Source of the DNA: Bacteroidales bacterium
Lineage (GTDB): Bacteria; Bacteroidota; Bacteroidia; Bacteroidales; UBA7960
DNA: 64,000 nucleotides
Direction: 5' to 3'
NCBI GenBank assembly: GCA_031323845.1
Contig: JAVIYP010000006.1
Location: 6,982-70,981 of the forward strand
Part shown: one piece after another, positions 1-64,000 of the stretch
Numbering within the stretch: position 1 is the first letter of the stretch
Layout: each line of letters begins with the position of its first letter
Translations under genes and position numbers: made by a program
Notes under the pieces: generated by a model
What the model saw: the letters and a program-made list of their open reading frames with translations, nothing else
Database searches by the model: none
Told to the model about the DNA's origin: nothing

Positions 1-1
1 C

Positions 2-301
2 CACGGCACAAAAACGTTTAAGCGCAAAAGGCAGGTCGCACGATACAGTGATGAGCTGAACCGTTGCCAGGTCATCAGCCTCCTTGTTGAAACGACGGGT
101 CTGCATAGCGCAAGTATCGGTATCTACACTGGGTACCGACGAAATGACACGCACCATGTTTTGGTACTTGCTCATGGTAAACGGTTGAAGATCCTGCGTC
201 ATAGCAGTGAAGTTCTTCATCGCCTGGCCCGGCTTCACAAGCCTTCCCATAAGAGTAACGGGTTTGCCTCCAAACGTGACCAGATTTGTATTTCTTTTCA
301 T
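2..301 (-). CDS. tpx: Thiol peroxidase (atypical 2-Cys peroxiredoxin), runs off the left edge
   Basis: Not in the ORF track. Manual translation from the ATG at 301 gives MKRNTNLVTFGGKPVTL...SVPSVDTDTCAMQTRRFN...VSCDLPFALKRFC, which has the Tpx PSxDTxxC and DLPFA..RFC motifs. Confidence 0.9.
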   Translation of the reverse strand, partial: MKRNTNLVTFGGKPVTLMGRLVKPGQAMKNFTAMTQDLQPFTMSKYQNMVRVISSVPSVDTDTCAMQTRRFNKEADDLATVQLITVSCDLPFALKRFCAV

Positions 302-365
302 AACTTTTTAGATGTTAAAGTTTTGGAGAATAACACCACAGCGGCTTAATTGTTTATCCTGGATC

Positions 366-905
366 TTATTTTCTGTCGAAAAACGGGTTTTTTGACGTCG
401 CACTCAGGGGTATGCCATAAATAATGGAGTACTCTTTTCCCAGGAGCTCCATTTTTCTTGCAGCTATGCCAATGGTGTACATAATGCGATTGTCGATGCG
501 GTTATCCATGGCGACACTGACTGCCGACCCTATTGCAATGCCCAGATCCCCGGTGTTGAATGCACAGGGGATGTCGCCTTCTTTTTCCCTTGAGGCACAG
601 TCGGGAAAACCACACAAACCACAGAGCTTTAATCCCAATGAGGCAATCTTTGTGCCAATGAGCACTACCACCTGGGCTGAGTTCAGCACGTTTGCTGCAT
701 CTCTGCGGAAGATATGGTTGTCTTCCTGCACGCCTATCTCGTTCATAACAGCGGCCAGTTCGCCAATATCATTGCCGGTAATTAAGGATACGGCAATGTT
801 GTTTACTCCTCTTGCCTTGGGTGCTGTACGGGCTGCCAGAACCATTTTCCGGGCTACTTCAAGTACAGCATCCTGACGTAATTCATTTTCATTAATAATA
901 GCCAT
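366..905 (-). CDS. DUF2148-type ferredoxin/nitroreductase-like protein
   Basis: Contains AARTAPKARG, CGLCGFPDC and DLGIAIGSA..A.D.RIDNRIMY motifs. Likely start MAIINE at 905 (ORF track 953). Confidence 0.75.
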   Translation of the reverse strand: MAIINENELRQDAVLEVARKMVLAARTAPKARGVNNIAVSLITGNDIGELAAVMNEIGVQEDNHIFRRDAANVLNSAQVVVLIGTKIASLGLKLCGLCGFPDCASREKEGDIPCAFNTGDLGIAIGSAVSVAMDNRIDNRIMYTIGIAARKMELLGKEYSIIYGIPLSATSKNPFFDRK

Positions 906-918
906 AGAACTACAGTTA

Positions 919-1812
919 TTAAGGGTAATCTGCAAATTTTGCGATACTGTCAATGAAGTGCAGGGGAATCACGACTTCTTCTCCCTCTCCGGGTTTGTTA
1001 TATACCCAAAGCTCCACAGCACTCTTGTTTCCGGGTCCGGGACTATGGAAGGTATCGTTCCGGTGCAGCAATAACAGAACATCTGAAATTTCACGCATGG
1101 ATGCGGGCAAATGTATTGCGCCGTACCGTTCTTTCAGACCCGATCCGTTGGAGGAAATCCGGGCCTGTGAGAACAACACAACCGGCACATCCAGTTTTTG
1201 GGCAAGGGCACGGACGGATTGCAGCACGAAAGCATAATCGGTTTCAACGGCATCGAGCATCCCCGGCTTGTTCAACAGTTCCAGGTAATCAATAATAATG
1301 ATGTCAGCACTTTGCTGCTCTTTGAGCAGGGTAGCCTTTCTCAACAACTCATCCAGGCTCAGCCCCGGAGTGTCGTCTATGAAAATTTTCGCTTTGGCAA
1401 TACTGCTTAACAGGGAATGCAACTGCGCCTTTCTGCTTTCCCTGAAACGACCTGACCTGAGTTTTTCAACAGACATTCCTGTTTCGCTCTCGATCAACCT
1501 TTGTGTCATCTTCATATCAGACCGTTCAGAGGAGAAAACAGCAACACTGAAATCATCCTTTATGGCCATATTTGCGGCCAGTGACAACAAAAAGGCGGTC
1601 TTTCCCATGCCGGGTCTGACCGCAATTGTATACAAGTTGCCTTTTTGAAAACCACCGGTGTGCTTGTCCAGCTCCCTGAAACCACTCGGGACACTGCCCA
1701 GTCCGATACCGGTACCAAAATTCTGATTGAGGGTTTGGTTTACCAGATCACGGATACTGGTAAACCCCAAACCCTCCGGCTGCTCTGTGACTTCTAATGT
1801 GTTATACTTCAT
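919..1812 (-). CDS. DnaB-like helicase C-terminal ATPase domain only, degenerate
   Basis: Has SGFRELD..TGGFQKG, Walker A RPGMGKT and IIIDYL. There is no N-terminal DnaB domain and the C-terminal motifs are diverged. Confidence 0.8.
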   Translation of the reverse strand: MKYNTLEVTEQPEGLGFTSIRDLVNQTLNQNFGTGIGLGSVPSGFRELDKHTGGFQKGNLYTIAVRPGMGKTAFLLSLAANMAIKDDFSVAVFSSERSDMKMTQRLIESETGMSVEKLRSGRFRESRKAQLHSLLSSIAKAKIFIDDTPGLSLDELLRKATLLKEQQSADIIIIDYLELLNKPGMLDAVETDYAFVLQSVRALAQKLDVPVVLFSQARISSNGSGLKERYGAIHLPASMREISDVLLLLHRNDTFHSPGPGNKSAVELWVYNKPGEGEEVVIPLHFIDSIAKFADYP

Positions 1813-1879
1813 GTTTTTATATTTTTTGATTTACGTATAAAGTTGATTTAATGAATTTTCAATTATGCGCCTTTCTGCT

Positions 1880-2402
1880 CCAACTTCTAACCTCCAACAT
1901 CCAACATCTGTCTTCCAGTCTCAAACTATTGTTGAATCGTTTATTGATTGAGGCCTTCCGGATTTTTGAGCTACCTCAATCATTCACTGGTTTATCAACA
2001 TCTTCGATCTGTGCTAATCTTTATATATATGAAACGTCCATGTTGAAAATCCTGACCATTCGGGAACAGGTTTTTTGACACACAGGAGGATAATTATGGG
2101 AAGTCAGAAGTCGGAAGTCGGAAATCTGACATCTGAATTCTGACATCCAATCAGAATATTAAACATAAACACAAAGCACAAATATACAAACACTTATAAA
2201 ACATAAACAGATGAAACGCCCATGACTAAATTTTGACACACAGGAGGATGATTATGCAAACCTGAGGTTGGAAGTTGGAGGTTTGAGGTTAGAAAAAAGA
2301 AAATCCAACATCCAACATCTAACCTCTAACATCAATTCCTGATCTTTGGCAAACTCGTAAAACATTCAATATCAAATAGTAACGAAAATATAAACAGATG
2401 AA
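1880..2402. repeat. Intergenic cluster of heptamer tandem repeats and a 26-bp direct repeat
   Basis: TCCAACA/TCTAACC and GAAGTCG/TCTGACA heptamer runs. TTTTGACACACAGGAGGAT(A/G)ATTATG at 2073-2098 and 2231-2256. ATGAAACGYCCATG at 2029-2042 and 2211-2224. Confidence 0.85.
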
Positions 2403-2635
2403 TGACATAATAGATTGTTCATGGAAAAAAACAGGACACAGGCAGTTGACAACCGGCTTGTGCTTATACAAACCAGAGAAAAGCCAATATAATTCTGCCA
2501 GTACCCTTCAGTTGGTGAATATAGGAATTTTTTTGAAAACAACCAATTGAACCTTTCTTAATATTTTATGTTAAATGTGTGAATCTGGCGTTTGTCAGAG
2601 CATTTTATCTTCATATCATCAGCAATAACAGCGGA

Positions 2636-3517
2636 ATGATTAACTATTCCATAAACGAACTGGAAAAACTTACCGGCATCAAAGCCCATACAATCAGGAT
2701 GTGGGAAAAGCGGTATCATGTTTTTTCGCCTCAGCGCACTGAGACCAACATCAGGTATTATAATGATGATGATCTTAAAAAGCTTCTTAACATCAGCACG
2801 CTGAACCGGCATGGGATAAAAATTTCGAAAATAGCCACGATGAATGAAGAGACGATCCGCGAAAAAGTCATGGATTTATCAGGGGCCACCGGCAACAATG
2901 AAAGCCTCATCAACAACCTGATTGTTTCCATGATAGAATTCAGCGAAGAATCATTTGAGCATATTCTTAATTCATCCATACTGAAGCTTGGGTTTGAGAG
3001 AACCGTAACCGAAGTCCTGTATCCTTTCCTGGAAAAAATCGGGGTCCTCTGGCAAACGGGTTCTGTAAACCCCGCCCAGGAACATTTCATCACCAACCTT
3101 ATCAGGCAAAAACTGATCATTGCCATTGACGGGCAAGCGGCAAAAACCCGGGCCGATGCGAAAACTTTTCTGCTGTTTCTACCTGAACAAGAGTTTCATG
3201 AGCTGGGACTCCTGTTTTATACGTTTCTGCTGAAAAAGAACGGTCACCGCGTAGTGTACCTCGGACAATCCGTCCCCTTTGAAGACCTGCAAGAAGTTGT
3301 TAAAGTACGCAACAGCGATTATTTGTTCACTTATTTTGTAGCCGCCCTGCGGCAAGAGGACATTCCAGCGTATCTCCGGCAGCTTTCAACAGCCTTCCCA
3401 AAAAAAACCATCTTCATTACCGGCATCCAGGTGCAATACACAACACTTGAACTGCCTGAAAATATTGTTGTTATTAAAAACGGCGAAGAATTTAAAAGCC
3501 TCCTGAAGTCAATCTGA
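2636..3517 (+). CDS. MerR-family cobalamin-binding regulator (CarH/LitR type)
   Basis: MerR HTH (YSINELEKLTGIKAHTIRMWEKRY), W-x9-EH (WQTGSVNPAQEH) and E-x-H-x-x-G (EFHELG) B12 motif. Likely start at 2636. Confidence 0.9.
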   Translation: MINYSINELEKLTGIKAHTIRMWEKRYHVFSPQRTETNIRYYNDDDLKKLLNISTLNRHGIKISKIATMNEETIREKVMDLSGATGNNESLINNLIVSMIEFSEESFEHILNSSILKLGFERTVTEVLYPFLEKIGVLWQTGSVNPAQEHFITNLIRQKLIIAIDGQAAKTRADAKTFLLFLPEQEFHELGLLFYTFLLKKNGHRVVYLGQSVPFEDLQEVVKVRNSDYLFTYFVAALRQEDIPAYLRQLSTAFPKKTIFITGIQVQYTTLELPENIVVIKNGEEFKSLLKSI

Positions 3518-3751
3518 CATTTTACTGCATCCTTTTTTCCTACCTCTGAGATGACAGTGTTCATCGTGAGGATATTTTACACTGTTCTGCGCTTCTGCCT
3601 TTCCTGGCCGTTTTCGTTGTTTAACAAAATTTATTAGTCTTAATTTCGTATTTATGCATCTTTTTGCTTATTTTTATTCCACCAATTGATTTTTATAGCT
3701 CACTAATCACGCATTTTACTAAACTTGTTTTGTTAAAAAAATACAAAAAGC

Positions 3752-3800
3752 TTGCAAGCTCATTTTTTTTGTTTAAATTTGTTTTAGAAAAGTTAAACAA
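3752..3800 (+). promoter_or_regulatory. Bacteroidota housekeeping promoter overlapped by a TTGTTTAA...TTAAACAA inverted repeat
   Basis: TTG at 3752 and TAAATTTG at 3774-3781. TTGTTTAA at 3769-3776 pairs with TTAAACAA at 3793-3800, with another copy at 3617-3624. Confidence 0.55.
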
Positions 3801-3819
3801 CACCAAAAACCATTGACTC

Positions 3820-4320
3820 ATGACAGCAGTAGAATTCAACTATAAATTAATGGGTTTGCAAAACAATCTGAAGTATTTTGCCTACACCCTCACCTCCAAT
3901 TATGAGGACGCACAGGACCTCGTTCAGGAAACTTTCCTGAAAGCACTCACCAACAGGGATAAATTTACGGACAACACGAACCTGAAGGCATGGACGTTTA
4001 CGATCATGAAAAACACCTTCATCAACAATTACAGGCAGAATGTCCGCAACAACACCCTGGTTGATAAAACCGATGATCTGTACTTTCTGAACCTGACCAA
4101 AGAAAGCAGCATTGGTCTGCCCGACTCAGACTATGCCGTCAAGGAGATTCAGAAAGTTATCTCACAAATTACCCCCGAGCAGCGTCAGCCTTTTGAAATG
4201 TACAATCAGGGTTATAAGTACAAAGAGATCGCTGAAACGTTGAATCTGTCGATCGGCACAGTAAAAAGCCGCATTTTCTTTACCCGGAAAAAGCTGATGG
4301 ACGCTTTGAGCAAAAGCTAA
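3820..4320 (+). CDS. ECF sigma-70 factor
   Basis: 166 aa with region 2 (DAQDLVQETFLKA..NLKAW) and region 4 (YKEIAETLNLSIGTVKSRI). Confidence 0.95.
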   Translation: MTAVEFNYKLMGLQNNLKYFAYTLTSNYEDAQDLVQETFLKALTNRDKFTDNTNLKAWTFTIMKNTFINNYRQNVRNNTLVDKTDDLYFLNLTKESSIGLPDSDYAVKEIQKVISQITPEQRQPFEMYNQGYKYKEIAETLNLSIGTVKSRIFFTRKKLMDALSKS

Positions 4321-4364
4321 CATTACTGCAAGATCAAGCCAGCTATATTTTCCCTAACATTTTG

Positions 4365-4413
4365 GCCGGTAAACCATTGCATTTTCAAATGCAGGTTTAC
4401 CGGCTTCTTATTT
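4365..4413 (+). terminator. Probable intrinsic terminator after the ECF sigma gene
   Basis: GCCGGTAAACC..TGCATTT/AAATGCA.GGTTTACCGGC hairpin followed by TTCTTATTT. Confidence 0.65.
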
Positions 4414-4564
4414 CCGGTTGTTGCGAGTGGAGACGTGACACTAGTGTCATTTTTCCTAAATTTGCATATCCGGCAATGGTGGTCAGGAGCCTTGCTGCAC
4501 TATGGCCTGGCTCAGAAAATCACCGGAAATCCGGAAAGCTTAGTAATCTGCAGCAGTCTGAAAC

Positions 4565-5854
4565 ATGCGTGTATTCAAGTTTGGAGGGGCTTCGGTAAAA
4601 GACCCAGAATCAGTAAAAAATGTTGCCCGGATCATCCGTGAGCACAGGGGTGACTTACCTCTTGTGGTAGTGCTTTCGGCTATGGACAAAACCACCAATG
4701 CGCTGGAACAGCTCTGTGCCTGTTTTATGGATGGCAGAAAACAGGAAATGCTAAGCATCTTCGAAGAGATCAAAAACATGCACTTTGATGTGCTGAAAGG
4801 TCTGTTTTCCAACCATAATGACCCGGTATTTAAGGTTTTGGAACAATCGTTTTACCAGCTTTACTATTATATCAGCGAATCGCCGGGAAGCGACTACAAC
4901 TACGAATACGACCGCATTGTGTCAACCGGCGAAATAGTGTCAACGCAGATCATCAGCGCCTATTTAAAAAGTGAGGGAGTGGCCAACCGTTTATATCCGG
5001 CGCAAAAACTGATCATCACGGATGCAAGTTTCCGCGACGCCCAGGTTGACTGGATCCTCAGCACCCGTGCCATACAGGAACAATTAACACCATATCTTGG
5101 CACCGGTCACGACGGCAGTCCACCGCTGGTGCTCACACAGGGTTTCCTGGGGGGCACACCACAGGGCTTTACAACTACGCTGGGGCGGGAAGGTTCTGAT
5201 TATTCGGCGGCCATTATTGCTTATGCCCTTAATGCCAGTGAAGTAATTATCTGGAAAGACGTCTCAGGCCTGCTGAATGCAGATCCCAAGCTGTTCAAAA
5301 ACACGCTGTTGCTTGAGAACATCAGTTACCAGGAAGCCATTGAACTCTCCTATTACGGTGCCACAGTGATTCATCCCAAAACGCTCAAGCCTCTGCTGAG
5401 TAAAAATATACCGCTGAAAGTCAAGTCGTTTTTCCACCCCGACACCGGGGGATCCCTTATCAACGACAACACCGATCACGACAGGCAGACCCCGTCCTAC
5501 ATCATCAAAAGCAACCAGGTGCTCGCTTCCATATTCCCAAAAGATTTCAGTTTTATTGCAGAGCATAAGCTGTCGCGCATCTTTGCAGATTTTGCCAGGC
5601 ACGGGGTAAAGATCAATCTCATGCAAAACTCTGCACTTAGTTTTTCGGTTTGTTTTGATCAGGACAAAACCAAAACCCCTGCACTGCTGAAAGATCTGAA
5701 AAAGAACTTTAATTTGAAGTACAACACCGGCATGGAGCTGATCACCATAAGGCATTATGAAAAGGCATCCATCGGCGACATTGTGCGAGACAGGGAAGTC
5801 ATGATGGAGCAGAAGAACCGCACCACCTTACAACTTGTCGTAAAGAGCCATTAA
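4565..5854 (+). CDS. lysC: Aspartate kinase
   Basis: Motifs KFGGASV, VVLSAM, TLGREGSDYSA and LSYYGATVIHPKT, plus a C-terminal ACT-like region. TAAATTTG promoter element at 4457-4464. Confidence 0.93.
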   Translation: MRVFKFGGASVKDPESVKNVARIIREHRGDLPLVVVLSAMDKTTNALEQLCACFMDGRKQEMLSIFEEIKNMHFDVLKGLFSNHNDPVFKVLEQSFYQLYYYISESPGSDYNYEYDRIVSTGEIVSTQIISAYLKSEGVANRLYPAQKLIITDASFRDAQVDWILSTRAIQEQLTPYLGTGHDGSPPLVLTQGFLGGTPQGFTTTLGREGSDYSAAIIAYALNASEVIIWKDVSGLLNADPKLFKNTLLLENISYQEAIELSYYGATVIHPKTLKPLLSKNIPLKVKSFFHPDTGGSLINDNTDHDRQTPSYIIKSNQVLASIFPKDFSFIAEHKLSRIFADFARHGVKINLMQNSALSFSVCFDQDKTKTPALLKDLKKNFNLKYNTGMELITIRHYEKASIGDIVRDREVMMEQKNRTTLQLVVKSH

Positions 5855-7162
5855 TTATCGACCGGTTTTTTCCCTGAAAGCCTTCAGCAGTTCCGGTCCT
5901 GCGTTCTGACAGCCCGCACCCACTTTATCGGTGGTAAACTCCCGGAAATATTCGGGGTTAAGGTCGGGTTTTGCCGAATACATTACAGGTATTTGCAGGC
6001 GCTGACCGGCGATCAGGCTGCCTCCGCTGCCGAAACGGCCGGTATTTGGCGGATGGTTGATGATAAACCAGGAGCACACACCATACAAGGTGTATATCCT
6101 GCTCCAGGTATCCCCTGCCCTGACGGTGTAGCTGTGATCGGCCGGCAGCGGGGGCGGGGCCACGGGGGCTTCTTCGGCTACTTCAGCAGCTTCATCAACC
6201 GCCACTTCCTGCTCAGCTTCGCGCTCCACCTCGGGCAATCGTATTGGAGGATGTGGATCATAGATAAAAAGATCGTAAAAAAGAAAAACCACCACGATAA
6301 AGGCCAGGGCCGCCGCAATTTGTTTCCATAAGGGTAATCTGCCTTTCTGCCGGCGCTCACCTTTTTTCTGTTCTCCGGAAGATGCGTTGCCACCGGACTC
6401 ATGCTTTACAAACTTTTGAGAAAGTGTAAGTGCGGAACCCAACAAGCGCGTCTTGTTTTTCATCGAATGGAAGCTGACGACAATCAGGACAGACCCGGTT
6501 TTTGTTACACCGGTGGAGCTATGCCGCATGATTCGAGCGACTTTGGTTTGTAAAGGCATAGAGTCCTGCAGTATGCGTCTTACATCCTTGGTGTGCAGAC
6601 ACTTGCGCACATCACCTGCTGCCAGAACAAGCATGTCACCATTAACAGGTTCAACACATTCGGTGGAAGTTTCCGGTGTCAGCAGTGCCTGCTGGCCGAG
6701 AAAACCTGAGGGTTGCGTCTTTTGTTCCGGGCCGTCGCTGCCTTCATAGTTCAGCATATACATGCGCTTCCCGGTAAACAACAACACATCTGCATCTCCC
6801 GCCGAGGAGTAGCAAATCTTACCCTCCGAAAACAACACGCACAAACAGCTCATAGCAGCGGGCTTGTTTGCAGGATCTTTCAATCCCATCTGGTACAGAA
6901 ATCCGCTTGTGTAAATCAATGCATTCCTGGCCACGGTATCCCTGTTTTCCTCGGTATCGTGCTCCATGTAGTATTTAATGCGCTCTATGGCCATGGTGCA
7001 GTAAGCCGCCTGCTGAGCACCCGTACCATGATTGACAACCACCACAAATACCATCCCGAAAGGAGTCTCAAACGTATCGTATTTATGAATCCCGGCAGCG
7101 TCGGGATGTCCTTTGCCTGTTTGTGATGCATATTCGAAGGTGCTGAACTTTTTCGTAGCCAT
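5855..7162 (-). CDS. Membrane protein with a degenerate PP2C-like N-domain, a TM helix and a LysM domain
   Basis: The N-terminal strand/helix pattern follows PP2C (SQTG, FVVVV-NHGTG, GDAD, LVLAAGD). TM helix IAAALAFIVVVFLFY and LysM YTVRAGDTWSRI...LIAGQRLQIP. Confidence 0.6.
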   Translation of the reverse strand: MATKKFSTFEYASQTGKGHPDAAGIHKYDTFETPFGMVFVVVVNHGTGAQQAAYCTMAIERIKYYMEHDTEENRDTVARNALIYTSGFLYQMGLKDPANKPAAMSCLCVLFSEGKICYSSAGDADVLLFTGKRMYMLNYEGSDGPEQKTQPSGFLGQQALLTPETSTECVEPVNGDMLVLAAGDVRKCLHTKDVRRILQDSMPLQTKVARIMRHSSTGVTKTGSVLIVVSFHSMKNKTRLLGSALTLSQKFVKHESGGNASSGEQKKGERRQKGRLPLWKQIAAALAFIVVVFLFYDLFIYDPHPPIRLPEVEREAEQEVAVDEAAEVAEEAPVAPPPLPADHSYTVRAGDTWSRIYTLYGVCSWFIINHPPNTGRFGSGGSLIAGQRLQIPVMYSAKPDLNPEYFREFTTDKVGAGCQNAGPELLKAFREKTGR

Positions 7163-7304
7163 AACATGTAAGTTTTTATCCTGATTCGATCAGGCTGGTT
7201 TAAGGCCTGTGGCACTTCCTGGCTTCTGTAACAAAATTACAGCCTTTTGCCGGATAAGAAAAATATAAAGTAAAAACATTATACCGGGCAGATGGGTCAT
7301 TGTC

Positions 7305-8111
7305 TCAGTGATTATCGCGGTGCTGAACCGGCTGCACTTGCCGCGTGATTTCCACAAAGTCCTTTACCTGCAACTGTTCAGGCCTTTTGCCTTTCATTTC
7401 CGGGGGAAGGTCTTCCCAGTAAACCTTCAGACTCCTGAGAGAGTTTCTCAGTGTTTTTCGTCTTTGGTTAAATGCTGTTTTCACCACAGTAAAGAAGAGT
7501 TTTTCATCGCAATTCAGCTGATGATTCTTCTTTCGCCGGCATCGTATCACGCTTGACTGCACCTTAGGGGGTGGCATGAATACGCCGGGATCAACATTAA
7601 ACAACAGTTCTACATCATAAAACGCCTGCACAAGCACACTGAGTATTCCATATTCCTTACTGCCCGGGGGTGAGGCGATGCGCCTGGCCACCTCTTTCTG
7701 AAACATACCCACCATTTCCGGCACCAGCTCACGGAACGCCAGCATCCTGAACATTATTTGGGTGGAAATATTATAGGGGAAATTGCCTATAAGGGCCACC
7801 TGCTCCTCGCCGGCAAATTCATGCAGGGGGAATTTCAGGAAGTCGGCTTCCATAACCTGATCTTTGTATGCGGGGTAGTTACGGTGCAAATAGCTGATGG
7901 AAGCCTGATCCACCTCTATGCCAAACCAGCAGAACTCTTTTTTTTCCATCAGGTAACGCGACAGCATACCGGTACCAGGCCCAATCTCCAGCACGTTTCG
8001 ATAATTGCCATAGGCGGTCAGGCTGGATGCTATTTTACGGGCGATATTGGCATCGGTAAGGAAATGCTGACCCAATGATTTTTTTGGATGCACAAAAAAT
8101 TCCGACGCCAT
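7305..8111 (-). CDS. rsmA: 16S rRNA adenine dimethyltransferase
   Basis: Motifs PKKSLGQHFL, EIGPGTG, GNFPYNIS and MFQKEVA. Confidence 0.97.
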   Translation of the reverse strand: MASEFFVHPKKSLGQHFLTDANIARKIASSLTAYGNYRNVLEIGPGTGMLSRYLMEKKEFCWFGIEVDQASISYLHRNYPAYKDQVMEADFLKFPLHEFAGEEQVALIGNFPYNISTQIMFRMLAFRELVPEMVGMFQKEVARRIASPPGSKEYGILSVLVQAFYDVELLFNVDPGVFMPPPKVQSSVIRCRRKKNHQLNCDEKLFFTVVKTAFNQRRKTLRNSLRSLKVYWEDLPPEMKGKRPEQLQVKDFVEITRQVQPVQHRDNH

Positions 8112-8137
8112 GATGCGGTTTTTTTTAAGTAAAATGA

Positions 8138-9976
8138 TTAGTTGATGATATCGCCACGCAGCATCCTGAACCGGTTTCTGGCGGTAATGACATGCAGGCT
8201 GCCCGGATAGTCGATGAGCACTTGCTGATAGAGCGCCATTGCCTTGTCGGGTTTTTCAAAGTGGTGATGGTACATTTCCGCTCTTCTGAACAGTGCCTCA
8301 TCTGCGAGTATGCCATAAGGGTATCGTTCTACCAGCAGGGCGAGCAGGCTGTCGGCGGCGTTGTACTTGTTTTTCCGGACCATGATTTCGGCATGCGCCA
8401 GCAGCAGGTCGTCATTGATCTGGTGTGCCGGAAATCTTTGATGTATGCTGTCAAGCAAATGAGCAGCCTCATCCAAACGGTTCATAAAAACGAGCTGTTC
8501 TGCACGGGCGAACATCAGGAGGGGTTCGGTGTCGCCGTTAACACCCAGGTTATCCTGTATGCGCAAGGATAGCCGGATGGCGTCGTTGGCAATAAGTCTG
8601 GAGGTTCCGGCCTTCAGGATGTCGAGCTGGGCTTTTGCCCATTCGAATTCACCAATAAAATAAGACAGTCGCGCATTTTTGAATTTTGCTTCATGGGCGA
8701 GGGGGTCATCACGAAACATCCTGTCAACCTGTGAGTACAGCAGGGTGGCGTCCCAAACTTCACCGGTAAGCAGCAATATGTCGGCGAGTTCAACCCGGCA
8801 CTCTCCTCGTACGCGCTGCGAAACATTGGGCATGTCCAGGGTGTTCTCAAGCAGTGTTATGGCATCGTCTGTTTTTCCAAGATAAAATGCCTGCAGATGG
8901 GCCAGGTTCCTGATAAGCTGAACCGTTTTTGCCTGAATGCCAAGCTCTTCAATAGCCAGGATGTAGTCTTCTTCCAGCTTTCGAAGCTTAACGGGGTCAC
9001 CATCGGCAGAGAGAAAGCGGACATTCAGCAATCCCACCAGTGCCTCCATGTAAAACCTGCCTTCCGGCCCTGCTTCCATCAGATAGCCGTAGGCATCGGC
9101 AGCAACGTCATAATACCGGTTCGAAACAGCCAGCTGAGCCACTTCCAGCACCGGTCTGCCTTCCTGCTGGAGGCGACGGTCAAGTGCGCGCGCCTGCATA
9201 AAAGCAATGCGAAAGTCCTGCTGCTGAATTGACAGCCAAAGCAGTAATTCGGCGTACATGATGTTTCCGGGTTCATTTTGTGTGCGAAGCAGCAGTTCGC
9301 GCCGGAGGGCGTTGTTGCGGTCGAATCCGGGATCATTGCTTATGGCATCCTGCAAGATGCCGCGCACACGATCGGCCTCCTGCCGGTGTGCGTTAAGGTA
9401 ATCGAGATATTCCGACATCATCGCAGGGTAGTCCCTTAGTTTCTCATGCAGTTCCGCAATGCGCAGATGAAAGGGGTGTTTGTCGCCCAGCAATTCCCGG
9501 CCACGCAGATAGGTCTGCAGGGCCCTGTCCAGAAATCCCCTGGCCTCAAAAGCGAGGGCAAGGTCCCTGACTTGCCTTTGATCAGCTCTCAAACCGCTGA
9601 TCAACGACTCCATGTGTCTTTGCTCCCTGCGGATGTTCCCCGACCTGGAGTAAATCATCCCCAAATCAACCCGGAAACGGATCTCTCCTGGGTGCTTGTC
9701 TATCTGATCGTGCACCAGGCGTTCGGCCCTGCGGAACTGATCGAGCTGAAGTAGGCTTTCAAGATAATTATTATAGATGACAGGAGACTGGTTGGTTTCA
9801 AAGATTTCCTGATAGAGCGCCAGTGCCCTTTCATAATCACCCTCCCTGAAGTATTGTGCAGCTAATAGTTCGTCCGGGTTGTTAGCCATGCCCCTGTAAG
9901 GCACAAGCGATGATGCCACAACCAATAACGCAATGATAAGCGACGTCATAACAGAACTAGTTCCGGGTCGATTCAT
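8138..9976 (-). CDS. Exported tetratricopeptide-repeat protein
   Basis: Signal-like N-terminus and repeated TPR-like helices ending in YP(G/Y)S motifs. Confidence 0.8.
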   Translation of the reverse strand: MNRPGTSSVMTSLIIALLVVASSLVPYRGMANNPDELLAAQYFREGDYERALALYQEIFETNQSPVIYNNYLESLLQLDQFRRAERLVHDQIDKHPGEIRFRVDLGMIYSRSGNIRREQRHMESLISGLRADQRQVRDLALAFEARGFLDRALQTYLRGRELLGDKHPFHLRIAELHEKLRDYPAMMSEYLDYLNAHRQEADRVRGILQDAISNDPGFDRNNALRRELLLRTQNEPGNIMYAELLLWLSIQQQDFRIAFMQARALDRRLQQEGRPVLEVAQLAVSNRYYDVAADAYGYLMEAGPEGRFYMEALVGLLNVRFLSADGDPVKLRKLEEDYILAIEELGIQAKTVQLIRNLAHLQAFYLGKTDDAITLLENTLDMPNVSQRVRGECRVELADILLLTGEVWDATLLYSQVDRMFRDDPLAHEAKFKNARLSYFIGEFEWAKAQLDILKAGTSRLIANDAIRLSLRIQDNLGVNGDTEPLLMFARAEQLVFMNRLDEAAHLLDSIHQRFPAHQINDDLLLAHAEIMVRKNKYNAADSLLALLVERYPYGILADEALFRRAEMYHHHFEKPDKAMALYQQVLIDYPGSLHVITARNRFRMLRGDIIN

Positions 9977-10107
9977 CCTATTTTATTTATAGCGTCCAAC
10001 AAAAAACCTTCACCCAGTATTGAACGACTGAACCTCTGGTTTTGTTTTGTGGTGCAAGCGTTAACGGCCTTGTGCCGGTCATGCCACACATGGAGGCCGG
10101 CAGGTAT

Positions 10108-11379
10108 TTACCGGATATGTTCGAACCCCGTATAGGCATGCAATACGGCCGGTATGGCAATGCTGTCTTCAGCCTGGTTGTTCTCCAGCAAAGCGGCCAG
10201 TATACGGGGCAATGCCAGGGCGCTGCCGTTGAGCGTATGCGCCGGCATGTTTTTTCCGGAGGCATTGCGGTACCTCAGTTTGAGCCGGTTGGACTGGAAG
10301 CTTTCAAAATTGGATATGGAGCTCACTTCGAGCCAGCGCTGCTGGGCTGCCGACCACACCTCCATGTCATAGGTCAGCGCTGCAGCAAATCCAAGATCTC
10401 CGCCGCACAGGCGCGACACCCTGAAAGGCAATTCCAGTTTGCGCAGGACACCCGTAACGTGTTCCACCATTTCATCAAGGGCGTCATAGCTTTTTTCCGG
10501 AGTCGTCACCTGCACAATTTCAACTTTGTCGAACTGGTGCAGGCGGTTAAGGCCGCGGACATCTTTTCCGTAAGAACCGGCTTCCCGCCTGAAGCATGCC
10601 GAATATGCCGTGCATTTTACCGGAAGGTCACTCTCCTGGAGGATGCTGTTTCTGAAGAGATTGGTAACCGGAACTTCGGAGGTGGGTATTAGATACAGGT
10701 CATCTGCCGGTATGTGATACATCTGTCCGTCTTTATCGGGCAGCTGGCCGGTGGCAAATGCCGAATCGGGATTTACAAGGAGTGGCGGCTGTATTTCAGT
10801 GTATCCGGCTGCGATGGCCTCATCAAGAAAAAAAGCGATCAAGGCCCTTTGCAGCCGTGCACCCTGCCCTTTATATACGGGGAAGCCGGAGCCGGTAATT
10901 TTGGTGCCGGACTCGAAGTCGATGATGTCGAACTTTTTAGCCAGATCCCAGTGCGGCAATGCTGCAGCCTCCGGGGTGAAGGCATCACCTTCTGACATAA
11001 TCACTTCGTTATCAGCTTCGGATGTACCCGCCGGCACTGAGGGATGAGGAAGGTTCGGCACCCTTACAAGTAAGTCGTGAAATTCGGCATTAAGTGCATC
11101 GAGCTTTTCCTGCAGGTCTTTTGACTGCTGCTTTACAGCGGCTGATTGATCCTTCAGCACGGCGGCCTCTTCCTTTTTGCCGTTCTTAAAAAGCTCACCG
11201 ATCTGCCTGGCCAGCGCATTACTTTCCGCCAGTGTATCATCAAGCTGTTTCTGTGTTTGCCTTCGCAAGGCATCAACATCACGGATGCGGGTAACAAGCT
11301 CTCCGGCATCCATATTTCTTATCTTTAACCGTTTGACTACCTCCAGGCTGTCATCACGAATTAACTGAACATCAATCAT
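10108..11379 (-). CDS. serS: Serine--tRNA ligase
   Basis: N-terminal coiled coil, LIPTSEVP, FRREAGSYG..RGLNRLHQFDKVE and HTLNGS. Likely start MIDVQ at 11379. Confidence 0.98.
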   Translation of the reverse strand: MIDVQLIRDDSLEVVKRLKIRNMDAGELVTRIRDVDALRRQTQKQLDDTLAESNALARQIGELFKNGKKEEAAVLKDQSAAVKQQSKDLQEKLDALNAEFHDLLVRVPNLPHPSVPAGTSEADNEVIMSEGDAFTPEAAALPHWDLAKKFDIIDFESGTKITGSGFPVYKGQGARLQRALIAFFLDEAIAAGYTEIQPPLLVNPDSAFATGQLPDKDGQMYHIPADDLYLIPTSEVPVTNLFRNSILQESDLPVKCTAYSACFRREAGSYGKDVRGLNRLHQFDKVEIVQVTTPEKSYDALDEMVEHVTGVLRKLELPFRVSRLCGGDLGFAAALTYDMEVWSAAQQRWLEVSSISNFESFQSNRLKLRYRNASGKNMPAHTLNGSALALPRILAALLENNQAEDSIAIPAVLHAYTGFEHIR

Positions 11380-11405
11380 AAAAATCAAAAGGTATTGATA
11401 TAAAC

Positions 11406-11430
11406 AAAAAAATCCTGCCGAAGCAGGATT
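11406..11430 (-). terminator. Intrinsic terminator after rplU-rpmA
   Basis: On the minus strand: AATCCTGC-TTCG-GCAGGATT followed by a T run. Confidence 0.85.
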
Positions 11431-11476
11431 CCGAATATTTTGGTTGGCTCCGGTGATGGGCCGCGTAAACAGTGGC

Positions 11477-11878
11477 TTATTCTGCAGCTTCTTTTTCCGG
11501 CGAAGGTTCTGTCACTGTTTCAGCAACAACCGTCTCACCGGCATCGTCACTTACAGGTGCTTCCTTTTTCGGAGCTGCTTTCGGCGTTTTTTTATTTTCA
11601 GCGATAACCGCTTCCGGTTCTTCCTGCATGGGCTCAATGGAGACATAGGATTTGTTGCCCAGTCTTTTTCTGAACACCACTTTACCGTCGCAAAGGGCAT
11701 ACAGGGTGTGGTCTTTCCCCATGCCGACGTTTACACCCGGGAAGTGCTGTGTGCCTCGCTGCCTTACAAGAATGTTTCCGGCAACAGCCATAGAGCCGCC
11801 AAAAATCTTGACGCCCAAACGTTTACTGTGTGACTCGCGTCCGTTACGTGAACTACCAACTCCTTTCTTGTGTGCCAT
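11477..11878 (-). CDS. rpmA: 50S ribosomal protein L27 with a C-terminal extension
   Basis: [23 protein letters not shown] and RQRGT, followed by an extra ~48-aa E/A/P/K-rich tail. Confidence 0.97.
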
Positions 11879-11908
11879 ATTCTTTCTTTTTTGCTGTTAT
11901 AAACTCTC

Positions 11909-12220
11909 TTATGCAGATATTTCTTCAATCTGTATCTGTGTCATTGGTTGACGGTGGCCATTCTTTTTCTGATAGCCTTTCCTTCTTTTCTTTTTGAAAA
12001 CGATGATCTTATCGGCTTTCACATGTTCCAGCACCCTTGCTTTAACTTTCGCTCCATCTATCAGGGGTGCGCCAACCTGAATGTTGTCATCATCAGCAAC
12101 CAGTAACACCTTGTCAAATTCAATATCGCTGCCGGCTTCATTCTGAAGGCGACTCACAAAAAGCTTCTGATCCTTTTGAATCTTAAACTGATGACCGGCT
12201 ATTTCAACGATTGCGTACAT
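11909..12220 (-). CDS. rplU: 50S ribosomal protein L21
   Basis: [12 protein letters not shown] and [15 protein letters not shown]. Confidence 0.98.
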
Positions 12221-12344
12221 CTCTATAGGATATTAAATGGGTTACTCAATTATTGGGGTGCAAAGATAAACAAAATAAATGAAGCTACAAGCATCGTCTG
12301 TTTTTTTTCTTTGGGATCAAACAATCAGCATCATGCCGCAGGGT

Positions 12345-13271
12345 TCAGGTACTCCGTGCGGATTTCCCAAACCAGCGCACAGGGTTGTGCTTTTTCCTGT
12401 TGGCAAGAAAAACGCCAATAAGTATCAGCAGTATCCAGAATAGATATCCAAATAAAAAGCGCTCACCATCCACAAGGCCCCATGCAAGGGAAACCATGGG
12501 CATCATATACGTTACCGTTGAGGTGAACAGCGCCGTAGTTTGCCTGATGAGCCAGTTGTGTATCACCATAGCCATTGCTGTGCCAAGCACTGCAAGAACA
12601 GAGATATAACCCAGGCTTTTCCACGCCCCGGGCTCATCAGCCAGCGTGGCGACAACGTTTGTTCCGGCAAAAAGATAAATCAAAGCGGGGATTCCTATAA
12701 AGAAAAAAGCCACGGAGGCAATGGTCAAAGCATTGAACTCTGACAAAAAATGCTTGATAATATTCATGTTAAGGGCATAGCACAGGGCTGCCAGCACGAC
12801 ATACAAACCATACCAGGCGTTGTTGATCTGGGTTCCGTTAGCTATGGTAAGCAGCCCGACTGCACCGCCGAAACCAATAAGAACGCCCAGCACGTTGTAC
12901 CAGCGTGTTTTTATTCCAAACAGCAACACCCCCACAAGCAGGGTAAATAATGGTGTAAGTGAGTTCAGCACCCCGGCCATATAACTGTCAATGACCGTTT
13001 GTGCCCGGGCAAAAAGGAAGGGAGGCAGGCCGTTGCCGATTATGCCGGCCATCAGAAAATATTTGAGCTTTCTCCAGGGGACTTTTCTGATATGCTTCCA
13101 GACCAGTGGTGAAAGCACTACGAAAGAAATGGCGATGCGCAGTGCTCCGACTTCATTTGCGCTGAAGCTCAGCAAGCCCCATTTTATCAGGATGAAGGAG
13201 CTGCCCCACACCAGCACCAGCAGCAGCAAGGCCATCCAGTGCACGAATCCGGGATGTTGGTCTGTTGTCAT
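12345..13271 (-). CDS. EamA/DMT family transporter
   Basis: About 10 TM helices; LVWGSSF motif and two EamA repeats. Confidence 0.9.
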   Translation of the reverse strand: MTTDQHPGFVHWMALLLLVLVWGSSFILIKWGLLSFSANEVGALRIAISFVVLSPLVWKHIRKVPWRKLKYFLMAGIIGNGLPPFLFARAQTVIDSYMAGVLNSLTPLFTLLVGVLLFGIKTRWYNVLGVLIGFGGAVGLLTIANGTQINNAWYGLYVVLAALCYALNMNIIKHFLSEFNALTIASVAFFFIGIPALIYLFAGTNVVATLADEPGAWKSLGYISVLAVLGTAMAMVIHNWLIRQTTALFTSTVTYMMPMVSLAWGLVDGERFLFGYLFWILLILIGVFLANRKKHNPVRWFGKSARST

Positions 13272-13324
13272 TGTCCGGAGGTTACATTCTCATGATCCGG
13301 CGGCAAAGATAGGTATAATGTTCA

Positions 13325-15421
13325 TCAATAAGCGAGCAGGGTTTGCAGGGCTGCAGACACTTTTTCAGGACTTGGCAGCACGGCCGCTTCAAGATTTGTG
13401 TTCAGCGGAACGGCCGGTGTATCAACGGAGCCTACAACAGCCACGGGTGCGTCCAGGTGTTGAAAGCAGTCGCGCTGAATGCGCCCTGCCAGGCCCAGTG
13501 TAAAGGAGGCTTCTACCGATTCTTCTGTCACCAGCATGACTTTGTTGTGGCGCTTCACGGCATCATAAATGTACTCGAGGTCAAGAGGGTTCAGTGAGCG
13601 CAGGTCAAGTATCTCTATGCGTCCAGGAAAGTTTTTTGCCGCTGCAAGGCTCCAGTAAACACCCATGCCGTAGGTAACAATAACAGCACTGTTTCCGGCT
13701 TCCACCTGGCCTGAGTCTGCCGAGATCACCGTACGCGCTTTTCCGATAGGCACTATGTAGTCTTCATCCGGCTCAACCGTTTTAGCCCCCTGGGTGCCCG
13801 GTAGACGCGACCAGTAAAGGCCTTTGTGTTCAAGTATCACCACAGGGTTCGGATCATAAAATGCGGCTTTGAGCAATCCTTTTAGATCTGCACCGGTTGA
13901 CGGGTAAACGACCTTGATGCCACGGATGTTTGTCAGCACCGACTCCACGCTGGAACTGTGGTATGGCCCGCCTGAACCAAAAGCGCCGGTCGGCACCCGG
14001 ATGACGGAACTGACAGGGTACCGGCCTTTAGACAAGTAACAACTCCGGCTTAGCTCCGAAAAGAGCTGATTGAGACCGGGCCAAATATAATCGGCAAACT
14101 GTACTTCAACAATCGGTTTCAGGCCAACAGCAGACATCCCCAGCGTGCTTCCTATGATGAACGCCTCCTGGATGGGCGTGTTAAAAACACGGTTATCGCC
14201 AAATTGCTGAGCCAGGGTAGCCGCTTCCCTGAAGACGCCACCCAGCCGCCTGCCCACATCCTGCCCGTAAAGCAACGCTTCGGGATGTTTCGACATAAGC
14301 TCACGCAATGCAAAAAGCGCACTGTCAATCATTACCGTCTTTTGCCGCCCTTTGGGTTCACGCACACCGAGCTCCTTTGTTACAGGTGTAGGAGCAAAAA
14401 CCAGCGTTCCAACATCATCCGTATCCGGTTCATCAGCAGCCTTCGCCTCCTCAAAGGCCACATCAATAAGTTCCCTGACCTCCTGTTCCTTCTGCTGTAT
14501 CTGAGATTCACTGAATCCGGCATCCAGCAATGCCTTAATGATCTTTGGATAAGGATCGCGCAAGGCATGCTCCTCAAGATCATCCCTGTACCACTCCTTT
14601 CTTACCCCTGACGTATGATGTCCCAGCAAGGGCACCCTGGCATGCACCAGGAATGGCCGACGTTCCTTTCTGACCAGGCCAATCACTTCTTTCATACAGG
14701 CAAAGGATTCCACAAAATCAGCACCATCAACGGTTCTGACTTCTAAACCCTTAAAACCCCTTGCATAATAGGAGATATCCTGTGCCCTGGTTTCAGAGGC
14801 ATGCGCGCTGATGTCCCATTCATTGTCCTGCACCAGGTAAATGACGGGCAGTTGTTTGAGGGCAGCCATTTGGAACGCCTCCGACACCTCACCCTCGGTG
14901 GTTGCAGCATCACCCATGGAACAGACAACAACAGGCTTTTCTCCCTGGTGGTCTTTGTCGAGCCCTTCTTTCTCCCTGTATTGTATTCCCATCGCCGTAC
15001 CGGTTGACGGGATAGCCTGCATACCTGTAGCCGAAGACTGATGATGAATCCTGGGCATATCCTCCCGGTTCAGGCTGGGATGCGAATAGTAAAACCGGCC
15101 TCCCGAGAACGGTTCGTCTTTCTTCGCCAGAAGGGTCAGCATCAGGTCTTTGGGCTTTAGGCCTATACCAAGCAACATGCTGTCGTCGCGGTAATAGGGC
15201 GACAACCAGTCCTGTGGTTTGAGCTGCAGGGCAACGGCCAGCTGAATGGCTTCGTGACCACGTGAAGTAGAATGCACATATTTTCCGGTAACTGCTTTTT
15301 GCTCTTCATACTTTTCCGACATGGTCCTGGCAGTGCACATCAATTCAAAAGCCCTGAAAAGAAGTTCAACTGGAAGTTGACTGCCGGCCAAAGACTTGTT
15401 TAATGGCTTGTTCTTCTTCAT
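13325..15421 (-). CDS. 2-oxoacid (probably branched-chain) dehydrogenase E1, fused alpha/beta
   Basis: TPP motif GDAAT.EG...N, then YGQDVG..GGVFR, FNTPI.E and EVQFADY. Likely start MKKNK at 15421. Confidence 0.9.
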   Translation of the reverse strand: MKKNKPLNKSLAGSQLPVELLFRAFELMCTARTMSEKYEEQKAVTGKYVHSTSRGHEAIQLAVALQLKPQDWLSPYYRDDSMLLGIGLKPKDLMLTLLAKKDEPFSGGRFYYSHPSLNREDMPRIHHQSSATGMQAIPSTGTAMGIQYREKEGLDKDHQGEKPVVVCSMGDAATTEGEVSEAFQMAALKQLPVIYLVQDNEWDISAHASETRAQDISYYARGFKGLEVRTVDGADFVESFACMKEVIGLVRKERRPFLVHARVPLLGHHTSGVRKEWYRDDLEEHALRDPYPKIIKALLDAGFSESQIQQKEQEVRELIDVAFEEAKAADEPDTDDVGTLVFAPTPVTKELGVREPKGRQKTVMIDSALFALRELMSKHPEALLYGQDVGRRLGGVFREAATLAQQFGDNRVFNTPIQEAFIIGSTLGMSAVGLKPIVEVQFADYIWPGLNQLFSELSRSCYLSKGRYPVSSVIRVPTGAFGSGGPYHSSSVESVLTNIRGIKVVYPSTGADLKGLLKAAFYDPNPVVILEHKGLYWSRLPGTQGAKTVEPDEDYIVPIGKARTVISADSGQVEAGNSAVIVTYGMGVYWSLAAAKNFPGRIEILDLRSLNPLDLEYIYDAVKRHNKVMLVTEESVEASFTLGLAGRIQRDCFQHLDAPVAVVGSVDTPAVPLNTNLEAAVLPSPEKVSAALQTLLAY

Positions 15422-15758
15422 TTCAAACAGTGACAAAAGGAGGTTTTTTATGAAACACAACCGCACAGCTCTTTGTTCACACCATAAACCACCGAAGCGT
15501 TTCCGTTTCGCTTTTCCTCCTGAAAAGGGGTGTTCTTTTGTAAGAAATAACCCCTGTTTTTTATACCGCAGTACGCTGTTATTTAAGCAACTGATAATTA
15601 AACTACAGGATTTTAGTGCTCGTTAATTAGGGAGCTGCAACAAATAAAGCACACAGCTCAAGCTTGCCCGGACGTAATGCGCCTCGTGAGTTTAGCCGGG
15701 GACCACATGCTCCGTGTCACGGAAAAAAACTATATTTGCTGATACGCAACACACCATC

Positions 15759-16286
15759 ATGACTACACCGAAATCACATGCACGTTTTGAGGCTGTTCGC
15801 GGCAACATTGCGGATCAATCCGGCATTGGTGCCATCGTGAATGCAGCCAATGCGCAGTTGCGCACCGGCGGTGGTGTTGCCGGTGCCATTCACAGGGCTG
15901 CCGGTCCGGGGCTGGAACAAGAGTGTCTTCCACGGGCACCCATAAAGCCGGGTCAGGCGGTGATAACAAGCGCACACAACCTGCCCAACGACTATGTGAT
16001 CCACTGCCTGGGGCCGGTTTATGGGCGCGACAAGCCTGAAGACAAGCTGCTTGCCGATTGCTATCGCAATGCCCTATTGCTTGCCGACCAGCACAGGATC
16101 AAGTCGGTTGCCTTTCCGGCCATTTCGACCGGCATCTTCGGTTACCCCCTGAATGAAGCCGCCAAAGTTGCCGTAAGGACCGTCCACCAAACCATGCCAC
16201 ACCTCAAACATGTGGAAATGATCCGGATGGTCTTGTTCAGCGAAGATGACCTGCACGTTTTTATGAGCATTATGGAGCGTCAGTAG
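15759..16286 (+). CDS. Macro domain protein (ADP-ribose binding/hydrolase)
   Basis: Motifs AIVNAAN..L..GGGVAGAIH and AFPAISTGIFGYP. A TATATTTG promoter element at 15731 supports the start at 15759. Confidence 0.93.
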   Translation: MTTPKSHARFEAVRGNIADQSGIGAIVNAANAQLRTGGGVAGAIHRAAGPGLEQECLPRAPIKPGQAVITSAHNLPNDYVIHCLGPVYGRDKPEDKLLADCYRNALLLADQHRIKSVAFPAISTGIFGYPLNEAAKVAVRTVHQTMPHLKHVEMIRMVLFSEDDLHVFMSIMERQ

Positions 16287-16337
16287 TAAATTCTGTGCAG
16301 ATAACTGAAGTAAAAAGCATTTTTACCTGTCTGACGT

Positions 16338-18692
16338 ATGAGTTTTGAAATCATTCTTGTTTTGGCCATTTTAGCGGGTGCACTGGTACTGTTCTTCACC
16401 GGCTGGATCAGGATGGATATTGTAGCTTTGCTGGTGATGGGTGCCCTGGCATTCAGCGGTCTTATCACACCCCAGGAGGCCTTGTCGGGCTTCAGCAATC
16501 AGGCTGTTGTTACGGTGTGGGCCATGTTTATCATAAGTGCCGCTTTGTATCAGACAGGTGTAGCCCGCATTATCGGGAAGCAAATGATACGGATTGCCGG
16601 CACCGGCGAAATCAGGCTGATCATCATGATTATGCTTGCCACCGGGGTGATGTCGGCTTTTATGAACAACATTGGTGTTGCCGCCCTGATGCTGCCCGTG
16701 GTTATGGATATAGCCAGGGCCAAAGGTGTCTCACCCTCCCGCCTGCTCATGCCCCTGGCTTTTGGTTCTTTGCTGGGCGGACTGACTACGCTGATCGGCA
16801 CCCCGCCAAACCTGCTGATCAGTTATGCCCTTGATGATGCCGGTTTAAGGCCTTTCGGTCTTTTTGATTATTCACCTGTAGGCTTCGGAGCTTTGTTCGC
16901 AGGTATCCTTTTTATGGTTCTTGTGGGAAGACACTTCCTCCCGAAACGGGATGCCTTGAGTGAGACGGGCAAACAGGAGGAAAAGCGCCTTTCTTCATCC
17001 TATGCCCTCCAGGAACGCACCTTCCTGCTTCATGTAAAACCTTCGAGCCGGCTGGCCGGGAAAACACTTGCAGAGAGCAGGCTTCGTGCAGGGCTCGGGC
17101 TAAACCTGCTCTCCATCATCAGAGGCGGTACAACCTTGCTTGACCCGGGTGCCGACACCACCATTCAAAGCAACGACAAACTGCACGTTCAGGGCCGGAA
17201 AGAAGCCATTCAAGCCATGCAGCACTGGAAAGTACTGCTCCCCGATCAAACCGGACTCGACAATCGAAAACTGCTCCAGCAAAAGCTGCACATCTTTGAA
17301 GCAAGGCTTGCCGAAAAATCGACGCTGGAGGGAAAGCGCCTGCAGGACACGGACTTCAGAAAACGCCTGGGAATTAATGTGCTGGCCGTAAAAAGAGCCG
17401 GCACCATTGAGCGCAACATGCTGCACGACCTCATCCTGCAACAGGATGACGCCATCTTAATGCAAGGGCCTGAGGAACGAATGGAGTTACTCAGAAAAGA
17501 AGGTATCATAGACCATATCCGTCCATTGGATACCGACGAGCTGATCTCAGCTTATCAGTTGCATGAAGTTCTTTTTATTATGGAAGTTACCGATGATGCT
17601 GCGCTTTTCGAACGGGCTGTGTCAGAAAGCCAGATCGGCAGCGCCTTCGGTCTGACTGTCCTGGGGACCTTCGGACAGCAGGATGAGTTGCAGCCTTACA
17701 TTCCGGGAACGGGTATCCGTGAAGGGGATCGTTTGCTGGTTAAAGGAAATATAGATGATCTGCCCCTTTTACAGGGATTAAAGGAACTGAACGTCCTGGA
17801 TGAAGAGGTGCCTGAAGTACAGAGTCTTGAGTCGGACGAGGTACAGATGGCAGAGGTGGTGCTTGCCCCACGCTCACTTCTTGCGGGCAAAACACTTCGC
17901 GAGATCAACTTCAGGCAGAAATACGGCCTCACTGTTCTGGCTATCTGGCGCGAAGGCAGGGCATACCGCACCAACCTCCACAACATGCCTCTCCGTTTCG
18001 GAGAAGCGTTGTTGCTATACGGAAAAAAAGAAAAACTCGAAATCATCGGCAGCGAGCCTGACTTCATTATGTTGACGGAAATGGCCAGCCGTCCGTTGCG
18101 GACAGGCAAAGCGCTAACTTCTGCCCTGGTGATGGCCGCTATCCTTATCCCCGTGCTGCTTGGGTTGGTACCGCTGGCCATAGCAGCCGTTATTGGTATT
18201 GCGCTCATGGTGCTTACGGGCTGCCTCCGTATGGAAGAAGCCTACAGAGCCATAGAGTGGCGGGCGGTCTTCCTGATTGCAGGCATGCTTCCTCTTGGCA
18301 TTGCCATGCAGGAAACAGGTGCTGCCGCCATGCTGGCTGAAGGTGTGGTTAACGTCTTCGGACGGTTCGGCCCTTGGGGCGTCATTGGAGGCTTGTATTT
18401 ACTAACCGCCATTTCAACCATTGCCATACATCCCGCTGCGCTCGTGGTGATCATGTCACCCATCGCACTGGAAGCGGCTGAAAGCTTCAGCATTTCACCT
18501 CATACCCTGATGATGGCTATAGCCATTGCCGCAGCCGCATGCTTCATGAGCCCGCTGTCGCACCCGGCCAACCTGCTTGTCATGGGCCCGGGCGGATACC
18601 GCTTCGTTGACTACATCAAAGTAGGCCTGCCGCTTACCCTGGTGGTGATGCTGGTAAGTATGCTGCTGCTCCCGATATTCTGGCCGCTGTAA
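16338..18692 (+). CDS. SLC13/DASS-like permease with TrkA-C (RCK_C) repeats
   Basis: SAFMNN and TLIGTPPN motifs, several SxLxGKxL TrkA-C repeats, and C-terminal GPGGYRFVDY. Confidence 0.9.
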   Translation: MSFEIILVLAILAGALVLFFTGWIRMDIVALLVMGALAFSGLITPQEALSGFSNQAVVTVWAMFIISAALYQTGVARIIGKQMIRIAGTGEIRLIIMIMLATGVMSAFMNNIGVAALMLPVVMDIARAKGVSPSRLLMPLAFGSLLGGLTTLIGTPPNLLISYALDDAGLRPFGLFDYSPVGFGALFAGILFMVLVGRHFLPKRDALSETGKQEEKRLSSSYALQERTFLLHVKPSSRLAGKTLAESRLRAGLGLNLLSIIRGGTTLLDPGADTTIQSNDKLHVQGRKEAIQAMQHWKVLLPDQTGLDNRKLLQQKLHIFEARLAEKSTLEGKRLQDTDFRKRLGINVLAVKRAGTIERNMLHDLILQQDDAILMQGPEERMELLRKEGIIDHIRPLDTDELISAYQLHEVLFIMEVTDDAALFERAVSESQIGSAFGLTVLGTFGQQDELQPYIPGTGIREGDRLLVKGNIDDLPLLQGLKELNVLDEEVPEVQSLESDEVQMAEVVLAPRSLLAGKTLREINFRQKYGLTVLAIWREGRAYRTNLHNMPLRFGEALLLYGKKEKLEIIGSEPDFIMLTEMASRPLRTGKALTSALVMAAILIPVLLGLVPLAIAAVIGIALMVLTGCLRMEEAYRAIEWRAVFLIAGMLPLGIAMQETGAAAMLAEGVVNVFGRFGPWGVIGGLYLLTAISTIAIHPAALVVIMSPIALEAAESFSISPHTLMMAIAIAAAACFMSPLSHPANLLVMGPGGYRFVDYIKVGLPLTLVVMLVSMLLLPIFWPL

Positions 18693-18979
18693 ACCATGGA
18701 CTGAGGTGATATGAGCAGGTGAATGCTGCTGACCGTTGTCCTGAGTGTACGGAAACGGATACCTGCAAAGCGCTGCCTTAACATAAAACTCTATCTGATA
18801 AACTGCTTTTCAAAAAAATGATTTAACTTGTGATAGCGATACATTCCTTTGAGACGTGAGAGATCCTTTATTCGGCTTTATTTAGTTCAGAATGAAAGAG
18901 GTTGTTTAAAAACCGTGTCGCTGCCCTTGAGAAAAAGCCTATGGCTTTACTGGTCAGTGATTACTAAATCATTCATCCC

Positions 18980-19951
18980 ATGAAAAAATTCAAACTCGGC
19001 TTCTTCCCTACCCCGCTGTACAAACTGAATAATTTTTCGCAATTGTATCCGGACTATCAGGTATTTATCAAGCGCGACGACCACACAGGGCTTGCCAGCG
19101 GCGGCAACAAGACCCGCAAGCTGGAATATCTGATCGGCGAAGCCTTATCGGAGGGCGCCAACAGCGTGATTACGGCAGGAGCACAGCAGTCAAACCACTG
19201 CAGACAAACGGCGGCTGCCTGTGCTATGGCCGGTCTTGAATGTCACCTCCTGCTGCGCGGCGACCCGCCTGACAACTATACCGGGAACCTGTTGCTGTCG
19301 AAGCTGCTGGGGGCGAAACTGCATTTCAGCAAAGAAGACAAAAAAGGACCGGGCATCCCGAAGCTGGCCGAAACACTGAAGCAAAAAGGGTTAAAACCCT
19401 ACATCATTCCTTATGGCGGTTCGAATTTCTGCGGAGCGATGGGCTATGTGGAAGCCGCAGCCGAACTAAAGCAACAACTAATGGAGCAGGACCTCAACAT
19501 CGACTATATCTTTTTTGCCTCCAGTTCGGGCGGAATGCAGATCGGGTTAACTCTCGGAAACGAGTTGTACAACCTCAACTGCATCCTTATGCCCGTTTGC
19601 ATCGACAAAGAAGAACAAGGTGCCACAAAACTTGAAGACATCATGCTCGGGATCATCAACACAGAAAAACACAAATTGAACATCCATAAAAACTTCTCAA
19701 AAGATGACGTAACGCTCCTCCGGCAATTCAATGAACCAGGCTATGGAGTGGTCACCGACCATGAAAGGGAGGCCATGAAAGCTCTGGCTGAGACCGAGGG
19801 CATACTGCTCGACCCGGTATATACAGGCAGAGCCTTTTACGCCATGATGCATTTCCTGAAACATAACATGCTGAAACCGGGCAGCAATGTGCTGTTCTGG
19901 CATACCGGCGGCTTGCCGGCCAATTTTTATTATGCAGAACAACTTAGTTGA
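18980..19951 (+). CDS. D-cysteine desulfhydrase / ACC deaminase family PLP enzyme
   Basis: Motifs KRDD..G...GGNKTRKLEY, QSNHCR, LDPVYTG and FWHTGG. Confidence 0.9.
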   Translation: MKKFKLGFFPTPLYKLNNFSQLYPDYQVFIKRDDHTGLASGGNKTRKLEYLIGEALSEGANSVITAGAQQSNHCRQTAAACAMAGLECHLLLRGDPPDNYTGNLLLSKLLGAKLHFSKEDKKGPGIPKLAETLKQKGLKPYIIPYGGSNFCGAMGYVEAAAELKQQLMEQDLNIDYIFFASSSGGMQIGLTLGNELYNLNCILMPVCIDKEEQGATKLEDIMLGIINTEKHKLNIHKNFSKDDVTLLRQFNEPGYGVVTDHEREAMKALAETEGILLDPVYTGRAFYAMMHFLKHNMLKPGSNVLFWHTGGLPANFYYAEQLS

Positions 19952-20031
19952 CGGGACTGATGTTTTTGCAAGGACAAAAACCGGCTTCACTGCCTAATAA
20001 GTATTTTTTTCGAATTCATAAGCTGATATTT

Positions 20032-21615
20032 ATGTTACATAAACCATTTTTCAACCTCCTTGCTTTGTTGCTGTTAAGCACGTTAACACATGCGGGATCA
20101 GGCAGTGAAGCAGCGGCGGCGTCCTATGCTGACAAACTGAGTGGCTTACCCGGGTTTATCGAACGCGGCATGCACAGCTGGGGCATCCCGGGCATGGCCG
20201 TTGCCGTGGTAAAAGACAACGAAATCATTTATGCACAAGGATTTGGTGAACGGAAACTGGGCAGCAATGACCGGGTGGATGAGCATACGGTTTTTGGCAT
20301 GGCATCGCTCACCAAAGCCATGACGGCGGTAGCGCTGGCCATGCTGGTTGACGAAGGCAGGCTCAGCTGGGATGACAGGGTGCGAGATTATCTTCCCTGG
20401 TTTGAGCTGAGCGATCCCTGGGTCAGCGACCGTGTAACCATCAGCGACCTTCTTTCGCACAGGGTTGGTATCGGCCGCATGACAGGCAACAGGCTTCGCT
20501 TCATGCCGTCGCGCGATCCGAAAACCATCATGAGCTTTGTACGGCACCAGCCCTTCGAGGTTGACTTTCGGGCAGGCTACCTCTACAGCAACATCATGTA
20601 CATGGTGGCAGGCCAGGTTCTTGAAGCCGTTACCGGTGATTCATGGGATCACTTTTTGAGCACACGCCTGTTTATACCCCTGAAGATGCACAGTGCAAAC
20701 ACTTCCATAACCCGGATTTCGGATCAGGACAACGCTGCCTGGCCGCACCAGGAGATACACGGTGATGTTGTTACCATTCCCAGGCGCAATTTCGACAATG
20801 TCGGACCGGCTGCTTCTGTCAATGCTTCGGTCTCTGACATGGCTCAATGGATGATACTGTTGCTGGATACTCCCGGAGTGTTCAAAGGACAGGAGCTTGT
20901 AAGCGCACAAAGGATGAAAGAAGTTTTTCAACCACGCCATGTTTTTGAAATGGATGACCCTTTTGAGGATGACTTCAGTGCTTACGGGTTCGGGTGGGGT
21001 TTACGTTATTATGAAGGATATCGCATTGCACAGCACAGCGGGGCAACCGATGGCATGACCTCGCTGCTCGTGCTTGTGCCAGGAAAAAACCTGGGGGTGA
21101 TCGTTGCCAGCAACCTCTTCTGCACCTTCCGCCCTGCTGTCAGGAACTACATCCTGGATGCCCTGCTTGACCTTGAACGTGAAAAAGACTGGCACGACCA
21201 TTACTTCAGTCAGTTCTCAGCAGAAAAAGCGGCCGCCCTTGAAGAACGGGCCGAAATAGAAAGCAGGCGCATACCGGATACCACACCCAGCCTGGCACCG
21301 GAAGCCTACACCGGTACATACCACCACGAGGTATATGACAAGGCCGTGATCAGCATGAACGATGACGGGCGTCTGGTTATGCAATTATGGGATGATGATG
21401 AAATGATTGCAGACCTTGAACATTGGCATTACGACACCTTCAGGGCGCACTGGCGCAACCCGGCCATGCGCGAAAAATTCATCACCTTTGACCTGGATCA
21501 ATACGGGGAGGTGTGCCAGTTAAACGTGAACTTCACCTTGCGGCAAAGGCTGATCTCCGCTGGCATCTACCCTGCCGAATATATGCGTACGGTAACCTAC
21601 GCAAAAACACACTGA
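20032..21615 (+). CDS. Exported serine hydrolase (beta-lactamase/AmpC-like) with a C-terminal DUF3471-like domain
   Basis: Signal peptide and catalytic motifs SLTK, YSN and HSG. Likely start MLHKP at 20032. Confidence 0.88.
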   Translation: MLHKPFFNLLALLLLSTLTHAGSGSEAAAASYADKLSGLPGFIERGMHSWGIPGMAVAVVKDNEIIYAQGFGERKLGSNDRVDEHTVFGMASLTKAMTAVALAMLVDEGRLSWDDRVRDYLPWFELSDPWVSDRVTISDLLSHRVGIGRMTGNRLRFMPSRDPKTIMSFVRHQPFEVDFRAGYLYSNIMYMVAGQVLEAVTGDSWDHFLSTRLFIPLKMHSANTSITRISDQDNAAWPHQEIHGDVVTIPRRNFDNVGPAASVNASVSDMAQWMILLLDTPGVFKGQELVSAQRMKEVFQPRHVFEMDDPFEDDFSAYGFGWGLRYYEGYRIAQHSGATDGMTSLLVLVPGKNLGVIVASNLFCTFRPAVRNYILDALLDLEREKDWHDHYFSQFSAEKAAALEERAEIESRRIPDTTPSLAPEAYTGTYHHEVYDKAVISMNDDGRLVMQLWDDDEMIADLEHWHYDTFRAHWRNPAMREKFITFDLDQYGEVCQLNVNFTLRQRLISAGIYPAEYMRTVTYAKTH

Positions 21616-21820
21616 TTTCCTCCACCCCTTGCAAATGGGCCCGCCGGCTTGTCCAGTTGCCGGTATTTTCAACGTCAAACGCTGTCCGGAAAGTCATTCC
21701 CGGGTGCAATGGAACATTTATGCCAGGGAAAGTTAATGACATCTGGCATTATTTCAAAAAAAAGCATTACTTTTGCACCTCATTTAATTAAATCATTACA
21801 AACACATTAAACTCGAAAAA

Positions 21821-22201
21821 ATGCTAAGACAGTATGAAACCGTTTTCATTATGACTCCCGTTTTGTCTGATGAACAGATGAAGGAAACGGTAAGTAAGTT
21901 TCGGGAATACCTTAAAAACAAAGGTGCCGAGATTGTTTATGAAGACCATTGGGGCCTGCGCAAAATGGCCTATCCTATCCAGAAAAAATCAACAGGCTTT
22001 TATCACCTGATTGAGTTCAAAGCCGAACCTGAGATCATTCGTGGTTTTGATGTTGAGTTGAAACGCGATGAGCGGGTAATACGTTTTCTGACCATGTCGC
22101 TTGACAAGCATGCCATTGCTTACAACGAAAAGAAAAGACGTGAAAAGGAAGCCTCCGTGGAACAGGAAAAGGAACAGGAAAAACAAGCTGAAAACAATTA
22201 A
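21821..22201 (+). CDS. rpsF: 30S ribosomal protein S6
   Basis: YETVFI..P and [10 protein letters not shown]. Confidence 0.98.
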
Positions 22202-22212
22202 GGATTAAAGAT

Positions 22213-22485
22213 ATGGCTACACAACAAAACTCGGAAATCAGATATCTGGCGCCCATAGCCGTTGATATCAAAAAGAAAAAATACTGCCGCTTCAGAAGGG
22301 CCGGCATCAAATACATTGATTACAAAGACGCAAACTTTCTGCTGAAGTTCGTAAATGAACAGGGAAAGATCCTTCCCAGAAGGATTACAGGCACATCAGT
22401 GAAATACCAGCGCAAGGTGGCACGGGCAATAAAAAGGGCCAGGCACCTCGCTATCATGCCATATGTTGCGGATCTTTTAAAATAA
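22213..22485 (+). CDS. rpsR: 30S ribosomal protein S18
   Basis: [15 protein letters not shown] and AIKRAR. Confidence 0.98.
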
Positions 22486-22497
22486 GGAGGTAAGAAC

Positions 22498-22947
22498 ATG
22501 GAAATTATTCTGAAACAAGACGTCCCGAATCTGGGCTTTAAAGATGACCTGGTAACCGTTAAAGACGGCTACGCCAACAACTACCTTATTCCAAAAGGTC
22601 TGGCAATAATGGCACTGCCTGCGGAGAAGAAAAAACTTGCCGAGACCATCAGGCAGCGTGCCTTCAAAGAGGAAAAAATCCGCAAAGAAGCGGAAAAGCT
22701 TGCTGAAAAGCTGCAGGATATAGAAGTAAAGATTGGTGCCAAAGTGGGTACCTCCGGTAAAATTTTCGGCTCTGTGAATGCCCTGCAGATCGCTGAAGCC
22801 ATTAAAAACCAGTTTGATCTTGATATTGACCGCAAAAAAATCGTGATTGACGGGGATTCCATCAAGGAACTGGGCGCTTACACCGCCAAAATCAACCTGC
22901 ACAAGGAGGTTCGCGTGGACCTTACATTTGAAGTGGTTGGCGAATAA
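22498..22947 (+). CDS. rplI: 50S ribosomal protein L9
   Basis: MEIILKQDV.NLG, VKDGYA.NYLIPKG and GKIFGSV. Confidence 0.98.
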   Translation: MEIILKQDVPNLGFKDDLVTVKDGYANNYLIPKGLAIMALPAEKKKLAETIRQRAFKEEKIRKEAEKLAEKLQDIEVKIGAKVGTSGKIFGSVNALQIAEAIKNQFDLDIDRKKIVIDGDSIKELGAYTAKINLHKEVRVDLTFEVVGE

Positions 22948-22966
22948 GAAGCATATATGCCTGAAG

Positions 22967-23000
22967 AAAGCCTGTTTCTTTTACGGAACAGGCTTTTTTT
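22967..23000 (+). terminator. Intrinsic terminator after rplI
   Basis: AAAGCCTGTT...AACAGGCTTT followed by a T run. Confidence 0.85.
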
Positions 23001-23102
23001 CGCCTCATACCCTGCTAAACCGTCTAACGAGGCCGGAGGGTCACTTTTTAAAAGGAAAAGACCTTATTGTTATCGGGTGATTTGAGTAATTTTGCAGATA
23101 CG

Positions 23103-23879
23103 ATGATCAGCACAGGTAAAATAAAGCACTTACAGTCCTTGAGGCAAAAGAAGTTTCGTGACCTTCACGGTGTCTTTCTTGCAGAGGGCGAAAAAATTGC
23201 AGGAGAGCTGATTGAGTCCGACTGGCCAGTAGAGGCGGTGTACGCTTTGCCTGATTGGATTGAACAACAGGGCGGTCGCATTCCTGATCATATAGCGTGT
23301 CATGCGGTAAACCGGAAAGAGCTGGAGCGCATCAGCGGACAGAAAACACCCAACCGTGTCCTGGCGGTTTTGCGCAAGCCAGGTGAGCCGTTTTCTTTTG
23401 ACATCTTTTCTGAAGACCTGGTATTGATGCTTGACAGGATACAGGATCCCGGCAACCTGGGCACTATCATACGGACGGCTGACTGGTTTGGCATCAGGCA
23501 TCTTGTATGTTCTCCCGACACCGCGGATGTGTTCAACCCAAAAGTGATCCAGGCCAGCATGGGCTCCTTTCTGAGGGTTAAGGTATATTATCAAACACTA
23601 ACCGATGTGCTGACAAAACTTTCCGGTCGCATTCCGGTTTACGGCACCTTCCGTGAGGGGAGAAACCTTTACGAAGAAGCCGTCACCATTCCATCTGTGG
23701 TGATTATCGGGAACGAATCACAGGGCATCCGTCCGGAGCTGGCTGCTTTTGCAGACCATCCTGTCAGTATCCCTTCCGGGGGAAGCGGGACTGGAGGAGG
23801 CAGAGCGGAATCGCTGAATGCAGCCGTGGCTGCCGGAATCATAATGGCGTACAGCCGAAATACCAATTTCAGAAAGTAA
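23103..23879 (+). CDS. TrmH/SpoU family RNA methyltransferase
   Basis: Motifs IQDPGNLGTIIRTA, IGNESQG and ESLNAAVA. Likely start at 23103. Confidence 0.93.
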   Translation: MISTGKIKHLQSLRQKKFRDLHGVFLAEGEKIAGELIESDWPVEAVYALPDWIEQQGGRIPDHIACHAVNRKELERISGQKTPNRVLAVLRKPGEPFSFDIFSEDLVLMLDRIQDPGNLGTIIRTADWFGIRHLVCSPDTADVFNPKVIQASMGSFLRVKVYYQTLTDVLTKLSGRIPVYGTFREGRNLYEEAVTIPSVVIIGNESQGIRPELAAFADHPVSIPSGGSGTGGGRAESLNAAVAAGIIMAYSRNTNFRK

Positions 23880-23940
23880 GGTTATTCCATTAAACATTAG
23901 GCACACAGCGTTGTTATTCTTTTAAAAAAAGACAGTTGCC

Positions 23941-24138
23941 ATGGAAGTTATCATTCTTGCCGTTATATTGCTCGCTTTGGCCATCGGAGGCATTGCCATA
24001 AAGATGTTTCTGAAGCCGGGTGAGACCTTTACCAAGTCGTGCAGCAGCACTTATGACCCTGATACTGGGAAGCCGCGGCCCTGTGCCTGTGCGTCGGGCA
24101 TTCCGGAGGATTGCGAAAACACCGAGAAGAACTCATAA
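23941..24138 (+). CDS. Small membrane protein with a four-Cys tail (NqrM-like)
   Basis: 65 aa: an N-terminal TM helix, then KSCSS...CAC...C. Confidence 0.7.
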   Translation: MEVIILAVILLALAIGGIAIKMFLKPGETFTKSCSSTYDPDTGKPRPCACASGIPEDCENTEKNS

Positions 24139-24851
24139 ACAGCCGGGACCTTGCTCTTCAGAGCTTCCTGCGGTGATCCCTGAAAGGCGACTTTTCCCTG
24201 ATCCAGAAATACGATTCTGTTGGCCACCCTCATAATGCTGGTTACTTCATGGGTGACCATTACGATCGACATGCCTAATTTGTTTTTAAGGTTCAGGATG
24301 AGGTTGTCGAGTGATTCGAGTGATATGGGATCAAGCCCTGCTCCGGGCTCATCGCAGAACAACAGGGGCGGGTCCATGGCGATGGATCGGGCCAGGGCGG
24401 CACGTTTCAGCATACCTCCGCTGAGCTGGGAAGGATACAAATGATAGGCGTGAGACAGGTTTACCAGGCCGAGTTTCATCATCACGATTTCACAGATAAG
24501 ATCTTCGGGCAGTTTGGTATGCTGGGCCAGGGGCAGCGCAACGTTTTCCGCAACGGTGAGGGAGTTCAGCAGCGCACCGCTCTGGTAAAAAACACCCATT
24601 TGCAGGTATAGGTCACGCAGCTCGACCTCACGCAGTTTGGCAATATCTTTTCCAAGCACTCTGACCGTGCCTCCGGCAATGGGATACAGGCCAAGCAGAT
24701 GCTTGAGCACGGTGGTTTTTCCGGAACCGCTGCCACCCAGGATAACCGTGACCTCTCCTTTGTATGCCGAGAAGGAAACCGACGACAAGATCTCTCTTCC
24801 ATCGAAAGATGCATATAAATCGCTGACTTCTATAATTTTTTCCTTTTGCAT
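24051..24851 (-). CDS. MlaF-like ABC ATPase
   Basis: Motifs GGSGSGKT, LSGGM, DEP.AGLDP and VTHE. Confidence 0.93.
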   Translation of the reverse strand: MQKEKIIEVSDLYASFDGREILSSVSFSAYKGEVTVILGGSGSGKTTVLKHLLGLYPIAGGTVRVLGKDIAKLREVELRDLYLQMGVFYQSGALLNSLTVAENVALPLAQHTKLPEDLICEIVMMKLGLVNLSHAYHLYPSQLSGGMLKRAALARSIAMDPPLLFCDEPGAGLDPISLESLDNLILNLKNKLGMSIVMVTHEVTSIMRVANRIVFLDQGKVAFQGSPQEALKSKVPAVYEFFSVFSQSSGMPDAQAQGRGFPVSGS

Positions 24852-24856
24852 AACGA

Positions 24857-25999
24857 TCAGGTATAGAACATAACGCCCAGGATGCTGTCGGCCAGGATCA
24901 CCAGGGTAATAGCGACTACCACGGCAATGGTGGTAGCACGGCCCACGCCTTCGGCTCCCCTGTCGACCCGGAAACCGTAGAAACTGCCTGTAAGAACAAT
25001 AATGGCGGCATAAACCTGGCTTTTGACCAGGGCGGTATATAAATCTTTGGTTAACATAATGCTTGCCATGCGGTTGGTGAAAATTTCAGGACCGATGTCA
25101 AGGTACCACCATGCTGCCAGGGCGCCTCCGGTGATGCCGGAAATGTTGGCCAGGACAATCAAAAACGGCATGGTCAGCATACAGGCGTAAAGTTTTGGAA
25201 CAACAACAAAACGGTTAGGATTCAGTGCCATGGTTTTCAGGGCATCGAGCTCCGCCGTAACCTTCATGGTCCCAATTTCTGCGGCAATGGCAGAAGCGCT
25301 TCTTCCAGCCACAAGTATTGCGGTGATCAGCGGACCCATCTGGGCCATGATGGAATAGACCACCAGATCAACAATAAAGATATTGGCGCCAAAGCTTCTC
25401 AGCTGACCTGAAGCCTGTAAGGCAAGCACATAACCAATCACAAAAGAGAGGAATACTACAATAAGCGCTGCATTCACACCGATCAGCACCGCCTGGTTCA
25501 CGAATTCGCCCTTGCGCCGCGCACGGGGCCTGAACAGGTCGTGGAAAGCCCAGTAAAACACATTGGACATCAGCAAGAGAAAACCAAACACATAAGACGA
25601 AAAAAATTCGTAAACGCCTTGTCCCACACGCTCAAAAAAAGATGTTTTTGGCGGCAGTGAAATTTTTTCATGCGTTTCGGGATAAAACAATTTGATTTTG
25701 CTGTTCACCAGCTCCGAGCCCCCGGTGAAGTCAACCTGTGTGTTTTGTTCTGCCAGCTTTTTCTTCACATAAAATAACGACATGACACCAGCACTGTCGA
25801 TGTTGTCAAGGTCCGAAATATCTAAAATCACGGTTTTCAGCTTCATGGGTTTCACCAGCTTCAGCATTTTTGTTGCAAAGCCGGCGGCTTCTTCAACCGT
25901 CAGGGATTTATACAGAAAGAAGGTGTTGCCCACCATACGGTATTCGATACCGTTGTTATTGATTACATGTAGCTGGGTTTCGGTTTTTGAGGCTGGCAT
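24857..25999 (-). CDS. MlaE-like permease with an N-terminal STAS domain
   Basis: STAS motif LDISDLDNIDSAG, plus AGRSASAIAAEIGTMKV. Confidence 0.9.
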   Translation of the reverse strand: MPASKTETQLHVINNNGIEYRMVGNTFFLYKSLTVEEAAGFATKMLKLVKPMKLKTVILDISDLDNIDSAGVMSLFYVKKKLAEQNTQVDFTGGSELVNSKIKLFYPETHEKISLPPKTSFFERVGQGVYEFFSSYVFGFLLLMSNVFYWAFHDLFRPRARRKGEFVNQAVLIGVNAALIVVFLSFVIGYVLALQASGQLRSFGANIFIVDLVVYSIMAQMGPLITAILVAGRSASAIAAEIGTMKVTAELDALKTMALNPNRFVVVPKLYACMLTMPFLIVLANISGITGGALAAWWYLDIGPEIFTNRMASIMLTKDLYTALVKSQVYAAIIVLTGSFYGFRVDRGAEGVGRATTIAVVVAITLVILADSILGVMFYT

Positions 26000-26063
26000 G
26001 ATGCTGGTAATTGATTAATGCTGACAGCAATGTGGTGACGCACCCCGAAGGGGCAATGTAGTT

Positions 26064-26666
26064 TTACTGACCCTCCATCAGCTGCATTGTCATCGTTTTA
26101 AGTTCTTCAGCAAACAGTCGGCTGATGGTGGAGGCGAAATCATTGAGGTTGTTTCCGGGAAGCACTTCGGCATGGTCAGCCAGGTGCTGATACAGGATAT
26201 GGTCACCTTTGGCGTCTTGCAACAGCAGCTCTGCCACAAAGCGTGCTTCCAGGGTTTTTCCTCTATCGACAACTTCCAGGCGCGATACATCCACCTTTAG
26301 CATATAGTCGGCCCCTTCAGCCAAACGGCCTGTGCTGACATGCTCAAAAACACCGTGAGTTTTGAGAAAGCGGGCAGCTATATCCCTTAAAGCGTTTTCC
26401 GGGCGTTGAGCCCACTCATTAAAGCTGAAATACCGGATGCTGTGAGACTCCTCCCTCAGTGCAATCTGGTGTGAAGCGTAGGGTGGCGCCACCTTTACCT
26501 GCATGATTCCACAAGTGCCGGGCAGTGTCGTCAGGGTGACGGGCAAGGTCTGGGCGTATTCTTCGGGCAGTTCAAGAAGGTAAAAATGCTGCTGCACGCT
26601 TTTCCCGCTCCGGCATGCAGTAAAAAGCACGGCAAGCATGACGGAAAACAAAAGTAGTTTTTTCAT
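26064..26666 (-). CDS. PqiC-like ABC auxiliary lipoprotein
   Basis: Lipobox FTAC, FYLL and EWAQRP motifs; lies in the MCE operon. Confidence 0.8.
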   Translation of the reverse strand: MKKLLLFSVMLAVLFTACRSGKSVQQHFYLLELPEEYAQTLPVTLTTLPGTCGIMQVKVAPPYASHQIALREESHSIRYFSFNEWAQRPENALRDIAARFLKTHGVFEHVSTGRLAEGADYMLKVDVSRLEVVDRGKTLEARFVAELLLQDAKGDHILYQHLADHAEVLPGNNLNDFASTISRLFAEELKTMTMQLMEGQ

Positions 26667-26712
26667 AATAATGAGATTAAACATTCAATGACTAAGGTTC
26701 CGGTGTAACCGC

Positions 26713-27717
26713 TTAGCGGTTGTCGAGAATTTGATCGGGCGTATTATCCGGGCGGGGTCTTCTCACCAGCACCGACGGATTGCTGCTGATTTTTCTTGAA
26801 GCCTCATTCAGGTTGATCAATGTTTCCTGCAGCAGTATAAGACTGGTGGTTAAGCCTTCTGCGCCCCTGTCAACATCCTCCCCCACTTTTAACAGCAGCG
26901 CTTGTGTTTCGCTCGTGGCCGCTGCCAGACTTTCAATTAATTCGTTCAGATTCGTTTCCTTGAGCGTGACGGAGATCTCTCTGAAATTGCCCAGCACTTC
27001 ACTCAGGGTATCTCCCTGCATGATTTCATTAAAACGGTTGACGGCAAAAAAGAGTTCCGTTGATGTCATGTCAAGTTCCTTGCTTATTTTGTTTACCGTG
27101 GACAGGGTTTGCCTCACATCCTGGCGGTTTTCATTGATCAGCTCATCTATTCCTGCCAGTGAGCGTTGGGCATGATCTGCAAAAGCGGTTATTCTTTCAG
27201 CTGTTTCGCGAAACACCTCCATATTGGAGGGTTCTGTAAAGACCTGAAGGTTGTTCAGCACCTGTTCGGCCCTGAAAGCGATCACTTCGGCTCTGCCGGT
27301 GATATCTTCGGCCAGCGAAGAACCCTGCCGGATATAGCCTCCAGGCTGCAGGAAGTCTGCCTCCTGGGTGCCCCCTCTGATCTCTATGGTCTTTAATCCC
27401 GTGATGCCCATAGCCACGATATCCGCAACGGCATCCGTTTTTACGGGAGTGTTTTCCTGTAAGGCCAGCTTAACAATGATGGTGTTTACATCATCGGGGG
27501 CTATGCCAATTTCTGCAATGGAACCTACATTGATACCAAGAAACTTAACCGGGCTGCCCACTTCAAGGCCACTGACGGAAACATCCCTGTATGCAACATA
27601 ATAATGGTCTTTGGTTTCAAACAAGGCTTCCGCGGCAAAATACAGAAGGAGCAGCAAGAGCAGCACGCCGCTCACGGTAAGGAAAATCCCCAGGCGTAAT
27701 TTTTGTGCTTTTTTCAT
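26713..27717 (-). CDS. MlaD/MCE family protein
   Basis: TM anchor, VSGLEVGSPVKFLGI.VG motif and a long helical tail. Confidence 0.92.
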   Translation of the reverse strand: MKKAQKLRLGIFLTVSGVLLLLLLLYFAAEALFETKDHYYVAYRDVSVSGLEVGSPVKFLGINVGSIAEIGIAPDDVNTIIVKLALQENTPVKTDAVADIVAMGITGLKTIEIRGGTQEADFLQPGGYIRQGSSLAEDITGRAEVIAFRAEQVLNNLQVFTEPSNMEVFRETAERITAFADHAQRSLAGIDELINENRQDVRQTLSTVNKISKELDMTSTELFFAVNRFNEIMQGDTLSEVLGNFREISVTLKETNLNELIESLAAATSETQALLLKVGEDVDRGAEGLTTSLILLQETLINLNEASRKISSNPSVLVRRPRPDNTPDQILDNR

Positions 27718-27923
27718 CGGTGGATGAGTATTTAAGGGTCAAACTAAGTCATTCATCAAAATAATTCCGCACGAAAAGCCCAGGCATAGAGTTATTATAT
27801 GGGTTGCCGTTTTGGTGCGAAATAATCAAAACGTTCAGGTAAAGATACATTTATTTCGCGGTATTGTCAAATTGTTTAATGAAGAGGGGGACCACAAACG
27901 GCTGGTGCCGGTAAACTGCAAAC

Positions 27924-28934
27924 CTAAAGGTCGTCGCGCGTCAGCAGATGCAGGCCACTGCTGGCATAATATCCGAAGGTGTCATTTTCGGCATAGATCA
28001 GATAGGCTTCAAGGTCCTCTCTGTCCTCGACAAACCGGATAGCTGCATCCAGGCCCATCACCATCAGGGCTGTTGCATAAGCATCGGCCGACATGCCGTC
28101 AGGGGCAAACACCGAGGCGCTCATCAGGTGGTGTTGTACCGGATATCCGGTTTTGGGGTTTATGGTATGTGAATACTTTTGCCCGTCTATTTCATGATAG
28201 CGCCTGTAGTCGCCTGAGGTAGCCAGCCCCGTGTCTTTAATTTCCACAAAATACTCCCATTGTTGCTCTGCTGTGGCATCAGCAGCAGGGACTTCCAGCC
28301 CGATACGCCATGGAGTGCCATCCGGCTTGACTCCCCTGGCTACCAGGTCGCCACCAATCTCCACAAGGTACACCTCCACACCTTTCGCTTCAAGAAACAT
28401 ACCCACCACATCAGCGGCATAACCTTTGGCAATGGCATTGAAGTCGAGCTGAACACGCTCATCATCCTTTACAACACGGCCCTCTTCAAGACGGACCATG
28501 TCATAGTCCACAAATGACAGCAGGCTGTCAATCAGTTCAGGGGTTATCTCTTCGCGTTTGCTGAATCCAAAGCCCCAGGCATTGACCAGCGGAAAAACCG
28601 TAGCGTCAAAGGCTCCGTTGGTTTCAACGGAGATCTCCCGGGCTCGTTCGAACACCACACGGAAATAGTCATCCACACGATCCGTTTCATTTCTGTTGAT
28701 CCTTGACAGCAGTGACTCTTTGTCGTAAAATGACAAGGAGCTGTTAAAATCGCGGAACAGGCTGTCAATGGAGGCCTGGAACACCCGTCCTTCATCATCA
28801 TAATAAATAATGGAGTAATAGGTGCCAAACACAATACCATTTATTGAAATCATTTGCGGGCCTCTGTCCGTTAACTTGCAGGAAGCCAAAAACAGCAGCA
28901 TGGCAACTACCGGGTATACAATCTTTTTCATCAT
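27924..28934 (-). CDS. apbE: FAD:protein FMN transferase (lipoprotein)
   Basis: Lipobox LASC and motifs AFDATV, LDFNAIAKGY, EIGGD, ATSGDY and HTINPKTG. Confidence 0.95.
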   Translation of the reverse strand: MMKKIVYPVVAMLLFLASCKLTDRGPQMISINGIVFGTYYSIIYYDDEGRVFQASIDSLFRDFNSSLSFYDKESLLSRINRNETDRVDDYFRVVFERAREISVETNGAFDATVFPLVNAWGFGFSKREEITPELIDSLLSFVDYDMVRLEEGRVVKDDERVQLDFNAIAKGYAADVVGMFLEAKGVEVYLVEIGGDLVARGVKPDGTPWRIGLEVPAADATAEQQWEYFVEIKDTGLATSGDYRRYHEIDGQKYSHTINPKTGYPVQHHLMSASVFAPDGMSADAYATALMVMGLDAAIRFVEDREDLEAYLIYAENDTFGYYASSGLHLLTRDDL

Positions 28935-29064
28935 TGTGCATTTAGGTTTACAAAAGGGTGTGTCAGCAGTTCCGATCAGCCCCATTAACAACGAAGCCTT
29001 TGCGGAAAAATCCGCATCACCGGCCTGGTTTGACATTTAGTGCGGGGAGTCATAAGCTGATGAT

Positions 29065-29976
29065 TTAACCGGGCTTCTGCACATTTTGTGCCAGGGGTTC
29101 GGTATGTACCGATATATGGGTTTCCTCTCCGTATTTTTCACGAAGGCGTTTTTCCAGACATACTGTTATTTCGTGCGCATCCCTGATGTTTAAATGATCT
29201 TTCACATAAATATGCAGATCGATGGCAATATTGCTGCCTATTTTTCGTGTTTTCAGGTCGTGCGGTGCGTAAACACCTTCTACATTTGCTGCGACTTCCA
29301 GTATTTCTTTTTCTTTTTTCCGGGGCAATGAGGTTTCTATAAGTTCCAGCAGCGCCTCTCTGATGATCTTTACAGCCACTTTAAAGATAAAGAAGCTTAC
29401 GATAATGGCTGCCAGCGGGTCGAGTATTACCCATTGACTGCCAAAAAATATTGCCCCCCCAATACCCACCAGGGTACCGATGGAGGAATAGACATCGCTG
29501 CGGTGATGCCAGGCATTGGCAATCAGCACCGTACTTTCTGTACGCTTCCCCCATTTTAAAGTATACCTGAATAATAGTTCTTTAATAACCACAGAAAACA
29601 AGGCGGCATAAAAAGCGATCATGCCGGGTTTTTGCAGCGGGCCTTCATTGAAATGCCCGATTATTTTAACGGTGCCGGAATACAGAATTCCGACACCAAT
29701 GGCGAACAGCACTCCTCCTACGAAAGCTGCTGCCAGTGTTTCCACTTTTCCATGTCCGTACTTATGGTTGCCGTCGCTGGGGCGGGATGCATATTTTAAG
29801 CTGCCGGCAATAACGAGGTCAGTTATGATGTCTGATACTGAATGTATGGCGTCGGCGACCATGGCGGCGCTACGGCCCAGCAGACCTGCCAGTAGCTTGA
29901 ATAAGGTCAGCGCCAGGTTGGCAAAGAAACCTGTCCATATTACCTTACCTGCCTGATTGAAGCGTTGCTTGTTCAT
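29065..29976 (-). CDS. Cation diffusion facilitator (FieF-like)
   Basis: Motifs ADAIHSVSD, HKYGHGK and AWHHRSD. Confidence 0.92.
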   Translation of the reverse strand: MNKQRFNQAGKVIWTGFFANLALTLFKLLAGLLGRSAAMVADAIHSVSDIITDLVIAGSLKYASRPSDGNHKYGHGKVETLAAAFVGGVLFAIGVGILYSGTVKIIGHFNEGPLQKPGMIAFYAALFSVVIKELLFRYTLKWGKRTESTVLIANAWHHRSDVYSSIGTLVGIGGAIFFGSQWVILDPLAAIIVSFFIFKVAVKIIREALLELIETSLPRKKEKEILEVAANVEGVYAPHDLKTRKIGSNIAIDLHIYVKDHLNIRDAHEITVCLEKRLREKYGEETHISVHTEPLAQNVQKPG

Positions 29977-29980
29977 CACC

Positions 29981-30013
29981 AAAAAAAGCAAACAGCCCCG
30001 TATAACAGGGCTG
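29981..30013 (-). terminator. Probable terminator after nqrF
   Basis: On the minus strand: CAGCCC...GGGCTG followed by TTTGCTTTTTTT. Confidence 0.6.
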
Positions 30014-30018
30014 CAGGT

Positions 30019-31278
30019 TTATCCTCCAAAGTCATCAAGGTCAATATTCTCTTCGGGTACACCAAGATTGTCAAGCATCTTGAGTACTGATTCGTTCATG
30101 ATAGGCGGACCGCAAAGATAATATTCAACCTCTTCGGGTTCAGGATGGTCGCTCAGGTAGTTGTCGAGCACCACCTGGTGAATAAAGCCCGTGTAGCCCT
30201 TCCAGTCGTCTTCAGGCAAGGGTTCAGACAGGGCGATGTTGAAGGAAAAGTTTGGGAACTCTTTTTCTATTTTGCGGAATTCTGCTTCGTAAAAAACTTC
30301 TCTCTTCGACCGTGCTCCGTACCAGTAGGATACTTTGCGGCCGGTTTTCAGGGTATGAAAGAGGTGAAAAATATGCGAGCGCAGTGGAGCCATTCCTGCA
30401 CCACCGCCAATATACACCATTTCGCGGTCGGTTTCTTTGATGAAAAAATCGCCGTAGGGCCCTGAAATCATAACCTTATCGCCGGGTTTGAGAGAGAAAA
30501 TATAAGAAGAACAAATACCGGGGTTCACGTTCATGAACTGGTTTCTCTTCTGGTCCCATGGAGGTGTGGCGATACGGATATTGAGTTTTATGATATTTCC
30601 TTCGGCCGGGTGGTTTGCCATTGAGTAAGCCCGGAAAATGGGTTCTGAGTTCACCATCTTCAGGTCCCACATCTTGAGCTTATCCCAGTCTTCCCTGAAT
30701 TTTTCCTCCACTTCTATATCCTTGTAATCCACCTCACAGGGAGGTACATCGATCTGGATATAGCCGCCCGACTGAAAATCAAGCTCTTCACCTTCGGGAA
30801 GTTTAACAACGAATTCTTTAATGAAGGTAGCTACGTTACGGTTTGAAACCACTTCGCACTCCCATTTCTTGATACCGAAGATCTCCGCAGGCACTTTGAT
30901 GTCCAGATCCTGTTTCACTTTGATCTGGCAGCTGAGGCGCCACTTGTCCTGTATCTCTTTCCGTGTAAAGTAGCCTACTTCGGTAGGCAGGATGTCTCCG
31001 GCTCCTGAGAGCACCTGGCACTTGCACATAGCGCAGGTTCCACCTCCGCCACAAGCACTGGGCAGGTAGATGGATTCACGTGAAAGCGTGGTCAGCAGGG
31101 TATCCCCGGCATTTACGGTTATTTCCTTTTCATCGTTAATGGTTACTTTCACCGGTCCGGAAGGCACCAGTTTTGACCGTGCGTACAACAGCACACCTAC
31201 CAGGAGCAGCATTACCAGTAAAAACATGGCTACGCTCAGCGTAATGATCCACAGGGTTCCGACTTCTAATAATACCAT
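30019..31278 (-). CDS. nqrF: Na+-NQR subunit F
   Basis: 2Fe-2S motif [27 protein letters not shown] and C-terminal DDFGG. Confidence 0.97.
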
Positions 31279-31300
31279 GATCAGCTTGTTTCAGATTATG

Positions 31301-31918
31301 TTACAGTTCAATACCCATAAAGCTCATGAAGGCGATGCCCATGAGGCCTGTTATGATAAAAGTGATTCCCAGTCCGCGGAGTGGTGCGGGAACGTGTGAA
31401 TACCTGATTTTTTCACGAATGGCGGCAATGCCCACGATGGCAAGGAAAAACCCCAGTCCGCTGCCGAGGCCGAAGGATGTGGCTTCTCCGATATTGGCAA
31501 AATTGCGTTCCTGCATAAAGAGAGAACCTCCCAGGATGGCACAGTTTACAGCAATAAGTGGCAAAAATATTCCCAGCGAGCTGTGCAGGGTCGGGCTGAA
31601 TTTTTCAACGATCATTTCCACAAGCTGAACCATAGCTGCAATGATGGCGATAAACATGATAAACGTCAAAAAGCTGAGGTCCACGCTGGCAAACTGCGGC
31701 CCGAGCCAGGAAAGGGCTCCCCTGCCCAGCACGAAGTTTTCGAGCAGGTAGTTGAATGGCACGGTGATGCCCAGCACAAAAATCACGGCAGCACCGAGTC
31801 CTACGCTGGTGTTCACGGTTCTGGACACCGCGAGGTAAGAGCACATGCCCAGGAAGTAGGCAAACACCATGTTATCGATAAAGACCGATCTGACAAATAT
31901 GCTTATATATTCTTCCAT
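31301..31918 (-). CDS. nqrE: Na+-NQR subunit E
   Basis: FLGMCSYLAVS and LPLIAVNCAI. Likely start MEEYI at 31918. Confidence 0.95.
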   Translation of the reverse strand: MEEYISIFVRSVFIDNMVFAYFLGMCSYLAVSRTVNTSVGLGAAVIFVLGITVPFNYLLENFVLGRGALSWLGPQFASVDLSFLTFIMFIAIIAAMVQLVEMIVEKFSPTLHSSLGIFLPLIAVNCAILGGSLFMQERNFANIGEATSFGLGSGLGFFLAIVGIAAIREKIRYSHVPAPLRGLGITFIITGLMGIAFMSFMGIEL

Positions 31919-31952
31919 GTTCCTTTGGTTTAATATTCTAAAAAAATGTGTG

Positions 31953-32615
31953 TTAACTGATATCCACCAGTTCACGTTCCCTGCTTCTGTGCACCCAGAT
32001 GATGACGCCTACCGTGATCAGTGCCATGGGGGGCAGAATCATGAAGCCGTTGTTTTCGTAGCCGATCTGATAAAGGAAGTCAGGGACTACCTGGTATCCG
32101 AACAGGGTTCCTGAGCCGAGCAGTTCACGGAAGAAGCCCACGGCAAGCAGCACCCATCCGTAGCCTGCAGCATTCCCGACACCATCAAGGAATGAGGGCC
32201 AGGGCTTATTGTTCAGTGCAAAGGCTTCAAGACGACCCATAATGATGCAGTTGGTGATAATAAGCCCGACAAAGACCGACAGCTGACGGCTTACATCATA
32301 TACAAAGGCCTTGAGTACCTGGTCGACCAGGATTACGAGGGCGGCAATAACCGTAAGCTGTACAATGATCCGGATACGCGGCGGTATGCCTTTGCGCAGC
32401 AGGGAGATAATGACGTTGGCCAGTCCCATGACGGTAACCACGGAGATTGCCATCACCAGTGATGTCTTCAGCTGAACGGTGATGGCCAGCACCGAACAGA
32501 TGCCGAGCACCTGCACTGTAATGGGGTTGTCTCTGTTGAGCGGGTTGCTCAGGAGCTTTTGGTTCTGTCGTGAGAACAAAGCTTCTTTTGGGGTGTTGTT
32601 ATTCTTTTCGCTCAT
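31953..32615 (-). CDS. nqrD: Na+-NQR subunit D
   Basis: NPITVQVLGICS and LIITNCIIMGRLEAFA. Confidence 0.96.
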   Translation of the reverse strand: MSEKNNNTPKEALFSRQNQKLLSNPLNRDNPITVQVLGICSVLAITVQLKTSLVMAISVVTVMGLANVIISLLRKGIPPRIRIIVQLTVIAALVILVDQVLKAFVYDVSRQLSVFVGLIITNCIIMGRLEAFALNNKPWPSFLDGVGNAAGYGWVLLAVGFFRELLGSGTLFGYQVVPDFLYQIGYENNGFMILPPMALITVGVIIWVHRSRERELVDIS

Positions 32616-33304
32616 GATGTTCTGATTTTTTCGAAGTATGACTGATAAACGTTCAAGCCGTCGCGCAACATATTGGTGACGCCGTTTGAGGTTATGGTAC
32701 CGCCGGAGATTCCGTCAACGGCATGCAGGTCGCCGACGGGGGCGCGGCCTTTCACTACCCTTACGGGATGGAAGTTTCCGGCCTCGTCAAAAATTCGTTT
32801 GCCGGGAAACTGCTCCTGGAACTCCTTATCGGCGATTTCCGCACCAAGGCCTGGCGTTTCGGAGGCATGGTCAAAAACCGCACCGGCAATGGTTACCAGA
32901 TCCGACTCCAGTCCGACATAGCCCCAAATGGGGCCCCACAGCCCGTTTCCTCTCACCGGCACAATATAAAATGTTTCACCTCGCAGTTCTGCGATGAAAA
33001 CAGGCAGCTGGCGGTCTGCCACATCTTTCCTGTTCTCATCCTGAAGGTCAACTTCAAAAGCATCGCCTTCCAGTTCTTGGCCGAGGTGGTTTACAATTTT
33101 TGCAACGGTGACATATTGCGCAAACAGCGCTTCAGCTTCTGCACGCGGTGCGGTGATGTTAATGGCTGCCAGGATGTTTTGCATCTTTTCAATACGCATA
33201 TTCCGTTCCTGCAAAGGCCTGAGTAAGGTTGCAGCAGCCGAAAGCACAAGCGCTACAACCACTACCATCGTTGAAGCATAGATAAACACATAACGGTTTG
33301 ACAT
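32612..33304 (-). CDS. nqrC: Na+-NQR subunit C
   Basis: GLWGPIWG, ETPGLG and the FMN site DGISGGTITS. Confidence 0.95.
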   Translation of the reverse strand: MSNRYVFIYASTMVVVVALVLSAAATLLRPLQERNMRIEKMQNILAAINITAPRAEAEALFAQYVTVAKIVNHLGQELEGDAFEVDLQDENRKDVADRQLPVFIAELRGETFYIVPVRGNGLWGPIWGYVGLESDLVTIAGAVFDHASETPGLGAEIADKEFQEQFPGKRIFDEAGNFHPVRVVKGRAPVGDLHAVDGISGGTITSNGVTNMLRDGLNVYQSYFEKIRTS

Positions 33305-33324
33305 GGTATTTTACTTTTTCTTGT

Positions 33325-34494
33325 TTATGCCTGAACTTTTACATGGGTTAACCGGCGCAGTCGTCGCCTGATATTGGCTTGCACCACATAATGGTCAATC
33401 AGCGGTGCAAACACGTTCATAAAGAGAATGGCCAGCATCATACCTTCGGGATAGGCGGGGTTAACGACGCGAATCAGAACTGTGATAACGCCTATAAGAA
33501 AACCGTAGATATACTTCCCGGTGCCGGTTTGCGACGCTGTTACGGGGTCGGTAGCCATATATACGGCGCCAAAGGCAAAGCCCCCCATGATGAGATGGTA
33601 ATAGGGCGGGATGGCCATAAAGTCATTCACTGCAAACAGGTTAAAAAGGGCCCCCATGGCAAGGCCACCGGCAACGACCGACAGCATGATGCGGAGGCTG
33701 CCCACACCGGTTGCCACCAGTATGAGAGCGCCAAGCAACACGGCCACGGTTGAAGTTTCTCCGATGGAGCCGGGTATGGTACCCAGAAACATTTCAAAGG
33801 CCGATGGCAGATGCTGTACTTCCCCGGCGGCCAGAACGGCAAGGGCTGTTGCCCCTGAAAAACCGTCAACAAGCTGCTGGCCTTCCTGCAGTGTGGTGTC
33901 TATCCAAACCTCTCCCGACAAATAGGAGGGATAGGCAAAAAACAAAAAGGCCCTGGCCAGGAGTGCTGGGTTAAGAATATTCATGCCGGTGCCGCCAAAC
34001 ACCTCCTTGCCAATGATCACGGCAAAAACCGTAGCCAGCGCAACCATCCACAACGGCGTGGTAACGGGTATGACCAACGGTATCAACAAACCCGAAACCA
34101 AAAACCCTTCATTGACTTCATGATTACGGATGGTGGCAAAAATAAACTCCACAATCAGCCCGGAGGCATAGCTAACTACAATGAGGGGTAACACCCTGAT
34201 GAGACCAAAAAGCACCTGGTCCAGGAAATCCACTTCCATTCCGAGGGCCAGGTAATGCTGGTACCCGACATTCCAAATGCCGAACAACATCACAGGGACC
34301 AGGGCAATGACCACATGAAACATGGTGCGCTTCATATCCATGGCATCGCGGATATGACTGCCTTTTCGGGTTACATTTCCCTGCACAAACAAAAAGGTTT
34401 CGAAGGCTTCAAAGGTTCTGTAAAGCTTCTCAAAACGGCCTCCCTTTTCAAAGTTTGGTTTGACCTTTTCAATTAAATTATGCAATGCTTTCAA
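33325..34494 (-). CDS. nqrB: Na+-NQR subunit B
   Basis: KEVFGGTG.N..NPAL, the FMN site SGAT, GSIGETS and MATDPV. TTG start. Confidence 0.96.
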   Translation of the reverse strand: MKALHNLIEKVKPNFEKGGRFEKLYRTFEAFETFLFVQGNVTRKGSHIRDAMDMKRTMFHVVIALVPVMLFGIWNVGYQHYLALGMEVDFLDQVLFGLIRVLPLIVVSYASGLIVEFIFATIRNHEVNEGFLVSGLLIPLVIPVTTPLWMVALATVFAVIIGKEVFGGTGMNILNPALLARAFLFFAYPSYLSGEVWIDTTLQEGQQLVDGFSGATALAVLAAGEVQHLPSAFEMFLGTIPGSIGETSTVAVLLGALILVATGVGSLRIMLSVVAGGLAMGALFNLFAVNDFMAIPPYYHLIMGGFAFGAVYMATDPVTASQTGTGKYIYGFLIGVITVLIRVVNPAYPEGMMLAILFMNVFAPLIDHYVVQANIRRRLRRLTHVKVQA

Positions 34495-34540
34495 TGTTCA
34501 ATTTTTTTTATGATTCACTGTCCGATAATTCTCATGTTTG

Positions 34541-35902
34541 TCAGGCAAACTCTTTAATCATAACATCCAGACCTTCCCTGATGATGCTCTGCATTTCAAT
34601 TTTGGAAGGACACACATATTCACAGAGCGCAAAATCTTCGGGAGCCACTTCATAGATGCCGAGTTTTTCCATCATATCGATGTCGTTGATCATGATCGAT
34701 TTGATCAGCTGCATCGGAAGGATGTCCATGGGGAGCACCTTTTCGTATAAGCCTGTAATGACGAAGGGCCGTTCGCCACTGCGGATGTTGGTGTTATGAC
34801 GGTATTTTTTCCAGGGCATTAAAAATGAAAAGAAGGTCCGCGATACGCTGAATTTATCCGGCTTTGGTATAAGCCATCCCAGCAGTTCGGGTTGGTTGCC
34901 TTCGGGGATCACCGTGACCTGGTCGTCATAATAGCCGACAAAGCCTTCAAAGTCAATCTTTTCCCCGGACAGCACGTCGCCGCTGATATAGCGCGGCTGC
35001 ACAGAGGCTTCGGTGCGGATGTTGTTTTCTGCAAAGGAGCTCAGCATGGCACCGCTGATTATCTTGTAATATCGGGGGTTCAGCACCTCCGGCCCGGTAA
35101 GCGCAACAACACGGCGGGCATCATAAATCCCCTTGCTGAAAAGAATACCTATAATAATGACATCCTGCACATCCAGTTGCCATACCACTTCACCTTTGTT
35201 CAGCGGTTTAATGTGATGGATCTGGATGCCGACATTGCCGGCCGGATGCGGGCCGTCAAAACGGACCGTTTGTACACCCCGTGCGTTGGTATAAGCTTTT
35301 GACGTTGTTTCTGAAGCGTGAAGGCCAAGATAAACATCGCCGTCGGTAAGCCTTGACAACACATCCAAGCCGGCCTGAAAGGCATCTTCGCGGCCGTTAA
35401 CCACAAAATCCATATCGGGAGACAGGGGTGCCGTTTTAAATGCGCTGATGAAAACATCCCTGGGTTGGCTGGCCGGGTCGGCAATTATTGAGTACGGTCT
35501 CTGCCTGATCACAGGCCACACACCGCTCTTCAGCAGTTTTTCAACAATCTGATCGCGCGACAATGTATTGACGGGCTCCGTTCCAAAATCAACATATTCA
35601 TCGGTGGCGTCAGGCTGTATCCTGACTTCCATGATCCGGCGCTTGGGGCCGCGGACCAACTGCGAGAAGGTGCCGCTGACAGGAGAGGTAAAGAGGATGT
35701 CCTCGCGGTACTTGTCAAAAAACAAGGGCGTGCCGGCCTTGACCCTGTCACCTTCCTTAACCAGCATTTTAGGCACAAGGCCGTGAAAAACCGGTGGCCT
35801 CAATGCATACTCCGGAGACCGGGGCGGCGTTTGCAGAATTTTTTCCGCTTCACCAATCAACGGAATCGTCAAGCCTTTTCTGATCCTGATAACTTTCGAC
35901 AT
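34541..35902 (-). CDS. nqrA: Na+-NQR subunit A
   Basis: GPHPAGNVG and EDFALCEYVCPSK; first gene of the nqr operon. Confidence 0.95.
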   Translation of the reverse strand: MSKVIRIRKGLTIPLIGEAEKILQTPPRSPEYALRPPVFHGLVPKMLVKEGDRVKAGTPLFFDKYREDILFTSPVSGTFSQLVRGPKRRIMEVRIQPDATDEYVDFGTEPVNTLSRDQIVEKLLKSGVWPVIRQRPYSIIADPASQPRDVFISAFKTAPLSPDMDFVVNGREDAFQAGLDVLSRLTDGDVYLGLHASETTSKAYTNARGVQTVRFDGPHPAGNVGIQIHHIKPLNKGEVVWQLDVQDVIIIGILFSKGIYDARRVVALTGPEVLNPRYYKIISGAMLSSFAENNIRTEASVQPRYISGDVLSGEKIDFEGFVGYYDDQVTVIPEGNQPELLGWLIPKPDKFSVSRTFFSFLMPWKKYRHNTNIRSGERPFVITGLYEKVLPMDILPMQLIKSIMINDIDMMEKLGIYEVAPEDFALCEYVCPSKIEMQSIIREGLDVMIKEFA

Positions 35903-36032
35903 AACTGGAATGGTTTCATAAAATAATGCAAGACAACAAAATTATAGATATTTTTAAATACCTGAATCTATTTCTATACGTTTTTCATTATATTAGCCAG
36001 TAAAAGAAATTTTTCTAACCCATTCAGCCAAC

Positions 36033-37355
36033 ATGTATTGCTTACTCTTTTCTTTATTGAACCACATCCGGCGCCAAACCGTGTTTTTTATCATTGTGCT
36101 GGTTCTATTCGGATCCGGCACCTATGCGGCCACTTCCAATAAAGACTTTTTTCTTTATGGAGATTTTATTCATAAAAACAACATCCGAACGGTTTTGTTT
36201 AGTCAAAAAGACTTCGAACTGTCCGACCCTATCATCAGGCTCAATTCCAACGATAAACTGATTCTTCGTTTCGACGACCTGGACGCCGACTATAAACACT
36301 ATTCATACACGATCATTCACTGTGATGCCGACTGGAGCGTTTCTGACCTTAGAATATATGACTATATTGATGGCTTTTATGAAGATGAGATCCGGGATTT
36401 CAGGTTTTCCATCAACACCAGGGCTCCTTTTACCCACTATTATCTCGAATTCCCAAACCACAATATGCGGCCGCTCAGGTCGGGGAATTACATTCTGAAA
36501 GTGTTTGTGAACGGCGACCCCAACCACGTTGCGTTCACAAGAAGATTCATGGTGCTTGAAGAAAGGTTGTCGATACAGGGACACGTGCAGCAGGCCAACC
36601 TGGTACGCTACCGTGACCGCAAGCAGCAGCTTCTTTTTTCCATCAATCCGGGCAACTACCGCATCACGAATCCTTATCGTGATCTTAAGGTTGTAATCAC
36701 CCAGAACGGCAGGTGGGACAATGCCATCCAGGATCTTATGCCCAGAACCATACAGGGAAATACATTGCTGTACGACCATGAAGACAAAACCTTGTTTGAA
36801 GGGGGGAATGAATTCAGACGCTTTGACATTCGCAGTTTACGTTCTTTGTCGGAGAGGCTTCAGGACATCACTTCATCCAGAAGGCATTGGGATGTATTTC
36901 TGACGCCCGACCACAGGAGGGTCTTTCACAGGTATGTAAGCGATGACGACATTAACGGGCGTTTTATGATAGAAACACGGGATGCGCGCGATAAGCACCT
37001 TGAGGGCGACTATGCCTGGGTGCATTTTAAACTGCCCATGGATGCACCGCCCGATAAAGGATATTTATATGTGATGGGAGCCCTCACCGACTGGCACCTT
37101 TCCGAAGAGAGCAAAATGAATTATAACTACGGTGAAAAAGCATACGAATTAAGCCTTCTGCTGAAGCAAGGGTATTACAACTATATGTATGCCTATGTTG
37201 AAAAGGAAGAAGGACCGGTGGATGTTATGTTTGCGGAGGGCAGCCATTCGCAGACAGAAAATGACTACAGCATATTTGTGTACCACAGGGAACCCGGTGA
37301 CCTTTATGACAGATTGGTGGGGTTTATGCGAATGAACTCCGGTGTGCCCAGGTAA
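36033..37355 (+). CDS. DUF5103 protein (T9SS Plug-like)
   Basis: Signal peptide and motifs HCDADW, SGNY, GGNEFRRFD, LKQGYYNY and TENDY. Confidence 0.75.
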   Translation: MYCLLFSLLNHIRRQTVFFIIVLVLFGSGTYAATSNKDFFLYGDFIHKNNIRTVLFSQKDFELSDPIIRLNSNDKLILRFDDLDADYKHYSYTIIHCDADWSVSDLRIYDYIDGFYEDEIRDFRFSINTRAPFTHYYLEFPNHNMRPLRSGNYILKVFVNGDPNHVAFTRRFMVLEERLSIQGHVQQANLVRYRDRKQQLLFSINPGNYRITNPYRDLKVVITQNGRWDNAIQDLMPRTIQGNTLLYDHEDKTLFEGGNEFRRFDIRSLRSLSERLQDITSSRRHWDVFLTPDHRRVFHRYVSDDDINGRFMIETRDARDKHLEGDYAWVHFKLPMDAPPDKGYLYVMGALTDWHLSEESKMNYNYGEKAYELSLLLKQGYYNYMYAYVEKEEGPVDVMFAEGSHSQTENDYSIFVYHREPGDLYDRLVGFMRMNSGVPR

Positions 37356-37392
37356 GTCAACATGCTGACAGGGCGTGTAACCTCAAAAGCCA

Positions 37393-37599
37393 TCAACCGC
37401 CACTGATCAGGTGTATCACCTGCACCTCATCGCCGTTACTAATGACAGCGCTTTCGTATTCAGATGGTTTTACTGCCCGGCCGTTGATCCTTACCACCAG
37501 GAATTTAAAAGTATAGTTTTTATATTCCAGCAACTCTTTCACCGACATTTCTTCCCTGCCGGCAATGTGTTCTTCACGGTTGTTAAGAGTTATATTCAT
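37393..37599 (-). CDS. thiS: ThiS/MoaD-like sulfur carrier protein
   Basis: About 68-aa ubiquitin-like protein ending GDEVQVIHLISGG. Confidence 0.8.
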   Translation of the reverse strand: MNITLNNREEHIAGREEMSVKELLEYKNYTFKFLVVRINGRAVKPSEYESAVISNGDEVQVIHLISGG

Positions 37600-37636
37600 T
37601 CCATCCATAATAACGATCCTGCATCCTTTTCCCTGA

Positions 37637-38152
37637 TTAAAAACTTTTGCGTGCTTCGCTTTTCAAAAAATCAATGGCTTCCCTGGTCGCTGATTTTGCC
37701 AGCTCTGCTTCAAGCAACTTCCTGCTCAGCATGCCACTGTCGGCTTTGTCATCCAGCGAAGCAGCCAGCGCATTGACCTGCGCGATTATTTCCTCGCAGG
37801 CACCCGCCGTTAACTCCCATGCTTTTGCAGAAACGTACACCTGCTGTGAAAGGTTATGGGAATATTCGTCACGGACCACCTTAAGCAACTGCAGCTGAAA
37901 CTCCCTCACGGTTAATCCCTGCCGGTGAACACGCGCAATCAGGCTGTTGGGAGAGATCCTCTCAAGGAAAATCACCAGCCTTTCGTAGGCCTGCAAGCGC
38001 AAAGGCAGGGATATACGCATGCGCTCGGCCATCAGGTTCATATGTCTGCGACTCTGTTCATTCCTGAAAAATTCCTTCAAAAGAAAGTAAGCCGTGACAA
38101 ATACTACTACCGAAGGCAACACATAGCTAACAATGCTCCAGAGATCATCCAT
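37637..38152 (-). CDS. Conserved Bacteroidota hypothetical membrane-anchored protein
   Basis: N-terminal TM helix; LRLQAYERL..FLERI and EY.HNLSQQVYVS motifs. Confidence 0.75.
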   Translation of the reverse strand: MDDLWSIVSYVLPSVVVFVTAYFLLKEFFRNEQSRRHMNLMAERMRISLPLRLQAYERLVIFLERISPNSLIARVHRQGLTVREFQLQLLKVVRDEYSHNLSQQVYVSAKAWELTAGACEEIIAQVNALAASLDDKADSGMLSRKLLEAELAKSATREAIDFLKSEARKSF

Positions 38153-38338
38153 AACTTCACTTTTTAAAACTATTGTTGCAGATTAGTCCGGGCCATTAAG
38201 CACACAAACTTTTGTTACAAATATAGTCTCTTTTGGTTAATCCGTAGTTTTTGCTATTTTTGCGGCTTCTCAGCACTATTATTTTCGAGACACCAGATTA
38301 TTGAAAAACAAATTGTTTCATCACTTTTTTTTAAGGAC

Positions 38339-39532
38339 ATGATCTATTTATCTGACCGCATAAACCAGCTTTCAGAATCCGAAACATTAGCCATGTCGCG
38401 GATGAGCCGTGAGTTAAAAGCCGAAGGCCATGATGTGATTAACCTGAGTGTAGGCGAACCTGATTTTTTCACGCCTGACGTTCTCAAAGAAGCCGCAAAG
38501 CAGGCCATCGACGACAATTATTCATTTTACACCCCCGTTAACGGCTACCAGGATCTTCGTGAAGCCATTTGCAGGAAGCTGCTCCGCGACAATGATCTTC
38601 GGTATACCCCAGACCAGATCGTTGTCAGTACCGGTGCCAAGCAAAGCATTGCCAACGCCATGCTTTGCCTTGTCAATCCCGGTGATGAAGTGGTTGTGCC
38701 CGCGCCCTACTGGGTCAGTTACAAAGAAATCGTCAAAATGGCTGAAGGTAAAGCAGTTTATATCAATGCCGGAATTGAAAATAACTTCAAGATCACACCC
38801 GAACAGCTTGAACAAGCCATTACGGAAAAGACCAGGGCCTTTATTTTTTCAAGTCCGTGCAACCCCAGCGGGTCGGTTTACTCCCGCGAAGAACTGGAAG
38901 CGCTGGCCCGGGTTTTTGAACAACATCCGAACGTTTACATCATAGCCGATGAAATATACGAACACATTAATTTCAGTGGCAAGCATGAAAGCATTGCCCG
39001 GTTTTCCGCCATCAGGGAAAGGGTGATTCTGATCAATGGCGTGTCGAAAGGCTTTGCCATGACAGGGTGGCGTGTAGGCTATATGGCTGCTCATCCAGAC
39101 ATCGCCAAAGCCTGTACCAAACTGCAGGGGCAGGTAACCTCCGGCACCTGTTCCATTGCCCAGCGTGCCGCCCTGGCTGCCATGGAGCTGCAGCCCGGCG
39201 TTACCCGGCATATGCTTGAAAAATTCAGAGAAAGACGCGACATGGTGCTGAGCCTGCTCCGGGAAATTCCCGGCATCGGGTGCAATGTTCCCGACGGAGC
39301 CTTCTATCTCTTCATCAACATTAAAGCATACCTCGGCAAATCCGACGGAGACCAGCTCATCGACAATGACGCCGCCTTGTGCATGTACCTGCTCAAAAAA
39401 GCCCACATTGCCCTTGTGCCGGGCAGTGCATTCGGTGACGGCGACTGCATCCGTTTTTCCTATGCCACTTCGGATGAGCTTTTGACAGAAGCTGTAGAAC
39501 GCATGAAAAATGCTCTTGCAAAGCTAAAATAA
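38339..39532 (+). CDS. aspC: Class I PLP aminotransferase (aspartate aminotransferase)
   Basis: Motifs GEPDF, GAKQ, SPCNPSG, DEIY and SKGFAMTGWRVG. Confidence 0.92.
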   Translation: MIYLSDRINQLSESETLAMSRMSRELKAEGHDVINLSVGEPDFFTPDVLKEAAKQAIDDNYSFYTPVNGYQDLREAICRKLLRDNDLRYTPDQIVVSTGAKQSIANAMLCLVNPGDEVVVPAPYWVSYKEIVKMAEGKAVYINAGIENNFKITPEQLEQAITEKTRAFIFSSPCNPSGSVYSREELEALARVFEQHPNVYIIADEIYEHINFSGKHESIARFSAIRERVILINGVSKGFAMTGWRVGYMAAHPDIAKACTKLQGQVTSGTCSIAQRAALAAMELQPGVTRHMLEKFRERRDMVLSLLREIPGIGCNVPDGAFYLFINIKAYLGKSDGDQLIDNDAALCMYLLKKAHIALVPGSAFGDGDCIRFSYATSDELLTEAVERMKNALAKLK

Positions 39533-39559
39533 ACCCGTGCAGACTTTCGTTTCCTAACA

Positions 39560-40582
39560 ATGACCAATAAAAATACCATAACAAGGCTGTTTCACGCTTT
39601 TGAAGGCAAAAAGCTTCTGATCATCGGGGATGTAATGATCGACAGCTATCTCTGGGGCAGTGTTGACCGTGTGTCGCCTGAGGCTCCGGTGCCCATAGTA
39701 AGCCTGAACCGGAGAGAAAGCCGGCTGGGGGGTGCGGCAAACGTTGCGCTGAATATACAAAACCTGGGCGGCATTCCGGTTTTATGTTCCGTTATTGGCA
39801 AAGACAGCAAAAGTGAACTCTTTTTTGAGCTCCTTCGCGATCAGGGGCTTTCTGACGAAGGTATTTTTGCCAGTGAACACCGTCTGACTACGGTCAAATT
39901 CCGCGTGTTTGGCAATAACGTTCAGATGCTCAGGGTTGACGAAGAAGTTACACGGAGTATCACAGAAGACGAAACCGCCAGCTTGCTTGGTAAGATCACC
40001 GTCATGCTTGAAAGCAACGGCATCGATGCCATTGTTTTTGAAGACTATGACAAGGGGGTGATCACGCCCGGACTGATCAAATCGGTACTGCAGCTTGCCC
40101 GAAAGCATGATGTGCCTGTGGTAGTTGATCCCAAGAAAAAAAACTTCCTGCACTACGAAGGTGTTAACCTGATCAAGCCCAACCTGAAGGAGCTCCGTGA
40201 AGGGCTGAACCTGAACGGCGAACTTGTCGGTCCCGAACAGATACAAAAAGCCGTTCTCGCGCTCCAGGACAAACTTAAGGTTGAAATTGTACTTGCCACG
40301 CTTTCGGACAAAGGCATCTTTTACAGTCTTCAAACCCCTGATGGTCAGCGCGAATCGGGGTCCATACCTGCATACATACGTGATGTGGCCGATGTTTCGG
40401 GGGCCGGCGACACCGTTATTAGCCTGGCAGCCCTTTGTGTTGCATCAAAAGCACCTGTGGAGCTCATGGCCAGGATATGCAACCTGGGTGGAGGCCTTGT
40501 ATGCGAACTGGTTGGCGTGGTGCCTATCAATAAAGACAAACTGCTGCTCGAAGCATTGAAAAAATTCTGCGATAAGGATTAA
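39560..40582 (+). CDS. Heptose-7-phosphate kinase (RfaE/HldE domain I, PfkB family)
   Basis: Motifs GDVMID.Y..G.V.RVSPEAPVP, GGAANVA, DY.KG and DVSGAGDT. Confidence 0.9.
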   Translation: MTNKNTITRLFHAFEGKKLLIIGDVMIDSYLWGSVDRVSPEAPVPIVSLNRRESRLGGAANVALNIQNLGGIPVLCSVIGKDSKSELFFELLRDQGLSDEGIFASEHRLTTVKFRVFGNNVQMLRVDEEVTRSITEDETASLLGKITVMLESNGIDAIVFEDYDKGVITPGLIKSVLQLARKHDVPVVVDPKKKNFLHYEGVNLIKPNLKELREGLNLNGELVGPEQIQKAVLALQDKLKVEIVLATLSDKGIFYSLQTPDGQRESGSIPAYIRDVADVSGAGDTVISLAALCVASKAPVELMARICNLGGGLVCELVGVVPINKDKLLLEALKKFCDKD

Positions 40583-40759
40583 GTGCGATTGGGTTGATCA
40601 TGAACTTATATGGAATAAACCCGGAGAAACCGTCAATGCTTATTCGCGGGTTTTGCCTGTTTACTGCATCGCATGATTCCGGAGAGGGAAGCACACCTAA
40701 ACAAATAATTAGCGGTTGTTGCGACGCTCCTCCCTCCCATTATCCATAACCTTGTTATT

Positions 40760-41401
40760 ATGACTGAACATAAAGATCTTTCTTCCTTTCGCAAGGAATA
40801 TGTCCGATCGGTACTCCACGAGTCTGACGTGCCTGCTGATCCGCTGACATTGTTCAACCAGTGGCTTGATGAGGCCATAGCACAGCAGCAGCCCGAACCC
40901 AATGCGATGACGCTGGCAACGGTTAAGCCCGGAGGCAGGCCGGCTGCGCGGGTGGTTCTGCTGAAAGAAGTCAGTGAGGGCGGTTTTGTTTTTTACACCA
41001 ATTATGAGAGTGCCAAAGGACAGGAACTGGAGGTTAACCCGCATGCAAGCCTGGTTTTTTTGTGGCTCGGCCTGCAGCGCCAGGTGCGCGTCAACGGATG
41101 GGTCAAGAAAGTGAGCCCGGAAACCTCCGATGCCTATTTTGCCGTCAGACCCCGCAACAGCCAGATCGGTGCCCTGGTGTCGCCGCAAAGCAGTGTCATC
41201 TCCGGAAGGGAAGAACTGGAACAACGATTTGAAGAGATAAGCAGGCAGGCCTCTCCTGTCGGGCGCCCCCCATACTGGGGCGGCTACAGGCTGACCCCTG
41301 ACAGCATTGAGTTCTGGCAAGGGCGCGAAAGCCGGCTGCACGACAGACTGCTCTATACCAAACAGGACGACCAATGGCACATGGTACGGCTCGCACCCTA
41401 A
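40760..41401 (+). CDS. pdxH: Pyridoxamine 5'-phosphate oxidase
   Basis: Motifs RVVLLK, FYTNYES.KG and EFWQGRESRLHDR. Confidence 0.97.
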   Translation: MTEHKDLSSFRKEYVRSVLHESDVPADPLTLFNQWLDEAIAQQQPEPNAMTLATVKPGGRPAARVVLLKEVSEGGFVFYTNYESAKGQELEVNPHASLVFLWLGLQRQVRVNGWVKKVSPETSDAYFAVRPRNSQIGALVSPQSSVISGREELEQRFEEISRQASPVGRPPYWGGYRLTPDSIEFWQGRESRLHDRLLYTKQDDQWHMVRLAP

Positions 41402-41511
41402 TTTTTCCGCCAGTAAAATATTCAAGCCACAGTGTACGTTCATATTCAACATTACGGCGAAAAGACCTTAACACCCGGGTCATTGCGCTTACAGCAAACC
41501 GTTAGAAAGAC

Positions 41512-42270
41512 ATGATCACCTGCAGACACATCGCTACATCACTGGCATTGCTTTGCTGCCTTTTGCTGCTCTTCCCCGGAGAAAGCAGCGCTCAGCGCAG
41601 CGGCAGGGTGTTCCGGTTTCAAAACATTCCTGAACACGATCTTAAACCCTATCACTTCGGATTTGCCATTGGGATTAACCGTCTGAATTTTGCACTGCAA
41701 CCACAGGATAGTTTAGAACAGCATTACAACTTTACCTATGTGCTACCCCAGCACGATTATGGCTTCCACATCGGCATTGTGTCTAACCTGAAGTTAAGCC
41801 CGGCTTTCGATCTGCGTTTTATCCCGACCTTTGCCTTTGGAGACCGGTACATTGAGTTTTATGAAGACGAGTACGGCCAGGGACATCGCTACAGACAACA
41901 ACTCGATCCGTATATGCTTGATTTCCCCCTGCATATAAAATACAAATCGGCCCGTATGACTAATACGCGGGCTTATGTGATCGGGGGTGTAAAATACTCT
42001 TATGATTTAAGATCGTTCGAAGGACGATCAGCAGGAGATGATCCACTGTATCTAAGGACGAGGCGCAGTGATCTTCATTATGAACTGGGTGTCGGATTTG
42101 ACCACTACTTTTATTACTTTAAATTCTCCACAGAGATCAAAGCTTCCTTCGGTATGAGGAACCTGGTGCTTCCGGGCGACGACTCCATGCCCTCGGTGAA
42201 TGAAAGACACTGGAACTCCATCGACCGCCTCTACTCACGGAGCATCATGATCTCCTTCCTGTTTGAGTAG
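41512..42270 (+). CDS. porT: PorT-family outer-membrane beta-barrel (T9SS)
   Basis: Signal peptide, HFGF, LRFIP, P.HIKY.S.R..N.R.Y, YFKFSTEIK and terminal FE. Confidence 0.75.
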   Translation: MITCRHIATSLALLCCLLLLFPGESSAQRSGRVFRFQNIPEHDLKPYHFGFAIGINRLNFALQPQDSLEQHYNFTYVLPQHDYGFHIGIVSNLKLSPAFDLRFIPTFAFGDRYIEFYEDEYGQGHRYRQQLDPYMLDFPLHIKYKSARMTNTRAYVIGGVKYSYDLRSFEGRSAGDDPLYLRTRRSDLHYELGVGFDHYFYYFKFSTEIKASFGMRNLVLPGDDSMPSVNERHWNSIDRLYSRSIMISFLFE

Positions 42271-42330
42271 CGCGAATGTCCTGCGGCATTCAGCAAAATT
42301 GGCCTGAGTCAGGATTCCCGCACAAGCTTC

Positions 42331-43422
42331 TTAAATGAACTTCTCTCCCTTCTTCAGCTTAATGTCATTGACAAACTTCCGGATTTGCTGCTCCTGCTCC
42401 ATCCTGCAAATAAGCAAAGCATTGTCGGCTTCCGACACAATATAGCCATCGAGGCCCTGGATGACAACCAGTTTTTCTTCGGGGATGTTGACAATACAGT
42501 TGGAACTGTCGTACAGCATGGCATTTTTCCCCATCACGGCATTGTTACCGGCATCCTTTTTACGTGCGTCGAACAGCGAACCCCAGGTGCCAAGATCCGA
42601 CCAACCAACATCAGTGGCTAAAACATACACATTGTCAGCCTTCTCCATAATGGCATAATCAATGGAAATGCTTTTACATGCCGTGTAGGCAATATCCATA
42701 TACGACTGTTCCTCAGGGGTATTATACGTGCCAATCGCTTCGCGGAAAATAAAGCTTATTTCGGGCTGATATTTCTCGAAAGCAGCAATAATGGCTTCAC
42801 ATGACCAGATAAAAATCCCGCTGTTCCATAAAAAATCACCACTGTCAAGAAAGGACTGAGCCAGCTCGGTATTAGGTTTTTCAGTGAATGTTTTGACCTT
42901 CTTAAGTCGCTCATCATCAGGATAATGAGAATCCTCAATAAACTGAATATACCCATAACCTGTATCGGGCCTGCTGGGTGTGATCCCCAGGGTGAACAGG
43001 CGGTTCTCCTTGGGGGCTGCTTCAAGGGCAGAGTTTATGATGTCACAGAAAGCTTCTTCCTTGAGGATGATATGATCGGAAGGTGCCACAACCAGGTTGG
43101 CTTTCGGATTCAGGTCATATATTTTGTAAGAAGCATAGGCAATGCAAGGTGCCGTGTTTTTGCGCGCCGGTTCACAAATCAGCCGGTCTTCGCCAAGCTG
43201 TGGCAGCTGGGTCAGCACCAGATCCTTGTATTTTTTATTGGTGACGATGTAGATGTTTTCGGCAGGACAAACATTTAAAAACCGTTCATAGGTTTGTTGC
43301 AGCAGGGTTTTTCCCGTACCCAGGATGTCAATAAACTGTTTTGGACGCGTTTCGCGGCTCATGGGCCAGAAGCGTTCACCAACGCCTCCTGCCATAATAA
43401 CTGCATAATTCTCGTTTTTCAT
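42331..43422 (-). CDS. manC: Mannose-1-phosphate guanylyltransferase
   Basis: Motifs MAGG.G.RFWP.SR..PKQF, NTAP, FTEKP, WNSG, SIDYAIMEK and WSDLG. Confidence 0.95.
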   Translation of the reverse strand: MKNENYAVIMAGGVGERFWPMSRETRPKQFIDILGTGKTLLQQTYERFLNVCPAENIYIVTNKKYKDLVLTQLPQLGEDRLICEPARKNTAPCIAYASYKIYDLNPKANLVVAPSDHIILKEEAFCDIINSALEAAPKENRLFTLGITPSRPDTGYGYIQFIEDSHYPDDERLKKVKTFTEKPNTELAQSFLDSGDFLWNSGIFIWSCEAIIAAFEKYQPEISFIFREAIGTYNTPEEQSYMDIAYTACKSISIDYAIMEKADNVYVLATDVGWSDLGTWGSLFDARKKDAGNNAVMGKNAMLYDSSNCIVNIPEEKLVVIQGLDGYIVSEADNALLICRMEQEQQIRKFVNDIKLKKGEKFI

Positions 43423-43507
43423 TTGTTTTTATTTGCGTATGTGGTTAGTTATCTGTGTTTTGTGTTTATGCTTTAGAGGCTGAACAGTTGTGCAGATGTG
43501 CAGATGT
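43420..43507 (-). repeat. Octamer repeat plus A/C-rich leader element, copy upstream of manC
   Basis: The reverse complement aligns by hand to 45911-45992 at 64/82 positions. Confidence 0.8.
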
Positions 43508-43548
43508 AGGGCTATTGTTTAATTGTTGATTCGTTTAATCGTATCTGT

Positions 43549-44175
43549 TCAATGCACCTCTTCCATCCGGACCTTTGTCATCGAATGCACCAGGTACTGG
43601 CGTTTCGTTTGCAAGCACAAACAGCGGACCCTGGTTCTGACTTTTTCTCCGCGGACAAATCTTCTGCCCTTTCTTGTACGAAATATTCCGGCATCAGGAA
43701 CGTCTTCAAGAAACAGCCATGCCTCATGATCCTGACTTTCCCCGAATGCTTTCAGGGCTCTGACGAGAGCACTGTCGGCGATTCCGCCAGCCTTAACCCG
43801 GCAGGAATACTCATACAGCAATGGATGAAGTGACGGATGAAACATGGCGCGGTCAACCGCCTCGCGAATTAAGGCACCGTAGCGTAATTTCCATTCTTTC
43901 CCATGCGGTGCAACACGTCTGCCATAGTTTTTATAAACATCCGCATGAGCCAGTTCATGCAGGGCAACAAGCAAAAACTCATAGGGATTGAGGTTGCCGT
44001 TAACACTGATCAAATGAGGCAAAATGCCGTTCCCGGGTCTGAAATCTCCCAATTTGCTGTGTCGTTCGCGACTGATACGCACACTTACCTGATACTCTTT
44101 AAGAAGACTGAAAAACGGCTCAACTGCTTCCACCGGAAGGTGTTTTTCCAACAAGGCTGTGTGTGTTTGCCGCAT
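43549..44175 (-). CDS. SprT-like zinc metalloprotease domain protein
   Basis: Motifs R.SKLGDF, HELAH and PHGKEWK. Confidence 0.88.
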   Translation of the reverse strand: MRQTHTALLEKHLPVEAVEPFFSLLKEYQVSVRISRERHSKLGDFRPGNGILPHLISVNGNLNPYEFLLVALHELAHADVYKNYGRRVAPHGKEWKLRYGALIREAVDRAMFHPSLHPLLYEYSCRVKAGGIADSALVRALKAFGESQDHEAWLFLEDVPDAGIFRTRKGRRFVRGEKVRTRVRCLCLQTKRQYLVHSMTKVRMEEVH

Positions 44176-44472
44176 AGATAAGTGTTTGGTTTAGTGGAGC
44201 AAAAATAAGCAAAAAAATAAACCCGGGCGCACGATAAACAGACTTTCCGTGCAAGCCCGGCAAACAACCTTCAGCGCTGAACGAAAAACTCAAAAATATC
44301 CGTAATTTTGCACGACGGCACACAGAGTACAATATTAATGTTCCGCAAAGCCTGCAGAATGAATCCGGAGCCGGCAGCTCATGGCATGCGTAATGGATGT
44401 CGATAGAAATTATGGGGGCTGAAGCACCGACTGACCGGTGAACCTCAGGCACTGCAACGACACAAAAGAATC

Positions 44473-45723
44473 ATGATATTAATCATTAAGTTAATCAGGG
44501 AAGGAGCAATATTTGCCATTACCTCCGTGTTGGCCAACAAATTACGTACGGTTCTTACCCTGCTGGGCATCACCATAGGCATATTTGCCATCATATCGGT
44601 TTTTTCCATTGTAGATTCCCTTGAAAAGCAGGTCAGAAACAGTATTTCGGCTCTTGGTGACAATGTGGTATATATTCAGAAGTGGCCGTGGGCTTTCGGT
44701 GCAGAGTATCCCTGGTGGAGCTTTATTGGGCGACCGGTGCCGCAGCTTCACGAGCTGGACGAAGTGATGCGCAGATCACTTGCGGCTGAGGCTGCCGCAT
44801 TTATGTCGGCAACCAGGAGAAGGGTTGAGTATTTAAACACAAACATTGATAACGTGACCATCATAGGTGTGTCTGCCGATTATGACCAGGTAAGAAACTT
44901 CGACATGCATGATGGCCGGTATTTCACCCCCCTGGAATCCACTGCGGGAAGGAATGTCGCTGTGATTGGCTATGAAATTGCTCAAAACCTGTTTCGTGAT
45001 GCTGACCCTATCGGCAGAGACATCAGGCTGTTCGGTTTAAACACTACGGTAATAGGTGTTTTTGCCAAAGAAGGCATCGGCGGGTTCGGTCTCGATCACG
45101 ACAATGCAGTTGTGCTTCCGGTGAACTATCTCAATCAGTTCATCAACGTAAACCAGGAGCGTTACGACCCCTTGATCATGGTTAAAGCCCGTGCGGGCAT
45201 CTCCAACGAGGAGCTCATTGATGACCTTACCGGGGTTATGCGTTCGGTAAGAAGGCTTCCCCCCGTGGCCGACAATAATTTCGCACTGAACGAAACCAGC
45301 CTGCTCTCACAAGGCTTCGACAGCGTTTTTGCCATCATAAGCATGGCAGGGTGGATTATCGGAGGTTTTTCAATACTGGTTGGCGGCTTTGGCATAGCCA
45401 ACATCATGTTTGTCAGTGTACGTGAACGGACCAGCATTATTGGAATTCAAAAAGCACTGGGGGCAAAGAATTATTTCATTCTTTGGCAGTTTTTATTCGA
45501 AGCCATCCTGCTCAGCCTCATGGGCGGTACCGTAGGACTTTTACTGGTTTTTACAGGAACTACACTGGTAGCCAACATTTTTGAAATCGATTTTGCACTC
45601 AGCTTGTCAAACATCCTGCGTGGTATTAATGTTTCAGTAATTATAGGACTGGTGTCGGGGTTTTTGCCCGCCTGGAGCGCCGCCCGCCTGGATCCGGTAG
45701 AAGCCATCAGAAGCACCGGATAA
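44473..45723 (+). CDS. ABC transporter permease (MacB/FtsX family)
   Basis: NKLRT.LTLLGI.IG and GGFGIANIMFVSVRERT..IGI.KALGA. Confidence 0.92.
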   Translation: MILIIKLIREGAIFAITSVLANKLRTVLTLLGITIGIFAIISVFSIVDSLEKQVRNSISALGDNVVYIQKWPWAFGAEYPWWSFIGRPVPQLHELDEVMRRSLAAEAAAFMSATRRRVEYLNTNIDNVTIIGVSADYDQVRNFDMHDGRYFTPLESTAGRNVAVIGYEIAQNLFRDADPIGRDIRLFGLNTTVIGVFAKEGIGGFGLDHDNAVVLPVNYLNQFINVNQERYDPLIMVKARAGISNEELIDDLTGVMRSVRRLPPVADNNFALNETSLLSQGFDSVFAIISMAGWIIGGFSILVGGFGIANIMFVSVRERTSIIGIQKALGAKNYFILWQFLFEAILLSLMGGTVGLLLVFTGTTLVANIFEIDFALSLSNILRGINVSVIIGLVSGFLPAWSAARLDPVEAIRSTG

Positions 45724-45874
45724 TCCAGGGTTGAGGCAGCGTCAACGGGTCAGTTGGCTGTTAGCTCCTGGCTGTTGGTAAATAATCTTGCAAAAAGCTA
45801 AAGGCCAAAAGAAGAGAAAGTTAAAAATGAAAAGTGAAAAGTGAAAAATATCTGTAACATGGTAAATCTTCACT

Positions 45875-45992
45875 TCTGCACATCTGCACATCTGCACATT
45901 TGCACATTTGCACATCTGCACATCTGTTCAGTTTCTCAGGTATTAATACTAAACATTGACAATTAAGAACATACGTAAAATAAAAACACATG
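45875..45992 (+). repeat. Tandem octamer array (T[C/T]TGCACA x6.5) plus A/C-rich leader upstream of gpmI
   Basis: Direct read of 45875-45926. The leader is homologous to the copy at 43420-43500. Confidence 0.9.
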
Positions 45993-47507
45993 AATAAACG
46001 ATTGATGCTTATCATACTTGATGGATGGGGAAAAGGAAAAGGAGACAAGTCCGACATTATTCATCAGTCCAAAGTACCATTTACCGATAGTTTATATAAC
46101 AATACCCCCAACACCATGCTTCGGACATCGGGGGAGGATGTGGGTTTGCCGGACGGGCAAATGGGCAACTCTGAGGTTGGGCACCTAAACATGGGTGCCG
46201 GCCGCGTAGTTTACCAGGATCTAGTTAAGATCAGCAAGGCGGTCAAAGATAAGTCGTTTCAGCAAAATGAGGCGTTGAAAGAGGCATTTGTCTATGCAAA
46301 GGAACAGGGCAAGAAGGTGCATCTTTTCGGCCTGGTTTCTGACGGAGGTGTGCATTCGGCAATGGATCATCTTTTTGGTCTTTGCGATATGGCAAAGGCT
46401 TTTGACTTTAACGATCTGTATATCCATGCCTTTACTGATGGGCGCGATACTGATCCCAAAAGCGGGAAGGGCTTCCTTCATGATCTTGAGGCCCATTTGA
46501 AGCAATCAGCGGGGACTGTTGCCAGTGTGTGCGGACGTTATTATGCCATGGATCGCGACAAGCGCTGGGAGCGCATCAAATTGGCTTACGACATGTTGTT
46601 GCATGGCAAGGCGGAATATTTTAACAGTGCTGCGGAGGCCATTCAGGCATCATACGACGAAGAGATCACCGATGAATTTATCAAACCAAAAATAATTACA
46701 AATGATGAGGGCACGCCCCTTGCTACAGTAAGCGAAAACGACGTAGTGATCTGTTTCAATTTCCGCACGGATCGCCTGCGTGAGATAACCACCGTGCTGA
46801 CACAGCAGGACATGCCGGAATACGAAATGCGTAAGCTTCCGCTCCATTATGTTACGATGACAGAATATGACAAGTCGTTTAAAAATGTTCGTGTAGCCTA
46901 TAAGAAGCAAGACCTGGTCAACACCCTGGGAGAGGTATTATCGAAGGCTGGAAAGACACAGCTCCGCATTGCAGAAACGGAGAAATACCCTCATGTTACT
47001 TTTTTCTTCAGCGGTGGTCGTGAAGAAGCTTTTGAGGGTGAAGAGCGGGTGATGATCCCTTCGCCCAAAGTTGCCACATACGACTTGCAACCTGCCATGA
47101 GTGCTCCTGAGGTAAAAGATGCTGTGATCAGGGAGATCGTGTCGGAAAAGCATGATTTCATCTGCCTCAATTTCGCCAATGCTGACATGGTTGGTCATAC
47201 CGGCGTTTATGAAGCCATAAGGGAGGCCCTTGAAACCGTTGATGCCTGCTTGCAGGAGGTAGTGGAAGCAGGTCTTGCGCATCGCTACAGCATGATCATC
47301 ACTGCCGACCATGGCAACGCCGATTACGGCATCAACGACGATGGTTCGCCCAATACGGCACATACCACCAACCCTGTACCCTGCTGGCTGATCGATAATG
47401 ATTACAACGAGATCAGACCCGGGCGCCTGGCCGACCTTGCTCCTACCATACTGCATATCATGGGGTTGGAAGCACCTGAGGAAATGGAGGGGGATGTGTT
47501 GGTTTGA
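45990..47507 (+). CDS. gpmI: 2,3-bisphosphoglycerate-independent phosphoglycerate mutase
   Basis: Motifs LDGWG, QMGNSEVGH, DGGVHS, DGRD, GRYYAMDRD, ETEKY.HVT, DMVGH and ADHGN. Confidence 0.98.
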   Translation: MNKRLMLIILDGWGKGKGDKSDIIHQSKVPFTDSLYNNTPNTMLRTSGEDVGLPDGQMGNSEVGHLNMGAGRVVYQDLVKISKAVKDKSFQQNEALKEAFVYAKEQGKKVHLFGLVSDGGVHSAMDHLFGLCDMAKAFDFNDLYIHAFTDGRDTDPKSGKGFLHDLEAHLKQSAGTVASVCGRYYAMDRDKRWERIKLAYDMLLHGKAEYFNSAAEAIQASYDEEITDEFIKPKIITNDEGTPLATVSENDVVICFNFRTDRLREITTVLTQQDMPEYEMRKLPLHYVTMTEYDKSFKNVRVAYKKQDLVNTLGEVLSKAGKTQLRIAETEKYPHVTFFFSGGREEAFEGEERVMIPSPKVATYDLQPAMSAPEVKDAVIREIVSEKHDFICLNFANADMVGHTGVYEAIREALETVDACLQEVVEAGLAHRYSMIITADHGNADYGINDDGSPNTAHTTNPVPCWLIDNDYNEIRPGRLADLAPTILHIMGLEAPEEMEGDVLV

Positions 47508-47520
47508 CCAGTTTTGATGT

Positions 47521-47670
47521 GCAACTCCCTTCGGGGTCGAAATCCTGTCATGCATCCAATATTTCTAAATTATGTCATCCCTCCGGGATGATAATGGAGT
47601 CTTCAACGTGCCTTGATTAAAATATAACGAATCATTAGTGTGACCCCGCAGGGGTCGAATATTTATAACT
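47521..47670. repeat. Three REP-like GC hairpins next to the tyrosine transposase remnant
   Basis: ACTCCCTTCGGGGTCG at 47524, TCATCCCTCCGGGATGA at 47575 and TGACCCCGCAGGGGTCG at 47641. Confidence 0.7.
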
Positions 47671-47826
47671 ATGAGCACATATTCACAGATATATATCCAA
47701 ATCGTATTTGCTGTAAGAAATCGCAAATGTTTAATAAAAGCAACATGGGAAGATCAATTATACAAATACATATCCGGGATCGTGCAAAACAACGGACAAA
47801 AAATACTGGCAATCAACGGCATGCCT
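47671..47826 (+). pseudogene. Truncated IS200/IS605-type (Y1/RAYT-like) transposase remnant
   Basis: MSTYSQIYIQIVFAVRNR..LI...EDQLYKYISGIV.N.GQKILAINGMP matches the TnpA N-terminus. Similarity stops just before the expected DHxH (HUH) motif. Confidence 0.8.
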
Positions 47827-47838
47827 TTTCAGGAGACC

Positions 47839-48846
47839 TCACCCCGAGGCCCGTACTTTCAGGAAGGCCGGAAATACTTTTGTCCTGAATTCTTTTGCCG
47901 GTTCCCCTGAAAGTCGCTGTATAAGCATCCTTGCCGCCTCCTTGCCAATATCGTATCCACGCTGCTCCACAGTAGTCAGGGCAGGGTGTACCACTGATGC
48001 GATGGGATCGTCACCGAAACCGGCGACAGCGATTTGTCCCGGCACTTCATAACCATGATCCTGCAACAGGCGCATGGCGGCCACCGCAGTAAAATCATTG
48101 ACGGCAAAGATGGCATCAGCTTCGGTTATTAACGACAGCAATTTACTGCCAAGCTGTTTTACCCGCGCAGGGGTGTCGCATTTCAGCACCCATTCTTCAC
48201 GCTCCTCAACACCGTGCTCCTGGAGTGCTTCCACATATCCGCGGTATCGTTCGCGGCCCACACAGAGGTGTTGTGGACCTGCCAAATGGATGATGTTCCT
48301 GCGGCCTGTTTTCAGGAGATGGGATACCACCATGCGCGCGCCTTCAAAATCGTTGGTCAGCACCCGGTCGGAGTCAATTTCAGGACTGGCCCTGTCCATA
48401 AACACAACAGGGATCTCCTGTTCAACCAGGCGCCGGAGGTGAGCGTGGTCGCGGGTACTCTTACTGATCGACAACAGAATTCCATCCACCCTGTGGTCAG
48501 TCAAGGCCGCCACATTGATCACCTCACGGTGATAGTCCTCGTTCGACTGACAAATGATGACCCTGTATCCCTGGCCATACGCAACCTCTTCAATGCCGCT
48601 GATCACCGAAGAAAAGAAATGATGCACAATTTCAGGAATGACCACCCCGATCGTAAAAGATTTCTGTTGTTTTAATCCAAGGGCGATGACATTCGGCCGG
48701 TAGTTTACCTTACGTGCATACTCCTGTATGCGCCGGCATGTAGCCTCGCTGATTTCAGGATGGTTTTTCAGCGCCCGTGAAACCGTTGAGGGTGAAACAC
48801 CAAATTCGCGGGCTATATCACTTATGGAAACCTGTGGCGACTTCAT
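47839..48846 (-). CDS. LacI-family transcriptional regulator, divergent from susC
   Basis: HTH ISDIAREFGVSPSTVSRAL, hinge YRPN..A..L, and motifs VAGFGD and LTTV.Q. Confidence 0.96.
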   Translation of the reverse strand: MKSPQVSISDIAREFGVSPSTVSRALKNHPEISEATCRRIQEYARKVNYRPNVIALGLKQQKSFTIGVVIPEIVHHFFSSVISGIEEVAYGQGYRVIICQSNEDYHREVINVAALTDHRVDGILLSISKSTRDHAHLRRLVEQEIPVVFMDRASPEIDSDRVLTNDFEGARMVVSHLLKTGRRNIIHLAGPQHLCVGRERYRGYVEALQEHGVEEREEWVLKCDTPARVKQLGSKLLSLITEADAIFAVNDFTAVAAMRLLQDHGYEVPGQIAVAGFGDDPIASVVHPALTTVEQRGYDIGKEAARMLIQRLSGEPAKEFRTKVFPAFLKVRASG

Positions 48847-49038
48847 AAGCTGATCCGGGTTAAATGAATAATTATCTCACCATAAAGATACGTAATAAAG
48901 AAATGCACAATTGAGTTATCTGTTATTAAAGAATGAGGAAACGCAGCACTGCAGCAAAAACCCGCGTCAACATAGAAAAGGGCCCTTTGTTGACAGGGCG
49001 GACCGTTACACATGCATCATTAAACGGGAAATTCTATA

Positions 49039-49052
49039 CGCAAACGTTTGCG
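49039..49052. promoter_or_regulatory. Probable LacI operator
   Basis: Perfect palindrome CGCAAACGTTTGCG with the central CG typical of LacI-family sites. It lies ~50 bp upstream of TAAATTTG (49104-49111). Confidence 0.75.
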
Positions 49053-49180
49053 GAAAAAACTGATTATCAATACCAAAACATTAAATAATTTAAAAAAAAA
49101 CGTTAAATTTGTAGGCTAAATTCTGAATCGAATCAAAACAGCCATTCTATTTTTAGTTTCATTTTAATTCAGTTAACAAT

Positions 49181-52162
49181 ATGACAAAACCAATCAAGAA
49201 CATGATTCCTTTGCTATTGGCGCTTTTTATGGCGACTGTGGCATGGGGACAAAGAGGCACGGTTACCGGTGTTGTCAGTGACGCCCAAACAGGCGAGACA
49301 CTGCCCGGTGCCAACGTCGTCATTCAGGGCACTACGATCGGTACAGTGACCGATATTGACGGACAATACAGTCTGGATGTGTCTGCCGGCGAAGTTACTC
49401 TGGTAGCCAGCTTCCTCGGCTACAATCCATCGGTACGTACCATCAATATTGGTGCCGGTGAACTTCTTACCATCAACTTTCCTCTTGAGCTTGACATTGC
49501 AACGCTTGAGGAGTTCGTGATTATTGGTTACGGTGTGCAGCGCCGTGAAGATGCCACAGGTTCTGTGGCGGTTGTAGGTGAGCGCGACTTCAACAGGGGT
49601 AACATCACCACTCCTGCCGAGCTGTTGCGCGGAAAGATGCCCGGCGTGCAAATTACCTCTGCCGGTGGTGCACCAGGGACCGGTGAAACCATTAGGATCA
49701 GGGGTGGGTCATCTCTTGATGCCGATAACAACCCGCTGATCGTTATTGATGGTGTACCCATTGAAAGTGCTGGCGTTCCCGGGTTGAGAAACCCCCTGTC
49801 TACCATCAACCCCAGCGACATCGAGACCTTTACCGTACTGAAAGACGCTTCTGCAACAGCCATTTACGGGTCGAGGGCGTCAAACGGGGTAATCATCATC
49901 ACAACAAAAAAGGGTCAGAAAGACATGCCCCTTCAATTTGATTATTCAGGTTCATTTTCGCTTGCGCAGAACATCCGGACCGTTGATGTGTTAAACGCTG
50001 ATGATTTTCGTCAGATCGTGCAGGAAAGGTATGAGGGAAGAACAAGCGTACTGAACATGTTAGGCACTGCCAGCACCAACTGGCAGGATCATATCTTCCA
50101 GGATGCATTCTCACACGACCACTTGCTGAGCGCCAGGGGTGCTTACAGGAATGTCCCCTATCGCATATCTATAGGATATAAAGCAGAAGAAGGCGTCCTG
50201 CAAAGAGACCACATTGAACGTACATCACTGGCTGTAAACCTTAGCCCCACATTGTTCGACAATCACCTGAATGTCAACCTCAATGTCAGGGGTGTAAACA
50301 TCAACAACCAGTTTGCCAATGAAGGCGCTATCGGGTCAGCTGTTAGCTTCGATCCTACAAAACCGGTCAGGGTTGACAGTCCGAACTTCGGAGGTTACTA
50401 TACCTGGCTCGAAGGAGACATGCCCATCACTTATGCCATTAACCCTGTTGCACTCCTTGACCTTACCAACAATGATTCGAATGTAAAAAGACTCATTGGA
50501 AATGCCCAGCTGGAATACAAGGTCCACTGGCTCCCGGAACTTACGGCTAACATGAACGTGGCTTACGACTATTCCGAGTCGGAAGGAAACAACTTCACCC
50601 CCGATTATGCACCATGGGCTTATGTGTCCGGAGGTTCAATCGGCAGGTACGGTCAGGAAAGAAAAAACCAGCTGTTCGATTTTTACCTGAATTATGCTAA
50701 CGAAATTCCGGGCCTGAACAGTCGTTTCGATGTGATGGCCGGTTACTCGTACCAGTATTTCTGGAACAAGGGATACAATTTCTCAAGCAATATTGAAGGT
50801 AATATTTTCGGCACGGAATACCGCATCTTCGACGACCTGGAGTATGAATCTGACCTTGTGCTGATTTCTTTCTTCGGCCGTATGAACTATTACCTGATGG
50901 ACCGTTACCTGTTTACCTTCACCTTACGTAACGACCATACTTCAAGGTTCTCTGCCGATACCCGGTCAGGCGTATTTCCATCAGCAGCCTTTGCCTGGCG
51001 TATCGACAAGGAAAACTTCATGGACAACCTTGACTTTTTCAACGAACTCAAGCTGAGGCTTGGATGGGGTGTTACCGGTCAGCAAAATATCGGACACGGC
51101 AACTATCCTTACCTTGCACGCTACACCAGGAGCCGCGAGGGCGCACGTTATCCTTTCGGCAACGTATTTCTTGACACCTGGCGCCCGGAAGGTTATGACA
51201 GCGAGATCAAGTGGGAAGAAACAACCACCTATAATGCCGGTATCGATTATGGTCTTTTCGGCGACAGGTACTATGGCTCCATTGACTTCTATTTCCGTGA
51301 AACCAGGGACCTGATCAACGTAATCCCGGTTCCTGCAGGTACCAACCTGACAAACTTTATTCTGACCAATGTCGGAAACATGGAAAACACCGGTGTGGAG
51401 TTCAGCATCTTTACCCGCCCCATTGTCACCAGAGACTTCAGGTGGGAGTTGGGGCTCAACGCCACCTGGAACGACACCAAAATTACCAGGCTGACTGCCG
51501 TGGATGACCCCAACTACCCCGGAACCCAGGAAGGATTTATTTCCGGCGGCGTAGGAAACAGAATACAAATCCACAGCGTAGGCTATACACCCTATACCTT
51601 CTGGGTATATCAGCAGGTATACGATGAAAATGGAAATCCGATCGAAGGGCTTTATGTCGACCGAAATGGTGACGGCGAAATCACCTCCGAAGACCTCTAT
51701 CGTTTCAAAAGCCCCATGCCGACATACTACCTTGGCATCACCTCCGAGTTCCTTTACAAGAACTGGAGTTTTGCTTTTGCCGGTCGTGCCAATTTTGACA
51801 ACTGGGTTTACAATAACGTAAGCTCAGTGAACGGTGAATTAAGCAGGTTGTTCCGTCCGGAAGGACCGTACCTGAGCAACATTACAAGTGATGCACTCGA
51901 CGTAAACTTCAACCAGGCACGCTATCTGTCCGATTATTACATCCAGAACGGCTCCTTCTTCAAAATGGATCACATCACACTGGGTTATAACTTCTTCAAT
52001 GTAATGGGTACCGGAGCTAACCTGAACGTATCAGCCATCGTTCAGAATGCATTTACCATTACAAAATACGATGGGCTGGATCCGGAGGTTCACAGCGGAA
52101 TCGATAACAACATCTATCCGCGTCCCAGGACCTTTGTCCTGAACGTCAACCTCCAGTTTTAA
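49181..52162 (+). CDS. susC: SusC-family TonB-dependent transporter
   Basis: N-terminal extension, IRIRGGSS, PLIVIDG, VLKDASATAIYGSRASNGVI, KWEETT and terminal F. Confidence 0.97.
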   Translation: MTKPIKNMIPLLLALFMATVAWGQRGTVTGVVSDAQTGETLPGANVVIQGTTIGTVTDIDGQYSLDVSAGEVTLVASFLGYNPSVRTINIGAGELLTINFPLELDIATLEEFVIIGYGVQRREDATGSVAVVGERDFNRGNITTPAELLRGKMPGVQITSAGGAPGTGETIRIRGGSSLDADNNPLIVIDGVPIESAGVPGLRNPLSTINPSDIETFTVLKDASATAIYGSRASNGVIIITTKKGQKDMPLQFDYSGSFSLAQNIRTVDVLNADDFRQIVQERYEGRTSVLNMLGTASTNWQDHIFQDAFSHDHLLSARGAYRNVPYRISIGYKAEEGVLQRDHIERTSLAVNLSPTLFDNHLNVNLNVRGVNINNQFANEGAIGSAVSFDPTKPVRVDSPNFGGYYTWLEGDMPITYAINPVALLDLTNNDSNVKRLIGNAQLEYKVHWLPELTANMNVAYDYSESEGNNFTPDYAPWAYVSGGSIGRYGQERKNQLFDFYLNYANEIPGLNSRFDVMAGYSYQYFWNKGYNFSSNIEGNIFGTEYRIFDDLEYESDLVLISFFGRMNYYLMDRYLFTFTLRNDHTSRFSADTRSGVFPSAAFAWRIDKENFMDNLDFFNELKLRLGWGVTGQQNIGHGNYPYLARYTRSREGARYPFGNVFLDTWRPEGYDSEIKWEETTTYNAGIDYGLFGDRYYGSIDFYFRETRDLINVIPVPAGTNLTNFILTNVGNMENTGVEFSIFTRPIVTRDFRWELGLNATWNDTKITRLTAVDDPNYPGTQEGFISGGVGNRIQIHSVGYTPYTFWVYQQVYDENGNPIEGLYVDRNGDGEITSEDLYRFKSPMPTYYLGITSEFLYKNWSFAFAGRANFDNWVYNNVSSVNGELSRLFRPEGPYLSNITSDALDVNFNQARYLSDYYIQNGSFFKMDHITLGYNFFNVMGTGANLNVSAIVQNAFTITKYDGLDPEVHSGIDNNIYPRPRTFVLNVNLQF

Positions 52163-52183
52163 TCACGATTAACAAGAAAAACT

Positions 52184-53764
52184 ATGAAAAGCATTAAGAA
52201 AATAGCTATAATAATTGCCGCGCTGATGATTTCCTTTTCATCCTGTATGAAGGACCTGGATACAGTTCCTTTGGATGGCAATGAAATCACGGCTGCTGAT
52301 GTTTTTAACGATCCGAACGCCTATCGTGAGATACTTGCCAAACTGTATGCAGGACTGGCAGTATCCGGTCAGCAGGGCCCCGCAGGGATGGCCGATATCA
52401 GCGGTATCGATGAAGGTTTTGGTCAATACCTGAGAGCCGTTTACTATCACCAGGTGCTCACCACCGATGAGGCGGTAATAGGTTGGGACGACCAAACCAT
52501 CAAAGACCTGGTTTACCACAGCTGGACAGCCAGCGACGTGTTTGTTTCTGCCATGTACTACCGCATTTTTTACCAGATTGCGCTGGCCAACGAATACATC
52601 CGTCAGACCACCGACGACAAACTCGACGAAAGAGGAGTAAGCGGAGCGCTCAGAGATCAGATTAAAGTTTACAGGGCCGAAGCACGCTTCCTTCGTGCAT
52701 TCAGCTACTGGCATGCGCTTGATATCTTCGGCAATGTTCCCTTCGTTACTCCTGAACATCCCATTGGAGCGTTCCTGCCCGAGCAGATTATGCGTGCAGA
52801 GCTGTTTTTACATCTTGAGGAAGAACTCCTGGAGATTTATCCTTCAATGGCGGAAGCACGCGCCAACGAATACGGCAGGGTCGACAGGGCCGCCGCATGG
52901 ATGCTGCTTGCCAAGCTTTATATGAACGCCGAAACTTATGCAAATCAGCAAAGGTACACGGACGCGTTAACGTACCTGAACCTGATCATAGATGCCGGCT
53001 ACGCGCTTGAGGATGAGTACCTGCATCTTTTCAATGCCGATAACCATTTGAGCACCAACGAAATCATCATGAGAGTGCCTTATCATGGCATTGAAACCCA
53101 AACCTATGGCGGTACTACCTTCGTCATTAAGGCAAGTATCGGTGGCGATATGGTGCCTGCTCATTCCGGAGTGAATGAAGGTTGGGGCGGTCTTCGCACC
53201 ACACCCGAATTTGTCTCGCTCTTTCATAATGACGACCCGAGAGCGCTGTTTTTTACGGACGGTCAAACGCTCAACATCCCCAATCTTTCTGACTTCCAGA
53301 ATGGTTATGCAGTGCGTAAGTTTACGAACATGACGCGCGACAACCAACCGGGAAGCAACCTTGAGTTCCCCGACACTGACTTTCCGGTATTCCGCCTGGC
53401 CGATGTGTACCTGATGTATGCCGAGGCCGTGCTCAGAGGCGGCAGTGGTGGCGACATGGCCACGGCACTGAACCTCGTCAACCAGATCAGAGAAAGAGCA
53501 TGGGGCGATAACTCGGGCAACATCACCGCCGGACAGTTAACCCTCGACTTTATCCTCGATGAACGTGGCCGGGAACTCTACTGGGAAGGACACAGAAGAA
53601 CAGACCTGATACGCTTTGGCCGATTTACCGGCAATGCCTATGTCTGGGCATGGAAAGGACAAACACCGAATGGTCTTCCTACAGATTCAAGGTTTAACCT
53701 CTTCCCGATACCGGACTCTGATGTGAACGCAAACCCCAACCTGGAACAAAACCCGGATTATTAA
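52184..53764 (+). CDS. susD: SusD-family glycan-binding lipoprotein (starch-type)
   Basis: Lipobox FSSC and motifs EARFLRA, FRLADVYLMYAEA, ERGRELYWEGHRRTDLIRFG and QNP.Y. Confidence 0.96.
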   Translation: MKSIKKIAIIIAALMISFSSCMKDLDTVPLDGNEITAADVFNDPNAYREILAKLYAGLAVSGQQGPAGMADISGIDEGFGQYLRAVYYHQVLTTDEAVIGWDDQTIKDLVYHSWTASDVFVSAMYYRIFYQIALANEYIRQTTDDKLDERGVSGALRDQIKVYRAEARFLRAFSYWHALDIFGNVPFVTPEHPIGAFLPEQIMRAELFLHLEEELLEIYPSMAEARANEYGRVDRAAAWMLLAKLYMNAETYANQQRYTDALTYLNLIIDAGYALEDEYLHLFNADNHLSTNEIIMRVPYHGIETQTYGGTTFVIKASIGGDMVPAHSGVNEGWGGLRTTPEFVSLFHNDDPRALFFTDGQTLNIPNLSDFQNGYAVRKFTNMTRDNQPGSNLEFPDTDFPVFRLADVYLMYAEAVLRGGSGGDMATALNLVNQIRERAWGDNSGNITAGQLTLDFILDERGRELYWEGHRRTDLIRFGRFTGNAYVWAWKGQTPNGLPTDSRFNLFPIPDSDVNANPNLEQNPDY

Positions 53765-53805
53765 TCAATATGCAGTACCGATCATTCATTAAAAACACAT
53801 ATAAA

Positions 53806-54897
53806 ATGAAAAAGACAGCATTTCTATTCTCTCTTTTTGCAGTGGCAATCTTGTTTGTCGCCTGTGAAAAAGATCAAGAGAACCCTGTGCTTACCATTGG
53901 AGAATCAAATCCACCCGAACTGATCAGTCCGGGCCCGGGATCATCTTTTGATCTCGAAACGTATGAAGGCGACATTGACTTTGAATGGACAGAAGCCGAT
54001 TACAACGCCGACTATCTGCCCGCAATAAGGTACCGGTTGCTGGCCTACGTCACTGAGCAGGATGGTGACTTCCGTGAGCATTCCTTTGTGGTTCATGAAA
54101 CCTCAGGCACTTCCGCAAGCATCCCCGCATCAACCCTGAATCAGTCAATTTTCCAACTTGGCGTGATGCCATTTAATTTTGAAAACATCTCCTTCCGGGT
54201 GAAGTCTTTCTTTAACCTGGATTCGGAAGCCACCTGGCTCTATTCCGACGCCCTGGAACTTGAACTGAGAGGCTTTGAACTGTTTACCTTTGTCAGGGTT
54301 CCGGGCTCCTACAACGACTGGGACTATGACAACGAAGGAACAGTGCTCTATTCGCCCGAAGCAGACAACCAGTTTGAAGGATATCTCTATTTTGAAGACG
54401 ACAACACTGAAGTGCTTTTCTCAATGGGTGCTTCAGGACTATTCGTTTTTGGCGACAATGACGGTGATGGCACGCTTGACCAGGACGGTGCCCACATCGT
54501 AATACCCCAGGCCGGTGTTTACAGGGTGAACCTGGATTTCAGCGCCATGACCTATACCTTCTACAGAACGGAATGGGCCTTGATAGGCTCAGCAGTCGAG
54601 GGCTGGAACACCGATGTACCCATGGATATGGACCAGGAGTTCTGGGAAGAAAACTGGAAGGTGCGCTATGTGATCACCCGCGATTTCGTTGTCGGTGCCT
54701 TTAAGTTCAGGGCTAACGGCGCCTGGGATCCCCCGGCGGGTATCAACATGGGCTACGACGTAGACTCCGAGGAGGAAGGTGTGTTGCAATATGGCGGATT
54801 CGGAAACGATATCCCGATTGATGCCGACGGTGTTTATACCGTAACCTTTGACCTTTCCGGTCCGGTGTACCGGTATGAAGTGGAGGCTGCCGATTAA
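53806..54897 (+). CDS. SusE/SusF-like surface lipoprotein
   Basis: Lipobox FVAC followed by acidic EKDQE; CBM-like repeats VPGSY..W, W.LIGSA..GW..D and FKFRAN..W. Confidence 0.85.
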   Translation: MKKTAFLFSLFAVAILFVACEKDQENPVLTIGESNPPELISPGPGSSFDLETYEGDIDFEWTEADYNADYLPAIRYRLLAYVTEQDGDFREHSFVVHETSGTSASIPASTLNQSIFQLGVMPFNFENISFRVKSFFNLDSEATWLYSDALELELRGFELFTFVRVPGSYNDWDYDNEGTVLYSPEADNQFEGYLYFEDDNTEVLFSMGASGLFVFGDNDGDGTLDQDGAHIVIPQAGVYRVNLDFSAMTYTFYRTEWALIGSAVEGWNTDVPMDMDQEFWEENWKVRYVITRDFVVGAFKFRANGAWDPPAGINMGYDVDSEEEGVLQYGGFGNDIPIDADGVYTVTFDLSGPVYRYEVEAAD

Positions 54898-54921
54898 AAA
54901 GCAGCATAGCTTATTATACGG

Positions 54922-54961
54922 CAAATGCTGCCAGGGTTCTTCCTGGCAGCATTTGTTTTTT
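54922..54961 (+). terminator. Intrinsic terminator after susE
   Basis: CAAATGCTGCCAGG/CCTGGCAGCATTTG 14-bp stem followed by a T run. Confidence 0.85.
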
Positions 54962-55149
54962 AAGGACACATCCTGCGCACCGAAAGAGCCTTTATTTACT
55001 AAAAAACTTGTATTTTTGAAAGATACAGGAGGTGAAAAAAAATCATGCCTTCATAGCTCGTTTCTTGTCAATGCCGCTGAGCCCATTAATAAGCAGTATT
55101 GACATAACACTGTATTTTTGAATTGATTCATTGGAAAAAGTCCATCATC

Positions 55150-57462
55150 ATGACGTTGTTAAACAAACCTCCGGATATCGCTTCCCCGTTCAGGAATTTC
55201 GAAAACATACTCTACCTGGCCAGCACCCTGGAACACTTTGACGGTGTGAAAAGGTCCGGCCGGATACTTTACAAAAGGCACATCCATCAAACACTGATGT
55301 CTTTTAACAGCATGGATACCCACTTATCCGCTGTTGAACAGAATGAATTTCCCCCCGACGAGTACGAAGCCTCACCCCTGCTGCCTTTTTCCATTGAATT
55401 CATAAGTGACAGAAGCATCAGGATAAAAATTCATTCCACCCAGCAAATGCCGGTGGCCGTCCGGGAGGACGACGTAATGCTGACCGGAGAATATGCCCGG
55501 AACGATGCCTCCAGGCTGTGGAAATATTCAAAAACAGAGGAAGGCCATAAATACACAGGTCCCAGTGGCGCTGTCGTCATCCATGAAGATCCCTGGCGCA
55601 TTGAGATCCTGGACAAAAAAGGCACGACCTTGTGCAACACCGTACATCAGGCCGATAACGACACTACCTTCACTCCGCTGATTCCCTTTGGCTGGCTGAG
55701 GCGCGCTTCTGACTACTCACGCAGCTTTTCCGCAGCGTTTTCCTTGCATCCGGGTGAAAAAATATTCGGGTATGGTGAGTTTTATACCGGCTTCGACAGG
55801 CGCGGCCAGGAAATCCAGCTTTTTACCGATGATGCCAGGGGCTCTCAGAATGAGAAAAGCCACAAACCGGTGCCCTTCTTTATGAGTAACAGGGGATACG
55901 GCATGTTTGTACACACCTCGGCACCTGTTTGCTGCGATGTCGGGAAATATTACAGCGGCTTGCATTCCATATTTACCGGGGATGACGAACTTGACCTGTT
56001 CATTTTTATCGGCACACCAAAAGACATCCTTAATGAATACACCAACCTTACCGGAAAGGCCGGCATGCCGCCGCTATGGTCGTTTGGTTTCTGGATGAGC
56101 CGCATCACCTATTTTTCAGAAGAAGAGGGTCGCGAAACGGCCAAAAAACTGAGGGAACATAAACTCCCGTCCGACGTGATCCATTTCGACTCGGGCTGGT
56201 TTGAAAAGGACATCCGTTGTGATTATGAGTTCTCTTCAAGCAATTTCCGCGACCCGGAAAAAATGATTGCCGACCTCCGCGAGGATGGCTTCAGGGTGAG
56301 TCTCTGGCAACTTCCTTACTTTGTTCCGAAAAACAAATGGTACAGGGAGATCCTTGAAAAAGGACTATATGTGAAGGATGGGAAAGGCAATCCCCCTTAC
56401 GAGGATGTCATCCTCGACTTCACGAATCCGGAGGCCGTGGCTTGGTTGCAGGAAAAACTGGCCCGGCTGTTAAAGATGGGTGTGTCGGCCATCAAGGCTG
56501 ACTTTGGGGAGGCTGCTCCTGTAAACGGCATATACCACAACGGCAGAAGCGGCTTCTACGAGCACAACCTTTACCCCACAAGATACAACAAGGCGGTGGC
56601 CGGAGTTACCGAAGAGGTTACCGGTGAGCACATTATCTGGGCGCGCAGCGGCTGGGCAGGAAGCCAGCGTTACCCGGTGCACTGGGGTGGCGATGCCTGC
56701 ACCTCTGACACGGGTATGGCCGGAGTATTGAGAGGCGGACTGAGCGCCGGCTTGTCGGGTTTTAGTTTCTGGAGTCATGATGTGGGCGGCTTCGTTGCAC
56801 AAACACCCGAAGACCTTTACCTCAGATGGGCGGCCTTCGGTGCGTTCTCATCACATATGCGAAGCCACGGGCAACCACCAAAAGAACCTTATGCCTATTC
56901 AGCCGGCGGACTGAACACCTTCAGGAAGATCCTGAATGTGCGCTACCGCCTGATGCCCTATATCTACGCCCAGGCAAAACACAGTGCCGAAAACGGCCTG
57001 CCGGTGATGCGCGCAGCATTTGTGGAATACCCTGACGATCCCGGTGCATGGACGCTCGACGATCAATACCTTTTTGGAGAAGACTTTCTTGTAGCGCCCC
57101 TCTTTGAAGCTGTGACATCAAGAAACGTATACCTGCCCGGAAAGCACCCCTGGACCGACTACCAGACCCGCAAAACCTATGAACCCGGCTGGCAGCATAT
57201 TCAAGCTGGTGAACTGCCGGTAATACTTCTGGTGCGCAGCGGGGCGCTCATACCGCACATACCACTGGCTCAATCAACTCAGTTCATGGACTGGTCAACC
57301 CTGGAGCTGAGCGCCTTCCCTGGTGAAGACGACAAGGCTACCGGCCGGATTTGTCTGCCCATGGACAATGTGCTTAAATCTATGACGGTGATCAAAACAA
57401 AAGATCGTTTGCTGCCTGAGACAGACCCATTCGATAAGAAGATCCATTTTATTATTCAGTAA
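55150..57462 (+). CDS. GH31 glycoside hydrolase (YicI-like alpha-glycosidase), no signal peptide
   Basis: PPLWSFGFW, nucleophile KADFGE, acid/base WGGD, WSHDVGGF, R.HG and QYLFG. Likely start at 55150. Confidence 0.92.
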   Translation: MTLLNKPPDIASPFRNFENILYLASTLEHFDGVKRSGRILYKRHIHQTLMSFNSMDTHLSAVEQNEFPPDEYEASPLLPFSIEFISDRSIRIKIHSTQQMPVAVREDDVMLTGEYARNDASRLWKYSKTEEGHKYTGPSGAVVIHEDPWRIEILDKKGTTLCNTVHQADNDTTFTPLIPFGWLRRASDYSRSFSAAFSLHPGEKIFGYGEFYTGFDRRGQEIQLFTDDARGSQNEKSHKPVPFFMSNRGYGMFVHTSAPVCCDVGKYYSGLHSIFTGDDELDLFIFIGTPKDILNEYTNLTGKAGMPPLWSFGFWMSRITYFSEEEGRETAKKLREHKLPSDVIHFDSGWFEKDIRCDYEFSSSNFRDPEKMIADLREDGFRVSLWQLPYFVPKNKWYREILEKGLYVKDGKGNPPYEDVILDFTNPEAVAWLQEKLARLLKMGVSAIKADFGEAAPVNGIYHNGRSGFYEHNLYPTRYNKAVAGVTEEVTGEHIIWARSGWAGSQRYPVHWGGDACTSDTGMAGVLRGGLSAGLSGFSFWSHDVGGFVAQTPEDLYLRWAAFGAFSSHMRSHGQPPKEPYAYSAGGLNTFRKILNVRYRLMPYIYAQAKHSAENGLPVMRAAFVEYPDDPGAWTLDDQYLFGEDFLVAPLFEAVTSRNVYLPGKHPWTDYQTRKTYEPGWQHIQAGELPVILLVRSGALIPHIPLAQSTQFMDWSTLELSAFPGEDDKATGRICLPMDNVLKSMTVIKTKDRLLPETDPFDKKIHFIIQ

Positions 57463-57475
57463 AGACCTCTGTCAC

Positions 57476-58471
57476 ATGAACAAAACGCTTCTTCTGGAAC
57501 GGCTTATCAGGGGCGAACCTCTTGAAAAAACCCTGTTTTCGCCCATATTGATGCATTTTGCTGCCCGCCATGCGGGACAAACCTACGGTGCATTTGCTGC
57601 TGACCATAAGGTGCTGGTGGAGGCAAACATAAAAGCTATGAACGATTTCGGTATGGACATGGTATCGCTGATATCGGATCCCTATCGCGAAACCGCTGCA
57701 TTTGGCGCTCGGATCGAATTCCCTGCGGAAGAGGTGCCCAGGTGTACAGGCTGTGTGATCAAAACCCCGGACGACATTCACAAACTTGAAGTGCCTGACG
57801 TATACCGTAACGAACGTACGCTCGACCGCATCAAAGGAGCGGAAATGTATCAGCATCTGCTGAAGGGGGAGGTGCCGGTAATAGGCTGGATTGAAGGCCC
57901 CCTGGCAGAAGCGTGCGATCTTGCCGGTGTCTCTGACATGCTGATGATGCTCATGATGGACCCGGAGTCTTCCGAAGTGCTCCTGGACAAGTGCCTTGAG
58001 ATGGCAAAGAACTTTTCCAAAGCGCAGCTTGACGCAGGTTGCCGCATCATTGGCATGGGTGATGCCGTGTGCTCTCAAATCGATGCAGGCACTTACGACA
58101 CCTTTGTCCGCGACAGGCACAAAGAGATCATCTCCTTTGTTCATGAACACGGAGGCCTTGTAAAACTGCATATTTGCGGCAATATAACCCATCTTCTTCC
58201 ATCCATCAGTGAGCTGCACGCCGACATTGTTGACCTCGACTGGCAGGTTGGCCCCGGGGAGGCCCGAAAAATACTTGGAGAAAAGGTGATATTGTGTGGC
58301 AATATCAATCCGGTGCTTGTGCAGGACCTTTCTGCCGAAGAGGTTTACAGCCAGGCAAAAGAGCTGGTTGACAGCCAGAAAGGACAGCGGTTCATCCTCT
58401 CTGCCGGATGTGAGATTACGGTGAACACGCCTGCTGACAACCTCATGGCCATGAGAAGAGCATCAGAATAA
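57476..58471 (+). CDS. MtaA/CmuA-like methyltransferase (UroD fold)
   Basis: E..AFG and GP motifs, with Zn ligands LHICG and SAGCE. Confidence 0.85.
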   Translation: MNKTLLLERLIRGEPLEKTLFSPILMHFAARHAGQTYGAFAADHKVLVEANIKAMNDFGMDMVSLISDPYRETAAFGARIEFPAEEVPRCTGCVIKTPDDIHKLEVPDVYRNERTLDRIKGAEMYQHLLKGEVPVIGWIEGPLAEACDLAGVSDMLMMLMMDPESSEVLLDKCLEMAKNFSKAQLDAGCRIIGMGDAVCSQIDAGTYDTFVRDRHKEIISFVHEHGGLVKLHICGNITHLLPSISELHADIVDLDWQVGPGEARKILGEKVILCGNINPVLVQDLSAEEVYSQAKELVDSQKGQRFILSAGCEITVNTPADNLMAMRRASE

Positions 58472-58595
58472 TCATAACAAAAGCCTCTGTTTTGAAAAAA
58501 CAAAGCATTTAAAAAACCCGGTAACACCAGGATCGCCTGACACGCACGGCAATCTGAACCGGAATACGTAAACTACAAATCAACAAACAGAACAC

Positions 58596-59279
58596 ATGAG
58601 CCCGTCTGAACTTTTAGCTCGCATTGCCCATTGCATTGAATTCGGAAAAATCAACGGTCCGTCGCCCTATCCTCCGGATATGAAAGGGCAGGATGGCGCT
58701 GACGAGTACACACAACGGGCGCTGCAATCGGGTGTCAGTGCACAGGACGTTCTGCTTAAGGGCCTGATCGTGGGAATGGAGAAGGTGGGAAAAAAATTCA
58801 GGGACAACCTGGTTTTTGTGCCCCAGGTGCTTATGTCGGCAAAAGCCATGAATACGGCTATGGTTCACCTGGAGCCTTATTTTTCATCCGGGGAGATAAA
58901 ATCGCGGGGCACGTTCATTATCGGCACCGTGGCAGGCGACTTGCACGATATTGGAAAAAACCTGGTGTCCATGATCATGAAAGGCAATGGCTGGAAGGTT
59001 GTTGATCTGGGTATGGATGTCAGTACTGAAAAGTTCATGGAAAGCATCAGGCAACATCCTGAAGCTGTCGTCGGCCTGTCCGCCCTGCTTACCACCACTA
59101 TGGTGAATATGCAAAAAACGGTGGAGCACATTAAAGCTGAGCTGCCCGGCACCCTTGTTGCCATTGGCGGGGCGCCTGTCACGCAGGCCTTTTGTGATCA
59201 AATCGGCGCCGACGTTTACTCTCCCGACCCCCAGGGGTTGGTGGAGTACCTCGATAATTTGAATGTATCGTTAAACTAG
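58596..59279 (+). CDS. Corrinoid (B12-binding) methyl-carrier protein
   Basis: Cap motif GM..VG..F....FVP, DLHDIGKNLV (DxHxxG), LSALLTTT and IGGAP. Confidence 0.95.
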   Translation: MSPSELLARIAHCIEFGKINGPSPYPPDMKGQDGADEYTQRALQSGVSAQDVLLKGLIVGMEKVGKKFRDNLVFVPQVLMSAKAMNTAMVHLEPYFSSGEIKSRGTFIIGTVAGDLHDIGKNLVSMIMKGNGWKVVDLGMDVSTEKFMESIRQHPEAVVGLSALLTTTMVNMQKTVEHIKAELPGTLVAIGGAPVTQAFCDQIGADVYSPDPQGLVEYLDNLNVSLN

Positions 59280-59355
59280 TAGTGTTGACATGACACTAGT
59301 GCTGCCGGCATTTATGAGATCAGAGAAATCGCGGGCGCACACAAAAACAAAGAAC

Positions 59356-60723
59356 ATGACAGGAAAAGAAAGAATCCGGAAAGCATTTACCTTAATGACT
59401 ACTGACCAGACGCCGTGGGTGCCTTTTGCAGGAGTGCACTGTGCATTCCTGAGCGGCCTGCCGGCTGATGAATATCTAAAAAGCGAAGGGCATATAATCC
59501 GTGGCGTTGGCAGGGCCGTCGAGCTGTATGAACCTGACGGTATTCCTGTGGTTTTTGACCTCCAGGTTGAAGCCGAAGTGCTGGGATGCCAGCTGAAGTG
59601 GGTCAGCGACAACCCTCCTGCCGTCGTATCTCATCCGCTGGCAGAAGGTCTAACCCTTGAGCAACTACCGGAATTCAACAAACAGCAGGGACGAATTCCT
59701 GTTTGTCTCTCCGCCGCAACCGAACTCAGGAAAAAATTCCCTGACATTGCCCTCTATGGCCTCGTAACCGGTCCGTTTACACTGGCCGTGCACCTGGCCG
59801 GCACAAACATCTTCATGCAGATGATGGAAGATCCCGAAACAGTGACTGAAATCCTGACCTATTGCAGTGGCATCACGAAAAAAATGGCCTCCTGGTATCT
59901 TGAAGCCGGATGCGATGTGATTGCCGTGGTTGACCCCATGACCAGCCAGATCGACCCGGTGTCGTTTGAACAGTTTGTCAGTCATCCCATCAGTGATGTG
60001 TTTCAAAAGATCCGCGAACAACATGGACTCAGTTCATTTTTTGTGTGCGGATTTGCACAGCACAACATAGAAGCCATGTGTAAATGCCGGCCCGATAACA
60101 TTTCCATTGACGAAAATATTCCGCTCGACTTTGTAAAGGAGATGGCGGCGAAATACGGCCTGAGCTTCGGCGGCAACCTTAAGCTGACCTCGGTGCTTTC
60201 GCTGGGATCTGTTCAGGACGTTGAAAAACACACCCTGGAAACCATGGAACTGGGTGGTGAAACTGGCTTTATCCTTGCGCCGGGCTGTGACCTTGTGATG
60301 GATACCCCTGTTGAAAACCTTCAGGCGGTTACCCAAACCGTATTAAAGAGGCATCATGCTGTTGATTCACAGGAGGCGCAAAAAAATGTGCCCGAAACAG
60401 AACATGAAGCTTTTAAAAAACGATGGAAAAAGGATAAGGTCATCATTGACATTATCACGCTCGATTCTTCCAGCTGTGCACCCTGCCAGTACATGTTTAA
60501 AGCCGTAACGCTGGCCGCAGAGGGTTTTGGCGACAAGGTCATCTGCAAAGAAAACAGCATCAAAACAAAAGAAGGGCTGCAGCTGATGGAAGCCCTTGGC
60601 GTGCGTAATGTCCCGGTAACCGTAATTGACGGAGAGATCTGTTTTGTTTCACAAATACCTCCCAGGGCTGACTTAGAGGAAGCCATCAGGGAAAAACTCA
60701 GGCAAAAAGGCCTGATCCGGTAA
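59356..60723 (+). CDS. MtaA/UroD-fold methyltransferase fused to a C-terminal thioredoxin-like CxxC domain
   Basis: DLQVEAE.LGC, GPFTLA, FFVCG and APGCD, then a tail with SCAPCQYM...NVP..VIDG. Likely start at 59356. Confidence 0.85.
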   Translation: MTGKERIRKAFTLMTTDQTPWVPFAGVHCAFLSGLPADEYLKSEGHIIRGVGRAVELYEPDGIPVVFDLQVEAEVLGCQLKWVSDNPPAVVSHPLAEGLTLEQLPEFNKQQGRIPVCLSAATELRKKFPDIALYGLVTGPFTLAVHLAGTNIFMQMMEDPETVTEILTYCSGITKKMASWYLEAGCDVIAVVDPMTSQIDPVSFEQFVSHPISDVFQKIREQHGLSSFFVCGFAQHNIEAMCKCRPDNISIDENIPLDFVKEMAAKYGLSFGGNLKLTSVLSLGSVQDVEKHTLETMELGGETGFILAPGCDLVMDTPVENLQAVTQTVLKRHHAVDSQEAQKNVPETEHEAFKKRWKKDKVIIDIITLDSSSCAPCQYMFKAVTLAAEGFGDKVICKENSIKTKEGLQLMEALGVRNVPVTVIDGEICFVSQIPPRADLEEAIREKLRQKGLIR

Positions 60724-60736
60724 AACACATAACCTA

Positions 60737-61417
60737 ATGATCAGGGTGCACACCTTCTCTTTTGACAGCCTTGGAATAACATCCGGTGATCTTGAAGAAT
60801 TCATAGGATACTTTCCGGGAAGCAGCATGGCCGCGTTCACCGGGAGTTATGAGCAAGCGCTGTCAGAAGCTGCTGAACTTTGCCGTATCGAAGCCGGATA
60901 CCGCTGTTTTGAAGATGTTTCGGTCGGCAACAGTTATGTGCTTCTGGACAACAAAAGATTGCTGACGGGCAAGCTGATCAATCAGCAATTAACCGGAGCT
61001 TCGGGCGCTGCGGTGTTTGTTTGCACCGCCGGAAGCAAGATCACTGATGTCTCGAAACAGTATGCGGCTGACAACAATGAGCTGATGGCTTACCTGCTGG
61101 ATGTGACAGGATCGGTTTGTGCCGAAAAGGCGGCTGACCTCCTGGAGGACAAATTGCTTGAAGAGCTGAGAGAAGAAGGCTACGGTCTCAGCAACCGATG
61201 CAGCCCGGGTTATTGCGGCTGGGATGTGGCCGAACAGCACAAGCTGTTTTCACTGCTTCCGGATAATTTTTGCGGTGTCAGCCTCACCGCATCCTCGCTG
61301 ATGCATCCCATAAAATCCGTAAGCGGAATCATCGGATACGGACCAAACGCCGGACTATCGGAACGACCCTGTCATCAATGCCGTCAAACACAATGCATAT
61401 ACAAAAAAGCAACCTGA
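60737..61417 (+). CDS. Stand-alone MetH-type (SAM-dependent) B12 reactivation domain protein
   Basis: FVCTAG, D..GS..AE, R.SPGYC.W, M.PIKSVSG, and a C-terminal CxxCxxxxC. Confidence 0.85.
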   Translation: MIRVHTFSFDSLGITSGDLEEFIGYFPGSSMAAFTGSYEQALSEAAELCRIEAGYRCFEDVSVGNSYVLLDNKRLLTGKLINQQLTGASGAAVFVCTAGSKITDVSKQYAADNNELMAYLLDVTGSVCAEKAADLLEDKLLEELREEGYGLSNRCSPGYCGWDVAEQHKLFSLLPDNFCGVSLTASSLMHPIKSVSGIIGYGPNAGLSERPCHQCRQTQCIYKKAT

Positions 61418-61543
61418 CCCGGCCATATGGATGCCGTGACGGCAACCGGGCACGCTGACAGCGAACGACAACAGCAGAGGCGCCCGAACCGCTGTATATT
61501 CATTACCTTACATACATATTGTCGCATCAAAAAAAAAACAATC

Positions 61544-63166
61544 ATGCTGACTTTGAAACTAAAACAATCAATCCTGCTATTGTTCATCCTGTTTGCTGCA
61601 TGTATTCAGCAGTCCTGTGCTGACCGGCAAAAGCAGGACCGTAGCGAAAAACCCGACTGGAACAATGAAATCATTTACCATGTGATGCAGCGAAGTTTTT
61701 ATGATTCGAGCGGGGACGGGCACGGTGATCTTAACGGCGTTGTCCAGAAGCTGGATTATCTTGAAGAACTGGGTGTTACCACCATTTTATTCCTGCCGCT
61801 TTACGAGTCAGACTTCTATCACAATTATTTTCCTATCGACTATGAGCGTATCGACCCGCGTTACGGCACCATGGATGATTACCTGGCGTTTGTAAAAGCC
61901 GTGCACGACAGAGGTATGAAATTTATTATGGATATGGAAACCCAGTATGTGCAAAATGGGAATCACTGGTTCGAAGATTCGTACAAAAACCCCGGGTCGC
62001 CCTATTCGGACTTTATTTATTACAGCGATGATGAGCAGCACTATCCCGAACAATTTCTAAGGGCTTCGGGCGAAGAGTTATACACTTACCGGGCCTGGCC
62101 CGACCAGGAGTTGCACATCTTTCACCTTGATATGAATCATCAGACGGTGAAAGACTACATGAAGGATTACTATGCTTTCTGGGTTGACCCAAAAGGTGAT
62201 GGCAGCCTTGAAGGCGGTGTGGACGGCTTCCGCATTGACCACATTATGGATGACCTTGACTATAAAGGCATCTTTACGAACCTGTACACCGATTTCTGGA
62301 AACCTGTGTTCGATCATGTGAAAGCCATCAATCCAAATCTTTTTATTGTTGGTGAGCAGTCGAACTGGGCCTCCTATGGCGATGAGATGATGGAGAAAAG
62401 TGGTGCGGATGCCAGCTTTGGCTTCCTGGTGCGCTATGCTATTGCAGATGCGATGATGTCAGACGCTGATGATGCACCCGGTGCTACCAATATTGCTCAA
62501 TTCATAAAAAACACCCTTGACCACATACCGGACGATAAATTCTATGTTCACTTTATTGAAAACCATGACATTCCGAGGTGGGCAAGCGAAATGAAGGGGC
62601 ATGAACGTAAAAAAAGATGCGGCGCAATACTCACCCTGCTGTTGCCCGGCATCCCATCCATATATTACGGCCAGGAACTGGGGGTCACGGGCAAGGTATA
62701 CGACTGGAGTTACGATGTAAACCATATTCCGGTCAGGGAAGCCTTTCCGTGGACGCCCGATCCGAATGATAAGGGGATCGCTGCTTTCTATAAAGACACG
62801 GGGCCCTGGTGGGATGTCAGTTATTTCAACACCGGCAAGGCTGAAGCATTTGCCCTTTCCAAACAAAAAAACGACAAGAACTCACTTTGGCATCTGTACA
62901 AGGACCTTATTGAATTCAGGAAACAGACGCCGGCGCTTACACACGGGGATTTTAACATCATCCGGCCCGGCGATGACAGGCTTTTTGCCTTTTCGCGAAG
63001 CAAGGGAGAAGAAAGCGTGCAGGTTTTTATGAACCTGTCAGAGAAACCCATGTCGGTTGATGTTATGAAGCTTGGCGATGTCCGGTTTATCGAAGATGCA
63101 GTCATCCTTGAGGGAGGCATACACCTGGATGCATACGGATTCGTGGTTTTTGCGGGAGGAATTTAA
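61544..63166 (+). CDS. GH13 alpha-amylase-family lipoprotein
   Basis: Signal peptide with Cys, DS.GDG.GDLNG, catalytic DGFRID / GE / NHD, and PSIYYGQE. Likely start at 61544. Confidence 0.92.
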   Translation: MLTLKLKQSILLLFILFAACIQQSCADRQKQDRSEKPDWNNEIIYHVMQRSFYDSSGDGHGDLNGVVQKLDYLEELGVTTILFLPLYESDFYHNYFPIDYERIDPRYGTMDDYLAFVKAVHDRGMKFIMDMETQYVQNGNHWFEDSYKNPGSPYSDFIYYSDDEQHYPEQFLRASGEELYTYRAWPDQELHIFHLDMNHQTVKDYMKDYYAFWVDPKGDGSLEGGVDGFRIDHIMDDLDYKGIFTNLYTDFWKPVFDHVKAINPNLFIVGEQSNWASYGDEMMEKSGADASFGFLVRYAIADAMMSDADDAPGATNIAQFIKNTLDHIPDDKFYVHFIENHDIPRWASEMKGHERKKRCGAILTLLLPGIPSIYYGQELGVTGKVYDWSYDVNHIPVREAFPWTPDPNDKGIAAFYKDTGPWWDVSYFNTGKAEAFALSKQKNDKNSLWHLYKDLIEFRKQTPALTHGDFNIIRPGDDRLFAFSRSKGEESVQVFMNLSEKPMSVDVMKLGDVRFIEDAVILEGGIHLDAYGFVVFAGGI

Positions 63167-63999
63167 TACGGGTCTGTTTCTGTTATCATGCTGAACACCT
63201 TATCTCCTCGCCTGACTGCTTCGGCCACTTTTACAGAACAAACATCGCCCTTGCGCACCTGGGCTACTGCCTTGTCACTGAGGCGGATCTCCGTTGCCAC
63301 CAGTTCCACCACGCCGGTAGTGGGGCCGGTGATCATCAGCTCCGTTCCGGCGGCCAGCTCCCGTGTTTCAAGGGTAATTTCAGCAACCCCAAGCTTTGAA
63401 AAATAATTGGTAACCTTACCCACATATTGCTTGCGTCTTGTTGCCTGCGAGCCATAACGATCGGCCCACTCCCCCATACGGCGACCAAGGTAGTAACCAT
63501 CCCAGAAGCCCCTGTTGAAAACGGTTTCCAGGCGTTGTGTCCATGCCTCCACCATTTCACGGCTGTAGGTGCCGTCCAGAACCGCCTGCACAGCTTCCTT
63601 ATAGCAACGGGTGGTTGTTTTCACATAATCCGCACTACGCCCACGCCCCTCGATCTTGAGGATTGCAGCCCCTGTATGAATGATCTTATCCAAAAAGCCG
63701 ATAGTGCAAAGATCTTTGGGAGACATGATGTACTGATGATCAACCTCCAGCTCGTAGCCCTCCTCCTTGTCAGTAACCAGGTACGACCGGCGGCATAGCT
63801 GCAGGCAGGCTCCACGGTTGGCAGAAAAGTTCATGTTGTCAAGACTCAGGTAGCACTTGCCGCTCACTGCCATGCATAACGCCCCATGCACAAATATTTC
63901 GATGGCGATAAGTTCGCCGGAAGGCCCGGTGATCTGCTCCCGTTCAATACCCTTCACCAAATCATGAACCTGCCTGAGGTTCAGTTCACGCGCCAGCAC
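63163..63999 (-). CDS. Peptidase U32 family protein (RNA hydroxylation-type), 5' end outside the window
   Basis: HGALC.A.SG.C, ANRG.C.Q.CRR.Y, SPKDL and KIEGR. Confidence 0.9.
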   Translation of the reverse strand: MLARELNLRQVHDLVKGIEREQITGPSGELIAIEIFVHGALCMAVSGKCYLSLDNMNFSANRGACLQLCRRSYLVTDKEEGYELEVDHQYIMSPKDLCTIGFLDKIIHTGAAILKIEGRGRSADYVKTTTRCYKEAVQAVLDGTYSREMVEAWTQRLETVFNRGFWDGYYLGRRMGEWADRYGSQATRRKQYVGKVTNYFSKLGVAEITLETRELAAGTELMITGPTTGVVELVATEIRLSDKAVAQVRKGDVCSVKVAEAVRRGDKVFSMITETDPY

Positions 64000-64000
64000 C

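What the first reader, a model, noticed from the sequence alone, without database searches (positions are those of the whole stretch)
47839..63166. Starch-type PUL with an embedded cobalamin methyl-transfer module: candidate anaerobic O-demethylation pathway for methylated alpha-glucans
Seen: lacI divergent from susC-susD-susE, then GH31, MtaA/UroD-fold protein, corrinoid protein (DxHxxG), MtaA-thioredoxin fusion, MetH-type reactivation domain and GH13. All are co-oriented, and two gaps inside the module are only 13 bp. The methyl-transfer genes sit between two alpha-glucan CAZymes. Established: MT1 + corrinoid + MT2 + activator sets cleave methyl ethers in acetogens and methanogens, while aerobic marine Bacteroidota demethylate 6-O-methylgalactose with a PUL-encoded P450. 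Inference: this is the oxygen-independent equivalent. Sus proteins and GH13 capture and cut an O-methylated alpha-glucan (e.g. the 6-O-methylglucose polymer of actinobacterial MGLP, or methyl glucosides), GH31 frees the methyl-sugar in the cytoplasm, and the corrinoid module removes the methyl group. I recall related GH31-corrinoid-UroD clusters in gut Bacteroides (unverified), so only the coupling to a full SusCDE+GH13 PUL may be new.
Basis: partly seen in the sequence, partly recalled or inferred. Interest (0 to 1): 0.92.

Follow-up and report, generated by a model that had tools for sequence, protein, structure and literature searches.

The report
B12 methyl-transfer cassette beside starch PUL
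A movable six-gene cassette pairing two alpha-glycosidases with a vitamin-B12 methyl-transfer system sits beside a starch-uptake locus, and its relatives in other bacteria point to an undescribed oxygen-free way of removing methyl groups from sugars.

Summary
It is two units, not one PUL. The first is lacI/susCDE, conserved across the genus, with a LacI-type palindrome and a strong terminator. The second is an accessory cassette, GH31-MT_A-corrinoid protein-MtaA::thioredoxin (MT_B_Trx)-MetH-type activation protein-GH13.

In five same-genus genomes the same site holds susCDE without the cassette. One of these (G019) carries the cassette on another contig. In G017 it lies on the other side of susCDE. 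The GH31 and GH13 orthologues are found almost only in cassette-bearing genomes.

The constant core (corrinoid protein, MT_B_Trx, CobW, plus an activation protein or a homocysteine methyltransferase) has at least 517 relatives. It sits next to exchangeable UroD-type methyltransferases, which are adjacent to galactokinase, RhaT, GH26/MFS, GH120 or GH31. One core lies in a porphyran-type locus of Mariniflexile, directly beside the ADH-esterase-P450-ferredoxin-reductase set known for 6-O-methylgalactose. One locus has MtaB in front of MT_B_Trx, which puts MT_B_Trx in the acceptor-side (MT2) slot.

Oxygen-independent sugar demethylation is therefore plausible for the family. The "methylated alpha-glucan" substrate is untested. 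MT_A has an S-type His-Cys-Cys zinc site. I found no paper describing this system.

The parts
47839..48846 (-). LacI-family regulator, divergent from susC
   Evidence: Pfam LacI plus Peripla_BP_1/3. Orthologues at 62-67% identity occupy the same place in G003, G009, G014 and G019. None was found in the G012 and G017 loci.
49039..49052 (.). Perfect 14-bp palindrome CGCAAACGTTTGCG, a candidate LacI operator in the lacI-susC spacer
   Evidence: it is the only copy within the finding's coordinates at up to 3 mismatches (one other, with 3 mismatches, at 11814). The 12-bp core is kept in the same spacer in G003 and G014 (exact) and in G019 and G009 (1 mismatch).
49181..52162 (+). SusC/RagA TonB-dependent transporter
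   Evidence: TIGR04056 scores 712.7 bits against a cut-off of 368. Orthologues at 70-76% identity are present at the syntenic site in G003, G009, G012, G014, G017 and G019.
52184..53764 (+). Starch-type SusD-like lipoprotein
   Evidence: PF07980. NF033071 SusD scores 412 bits, below its cut-off of 725. It is by far the best SusD-type match in the genome. Matches at 61-85% identity occur in 17 of 24 same-genus genomes.
53770..54897 (+). SusE-like outer-membrane lipoprotein
   Evidence: PF14292 at 37 bits.
54920..54957 (+). Intrinsic-terminator-like hairpin with a T run, ending the susCDE unit
   Evidence: dG -28.9 kcal/mol, z -7.69, and 0 of 200 shuffles fold as well. The tool's own terminator scan did not list it.
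55011..55120 (+). Spacer holding two TATTTTTG boxes (55011-55018 and 55113-55120), a candidate promoter of the cassette
   Evidence: The sequence is read. That TAnnTTTG is the Bacteroidota -7 consensus is recalled, not tested.
55150..57462 (+). GH31 alpha-glycosidase without a signal peptide (cytoplasmic by inspection)
   Evidence: Pfam GH31 N-terminal, TIM-barrel and C-terminal domains. Best NCBIfam hit is alpha-xylosidase at 488 bits, below its cut-off of 606. Best PDB sequences are 5f7c 'alpha-glucosidase' at 422 bits and YicI at 361. Orthologues occur only in cassette-bearing genomes plus G046.
57476..58471 (+). MT_A: MtaA/UroD-fold methyltransferase with a His-Cys-Cys zinc motif (HICG...GCE); candidate donor-side MT1
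   Evidence: PF01208 at 211 bits. TIGR01463 scores 135.8 bits, below its cut-off of 235.4. It lies 13 bp after GH31.
58596..59279 (+). Corrinoid (B12-binding) methyl-carrier protein with DxHxxG
   Evidence: PF02607 plus PF02310. Best NCBIfam hits are MtgC/pyl_corrinoid types, all below their cut-offs.
59290..60723 (+). MT_B_Trx: MtaA-like methyltransferase fused to a CxxC thioredoxin-like domain, short form; the likely start is M23 at 59356; candidate acceptor-side MT2
   Evidence: PF01208 plus PF13192. AF2 model has pLDDT 89.4. Best fold match is MtaA 4ay7, TM 0.91 and rmsd 2.0 A. The zinc columns read Phe-Cys-Cys. It sits in the MtaA slot next to MtaB in L060.
60737..61417 (+). MetH-activation-domain protein (RamLike) with conserved RxSPGY and a C-terminal CxxCxxxxC
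   Evidence: PF02965 at 42 bits. Conservation was measured over 38 sequences.
61541..63166 (+). GH13 alpha-amylase-family lipoprotein (signal ...LFAAC); the ORF opens at 61427
   Evidence: PF00128 at 203 bits. Best PDB sequences are amylases 1wza and 5m99 at about 140 bits. Orthologues at 65-78% identity occur in G007, G010, G015, G017 and G019, that is 5 of 24.

Best explanation
The region holds two units. The first is the genus-wide starch-type uptake unit lacI/susC-susD-susE. It is controlled through a palindromic LacI operator and closed by a terminator.

The second is an accessory, independently transcribed cassette, GH31-MT_A-CoP-MT_B_Trx-RamLike-GH13, that has inserted between the susE terminator and the convergent U32 peptidase gene.

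Proposed mechanism (inferred):
1. The lipoprotein GH13 trims an alpha-linked glycan or oligosaccharide outside the cytoplasm.
2. The cytoplasmic GH31 releases, or is unblocked on, a methyl-bearing sugar or glycoside.
3. MT_A passes that methyl group to Co(I) of the corrinoid protein.
4. MT_B_Trx, the constant MtaA-like enzyme of the whole family, unloads methyl-Co(III) onto a thiol-type acceptor of unknown identity. Homocysteine methyltransferase is absent here.
5. The MetH-type activation protein re-methylates accidentally oxidised Co(II) with SAM and an electron.

Shown here: the gene content, the operon structure, co-inheritance, and the contexts of relatives. Inferred: the donor, the acceptor, the direction of transfer, and the link to SusCDE import.
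For: 1. Tight operon: gaps of 13, 124, 10, 13 and 123 bp between the cassette genes.

2. Co-inheritance. Four of 24 same-genus genomes (G010, G015, G017, G019) keep GH31-MT_A-CoP-MT_B_Trx-(CobW)-RamLike-GH13 in the same order at 48-81% identity.
- GH31 orthologues (>=57% identity) were found only in those four plus G046, among 41 genomes searched. Other genus members have only ~30% paralogues.
- GH13 orthologues occur in G007, G010, G015, G017 and G019, that is 5 of 24.

3. The cassette lies beside the same susCDE in two genomes, at different sides. In G000 it follows susE. In G017 it lies between iPGM and susC, with GH13 115 bp before susC.

Within these, MT_B_Trx is found with CobW in 71, CoP in 67, RamLike in 36, a PF02574 homocysteine methyltransferase in 36 and an AraC regulator in 29 (one search agrees within 1).

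5. Exchangeable partners lie in the same-strand run:
- GalK-UroD340 (L076, L081).
- RhaT-UroD415-like (L033, L035, L058).
- GH26-MFS_2-UroD415 (G016).
- 3-keto-disaccharide hydrolase-GFO-UroD415-GH120 (L030, L042; L059 has only GH120 beside the core, with UroD415 separated from it).
- GH31 overlapping a UroD/MetE-family gene by 8 bp in L045; in L046 the two are 120 bp apart.
- A PfkB kinase (L079).
- A NanM-SSF protein (L104).

6. L085 (Mariniflexile maritimum) has this order: porphyranase-domain protein, two sulfatases, AraC, UroD340-CoP-MT_B_Trx-CobW-RamLike, then Zn-ADH-esterase-P450-ferredoxin-like-ferredoxin reductase, then SusC. Passages of PMC10033563 describe exactly that ADH/esterase/CYP/redox-partner arrangement for oxidative 6-O-methylgalactose demethylation.

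7. L060 has CoP-MtaB (PF12176, 527 bits)-MT_B_Trx-CobW-RACo. This puts MT_B_Trx in the MT2 position of the MtaABC scheme. By elimination MT_A is then the donor-side enzyme here: G000 has only these two URO-D genes, no MtaB and no cl34 homologue.

8. A 2025 paper states that demethylation of methylgalactose in anaerobes 'has not been elucidated yet' (PMC12316285, passages).
Against: - MT_A carries His-Cys-Cys in 10 of 10 sequences. Kountz & Balskus (PMC10418091, Results read) assign that pattern to S/Se-methyltransferases. They report that O-demethylases replace one or both Cys with carboxylates or non-coordinating residues.
- In a FastTree of 55 sequences, MT_A groups with MT_B_Trx (split support 1.0). 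It does not group with the sugar-linked His-Cys-His paralogues.
- MT_A orthologues at 52-59% identity occur in 7 other loci without GH31 or GH13.
- There is no LacI-type palindrome before GH31, and a strong terminator follows susE.
- In G019 the susCDE site is empty and the cassette lies on another contig. In G015 a histidine kinase, a lactate permease and others lie upstream of GH31.
- The cassette has no inner-membrane transporter.
- GH31 specificity is open. Its best family hit is alpha-xylosidase, and its closest outside relative lies among GH9, GH3 and GH27 genes and a carboxylesterase.
- The count of 34 of 80 loci with a carbohydrate-type neighbour has no background control, and these genomes are CAZyme-rich.
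- No expression or biochemical data exist.
Confidence: 0.45

Rival explanations
1. The donor is an S-methyl (or Se-methyl) compound. It could be a methylthio-sugar or glycoside freed by the GHs, or a small methyl sulfide. MT_A would act like MtsA-type thiol methyltransferases, and the fused thioredoxin domain would handle the thiol or disulfide chemistry.
For: - MT_A has the His-Cys-Cys zinc pattern in 10 of 10 sequences. MT_B_Trx keeps both Cys in 81 of 81 (Phe-Cys-Cys in 79, His-Cys-Cys in 2).
- The published rule, and the S/Se role proposed for type 1 MGC Mlps, point this way (PMC10418091).
- MT_A is sister to MT_B_Trx.
- The thioredoxin domain hits the 'HUIPC thioredoxin-like (seleno)protein' model NF047660, at 33.7 bits against a cut-off of 105.
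Against: - I know of no S-methylated alpha-glycoside that would explain GH31 plus GH13.
- The family's variable partners sit beside galactokinase, RhaT and glycoside hydrolases, and beside the P450 set for an O-methyl sugar.
- The zinc-ligand rule rests on few characterised enzymes.
Confidence: 0.17
2. The methyl module is a folate-independent, split-MetH-like methionine or methyl-salvage system. Its linkage to GH31 and GH13 would be regulatory, with no shared substrate.
For: - CoP and RamLike are MetH-like.
- In 36 of 80 related loci a PF02574 homocysteine methyltransferase follows MT_B_Trx.
- G000 (96.65% complete) has no PF02574 and no PF01717 hit, so neither MetH nor MetE was found.
- 4 of 5 cassette-bearing genomes of the genus lack MetH.
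Against: - The homocysteine methyltransferase accompanies only the long (~539 aa) form of MT_B_Trx: 36 of 53 long against 0 of 25 short. One 'long' call, L027, is an ORF-start artefact. The window has the short form.
- MetH is also missing in 11 of 20 cassette-free genus genomes, including G012 and G014 at >=93% completeness. G019 has both MetH and the cassette.
- It does not explain why GH31 and GH13 are inherited only with the cassette.
Confidence: 0.1
3. The adjacency to susCDE is incidental. The susE-U32 and iPGM-susC spacers would be permissive insertion sites, and the cassette would work on substrates imported by other systems.
For: - The cassette is absent from the intact susCDE site in G019, which carries it on another contig. 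In G015 a histidine kinase lies upstream of GH31 and no window-gene homologue was found downstream of GH13.
- G003 has a different 4.5-kb insert at the same susE-U32 site.
- The cassette has its own spacer and a terminator upstream, and no shared operator.
Against: - Two different insertion sides next to the same susCDE in G000 and G017. In G017 susC follows GH13 by 115 bp with lacI gone, which suggests capture into one unit.
- GH13 and the starch-type SusD share the alpha-glucan theme.
Confidence: 0.3
4. GH31 hydrolyses methyl alpha-glycosides, and the module consumes the released methanol.
For: In one relative (L060) a true MtaB methanol methyltransferase works with the same CoP/MT_B_Trx core.
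Against: - No MtaB was found in G000.
- Methanol need not be removed for the sugar to be used.
- MT_A is not MtaB-like.
Confidence: 0.04

Closest known systems
Corrinoid O-demethylase / methyltransferase systems of anaerobes (MtvABC, Odm, MtoABCD; MT1 + corrinoid protein + MT2 + activase)
   Same: A UroD-superfamily methyltransferase, a small DxHxxG corrinoid protein and a second methyltransferase are clustered in one operon. The scheme is as given in PMC8630106 (passages).
   Different: - The substrates there are aryl methyl ethers; here the context is glycosidases and sugar genes.
- MT2 there is folate/pterin-type (MtvA, or MtrH-like MtoA). Here it is an MtaA-like enzyme fused to thioredoxin, and the only PF00809 hit in G000 is one 298-aa ORF on another contig, which I take to be FolP without having tested it.
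- The activase there is RACo/RamA-type. Here a MetH activation domain is present, and no RACo was found in G000.
MtaABC methanol:coenzyme M methyltransferase of methanogens
   Same: MT_A and MT_B_Trx are closest to MtaA by sequence, and MT_B_Trx by fold as well (4ay7). One relative has MtaB-CoP-MT_B_Trx.
   Different: - There is no MtaB here.
- CoM is not known in Bacteroidota (recalled).
- MT_B_Trx has Phe in place of the zinc His, and has a thioredoxin domain.
- Both proteins score below the TIGR01463 cut-off.
Cobalamin-dependent methionine synthase MetH and split MetH forms
   Same: The corrinoid protein matches the MetH cap and B12 domains (132 bits to TIGR02082). RamLike matches the activation domain. 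Long-form relatives carry a PF02574 homocysteine domain protein.
   Different: - There is no folate (PF00809) module; a UroD-fold enzyme takes its place.
- The window's short form has no homocysteine methyltransferase anywhere in the genome.
Type 1 mlp gene clusters (Kountz & Balskus, bioRxiv 2023, PMC10418091)
   Same: Several MtaA-like UroD proteins with Cys-containing zinc sites sit beside a corrinoid protein, and no folate methyltransferase is present.
   Different: - Those clusters are mostly in Firmicutes, carry a Ram/RACE activase, and are linked to S/Se metabolism.
- The paper's text has no occurrence of Bacteroid*, CobW or glycos*, and thioredoxin occurs only in its reference list.
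- Membership of MT_A or MT_B_Trx in Mlp1-3 was not tested, because no Mlp sequences were at hand.
P450 (CYP)/ferredoxin/ferredoxin-reductase demethylation of 6-O-methyl-D-galactose in marine Bacteroidota PULs (Reisky 2018, as cited in PMC10033563 and PMC12316285)
   Same: A methyl-removal function is encoded inside glycan-utilisation loci. In L085 both systems lie side by side.
   Different: The P450 route is oxidative, needs O2 and releases formaldehyde. The route proposed here is nucleophilic Co(I) methyl transfer without O2.
Sus-type starch utilisation locus
   Same: A SusC/SusD/SusE trio with a starch-type SusD, a LacI regulator and a GH13 lipoprotein nearby.
   Different: - The conserved genus locus contains no glycosidase at all.
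- SusD is below the NF033071 cut-off.
- GH13 and GH31 belong to the inserted cassette.

Membership tests
Three/four-component corrinoid methyltransferase system (MT1-CP-MT2-activase) | Corrinoid protein with B12-binding domains and a DxHxxG base-off/His-on motif | tested here: met
   PF02607 plus PF02310. DLHDIG is in the translation.
Three/four-component corrinoid methyltransferase system (MT1-CP-MT2-activase) | Two methyltransferases, one on the donor side and one on the acceptor side | tested here: inconclusive
   Two URO-D proteins are present. The roles are inferred only from the MtaB-bearing relative L060 and by elimination.
Three/four-component corrinoid methyltransferase system (MT1-CP-MT2-activase) | ATP-dependent RACo/RamA-type reductive activase | tested here: not met
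   PF14574 was not found in G000. It is present in 8 of 80 related loci. A MetH-type activation protein is present instead.
Three/four-component corrinoid methyltransferase system (MT1-CP-MT2-activase) | Methyl transfer from substrate to Co(I) and from methyl-Co(III) to an acceptor | not testable with these tools
   This needs anoxic UV-vis assays.
MtaA/CmuA family (TIGR01463) | Score at or above the curated cut-off of 235.4 bits | tested here: not met
   MT_A scores 135.8 bits and MT_B_Trx 159.3 bits.
MtaA/CmuA family (TIGR01463) | His-Cys-Cys zinc ligands | tested here: inconclusive
   MT_A has HCC. MT_B_Trx has FCC, with Phe at the position that aligns with the His of the HxC motif in 4ay7.
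Aryl O-demethylase MT1 (OdmB/VdmB/MtvB type) | Zinc site with a Cys replaced by a carboxylate or a non-ligand (rule quoted from PMC10418091) | tested here: not met
   MT_A keeps both Cys. No sequences of the characterised enzymes were available for a tree.
MetH | Homocysteine (PF02574) and pterin (PF00809) modules | tested here: not met
   There is no PF02574 hit in G000. The only PF00809 hit is a 298-aa ORF on another contig.
Starch Sus PUL | Adjacent SusC/SusD pair | tested here: met
   TIGR04056 at 712 bits, and PF07980.
Starch Sus PUL | SusD equivalent to the B. thetaiotaomicron starch-binding SusD (NF033071 cut-off of 725 bits) | tested here: not met
   It scores 412 bits. It is still the only strong SusD-type match in G000.
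Starch Sus PUL | Starch binding and induction by maltose or starch | not testable with these tools
   No RNA holder was listed.
Type 1 mlp gene cluster | Mlp2 and Mlp3 orthologues plus a Ram/RACE protein | not tested
   No Mlp sequences were at hand. A RACE-type protein was not found in G000.

The most novel reading that the evidence does not exclude
The cassette is one member of a large, undescribed family of B12-dependent sugar demethylation modules. Each has a constant core: a corrinoid protein, an MtaA::thioredoxin methyl-unloading enzyme, a CobW-type metallochaperone and a MetH-type activation protein. Exchangeable UroD-fold donor-side enzymes are wired to specific sugar transporters, kinases and glycosidases.

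This would be the long-sought oxygen-free route by which anaerobic and microaerobic glycan degraders remove O-methyl groups. Candidates are 6-O-methylgalactose of porphyran and methyl-rhamnose or methyl-fucose; in this window, a methylated alpha-glucoside or alpha-xyloside.

The methyl group would be dumped on a thiol or sulfide, or, in the long form, used to make methionine.
Probability: 0.4. Interest if true: 0.92.

Novelty: new variant of a known kind. Interest (0 to 1): 0.8.

Why it matters
Methylated sugars are common in algal, plant and microbial glycans. The only known way to remove the methyl ether is an O2-dependent P450. A 2025 study of the gut porphyran system states that the anaerobic mechanism is unknown (PMC12316285, passages).

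This work gives several concrete, testable starting points:
- The module has at least 517 relatives among the species-representative genomes scanned.
- It sits beside galactokinase, RhaT and glycosidases.
- In one cultured flavobacterium it lies directly beside the P450 demethylase genes.

If the candidate holds, it would:
- link B12 supply to glycan turnover in sediments and guts;
- add a source of methylated sulfur compounds or methionine;
- supply oxygen-free demethylases for biocatalysis.

The window also shows how such a cassette docks onto a pre-existing SusCDE locus.

Tried and rejected
- **Riboswitch or other Rfam element.** I looked upstream of GH31 and CoP, and in six related loci. 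Nothing reached gathering score.
- **Second LacI operator near GH31.** None found.
- **Complementary distribution of the cassette and MetH in the genus.** Not decisive: MetH is present in 1 of 5 cassette genomes and in 9 of 20 others, and many genomes are incomplete.
- **cl34 (the gene after GH31 in L045 and L046) as a UroD relative.**
  - Pfam gave nothing, and a PDB sequence search gave nothing.
  - hhalign against the MT_A alignment was weak: probability 1.9%, E 0.026.
  - The AF2 model was unusable, with pLDDT 47 from a 3-sequence alignment.
  - Only ESM features (0.97 to a cluster in which 54% carry PF01208) and two source names ('URO-D domain', 'uroporphyrinogen decarboxylase/cobalamine-independent methionine synthase family') support it. 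I treat it as a lead.
- **MT_A across the class.** 1 of 400 other genomes matched (G306, 46% identity). It stands alone, with no CoP or GH nearby.
- **The frdCAB genes next to the core in some loci.** These are Prolixibacteraceae-labelled records among others. I judged them conserved synteny, not part of the system.
- **Expression.** No RNA holder was listed. The laid runs are DNA contigs only, and no contig joins susE directly to U32.
- **Not used:** Complex prediction, because CoP with either methyltransferase would pass by likeness and would not tell direction; and the search of protein representatives.
- **Literature.** Searches found no paper linking corrinoid methyltransferases to methylated sugars or PULs. 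Subscription journals and paper supplements were not visible. Fig. S2 of PMC10033563, which lists the P450 neighbourhoods, could bear on L085.

Full report
**1. What is in the window**

- lacI on the minus strand;
- susC, susD and susE;
- a GH31 without a signal peptide;
- a URO-D/MtaA-like protein (MT_A);
- a corrinoid protein with DLHDIG (CoP);
- a URO-D protein fused to a CxxC thioredoxin-like domain (MT_B_Trx);
- a MetH activation-domain protein (RamLike);
- a GH13 whose likely start gives a lipoprotein signal.

Upstream lie a MacB/FtsX permease and a phosphoglycerate mutase (iPGM). Downstream lies a convergent U32 peptidase.

Contigs from lake-water metagenome runs of one study bridge both the susE/GH31 junction and the GH13/U32 junction. 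They differ from the window by roughly 1 to 3 letters in 100, so the arrangement is not an assembly artefact.

**2. Two units, not one**

- After susE there is a 17-bp-stem hairpin with a T run (dG -28.9 kcal/mol, z -7.7).
- A 252-bp spacer follows, with two TATTTTTG boxes. Their reading as Bacteroidota promoter elements is recalled, not tested.
- A perfect palindrome, CGCAAACGTTTGCG, lies in the lacI-susC spacer. It has no second copy near GH31.
- Its 12-bp core is kept in the same spacer in four other genomes that have lacI.
- Inside the cassette the gaps are 13, 124, 10, 13 and 123 bp.

**3. The cassette is accessory; susCDE is core**

- The starch-type SusD has matches at 61-85% identity in 17 of 24 same-genus genomes. 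It is the only strong SusD-type match in this genome.
- At the syntenic site, G003, G009, G012, G014 and G019 have permease-iPGM-(lacI)-susC-susD-susE-U32 with no GH31...GH13 genes. G003 has a different 4.5-kb insert after susE.
- G019 nevertheless carries the whole cassette on another contig.
- In G017 the cassette lies between iPGM and susC. lacI is gone, and susC starts 115 bp after GH13.
- In G015 the gene upstream of GH31 is a histidine kinase.
- Four of 24 genus members (G010, G015, G017, G019) keep GH31-MT_A-CoP-MT_B_Trx-(CobW)-RamLike-GH13. A fifth, G016, has the core in a GH26-MFS_2 context instead.
- GH31 orthologues (>=57% identity) occur only in those four plus G046, among 41 genomes searched.
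- GH13 orthologues occur in those four plus the incomplete G007.

The two glycosidases and the methyl-transfer genes are therefore inherited as one block. That block has come to lie next to the same susCDE twice, on different sides.

**4. The wider family**

Of these, 517 were confirmed as MT_B_Trx relatives, and the best 80 loci were analysed. By record titles they come from:
- Prolixibacteraceae, Carboxylicivirga, Labilibacter and Saccharicrinis, and Cyclobacteriaceae;
- Lentisphaerae, Planctomycetota, Verrucomicrobiota and Melioribacteraceae;
- single Neiella and Mariniflexile isolates.

Partners of MT_B_Trx in these 80 loci (clustering agrees within 1):

| Partner | Loci of 80 |
|---|---|
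| CobW-type GTPase | 71 |
| CoP | 67 |
| RamLike | 36 |
| PF02574 homocysteine methyltransferase | 36 |
| Divergent AraC regulator | 29 |
| RACo activase | 8 |

MT_B_Trx has two forms.
- The long form (~539 aa) has a second thioredoxin-like domain. It has the homocysteine methyltransferase in 36 of 53 loci.
- The short form (~450 aa), as in the window, has it in 0 of 25 loci and RamLike in 20 of 25. One 'long' call, L027, is an ORF-start artefact.

**5. What the variable partners say**

Further UroD-fold genes sit in the same-strand run as the core. They lie next to sugar-specific genes:
- galactokinase, overlapping UroD340 (L076, L081);
- a RhaT rhamnose-type symporter before a UroD415-like gene (L033, L035, L058);
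- GH26 and an MFS_2 glycoside transporter (G016);
- 3-keto-disaccharide hydrolases, a GFO-type oxidoreductase and a GH120-like protein (L030, L042; L059 has GH120 beside the core, with UroD415 two genes upstream, outside the same-strand run);
- a GH31 (42-44% identical to the window's) followed by a gene whose relatives two sources name as UroD/MetE family — overlapping it by 8 bp in L045 and 120 bp before it in L046;
- a PfkB sugar kinase (L079);
- a NanM-SSF protein (L104).

The most telling case is L085, from Mariniflexile maritimum strain M5A1M. Its gene order is:
1. a porphyranase-domain protein;
2. two sulfatases;
3. AraC;
4. UroD340-CoP-MT_B_Trx-CobW-RamLike;
5. 396 bp later, Zn-ADH, esterase, P450, a 104-aa ferredoxin-like protein and a ferredoxin reductase;
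6. SusC.

PMC10033563 (passages) describes exactly this ADH/esterase/CYP/redox-partner arrangement. There it appears with sulfatases and SusC/D around it, for oxidative demethylation of 6-O-methylgalactose.

With my limited set of annotated representatives, 34 of 80 loci have at least one carbohydrate-type neighbour. There is no background control, so this count is descriptive only.

**6. Which enzyme does what**

- In L060 the order is regulator-CoP-MtaB (PF12176, 527 bits)-MT_B_Trx-CobW-RACo. In the methanol system MtaB is MT1 and MtaA is MT2 (scheme in PMC8630106). MT_B_Trx therefore occupies the MT2 slot.
- Its model (pLDDT 89.4) superposes on MtaA 4ay7 with TM 0.91.
- Zinc columns are given in the table below.

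| Protein group | Zinc-column pattern | Count |
|---|---|---|
| MT_A | His-Cys-Cys | 10 of 10 |
| MT_B_Trx | Phe-Cys-Cys | 79 of 81 |
| Sugar-linked paralogues | His-Cys-His | 26 of 29 |

- A FastTree of 55 sequences separates (MT_A + MT_B_Trx) from the His-Cys-His group, with supports of 1.0 and 0.997 under a midpoint root. It used 15 of the 80 MT_B_Trx sequences, drawn at random, plus the references.
- Kountz & Balskus (PMC10418091, Results read) assign His-Cys-Cys to S/Se-methyl transfer. This is the main argument against MT_A being an O-demethylase.
- G000 has only these two URO-D genes, no MtaB, no cl34 homologue and no RACo. By elimination, MT_A must be the donor-side enzyme if the cassette is self-sufficient. 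MttB-type enzymes could not be checked.
- RamLike keeps RxSPGY and LMxPxKSxSG, plus five Cys conserved at >=92%, including a C-terminal CxxCxxxxC. That these motifs bind SAM is recalled from MetH.

**7. Acceptor**

- G000 (96.65% complete) has no PF02574 hit and no PF01717 hit. Its only PF00809 hit is a 298-aa ORF on another contig.
- Neither homocysteine through a MetH-type domain nor folate through a pterin-binding domain is therefore evident.
- The MtaA-like fold, the retained Cys pair, the CobW partner and the CxxC domain suggest a thiol-type acceptor. This is inference.
- Methylation of sulfide to methanethiol, known for O-demethylating anaerobes, is a recalled analogy. I did not check it.

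**8. Substrate**

- GH13 resembles amylases only distantly, at about 140 bits.
- GH31 is closest to an uncharacterised 'alpha-glucosidase' structure and to the alpha-xylosidase YicI.
- Its 59% relative in G046 lies among GH9, GH3 and GH27 genes and a carboxylesterase.
- 'Methylated alpha-glucan' is thus one possibility among several. Others are a methylated alpha-xyloside, another alpha-glycoside, or an S-methyl compound.

**9. Verdict**

The general idea of a B12-dependent, oxygen-free counterpart of the P450 sugar demethylase gains real comparative support at the family level.
- The single-PUL picture, the LacI co-regulation and the specific substrate do not gain support.
- Eight literature searches found no description of such a system.
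- PMC12316285 (passages) states that the anaerobic mechanism is still to be discovered.

Noticed in passing
L085:1-21378 (Mariniflexile maritimum M5A1M record): A porphyranase/sulfatase/SusC locus holds the UroD340-CoP-MT_B_Trx-CobW-RamLike operon. The ADH-esterase-P450-ferredoxin-ferredoxin reductase set starts 396 bp after it. An oxic and a putative anoxic methyl-sugar demethylase would thus sit side by side.
   Followed up: partly
L060:8602-13799: A Bacteroidales MAG has CoP-MtaB-MT_B_Trx-CobW-RACo. This is a methanol-type MT1 combined with the thioredoxin-fused MtaA-like enzyme, outside methanogens and acetogens.
   Followed up: partly
L030, L031, L062 and 33 further loci: The long form of MT_B_Trx, with an extra C-terminal thioredoxin-like domain, occurs with a PF02574 homocysteine methyltransferase in 36 of 53 loci. 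The short form never does (0 of 25). This looks like a split, folate-module-free MetH analogue.
   Followed up: partly
whole genome G000: No MetH-type (PF02574) and no MetE-type (PF01717) methionine synthase was found in a 96.65%-complete genome. MetE was not found in any of 25 genus genomes, and MetH in only 10.
   Followed up: partly
window 60737-61417 and 37 relatives: The MetH-activation-like protein carries five highly conserved cysteines, including a C-terminal CxxCxxxxC. This may be a metal or Fe-S site for electron entry.
   Followed up: no
L138:10190-14731 (G003): A different insert of about 4.5 kb occupies the same susE-U32 spacer that holds the cassette in the window. The spacer may be an insertion hot spot.
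   Followed up: no
L142 (G012) and L016/L021 (G017): No lacI homologue and no copy of the palindrome were found in these two loci although susCDE is kept, so regulation of the starch unit seems to differ within the genus.
   Followed up: no
L045:2800-3894 and 3149 database relatives: A large family of ~354-aa proteins has no Pfam hit. Two sources name it as UroD/MetE-like. In L045 its gene overlaps the end of GH31 by 8 bp, and in L041 it lies next to an MT_A orthologue.
   Followed up: partly
window 3185-3490: A weak B12-binding-domain match (22 bits, below the cut-off) lies in a 326-aa ORF far upstream of the finding.
   Followed up: no
L135:7322-16887 (G046): The closest GH31 relative outside the genus lies in a run of GH9-GH31-carboxylesterase-GH3-GH27 genes. 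That genome's CoP-MT_B_Trx-homocysteine methyltransferase genes are on another contig.
   Followed up: partly

Follow-up and report, generated by a model that had tools for sequence, protein, structure and literature searches.

The locus described here raises the question of what kind of substrate is attacked by a glycoside hydrolase of family GH13 whose gene closes an operon of corrinoid methyltransferase genes, and whose active site departs from the family pattern. Few enzyme families have been studied as much as GH13, in which the histidine of conserved region I is treated as near-universal. The Asn-His pair that ends this region is highly conserved, if not strictly defining, and its His hydrogen-bonds O6 of the sugar in the -1 subsite. 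The gene lies in a 64,000-nucleotide stretch of a Bacteroidales genome, called the window below, of which the part from 1 to 47 kb carries housekeeping genes (Na+-NQR, Mla, tRNA synthetase and others). An earlier note on this DNA had claimed that region I is altered to D-M-E-T-Q-Y and YHGY to YHNY, that the catalytic D, E and D are intact, and that the enzyme is active with a remodelled -1 subsite, which it took as independent support for a methylated glucan as the substrate. The features on which the argument rests are collected in Table 1.

Table 1 Features of the locus, with positions counted from the first nucleotide of the window
Feature	Position	Strand	Basis
LacI-family regulator upstream of the locus	47839..48846	-	Pfam
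SusC (49181-52162), SusD (52184-53764), SusE-like (53770-54897)	49181..54897	+	Pfam
17-bp hairpin and U-run after the SusE-like gene	54920..54962	+	Fold -28.9 kcal/mol, z -7.7
GH31 glycosidase, first operon gene, without signal peptide	55150..57462	+	Pfam GH31 domains, N-terminus reading
URO-D superfamily, MtaA/CmuA-like methyltransferase 1	57476..58471	+	PF01208 2e-62
Corrinoid (B12-binding) protein	58596..59279	+	PF02310, PF02607
MtaA/CmuA-like methyltransferase 2 with C-terminal thioredoxin-like domain	59290..60723	+	PF01208, PF13192, NCBIfam
MetH-activation-domain-like protein, presumed corrinoid reactivation factor	60737..61417	+	PF02965 9e-11
GH13 gene of the QY clade	61544..63166	+	ORF list and translation; PF00128 E 1.5e-59
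Lipoprotein-type signal peptide MLTLKLKQSILLLFILFAAC, lipobox Cys at end	61544..61603	+	Translation read by eye
YHNYF instead of YHGY-D/W	61817..61831	+	Translation, alignment
Region I, DMETQY instead of D-x-x-x-N-H	61931..61948	+	Translation, alignment to solved GH13s
Region II GFRIDH: invariant Arg, nucleophile Asp (62237-62239), clade-specific His, shortened loop replacing A-x-K-H	62225..62242	+	
Region III GEQ: acid/base Glu (62354-62356), clade-specific Gln, two-residue insertion before Trp	62351..62359	+	
Region IV FIENHD: His and transition-state Asp (62567-62569), both canonical	62552..62569	+	

The open frame of the GH13 gene extends back to 61427, and its likely start is the Met at 61544, where the 540-residue database representative P0002 also begins. 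The family profile PF00128 spans residues 86-507, and the AF2 model (pLDDT 95.2) has the GH13 fold, the top Foldseek matches all being GH13. Among solved structures, AmyA of Halothermothrix orenii (1wza) and the amylase of Thermotoga petrophila (5m99) lie closest in sequence (E 1e-40 and 4e-39). In the fold search they are two of the top three matches (E 7e-36 and below), with an identity of only about 24-26% in the fold alignments. They have in common with the window enzyme the (beta/alpha)8 fold, domains B and C, the catalytic Asp, Glu, Asp and Arg, and the region-IV His. We take both to be 'intermediate' alpha-amylases of subfamily GH13_36; with respect to membership in that subfamily, the window enzyme stands at the low identity just given, and NH-type representatives, whose region I ends in Asn-His, are outgroups to its own clade.

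The codons of region I (gat atg gaa acc cag tat) translate to D-M-E-T-Q-Y, embedded in RGMKFIMDMETQYVQNGNHWF. In HMMER alignments to solved GH13 amylases, DMETQY falls on DLPINH of 1wza and DLVINH of 5m99, and YHNY falls on YHGY, all with top posterior marks, which places Tyr at the position of the region-I His and Gln at that of the Asn. The segments GFRIDH, GEQ and ENHD align with the catalytic residues of the two amylases. Thus, where 1wza and 5m99 read DL[PV]INH and YHGYD, the window enzyme reads DMETQY and YHNYF, and it differs further in the His after the nucleophile, the shortened region II, and the Gln and two-residue insertion after the acid/base. The second Tyr of YHNYF or YHGY is presumably the residue that stacks on the -1 sugar. 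Around region I, the alignment to solved GH13 amylases contains no insertion able to supply another His, and the His of the nearby NGNHWF is not conserved, with homologues reading N, I, K, R, V or H there. Both sequence changes claimed in the earlier note are therefore borne out by translation and alignment, the catalytic triad is intact together with the Arg, and the -1 subsite is indeed remodelled, in that its O6-binding position is without His.

Chance can be excluded as the cause of these motifs in view of their conservation. When the window enzyme is taken together with its best 120 database matches (n=121, all at least 50% identical), YHNYF, R-x-D-H and NHD each occur in 121/121 sequences and DMETQY in 120/121, with one DMETQF. 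Of 143 cluster representatives that cover region I, 46 have QY and 71 have NH, and all 46 QY sequences are inside the clade of the window enzyme. A His follows the nucleophile in 44 of the 46 QY representatives, against none of the 70 NH rows listed. The QY clade (96 rows) splits from the NH-type outgroups with an SH-aLRT of 99, and 1wza and 5m99 have the NH-type region I. Four coordinated changes travel together: YHNYF, DMETQY, the His after the nucleophile and the Gln after the acid/base. QY is thus no common variant of ordinary amylases: it is restricted to a clade of its own and absent from the NH-type enzymes. In 57 aligned sequences, with identities as low as 32%, the catalytic D, E, D and R and the His of region IV never vary. 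The window enzyme therefore looks active, as the earlier note had held, and to judge from sequence and model this is likely. The QY clade is, as far as can be read from its sequences, a distinct, large and environmentally widespread group of GH13, with a coordinated rebuild of the -1/+1 subsites as its hallmark and the catalytic machinery kept.

The genetic context of the window enzyme is that of a polysaccharide utilisation locus, with SusC, SusD, SusE-like, GH31, GH13 and LacI genes assigned by Pfam. The GH13 gene is the last of a tightly spaced operon in the order GH31, URO-D, corrinoid protein, URO-D with thioredoxin-like domain, activation-like protein, GH13. The hairpin that precedes this operon is likely a terminator parting it from susCDE; the terminator consensus scan did not list it, and the promoter and terminator scan inside the operon gave nothing above shuffles. 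A LacI gene with 70% identity to that of the window adjoins the homologous operon in locus L043. The window SusD has 3jys as best match (7.5e-102) and is close to the starch-binding SusD of Bacteroides thetaiotaomicron (3ck7, 2.5e-80), other matches being at 3e-20 or weaker. Like SusG of that organism, the window enzyme is a GH13 lipoprotein whose gene accompanies genes of the SusC/D/E type; SusG structures are among its fold matches, and the SusG_C Pfam domain matches some clade members. In contrast to the SusG system, the window locus adds the GH31 and the corrinoid methyltransferase set, and its GH13 is without the O6-binding His, whereas region I of SusG is presumably canonical. The genome carries five other GH13 genes, all of the usual kind.

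The operon GH31 has an alpha-xylosidase model as best NCBIfam match (488 bits, under the cutoff of 606), and in the PDB it is nearest to the alpha-glucosidase 5f7c (3e-125), followed by YicI (1e-107). All methyltransferase and corrinoid-protein matches of the operon also lie under the NCBIfam cutoffs: methyltransferase 1 reaches 135.8 bits with TIGR01463 (cutoff 235), and the corrinoid protein is nearest to the MtgC and pyl_corrinoid models. The MetH-activation-like protein has no NCBIfam match, and NCBIfam pointed to neither a RACE-type activase nor a pterin-binding methyltransferase among the operon genes. The corrinoid protein and URO-D genes of the operon are the only such genes found in the 2.89-Mb genome. 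With known corrinoid systems (MtaA/MtbA, acetogen aryl O-demethylases, mlp clusters) the operon shares two URO-D methyltransferases and a B12-binding carrier. It differs from them in these scores, in a reactivation partner that resembles the MetH activation domain and not a RACE ATPase, and in its position between two glycosidases in a Bacteroidota locus; in the text of the mlp paper (Kountz and Balskus) the strings 'Bacteroid-' and 'glycos-' do not occur. In the open-access literature searched, no paper was found on the QY clade or the motifs DMETQY, YHNYF and GFRIDH, nor on polysaccharide utilisation loci that contain a corrinoid set, and no precedent was found for the removal of methyl from a sugar (alkyl) methyl ether by a corrinoid-dependent system.

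Within the QY clade, the nearest relatives retain the operon: L002, L004, L005 and L043 show the gene order of the window, as do L015 and L001 of one MAG taken together. Informative loci (n=40) were those in which 5 kb or more flanks the GH13 gene on each side, and neighbours within 6 kb were detected by crude ORF calling and BLAST seeds. A demethylase-type neighbour is present in 22 of these 40 loci (15 PhyH, 4 corrinoid, 1 both, 2 P450), and 18/40 have none within 6 kb with the seed set used; since the loci are phylogenetically related, these counts are not independent events. Unbiased clustering of neighbours over 102 loci gave AraC (30), PhyH (21), GH127-like (16), esterase (11), GH31 (9), URO-D (8) and ZoADH-like alcohol dehydrogenase (ADH; 8). 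As a background, 1 to 5 PhyH genes occur per 4-6 Mb genome, and in genomes G219 and G224 the PhyH gene adjoining GH13 is the sole PF05721 gene. Corrinoid genes are limited to the nearest subclade and a few others; elsewhere PhyH, CYP236A-like P450 and ZoADH orthologues are found. Co-occurrence of QY-type enzymes with corrinoid genes, proposed as a check in the earlier note, is thus seen in part of the clade, and the link to methyl removal is stronger than that note could know, yet of a different form, with oxidative demethylases elsewhere in the clade. In one respect the note claimed too much: the motif, being a signature of the clade that also occurs in the 18 informative loci without a demethylase, is no independent evidence specific to the window locus.

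Partners appear to be exchanged within the clade, which we count in favour of the reading given below. L056 (with PhyH) and L058 (with P450) belong to one 4-row clade (support 99) with a common 285-aa TIM-barrel gene, and L033 combines PhyH, URO-D, a corrinoid protein and an activation-like gene in a single operon. A fusion of the activation-like gene with a GH127-like gene in L033, suggested by the BLAST map, was rejected, since the ORF concerned lies in another frame and is over-extended; the two genes are neighbours and unfused. In L066 the QY-type GH13 is accompanied by another GH13 of the ordinary sort and by a SusE/F that has domains of the starch-binding type, and in L010 an ordinary GH13 adjoins it. 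Some clade members have unrelated surroundings, with a glycogen-phosphorylase-like gene alongside in L039 and housekeeping genes in L068, L072 and L121.

The oxidative neighbours have characterised relatives. The PhyH neighbour has EvdO2 and 4xaa as best solved matches, which we take to be oxygenases acting on sugars. The P450s beside GH13 in L058 and L010 match 6g5o at 7e-155 (next best 2e-42) and 1.2e-99 (next 1e-39), respectively. 6G5O is P450ZoGa (CYP236A2), a 6-O-methyl-D-galactose demethylase, and for the characterised P450 relatives the substrate is 6-O-methyl-galactose and not the glucose derivative (PMC6292453). ZoADH-type ADHs adjoin the QY-type GH13 in L064, L065, L066, L077, L078, L085, L101 and L120, and that of L066 matches ZoADH (8h2b) at 1.7e-155, against 2e-52 for the next non-marine match. 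The marine 6-O-methyl-D-galactose module of Zobellia and Formosa consists of a CYP236A P450, its redox partners (ferredoxin and reductase), an esterase and a Zn-ADH, and knockout of ZoADH impaired growth on 6-O-methyl-galactose (PMC10033563). Close homologues of its P450, ferredoxin partner and ADH, with an esterase, adjoin QY-type GH13 genes. The marine modules themselves sit with GH2 and GH16 in agar and porphyran loci, and 'GH13' has 0 occurrences in the text of that paper (PMC10033563). The window locus has neither P450 nor ADH, and corrinoid methyltransferases instead; tblastn seeds (1e-8) gave no CYP236A P450, ferredoxin/reductase, ZoADH-type ADH or esterase module in the locus or the genome. 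A reading of the esterases and the ADH of the clade loci as a classical glutathione-dependent formaldehyde pair was dropped: the ADH is orthologous to ZoADH, which reportedly does not detoxify formaldehyde (PMC10033563), the esterases score 26-32 bits against the FghA cutoff of 282, and the ADH is under the class-III cutoffs.

Because the loss of the His marks a large group that repeatedly stands beside sugar-demethylating genes, the window enzyme probably cuts methylated starch-like glycans. In full, it would be an active lipoprotein alpha-glycosidase of a clade with a modified subsite, acting on an alpha-glucan-like substrate that contains O-methyl, probably 6-O-methyl, hexoses, a reading for which we see about equal weight for and against. 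The enzyme would be a retaining, lipoprotein-anchored, extracytoplasmic cutter of a starch-type SusC/D locus, in which the substitute for the O6-binding His would allow it to accept, or to require, an O6 substituent. The GH31 exo-glycosidase and the corrinoid methyl-transfer set would form the cytoplasmic half: after import, GH31 may free the methyl sugar, and the corrinoid system may then strip the methyl group without oxygen, a role that in aerobes would be filled by the CYP236A-type P450 or PhyH-type dioxygenase beside the same GH13 clade. An alpha-glucan backbone is suggested by the likeness of the window SusD to 3ck7, the SusE/F of L066 and the ordinary GH13s of L066 and L010. Against the reading speaks that 6-O-methyl-galactose is beta-linked in porphyran, a linkage that a GH13 would not cleave; the 18 informative loci without a demethylase-type neighbour, the unrelated surroundings of some clade members, the scores under the NCBIfam cutoffs and the missing precedent for corrinoid-dependent sugar demethylation count against it too. 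The motif, its conservation, the neighbouring genes and the homologies are observed, and from them the substrate, with a 6-O-methyl on glucose in the -1 subsite, the part played by Tyr and Gln and the demethylation chemistry are inferred. Trehalose-6-phosphate hydrolase (GH13_29, TreC/TreA) binds an O6-substituted glucose in the -1 subsite and offers a conceptual precedent for a GH13 tolerant of such a group. To it the window enzyme has a partial NCBIfam match (162 bits, cutoff 799) and a fold match (5brq/5brp); TreC/TreA is presumably cytoplasmic and keeps the region-I His.

By itself, the motif does not call for a substituted O6, as a free O6 could still be hydrogen-bonded by the Tyr hydroxyl. 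The enzyme might then be an ordinary starch, glycogen or maltodextrin hydrolase in which QY, YHNYF and the other changes are specific to the lineage but neutral in function, the Tyr hydroxyl taking over the bond of the His to O6, with the methyl genes serving something else. The nearest solved relatives and the fold are those of plain amylases or alpha-glucosidases (1wza, 5m99, 7jjn), the window SusD is of the starch type, the locus includes a LacI-type regulator as well as a SusE-like gene, and some clade members stand beside the glycogen-phosphorylase-like gene or without special neighbours. We nevertheless consider it unlikely, since the genome already has its five usual GH13 genes, four coordinated active-site changes in a clade that extends down to about 35% identity argue for an altered specificity, and the PhyH, CYP236A-like, ZoADH-like and corrinoid neighbours are far above what chance would give with so few PhyH genes per genome.

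The sulfatases and esterases in many loci point to other O-substituents. It is conceivable, though we think it improbable, that the substrate carries sulfate, acyl or other non-methyl groups at O6 or elsewhere, or that it has methoxylated aromatic aglycones, which the demethylases, esterases and ADH would process. Sulfatases directly adjoin the QY-type GH13 in L010, L055, L058 and L061, and PF00756 esterases occur in about 20 loci, one resembling feruloyl esterase domains. On the other hand, natural aryl glycosides are mostly beta-linked, the P450s of the clade are near the sugar-specific CYP236A and not the aromatic O-demethylase P450s, and the PhyH relatives EvdO2 and 4xaa are sugar-acting oxygenases. 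For corrinoid O-demethylases the known substrates are aryl methyl ethers (PMC10418091), and ZoADH and FoADH favour aromatic aldehydes in vitro, but the knockout phenotype of ZoADH is on 6-O-methyl-galactose itself (PMC10033563). That the window enzyme is a transglycosylase or isomerase like its next-nearest relatives trehalose synthase and sucrose isomerase, instead of a hydrolase, can hardly be expected: its best partial NCBIfam matches are TreS N-terminal and TreC models and in the Foldseek ranking the amylases are directly followed by sucrose isomerases and TreS, but the scores are far under cutoff (173 against 678 bits) and the lipoprotein signal and SusC/D locus fit an extracytoplasmic depolymerase.

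To our knowledge, degradation of O-methylated glycans has been described only for 6-O-methyl-galactose in aerobic marine bacteria. Returning to a methylated alpha-glucan as the substrate, we tentatively put forward the wider possibility that the glycosidases so far missing for 6-O-methylated alpha-glucans are the GH13s of the QY type, in a cross-phylum module of which the demethylation chemistry is set by the oxygen regime. Candidate glucans are methylglucose-polysaccharide-like material and methylated microbial or algal glucans, and the options for the chemistry are a CYP236A-type P450, a PhyH-type Fe/2-oxoglutarate dioxygenase or, as in the window, a corrinoid methyltransferase set. If this is true, the set in the window would be the first corrinoid-dependent carbohydrate O-demethylase and an anaerobic counterpart of CYP236A, the QY clade would add a new specificity to GH13, and candidate enzymes would have been named for the turnover of O-methylated glycans. 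For anaerobes, the question of whether corrinoid methyltransferases demethylate sugar methyl ethers becomes testable.

Region I of the GH13 protein reads DMETQY where D-x-x-x-N-H is expected, as is evident from its codons and from a HMMER alignment with solved GH13 structures. This alignment pairs the segment with DLPINH in 1wza and with DLVINH in 5m99, and YHNY with YHGY, in both cases without gaps and with top posterior marks. The position of the region-I His is thus taken by Tyr and that of the Asn by Gln. In GH13 enzymes this His hydrogen-bonds O6 of the glucose in the -1 subsite. The catalytic apparatus is complete, with Arg, Asp, Glu, His and Asp all present. Thus, what the earlier note had read from the sequence, i.e. 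the altered region I, the change of YHGY to YHNY and the intact catalytic D, E and D, is confirmed.

Motifs of the GH13 protein and genes of its operon (window positions)
Feature	Position	Strand	Basis or place
Region I, D-M-E-T-Q-Y (gat atg gaa acc cag tat)	61931-61948	+	within RGMKFIMDMETQYVQNGNHWF, translation
GH13 ORF, 579 codons	61427-63166	+	ORF list
GFRIDH: Arg and nucleophile Asp	62225-62242	+	translation
GEQ: acid/base Glu	62351-62359	+	translation
FIENHD: His and transition-state Asp	62552-62569	+	translation
GH31	55150-57462	+	operon gene 1
URO-D/MtaA-like methyltransferase	57476-58471	+	operon gene 2
B12-binding corrinoid protein	58596-59279	+	operon gene 3
Second MtaA-like methyltransferase with C-terminal thioredoxin-like domain	59290-60723	+	operon gene 4
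MetH-activation-domain-like protein	60737-61417	+	operon gene 5

Translation probably starts at Met40 (61544), which gives MLTLKLKQSILLLFILFAAC, a lipoprotein-type signal; the database representative of the protein, P0002 (540 aa), has the same start. The 39 preceding codons (61427-61543, MDAVTATGHADSERQQQRRPNRC...) are open yet seemingly untranslated and overlap the 9-bp gap region after the preceding gene. A search of solved structures found none for the clade with QY as the last two residues of region I, the best sequence match being 1wza (E 1e-40). The closest folds to an AlphaFold2 model (pLDDT 95.2, from a 57-sequence alignment) are 1wza, 7jjn and 5m99, at about 24% identity.

Sequence comparison indicates that QY marks a separate, sizeable and uncharacterised GH13 branch. 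Among the query and its 120 best hits (n=121, each at least 50% identical; by source label from Bacteroidota, Rhodothermales and Saprospiraceae, with a single entry from Cyanothece), YHNYF, R-x-D-H and NHD each occur in 121/121, and DMETQY in 120, the remaining one having DMETQF. HMMER, run exhaustively against 1.84 billion cluster representatives, retrieved 18,409 proteins at E <= 0.001, the best 150 of which were aligned with the query (151 rows). In the 143 rows covering region I the pair is NH in 71, QY in 46, YG/YQ in 13, HY in 3 and something else in 10. The nucleophile is followed by His in 44 of these 46 QY rows, which mostly have the Asn of YHNY too, and in 0/70 NH rows among the rows listed. 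In a quick IQ-TREE analysis, 96 QY-type rows split from NH-type outgroups with SH-aLRT 99. The possibility that QY variants are common in ordinary amylases, raised in the earlier note as an objection, does not hold, as both this tree and the 143-row alignment set them apart from NH-type proteins. The distribution of the clade is patchy, with a match at E <= 1e-100 in 10 of 400 sampled other genomes of the phylum.

A neighbouring group of database representatives (P0172, P0173, P0176, P0182, P0187 and others), with AYHGYQH / DLVxYG[IV]S / GFRLDH / FAEQxDW / GDHDVDR, likewise lacks the region-I Asn-His, yet shares the His after the nucleophile with the QY clade; it appears to be another uncharacterised GH13 branch. 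A subclade at loci L034, L067, L095/L097 and L098 reads DME[IV]HY, with His at the Asn/Gln position and Tyr retained; GH31 adjoins GH13 in two of these loci and a URO-D gene lies directly downstream in L095/L097. In L070, L073, L102, L112 and P0126 the QY-type module is C-terminal in giant multidomain proteins of 1,600-1,900 aa.

In the window, the GH13 gene closes a tightly packed operon, upstream of which lie genes for a LacI regulator, SusC, SusD and a SusE-like protein. Since a strong hairpin with U-run (-28.9 kcal/mol, z -7.7) terminates the SusC/SusD/SusE-like set, the unit from GH31 to GH13 is probably its own transcript. Judged from the N-termini, the GH13 carries a signal peptide and GH31 and the methyl-transfer proteins do not; if the substrate is methylated, the GH13 would encounter methyl groups prior to their removal. 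Those NCBIfam hits that the corrinoid-system genes of the window have are all below the curated cutoffs. The thioredoxin-like domain of the second methyltransferase (Pfam Thioredoxin_3) has a C-x-x-C and a weak NCBIfam match to 'HUIPC motif thioredoxin-like (seleno)protein', so that the methyl acceptor may be a thiol or selenol, or the domain may serve a redox function. The stand-alone MetH-activation-like protein, with a Cys-rich C-terminal tail and no NCBIfam match, takes the place that is usually filled by a RACE-type ATPase activator in corrinoid systems. The genome (2.89 Mb, 96.65% complete) has five further GH13 genes, each at most 33% identical. For the URO-D, corrinoid-protein, activation-like and GH31 genes, tblastn over all contigs at 1e-8 detected none beyond those of the operon; the corrinoid-protein seed gave no further gene with a B12-binding domain, and with it no MetH-type gene, and hemE or any additional URO-D gene was likewise not seen.

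The same gene order (GH31, URO-D, corrinoid protein, URO-D, CobW-type GTPase, activation-like protein, GH13) accompanies GH13 genes 63-77% identical to that of the window, at loci L002, L004, L005, L015 plus L001 (one MAG), partial L003 and, among metagenome loci, L043. Neither the window nor L015 has the CobW gene. This CobW/ZigA-like metallochaperone GTPase lies between the second methyltransferase and activation-like genes (L002 4469-5437, L004 8303-9199, L005 4595-5587, L043 5584-6498). L004 also has SusC/D/E, with SusC and SusD 75-76% identical to those of the window. In the tree the same-operon sequences form a 7-row clade (support 100), in which five rows have the corrinoid set and the other two come from short contigs.

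For the wider clade we surveyed 15 genome loci, ten regions of sampled genomes and the best 80 of 489 confirmed metagenome relatives, using BLAST seeds with Pfam/NCBIfam spot checks and crude ORF calling; these loci are phylogenetically related, and the counts are not independent observations. At the 40 informative loci (at least 5 kb on each side of GH13), the neighbours within 6 kb included a PhyH-family Fe/2-oxoglutarate dioxygenase in 15, corrinoid-set genes in 4, both in 1 (L033) and a P450 in 2, while the seed search found none of these in 18. Corrinoid genes, whose co-occurrence with QY homologues the earlier note proposed to test, accompany the nearest subclade and a few other loci; PhyH or P450 genes occur beside GH13 elsewhere. 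Label-free clustering of neighbours within 6 kb at 102 loci (duplicates L063 and L097 dropped) gave AraC (30), PhyH (21), GH127-like (16), a 266-aa PF00756 esterase (11), GH31 (9), a larger esterase (9), URO-D (8), Zn-ADH (8), CN-hydrolase (7), and corrinoid protein, CobW and activation-like protein (5 each). The PhyH gene beside GH13 is the sole PF05721 gene in genomes G219 and G224, and one of 3 in G287 and of 5 in G383. Its best solved relatives, EvdO2 (E 8e-11) and 4xaa (6e-10), are oxygenases whose substrates are oligosaccharide antibiotics. In the GH13 tree, partner types are scattered through the two main branches and exchanged among close relatives: L056 (PhyH) and L058 (P450) belong to one 4-row clade (support 99) and share a 285-aa TIM-barrel gene. 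In L033, PhyH, URO-D, corrinoid protein, activation-like and GH127-like genes lie on one strand, with GH13 convergent.

Where a second glycosidase accompanies the QY GH13, it is most often a GH127-like protein of divergent sequence (E 1e-12 to 1e-17 in Pfam; its NCBIfam match, to aceric acid hydrolase, is weak), which partly alternates with GH31 (L011, L033, L045-L047, L050, L055, L058, L074, L079-L082, L087, L108). In a freshwater/anaerobe subclade (L007, L009, L011, L014, L045-L047, L050) a carbon-nitrogen hydrolase of the nitrilase superfamily lies immediately upstream of GH13, a sign that the substrate may bear N-acyl or amide groups; several of these loci add a double PF00756 esterase. 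GMC oxidoreductase genes near GH13 in L065 (9709-12113, with a gluconate-2-dehydrogenase subunit-3-like gene) and L085 (5004-7682, with a xylose-isomerase-like TIM barrel) are reminiscent of oxidative (3-keto) glycoside cleavage pathways. In a Pirellulaceae MAG (L013 8638-9564) the QY GH13 has another methyl-handling neighbour, a genuine homocysteine S-methyltransferase (NF007020, 385 bits against a cutoff of 215) encoded some 350 bp upstream, and in L052 (5842-7158) a glycerate-kinase-like gene (DUF4147 and MOFRL) precedes the QY GH13 by about 600 bp.

The P450 of L058, about 1.2 kb upstream of GH13 and followed by a 2Fe-2S ferredoxin gene, matches 6g5o at E 7e-155 (next best 2e-42), and that of L010 at 1.2e-99 (next best 1e-39); 6G5O/6G5Q are P450ZoGa (CYP236A2) complexed with 6-O-methyl-D-galactose. 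The Zn-ADH of L066 matches ZoADH of Zobellia (8h2b, 1.7e-155) and FoADH (8h2a, 1.4e-153; next match 2e-52). Orthologues 61-64% identical occur in seven more loci (L064, L065, L077, L078, L085, L101, L120), and the gene adjoins the small esterase wherever the neighbour map shows both. According to PMC10033563, Zobellia without the ADH or the CYP is impaired in growth on 6-O-methyl-galactose, and ZoADH has no part in formaldehyde detoxification and shows a preference for aromatic aldehydes in vitro; a GH13 is nowhere mentioned in the text of that paper.

An alpha-glucan backbone is suggested by several lines of evidence. The window SusD is of the starch type, matching Bacteroides thetaiotaomicron SusD (3ck7) at E 2.5e-80, second best after 3jys, with all others >= 3e-20. 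With the SusC and SusD of the window, those of L066 (PhyH type) and of L055 (sulfatase/GH127 type) share 44-60% identity. A SusE/F protein encoded in L066 has domains of the starch-binding type (X25 and SusF_SusE), and ordinary GH13 genes lie at the end of L066 and two genes upstream in L010.

We infer that QY-clade proteins are retaining alpha-glycosidases in which a free O6-H is no longer held fast at the -1 subsite, and that they act on alpha-glucan-like glycans with O-methyl, probably 6-O-methyl, hexoses, often acylated or sulfated too. Specialisation for methoxy-glycans we consider an even bet; a 6-O-methyl group at the -1 subsite of an alpha-glucan is rather doubtful. Position 6 is indicated by two independent hints, namely that the replaced His is an O6 ligand and that a 6-O-methyl group is what all characterised relatives of the P450 partners act on. 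Weak points of this reading are the galactose specificity of CYP236A, the 18 of 40 informative loci in which no demethylase neighbour was detected, and the below-cutoff scores of the corrinoid system. The sulfatases and esterases in the loci allow for substituents other than methyl, and the Tyr hydroxyl could still bond a free O6. Mycobacterial 6-O-methylglucose polysaccharides, partly esterified with short acyl groups according to PMC9883506 and PMC4555173, would fit the esterases, though no feature seen at the window locus points to that polymer in particular. If the substrate is indeed methylated, the lipoprotein GH13 would cut the glycan outside the cytoplasm, SusC/D would import the fragments and GH31 would free the terminal sugar. 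The methyl group may then pass, through one MtaA-like enzyme, to the corrinoid protein in its Co(I) state and, through the other, on to an acceptor, possibly a thiol in view of the thioredoxin-like domain, while the activation-like protein would rescue oxidised cofactor. The open-access literature searched gave no earlier case of an alkyl methyl ether demethylated by a corrinoid system.

The interpretation in the earlier note, an active enzyme remodelled for a 6-O-substituted, for example 6-O-methylated, glucose, thus stands in part. Since the motif is a clade signature, it is not independent evidence peculiar to the window locus. On the other hand, the clade, from its corrinoid, PhyH and P450 neighbours, appears linked at the genome level with sugar O-demethylation, for which three different chemistries would be in use, and in one respect these recurrent neighbours strengthen the proposed link with demethylation, as it would concern the whole clade instead of a single locus.
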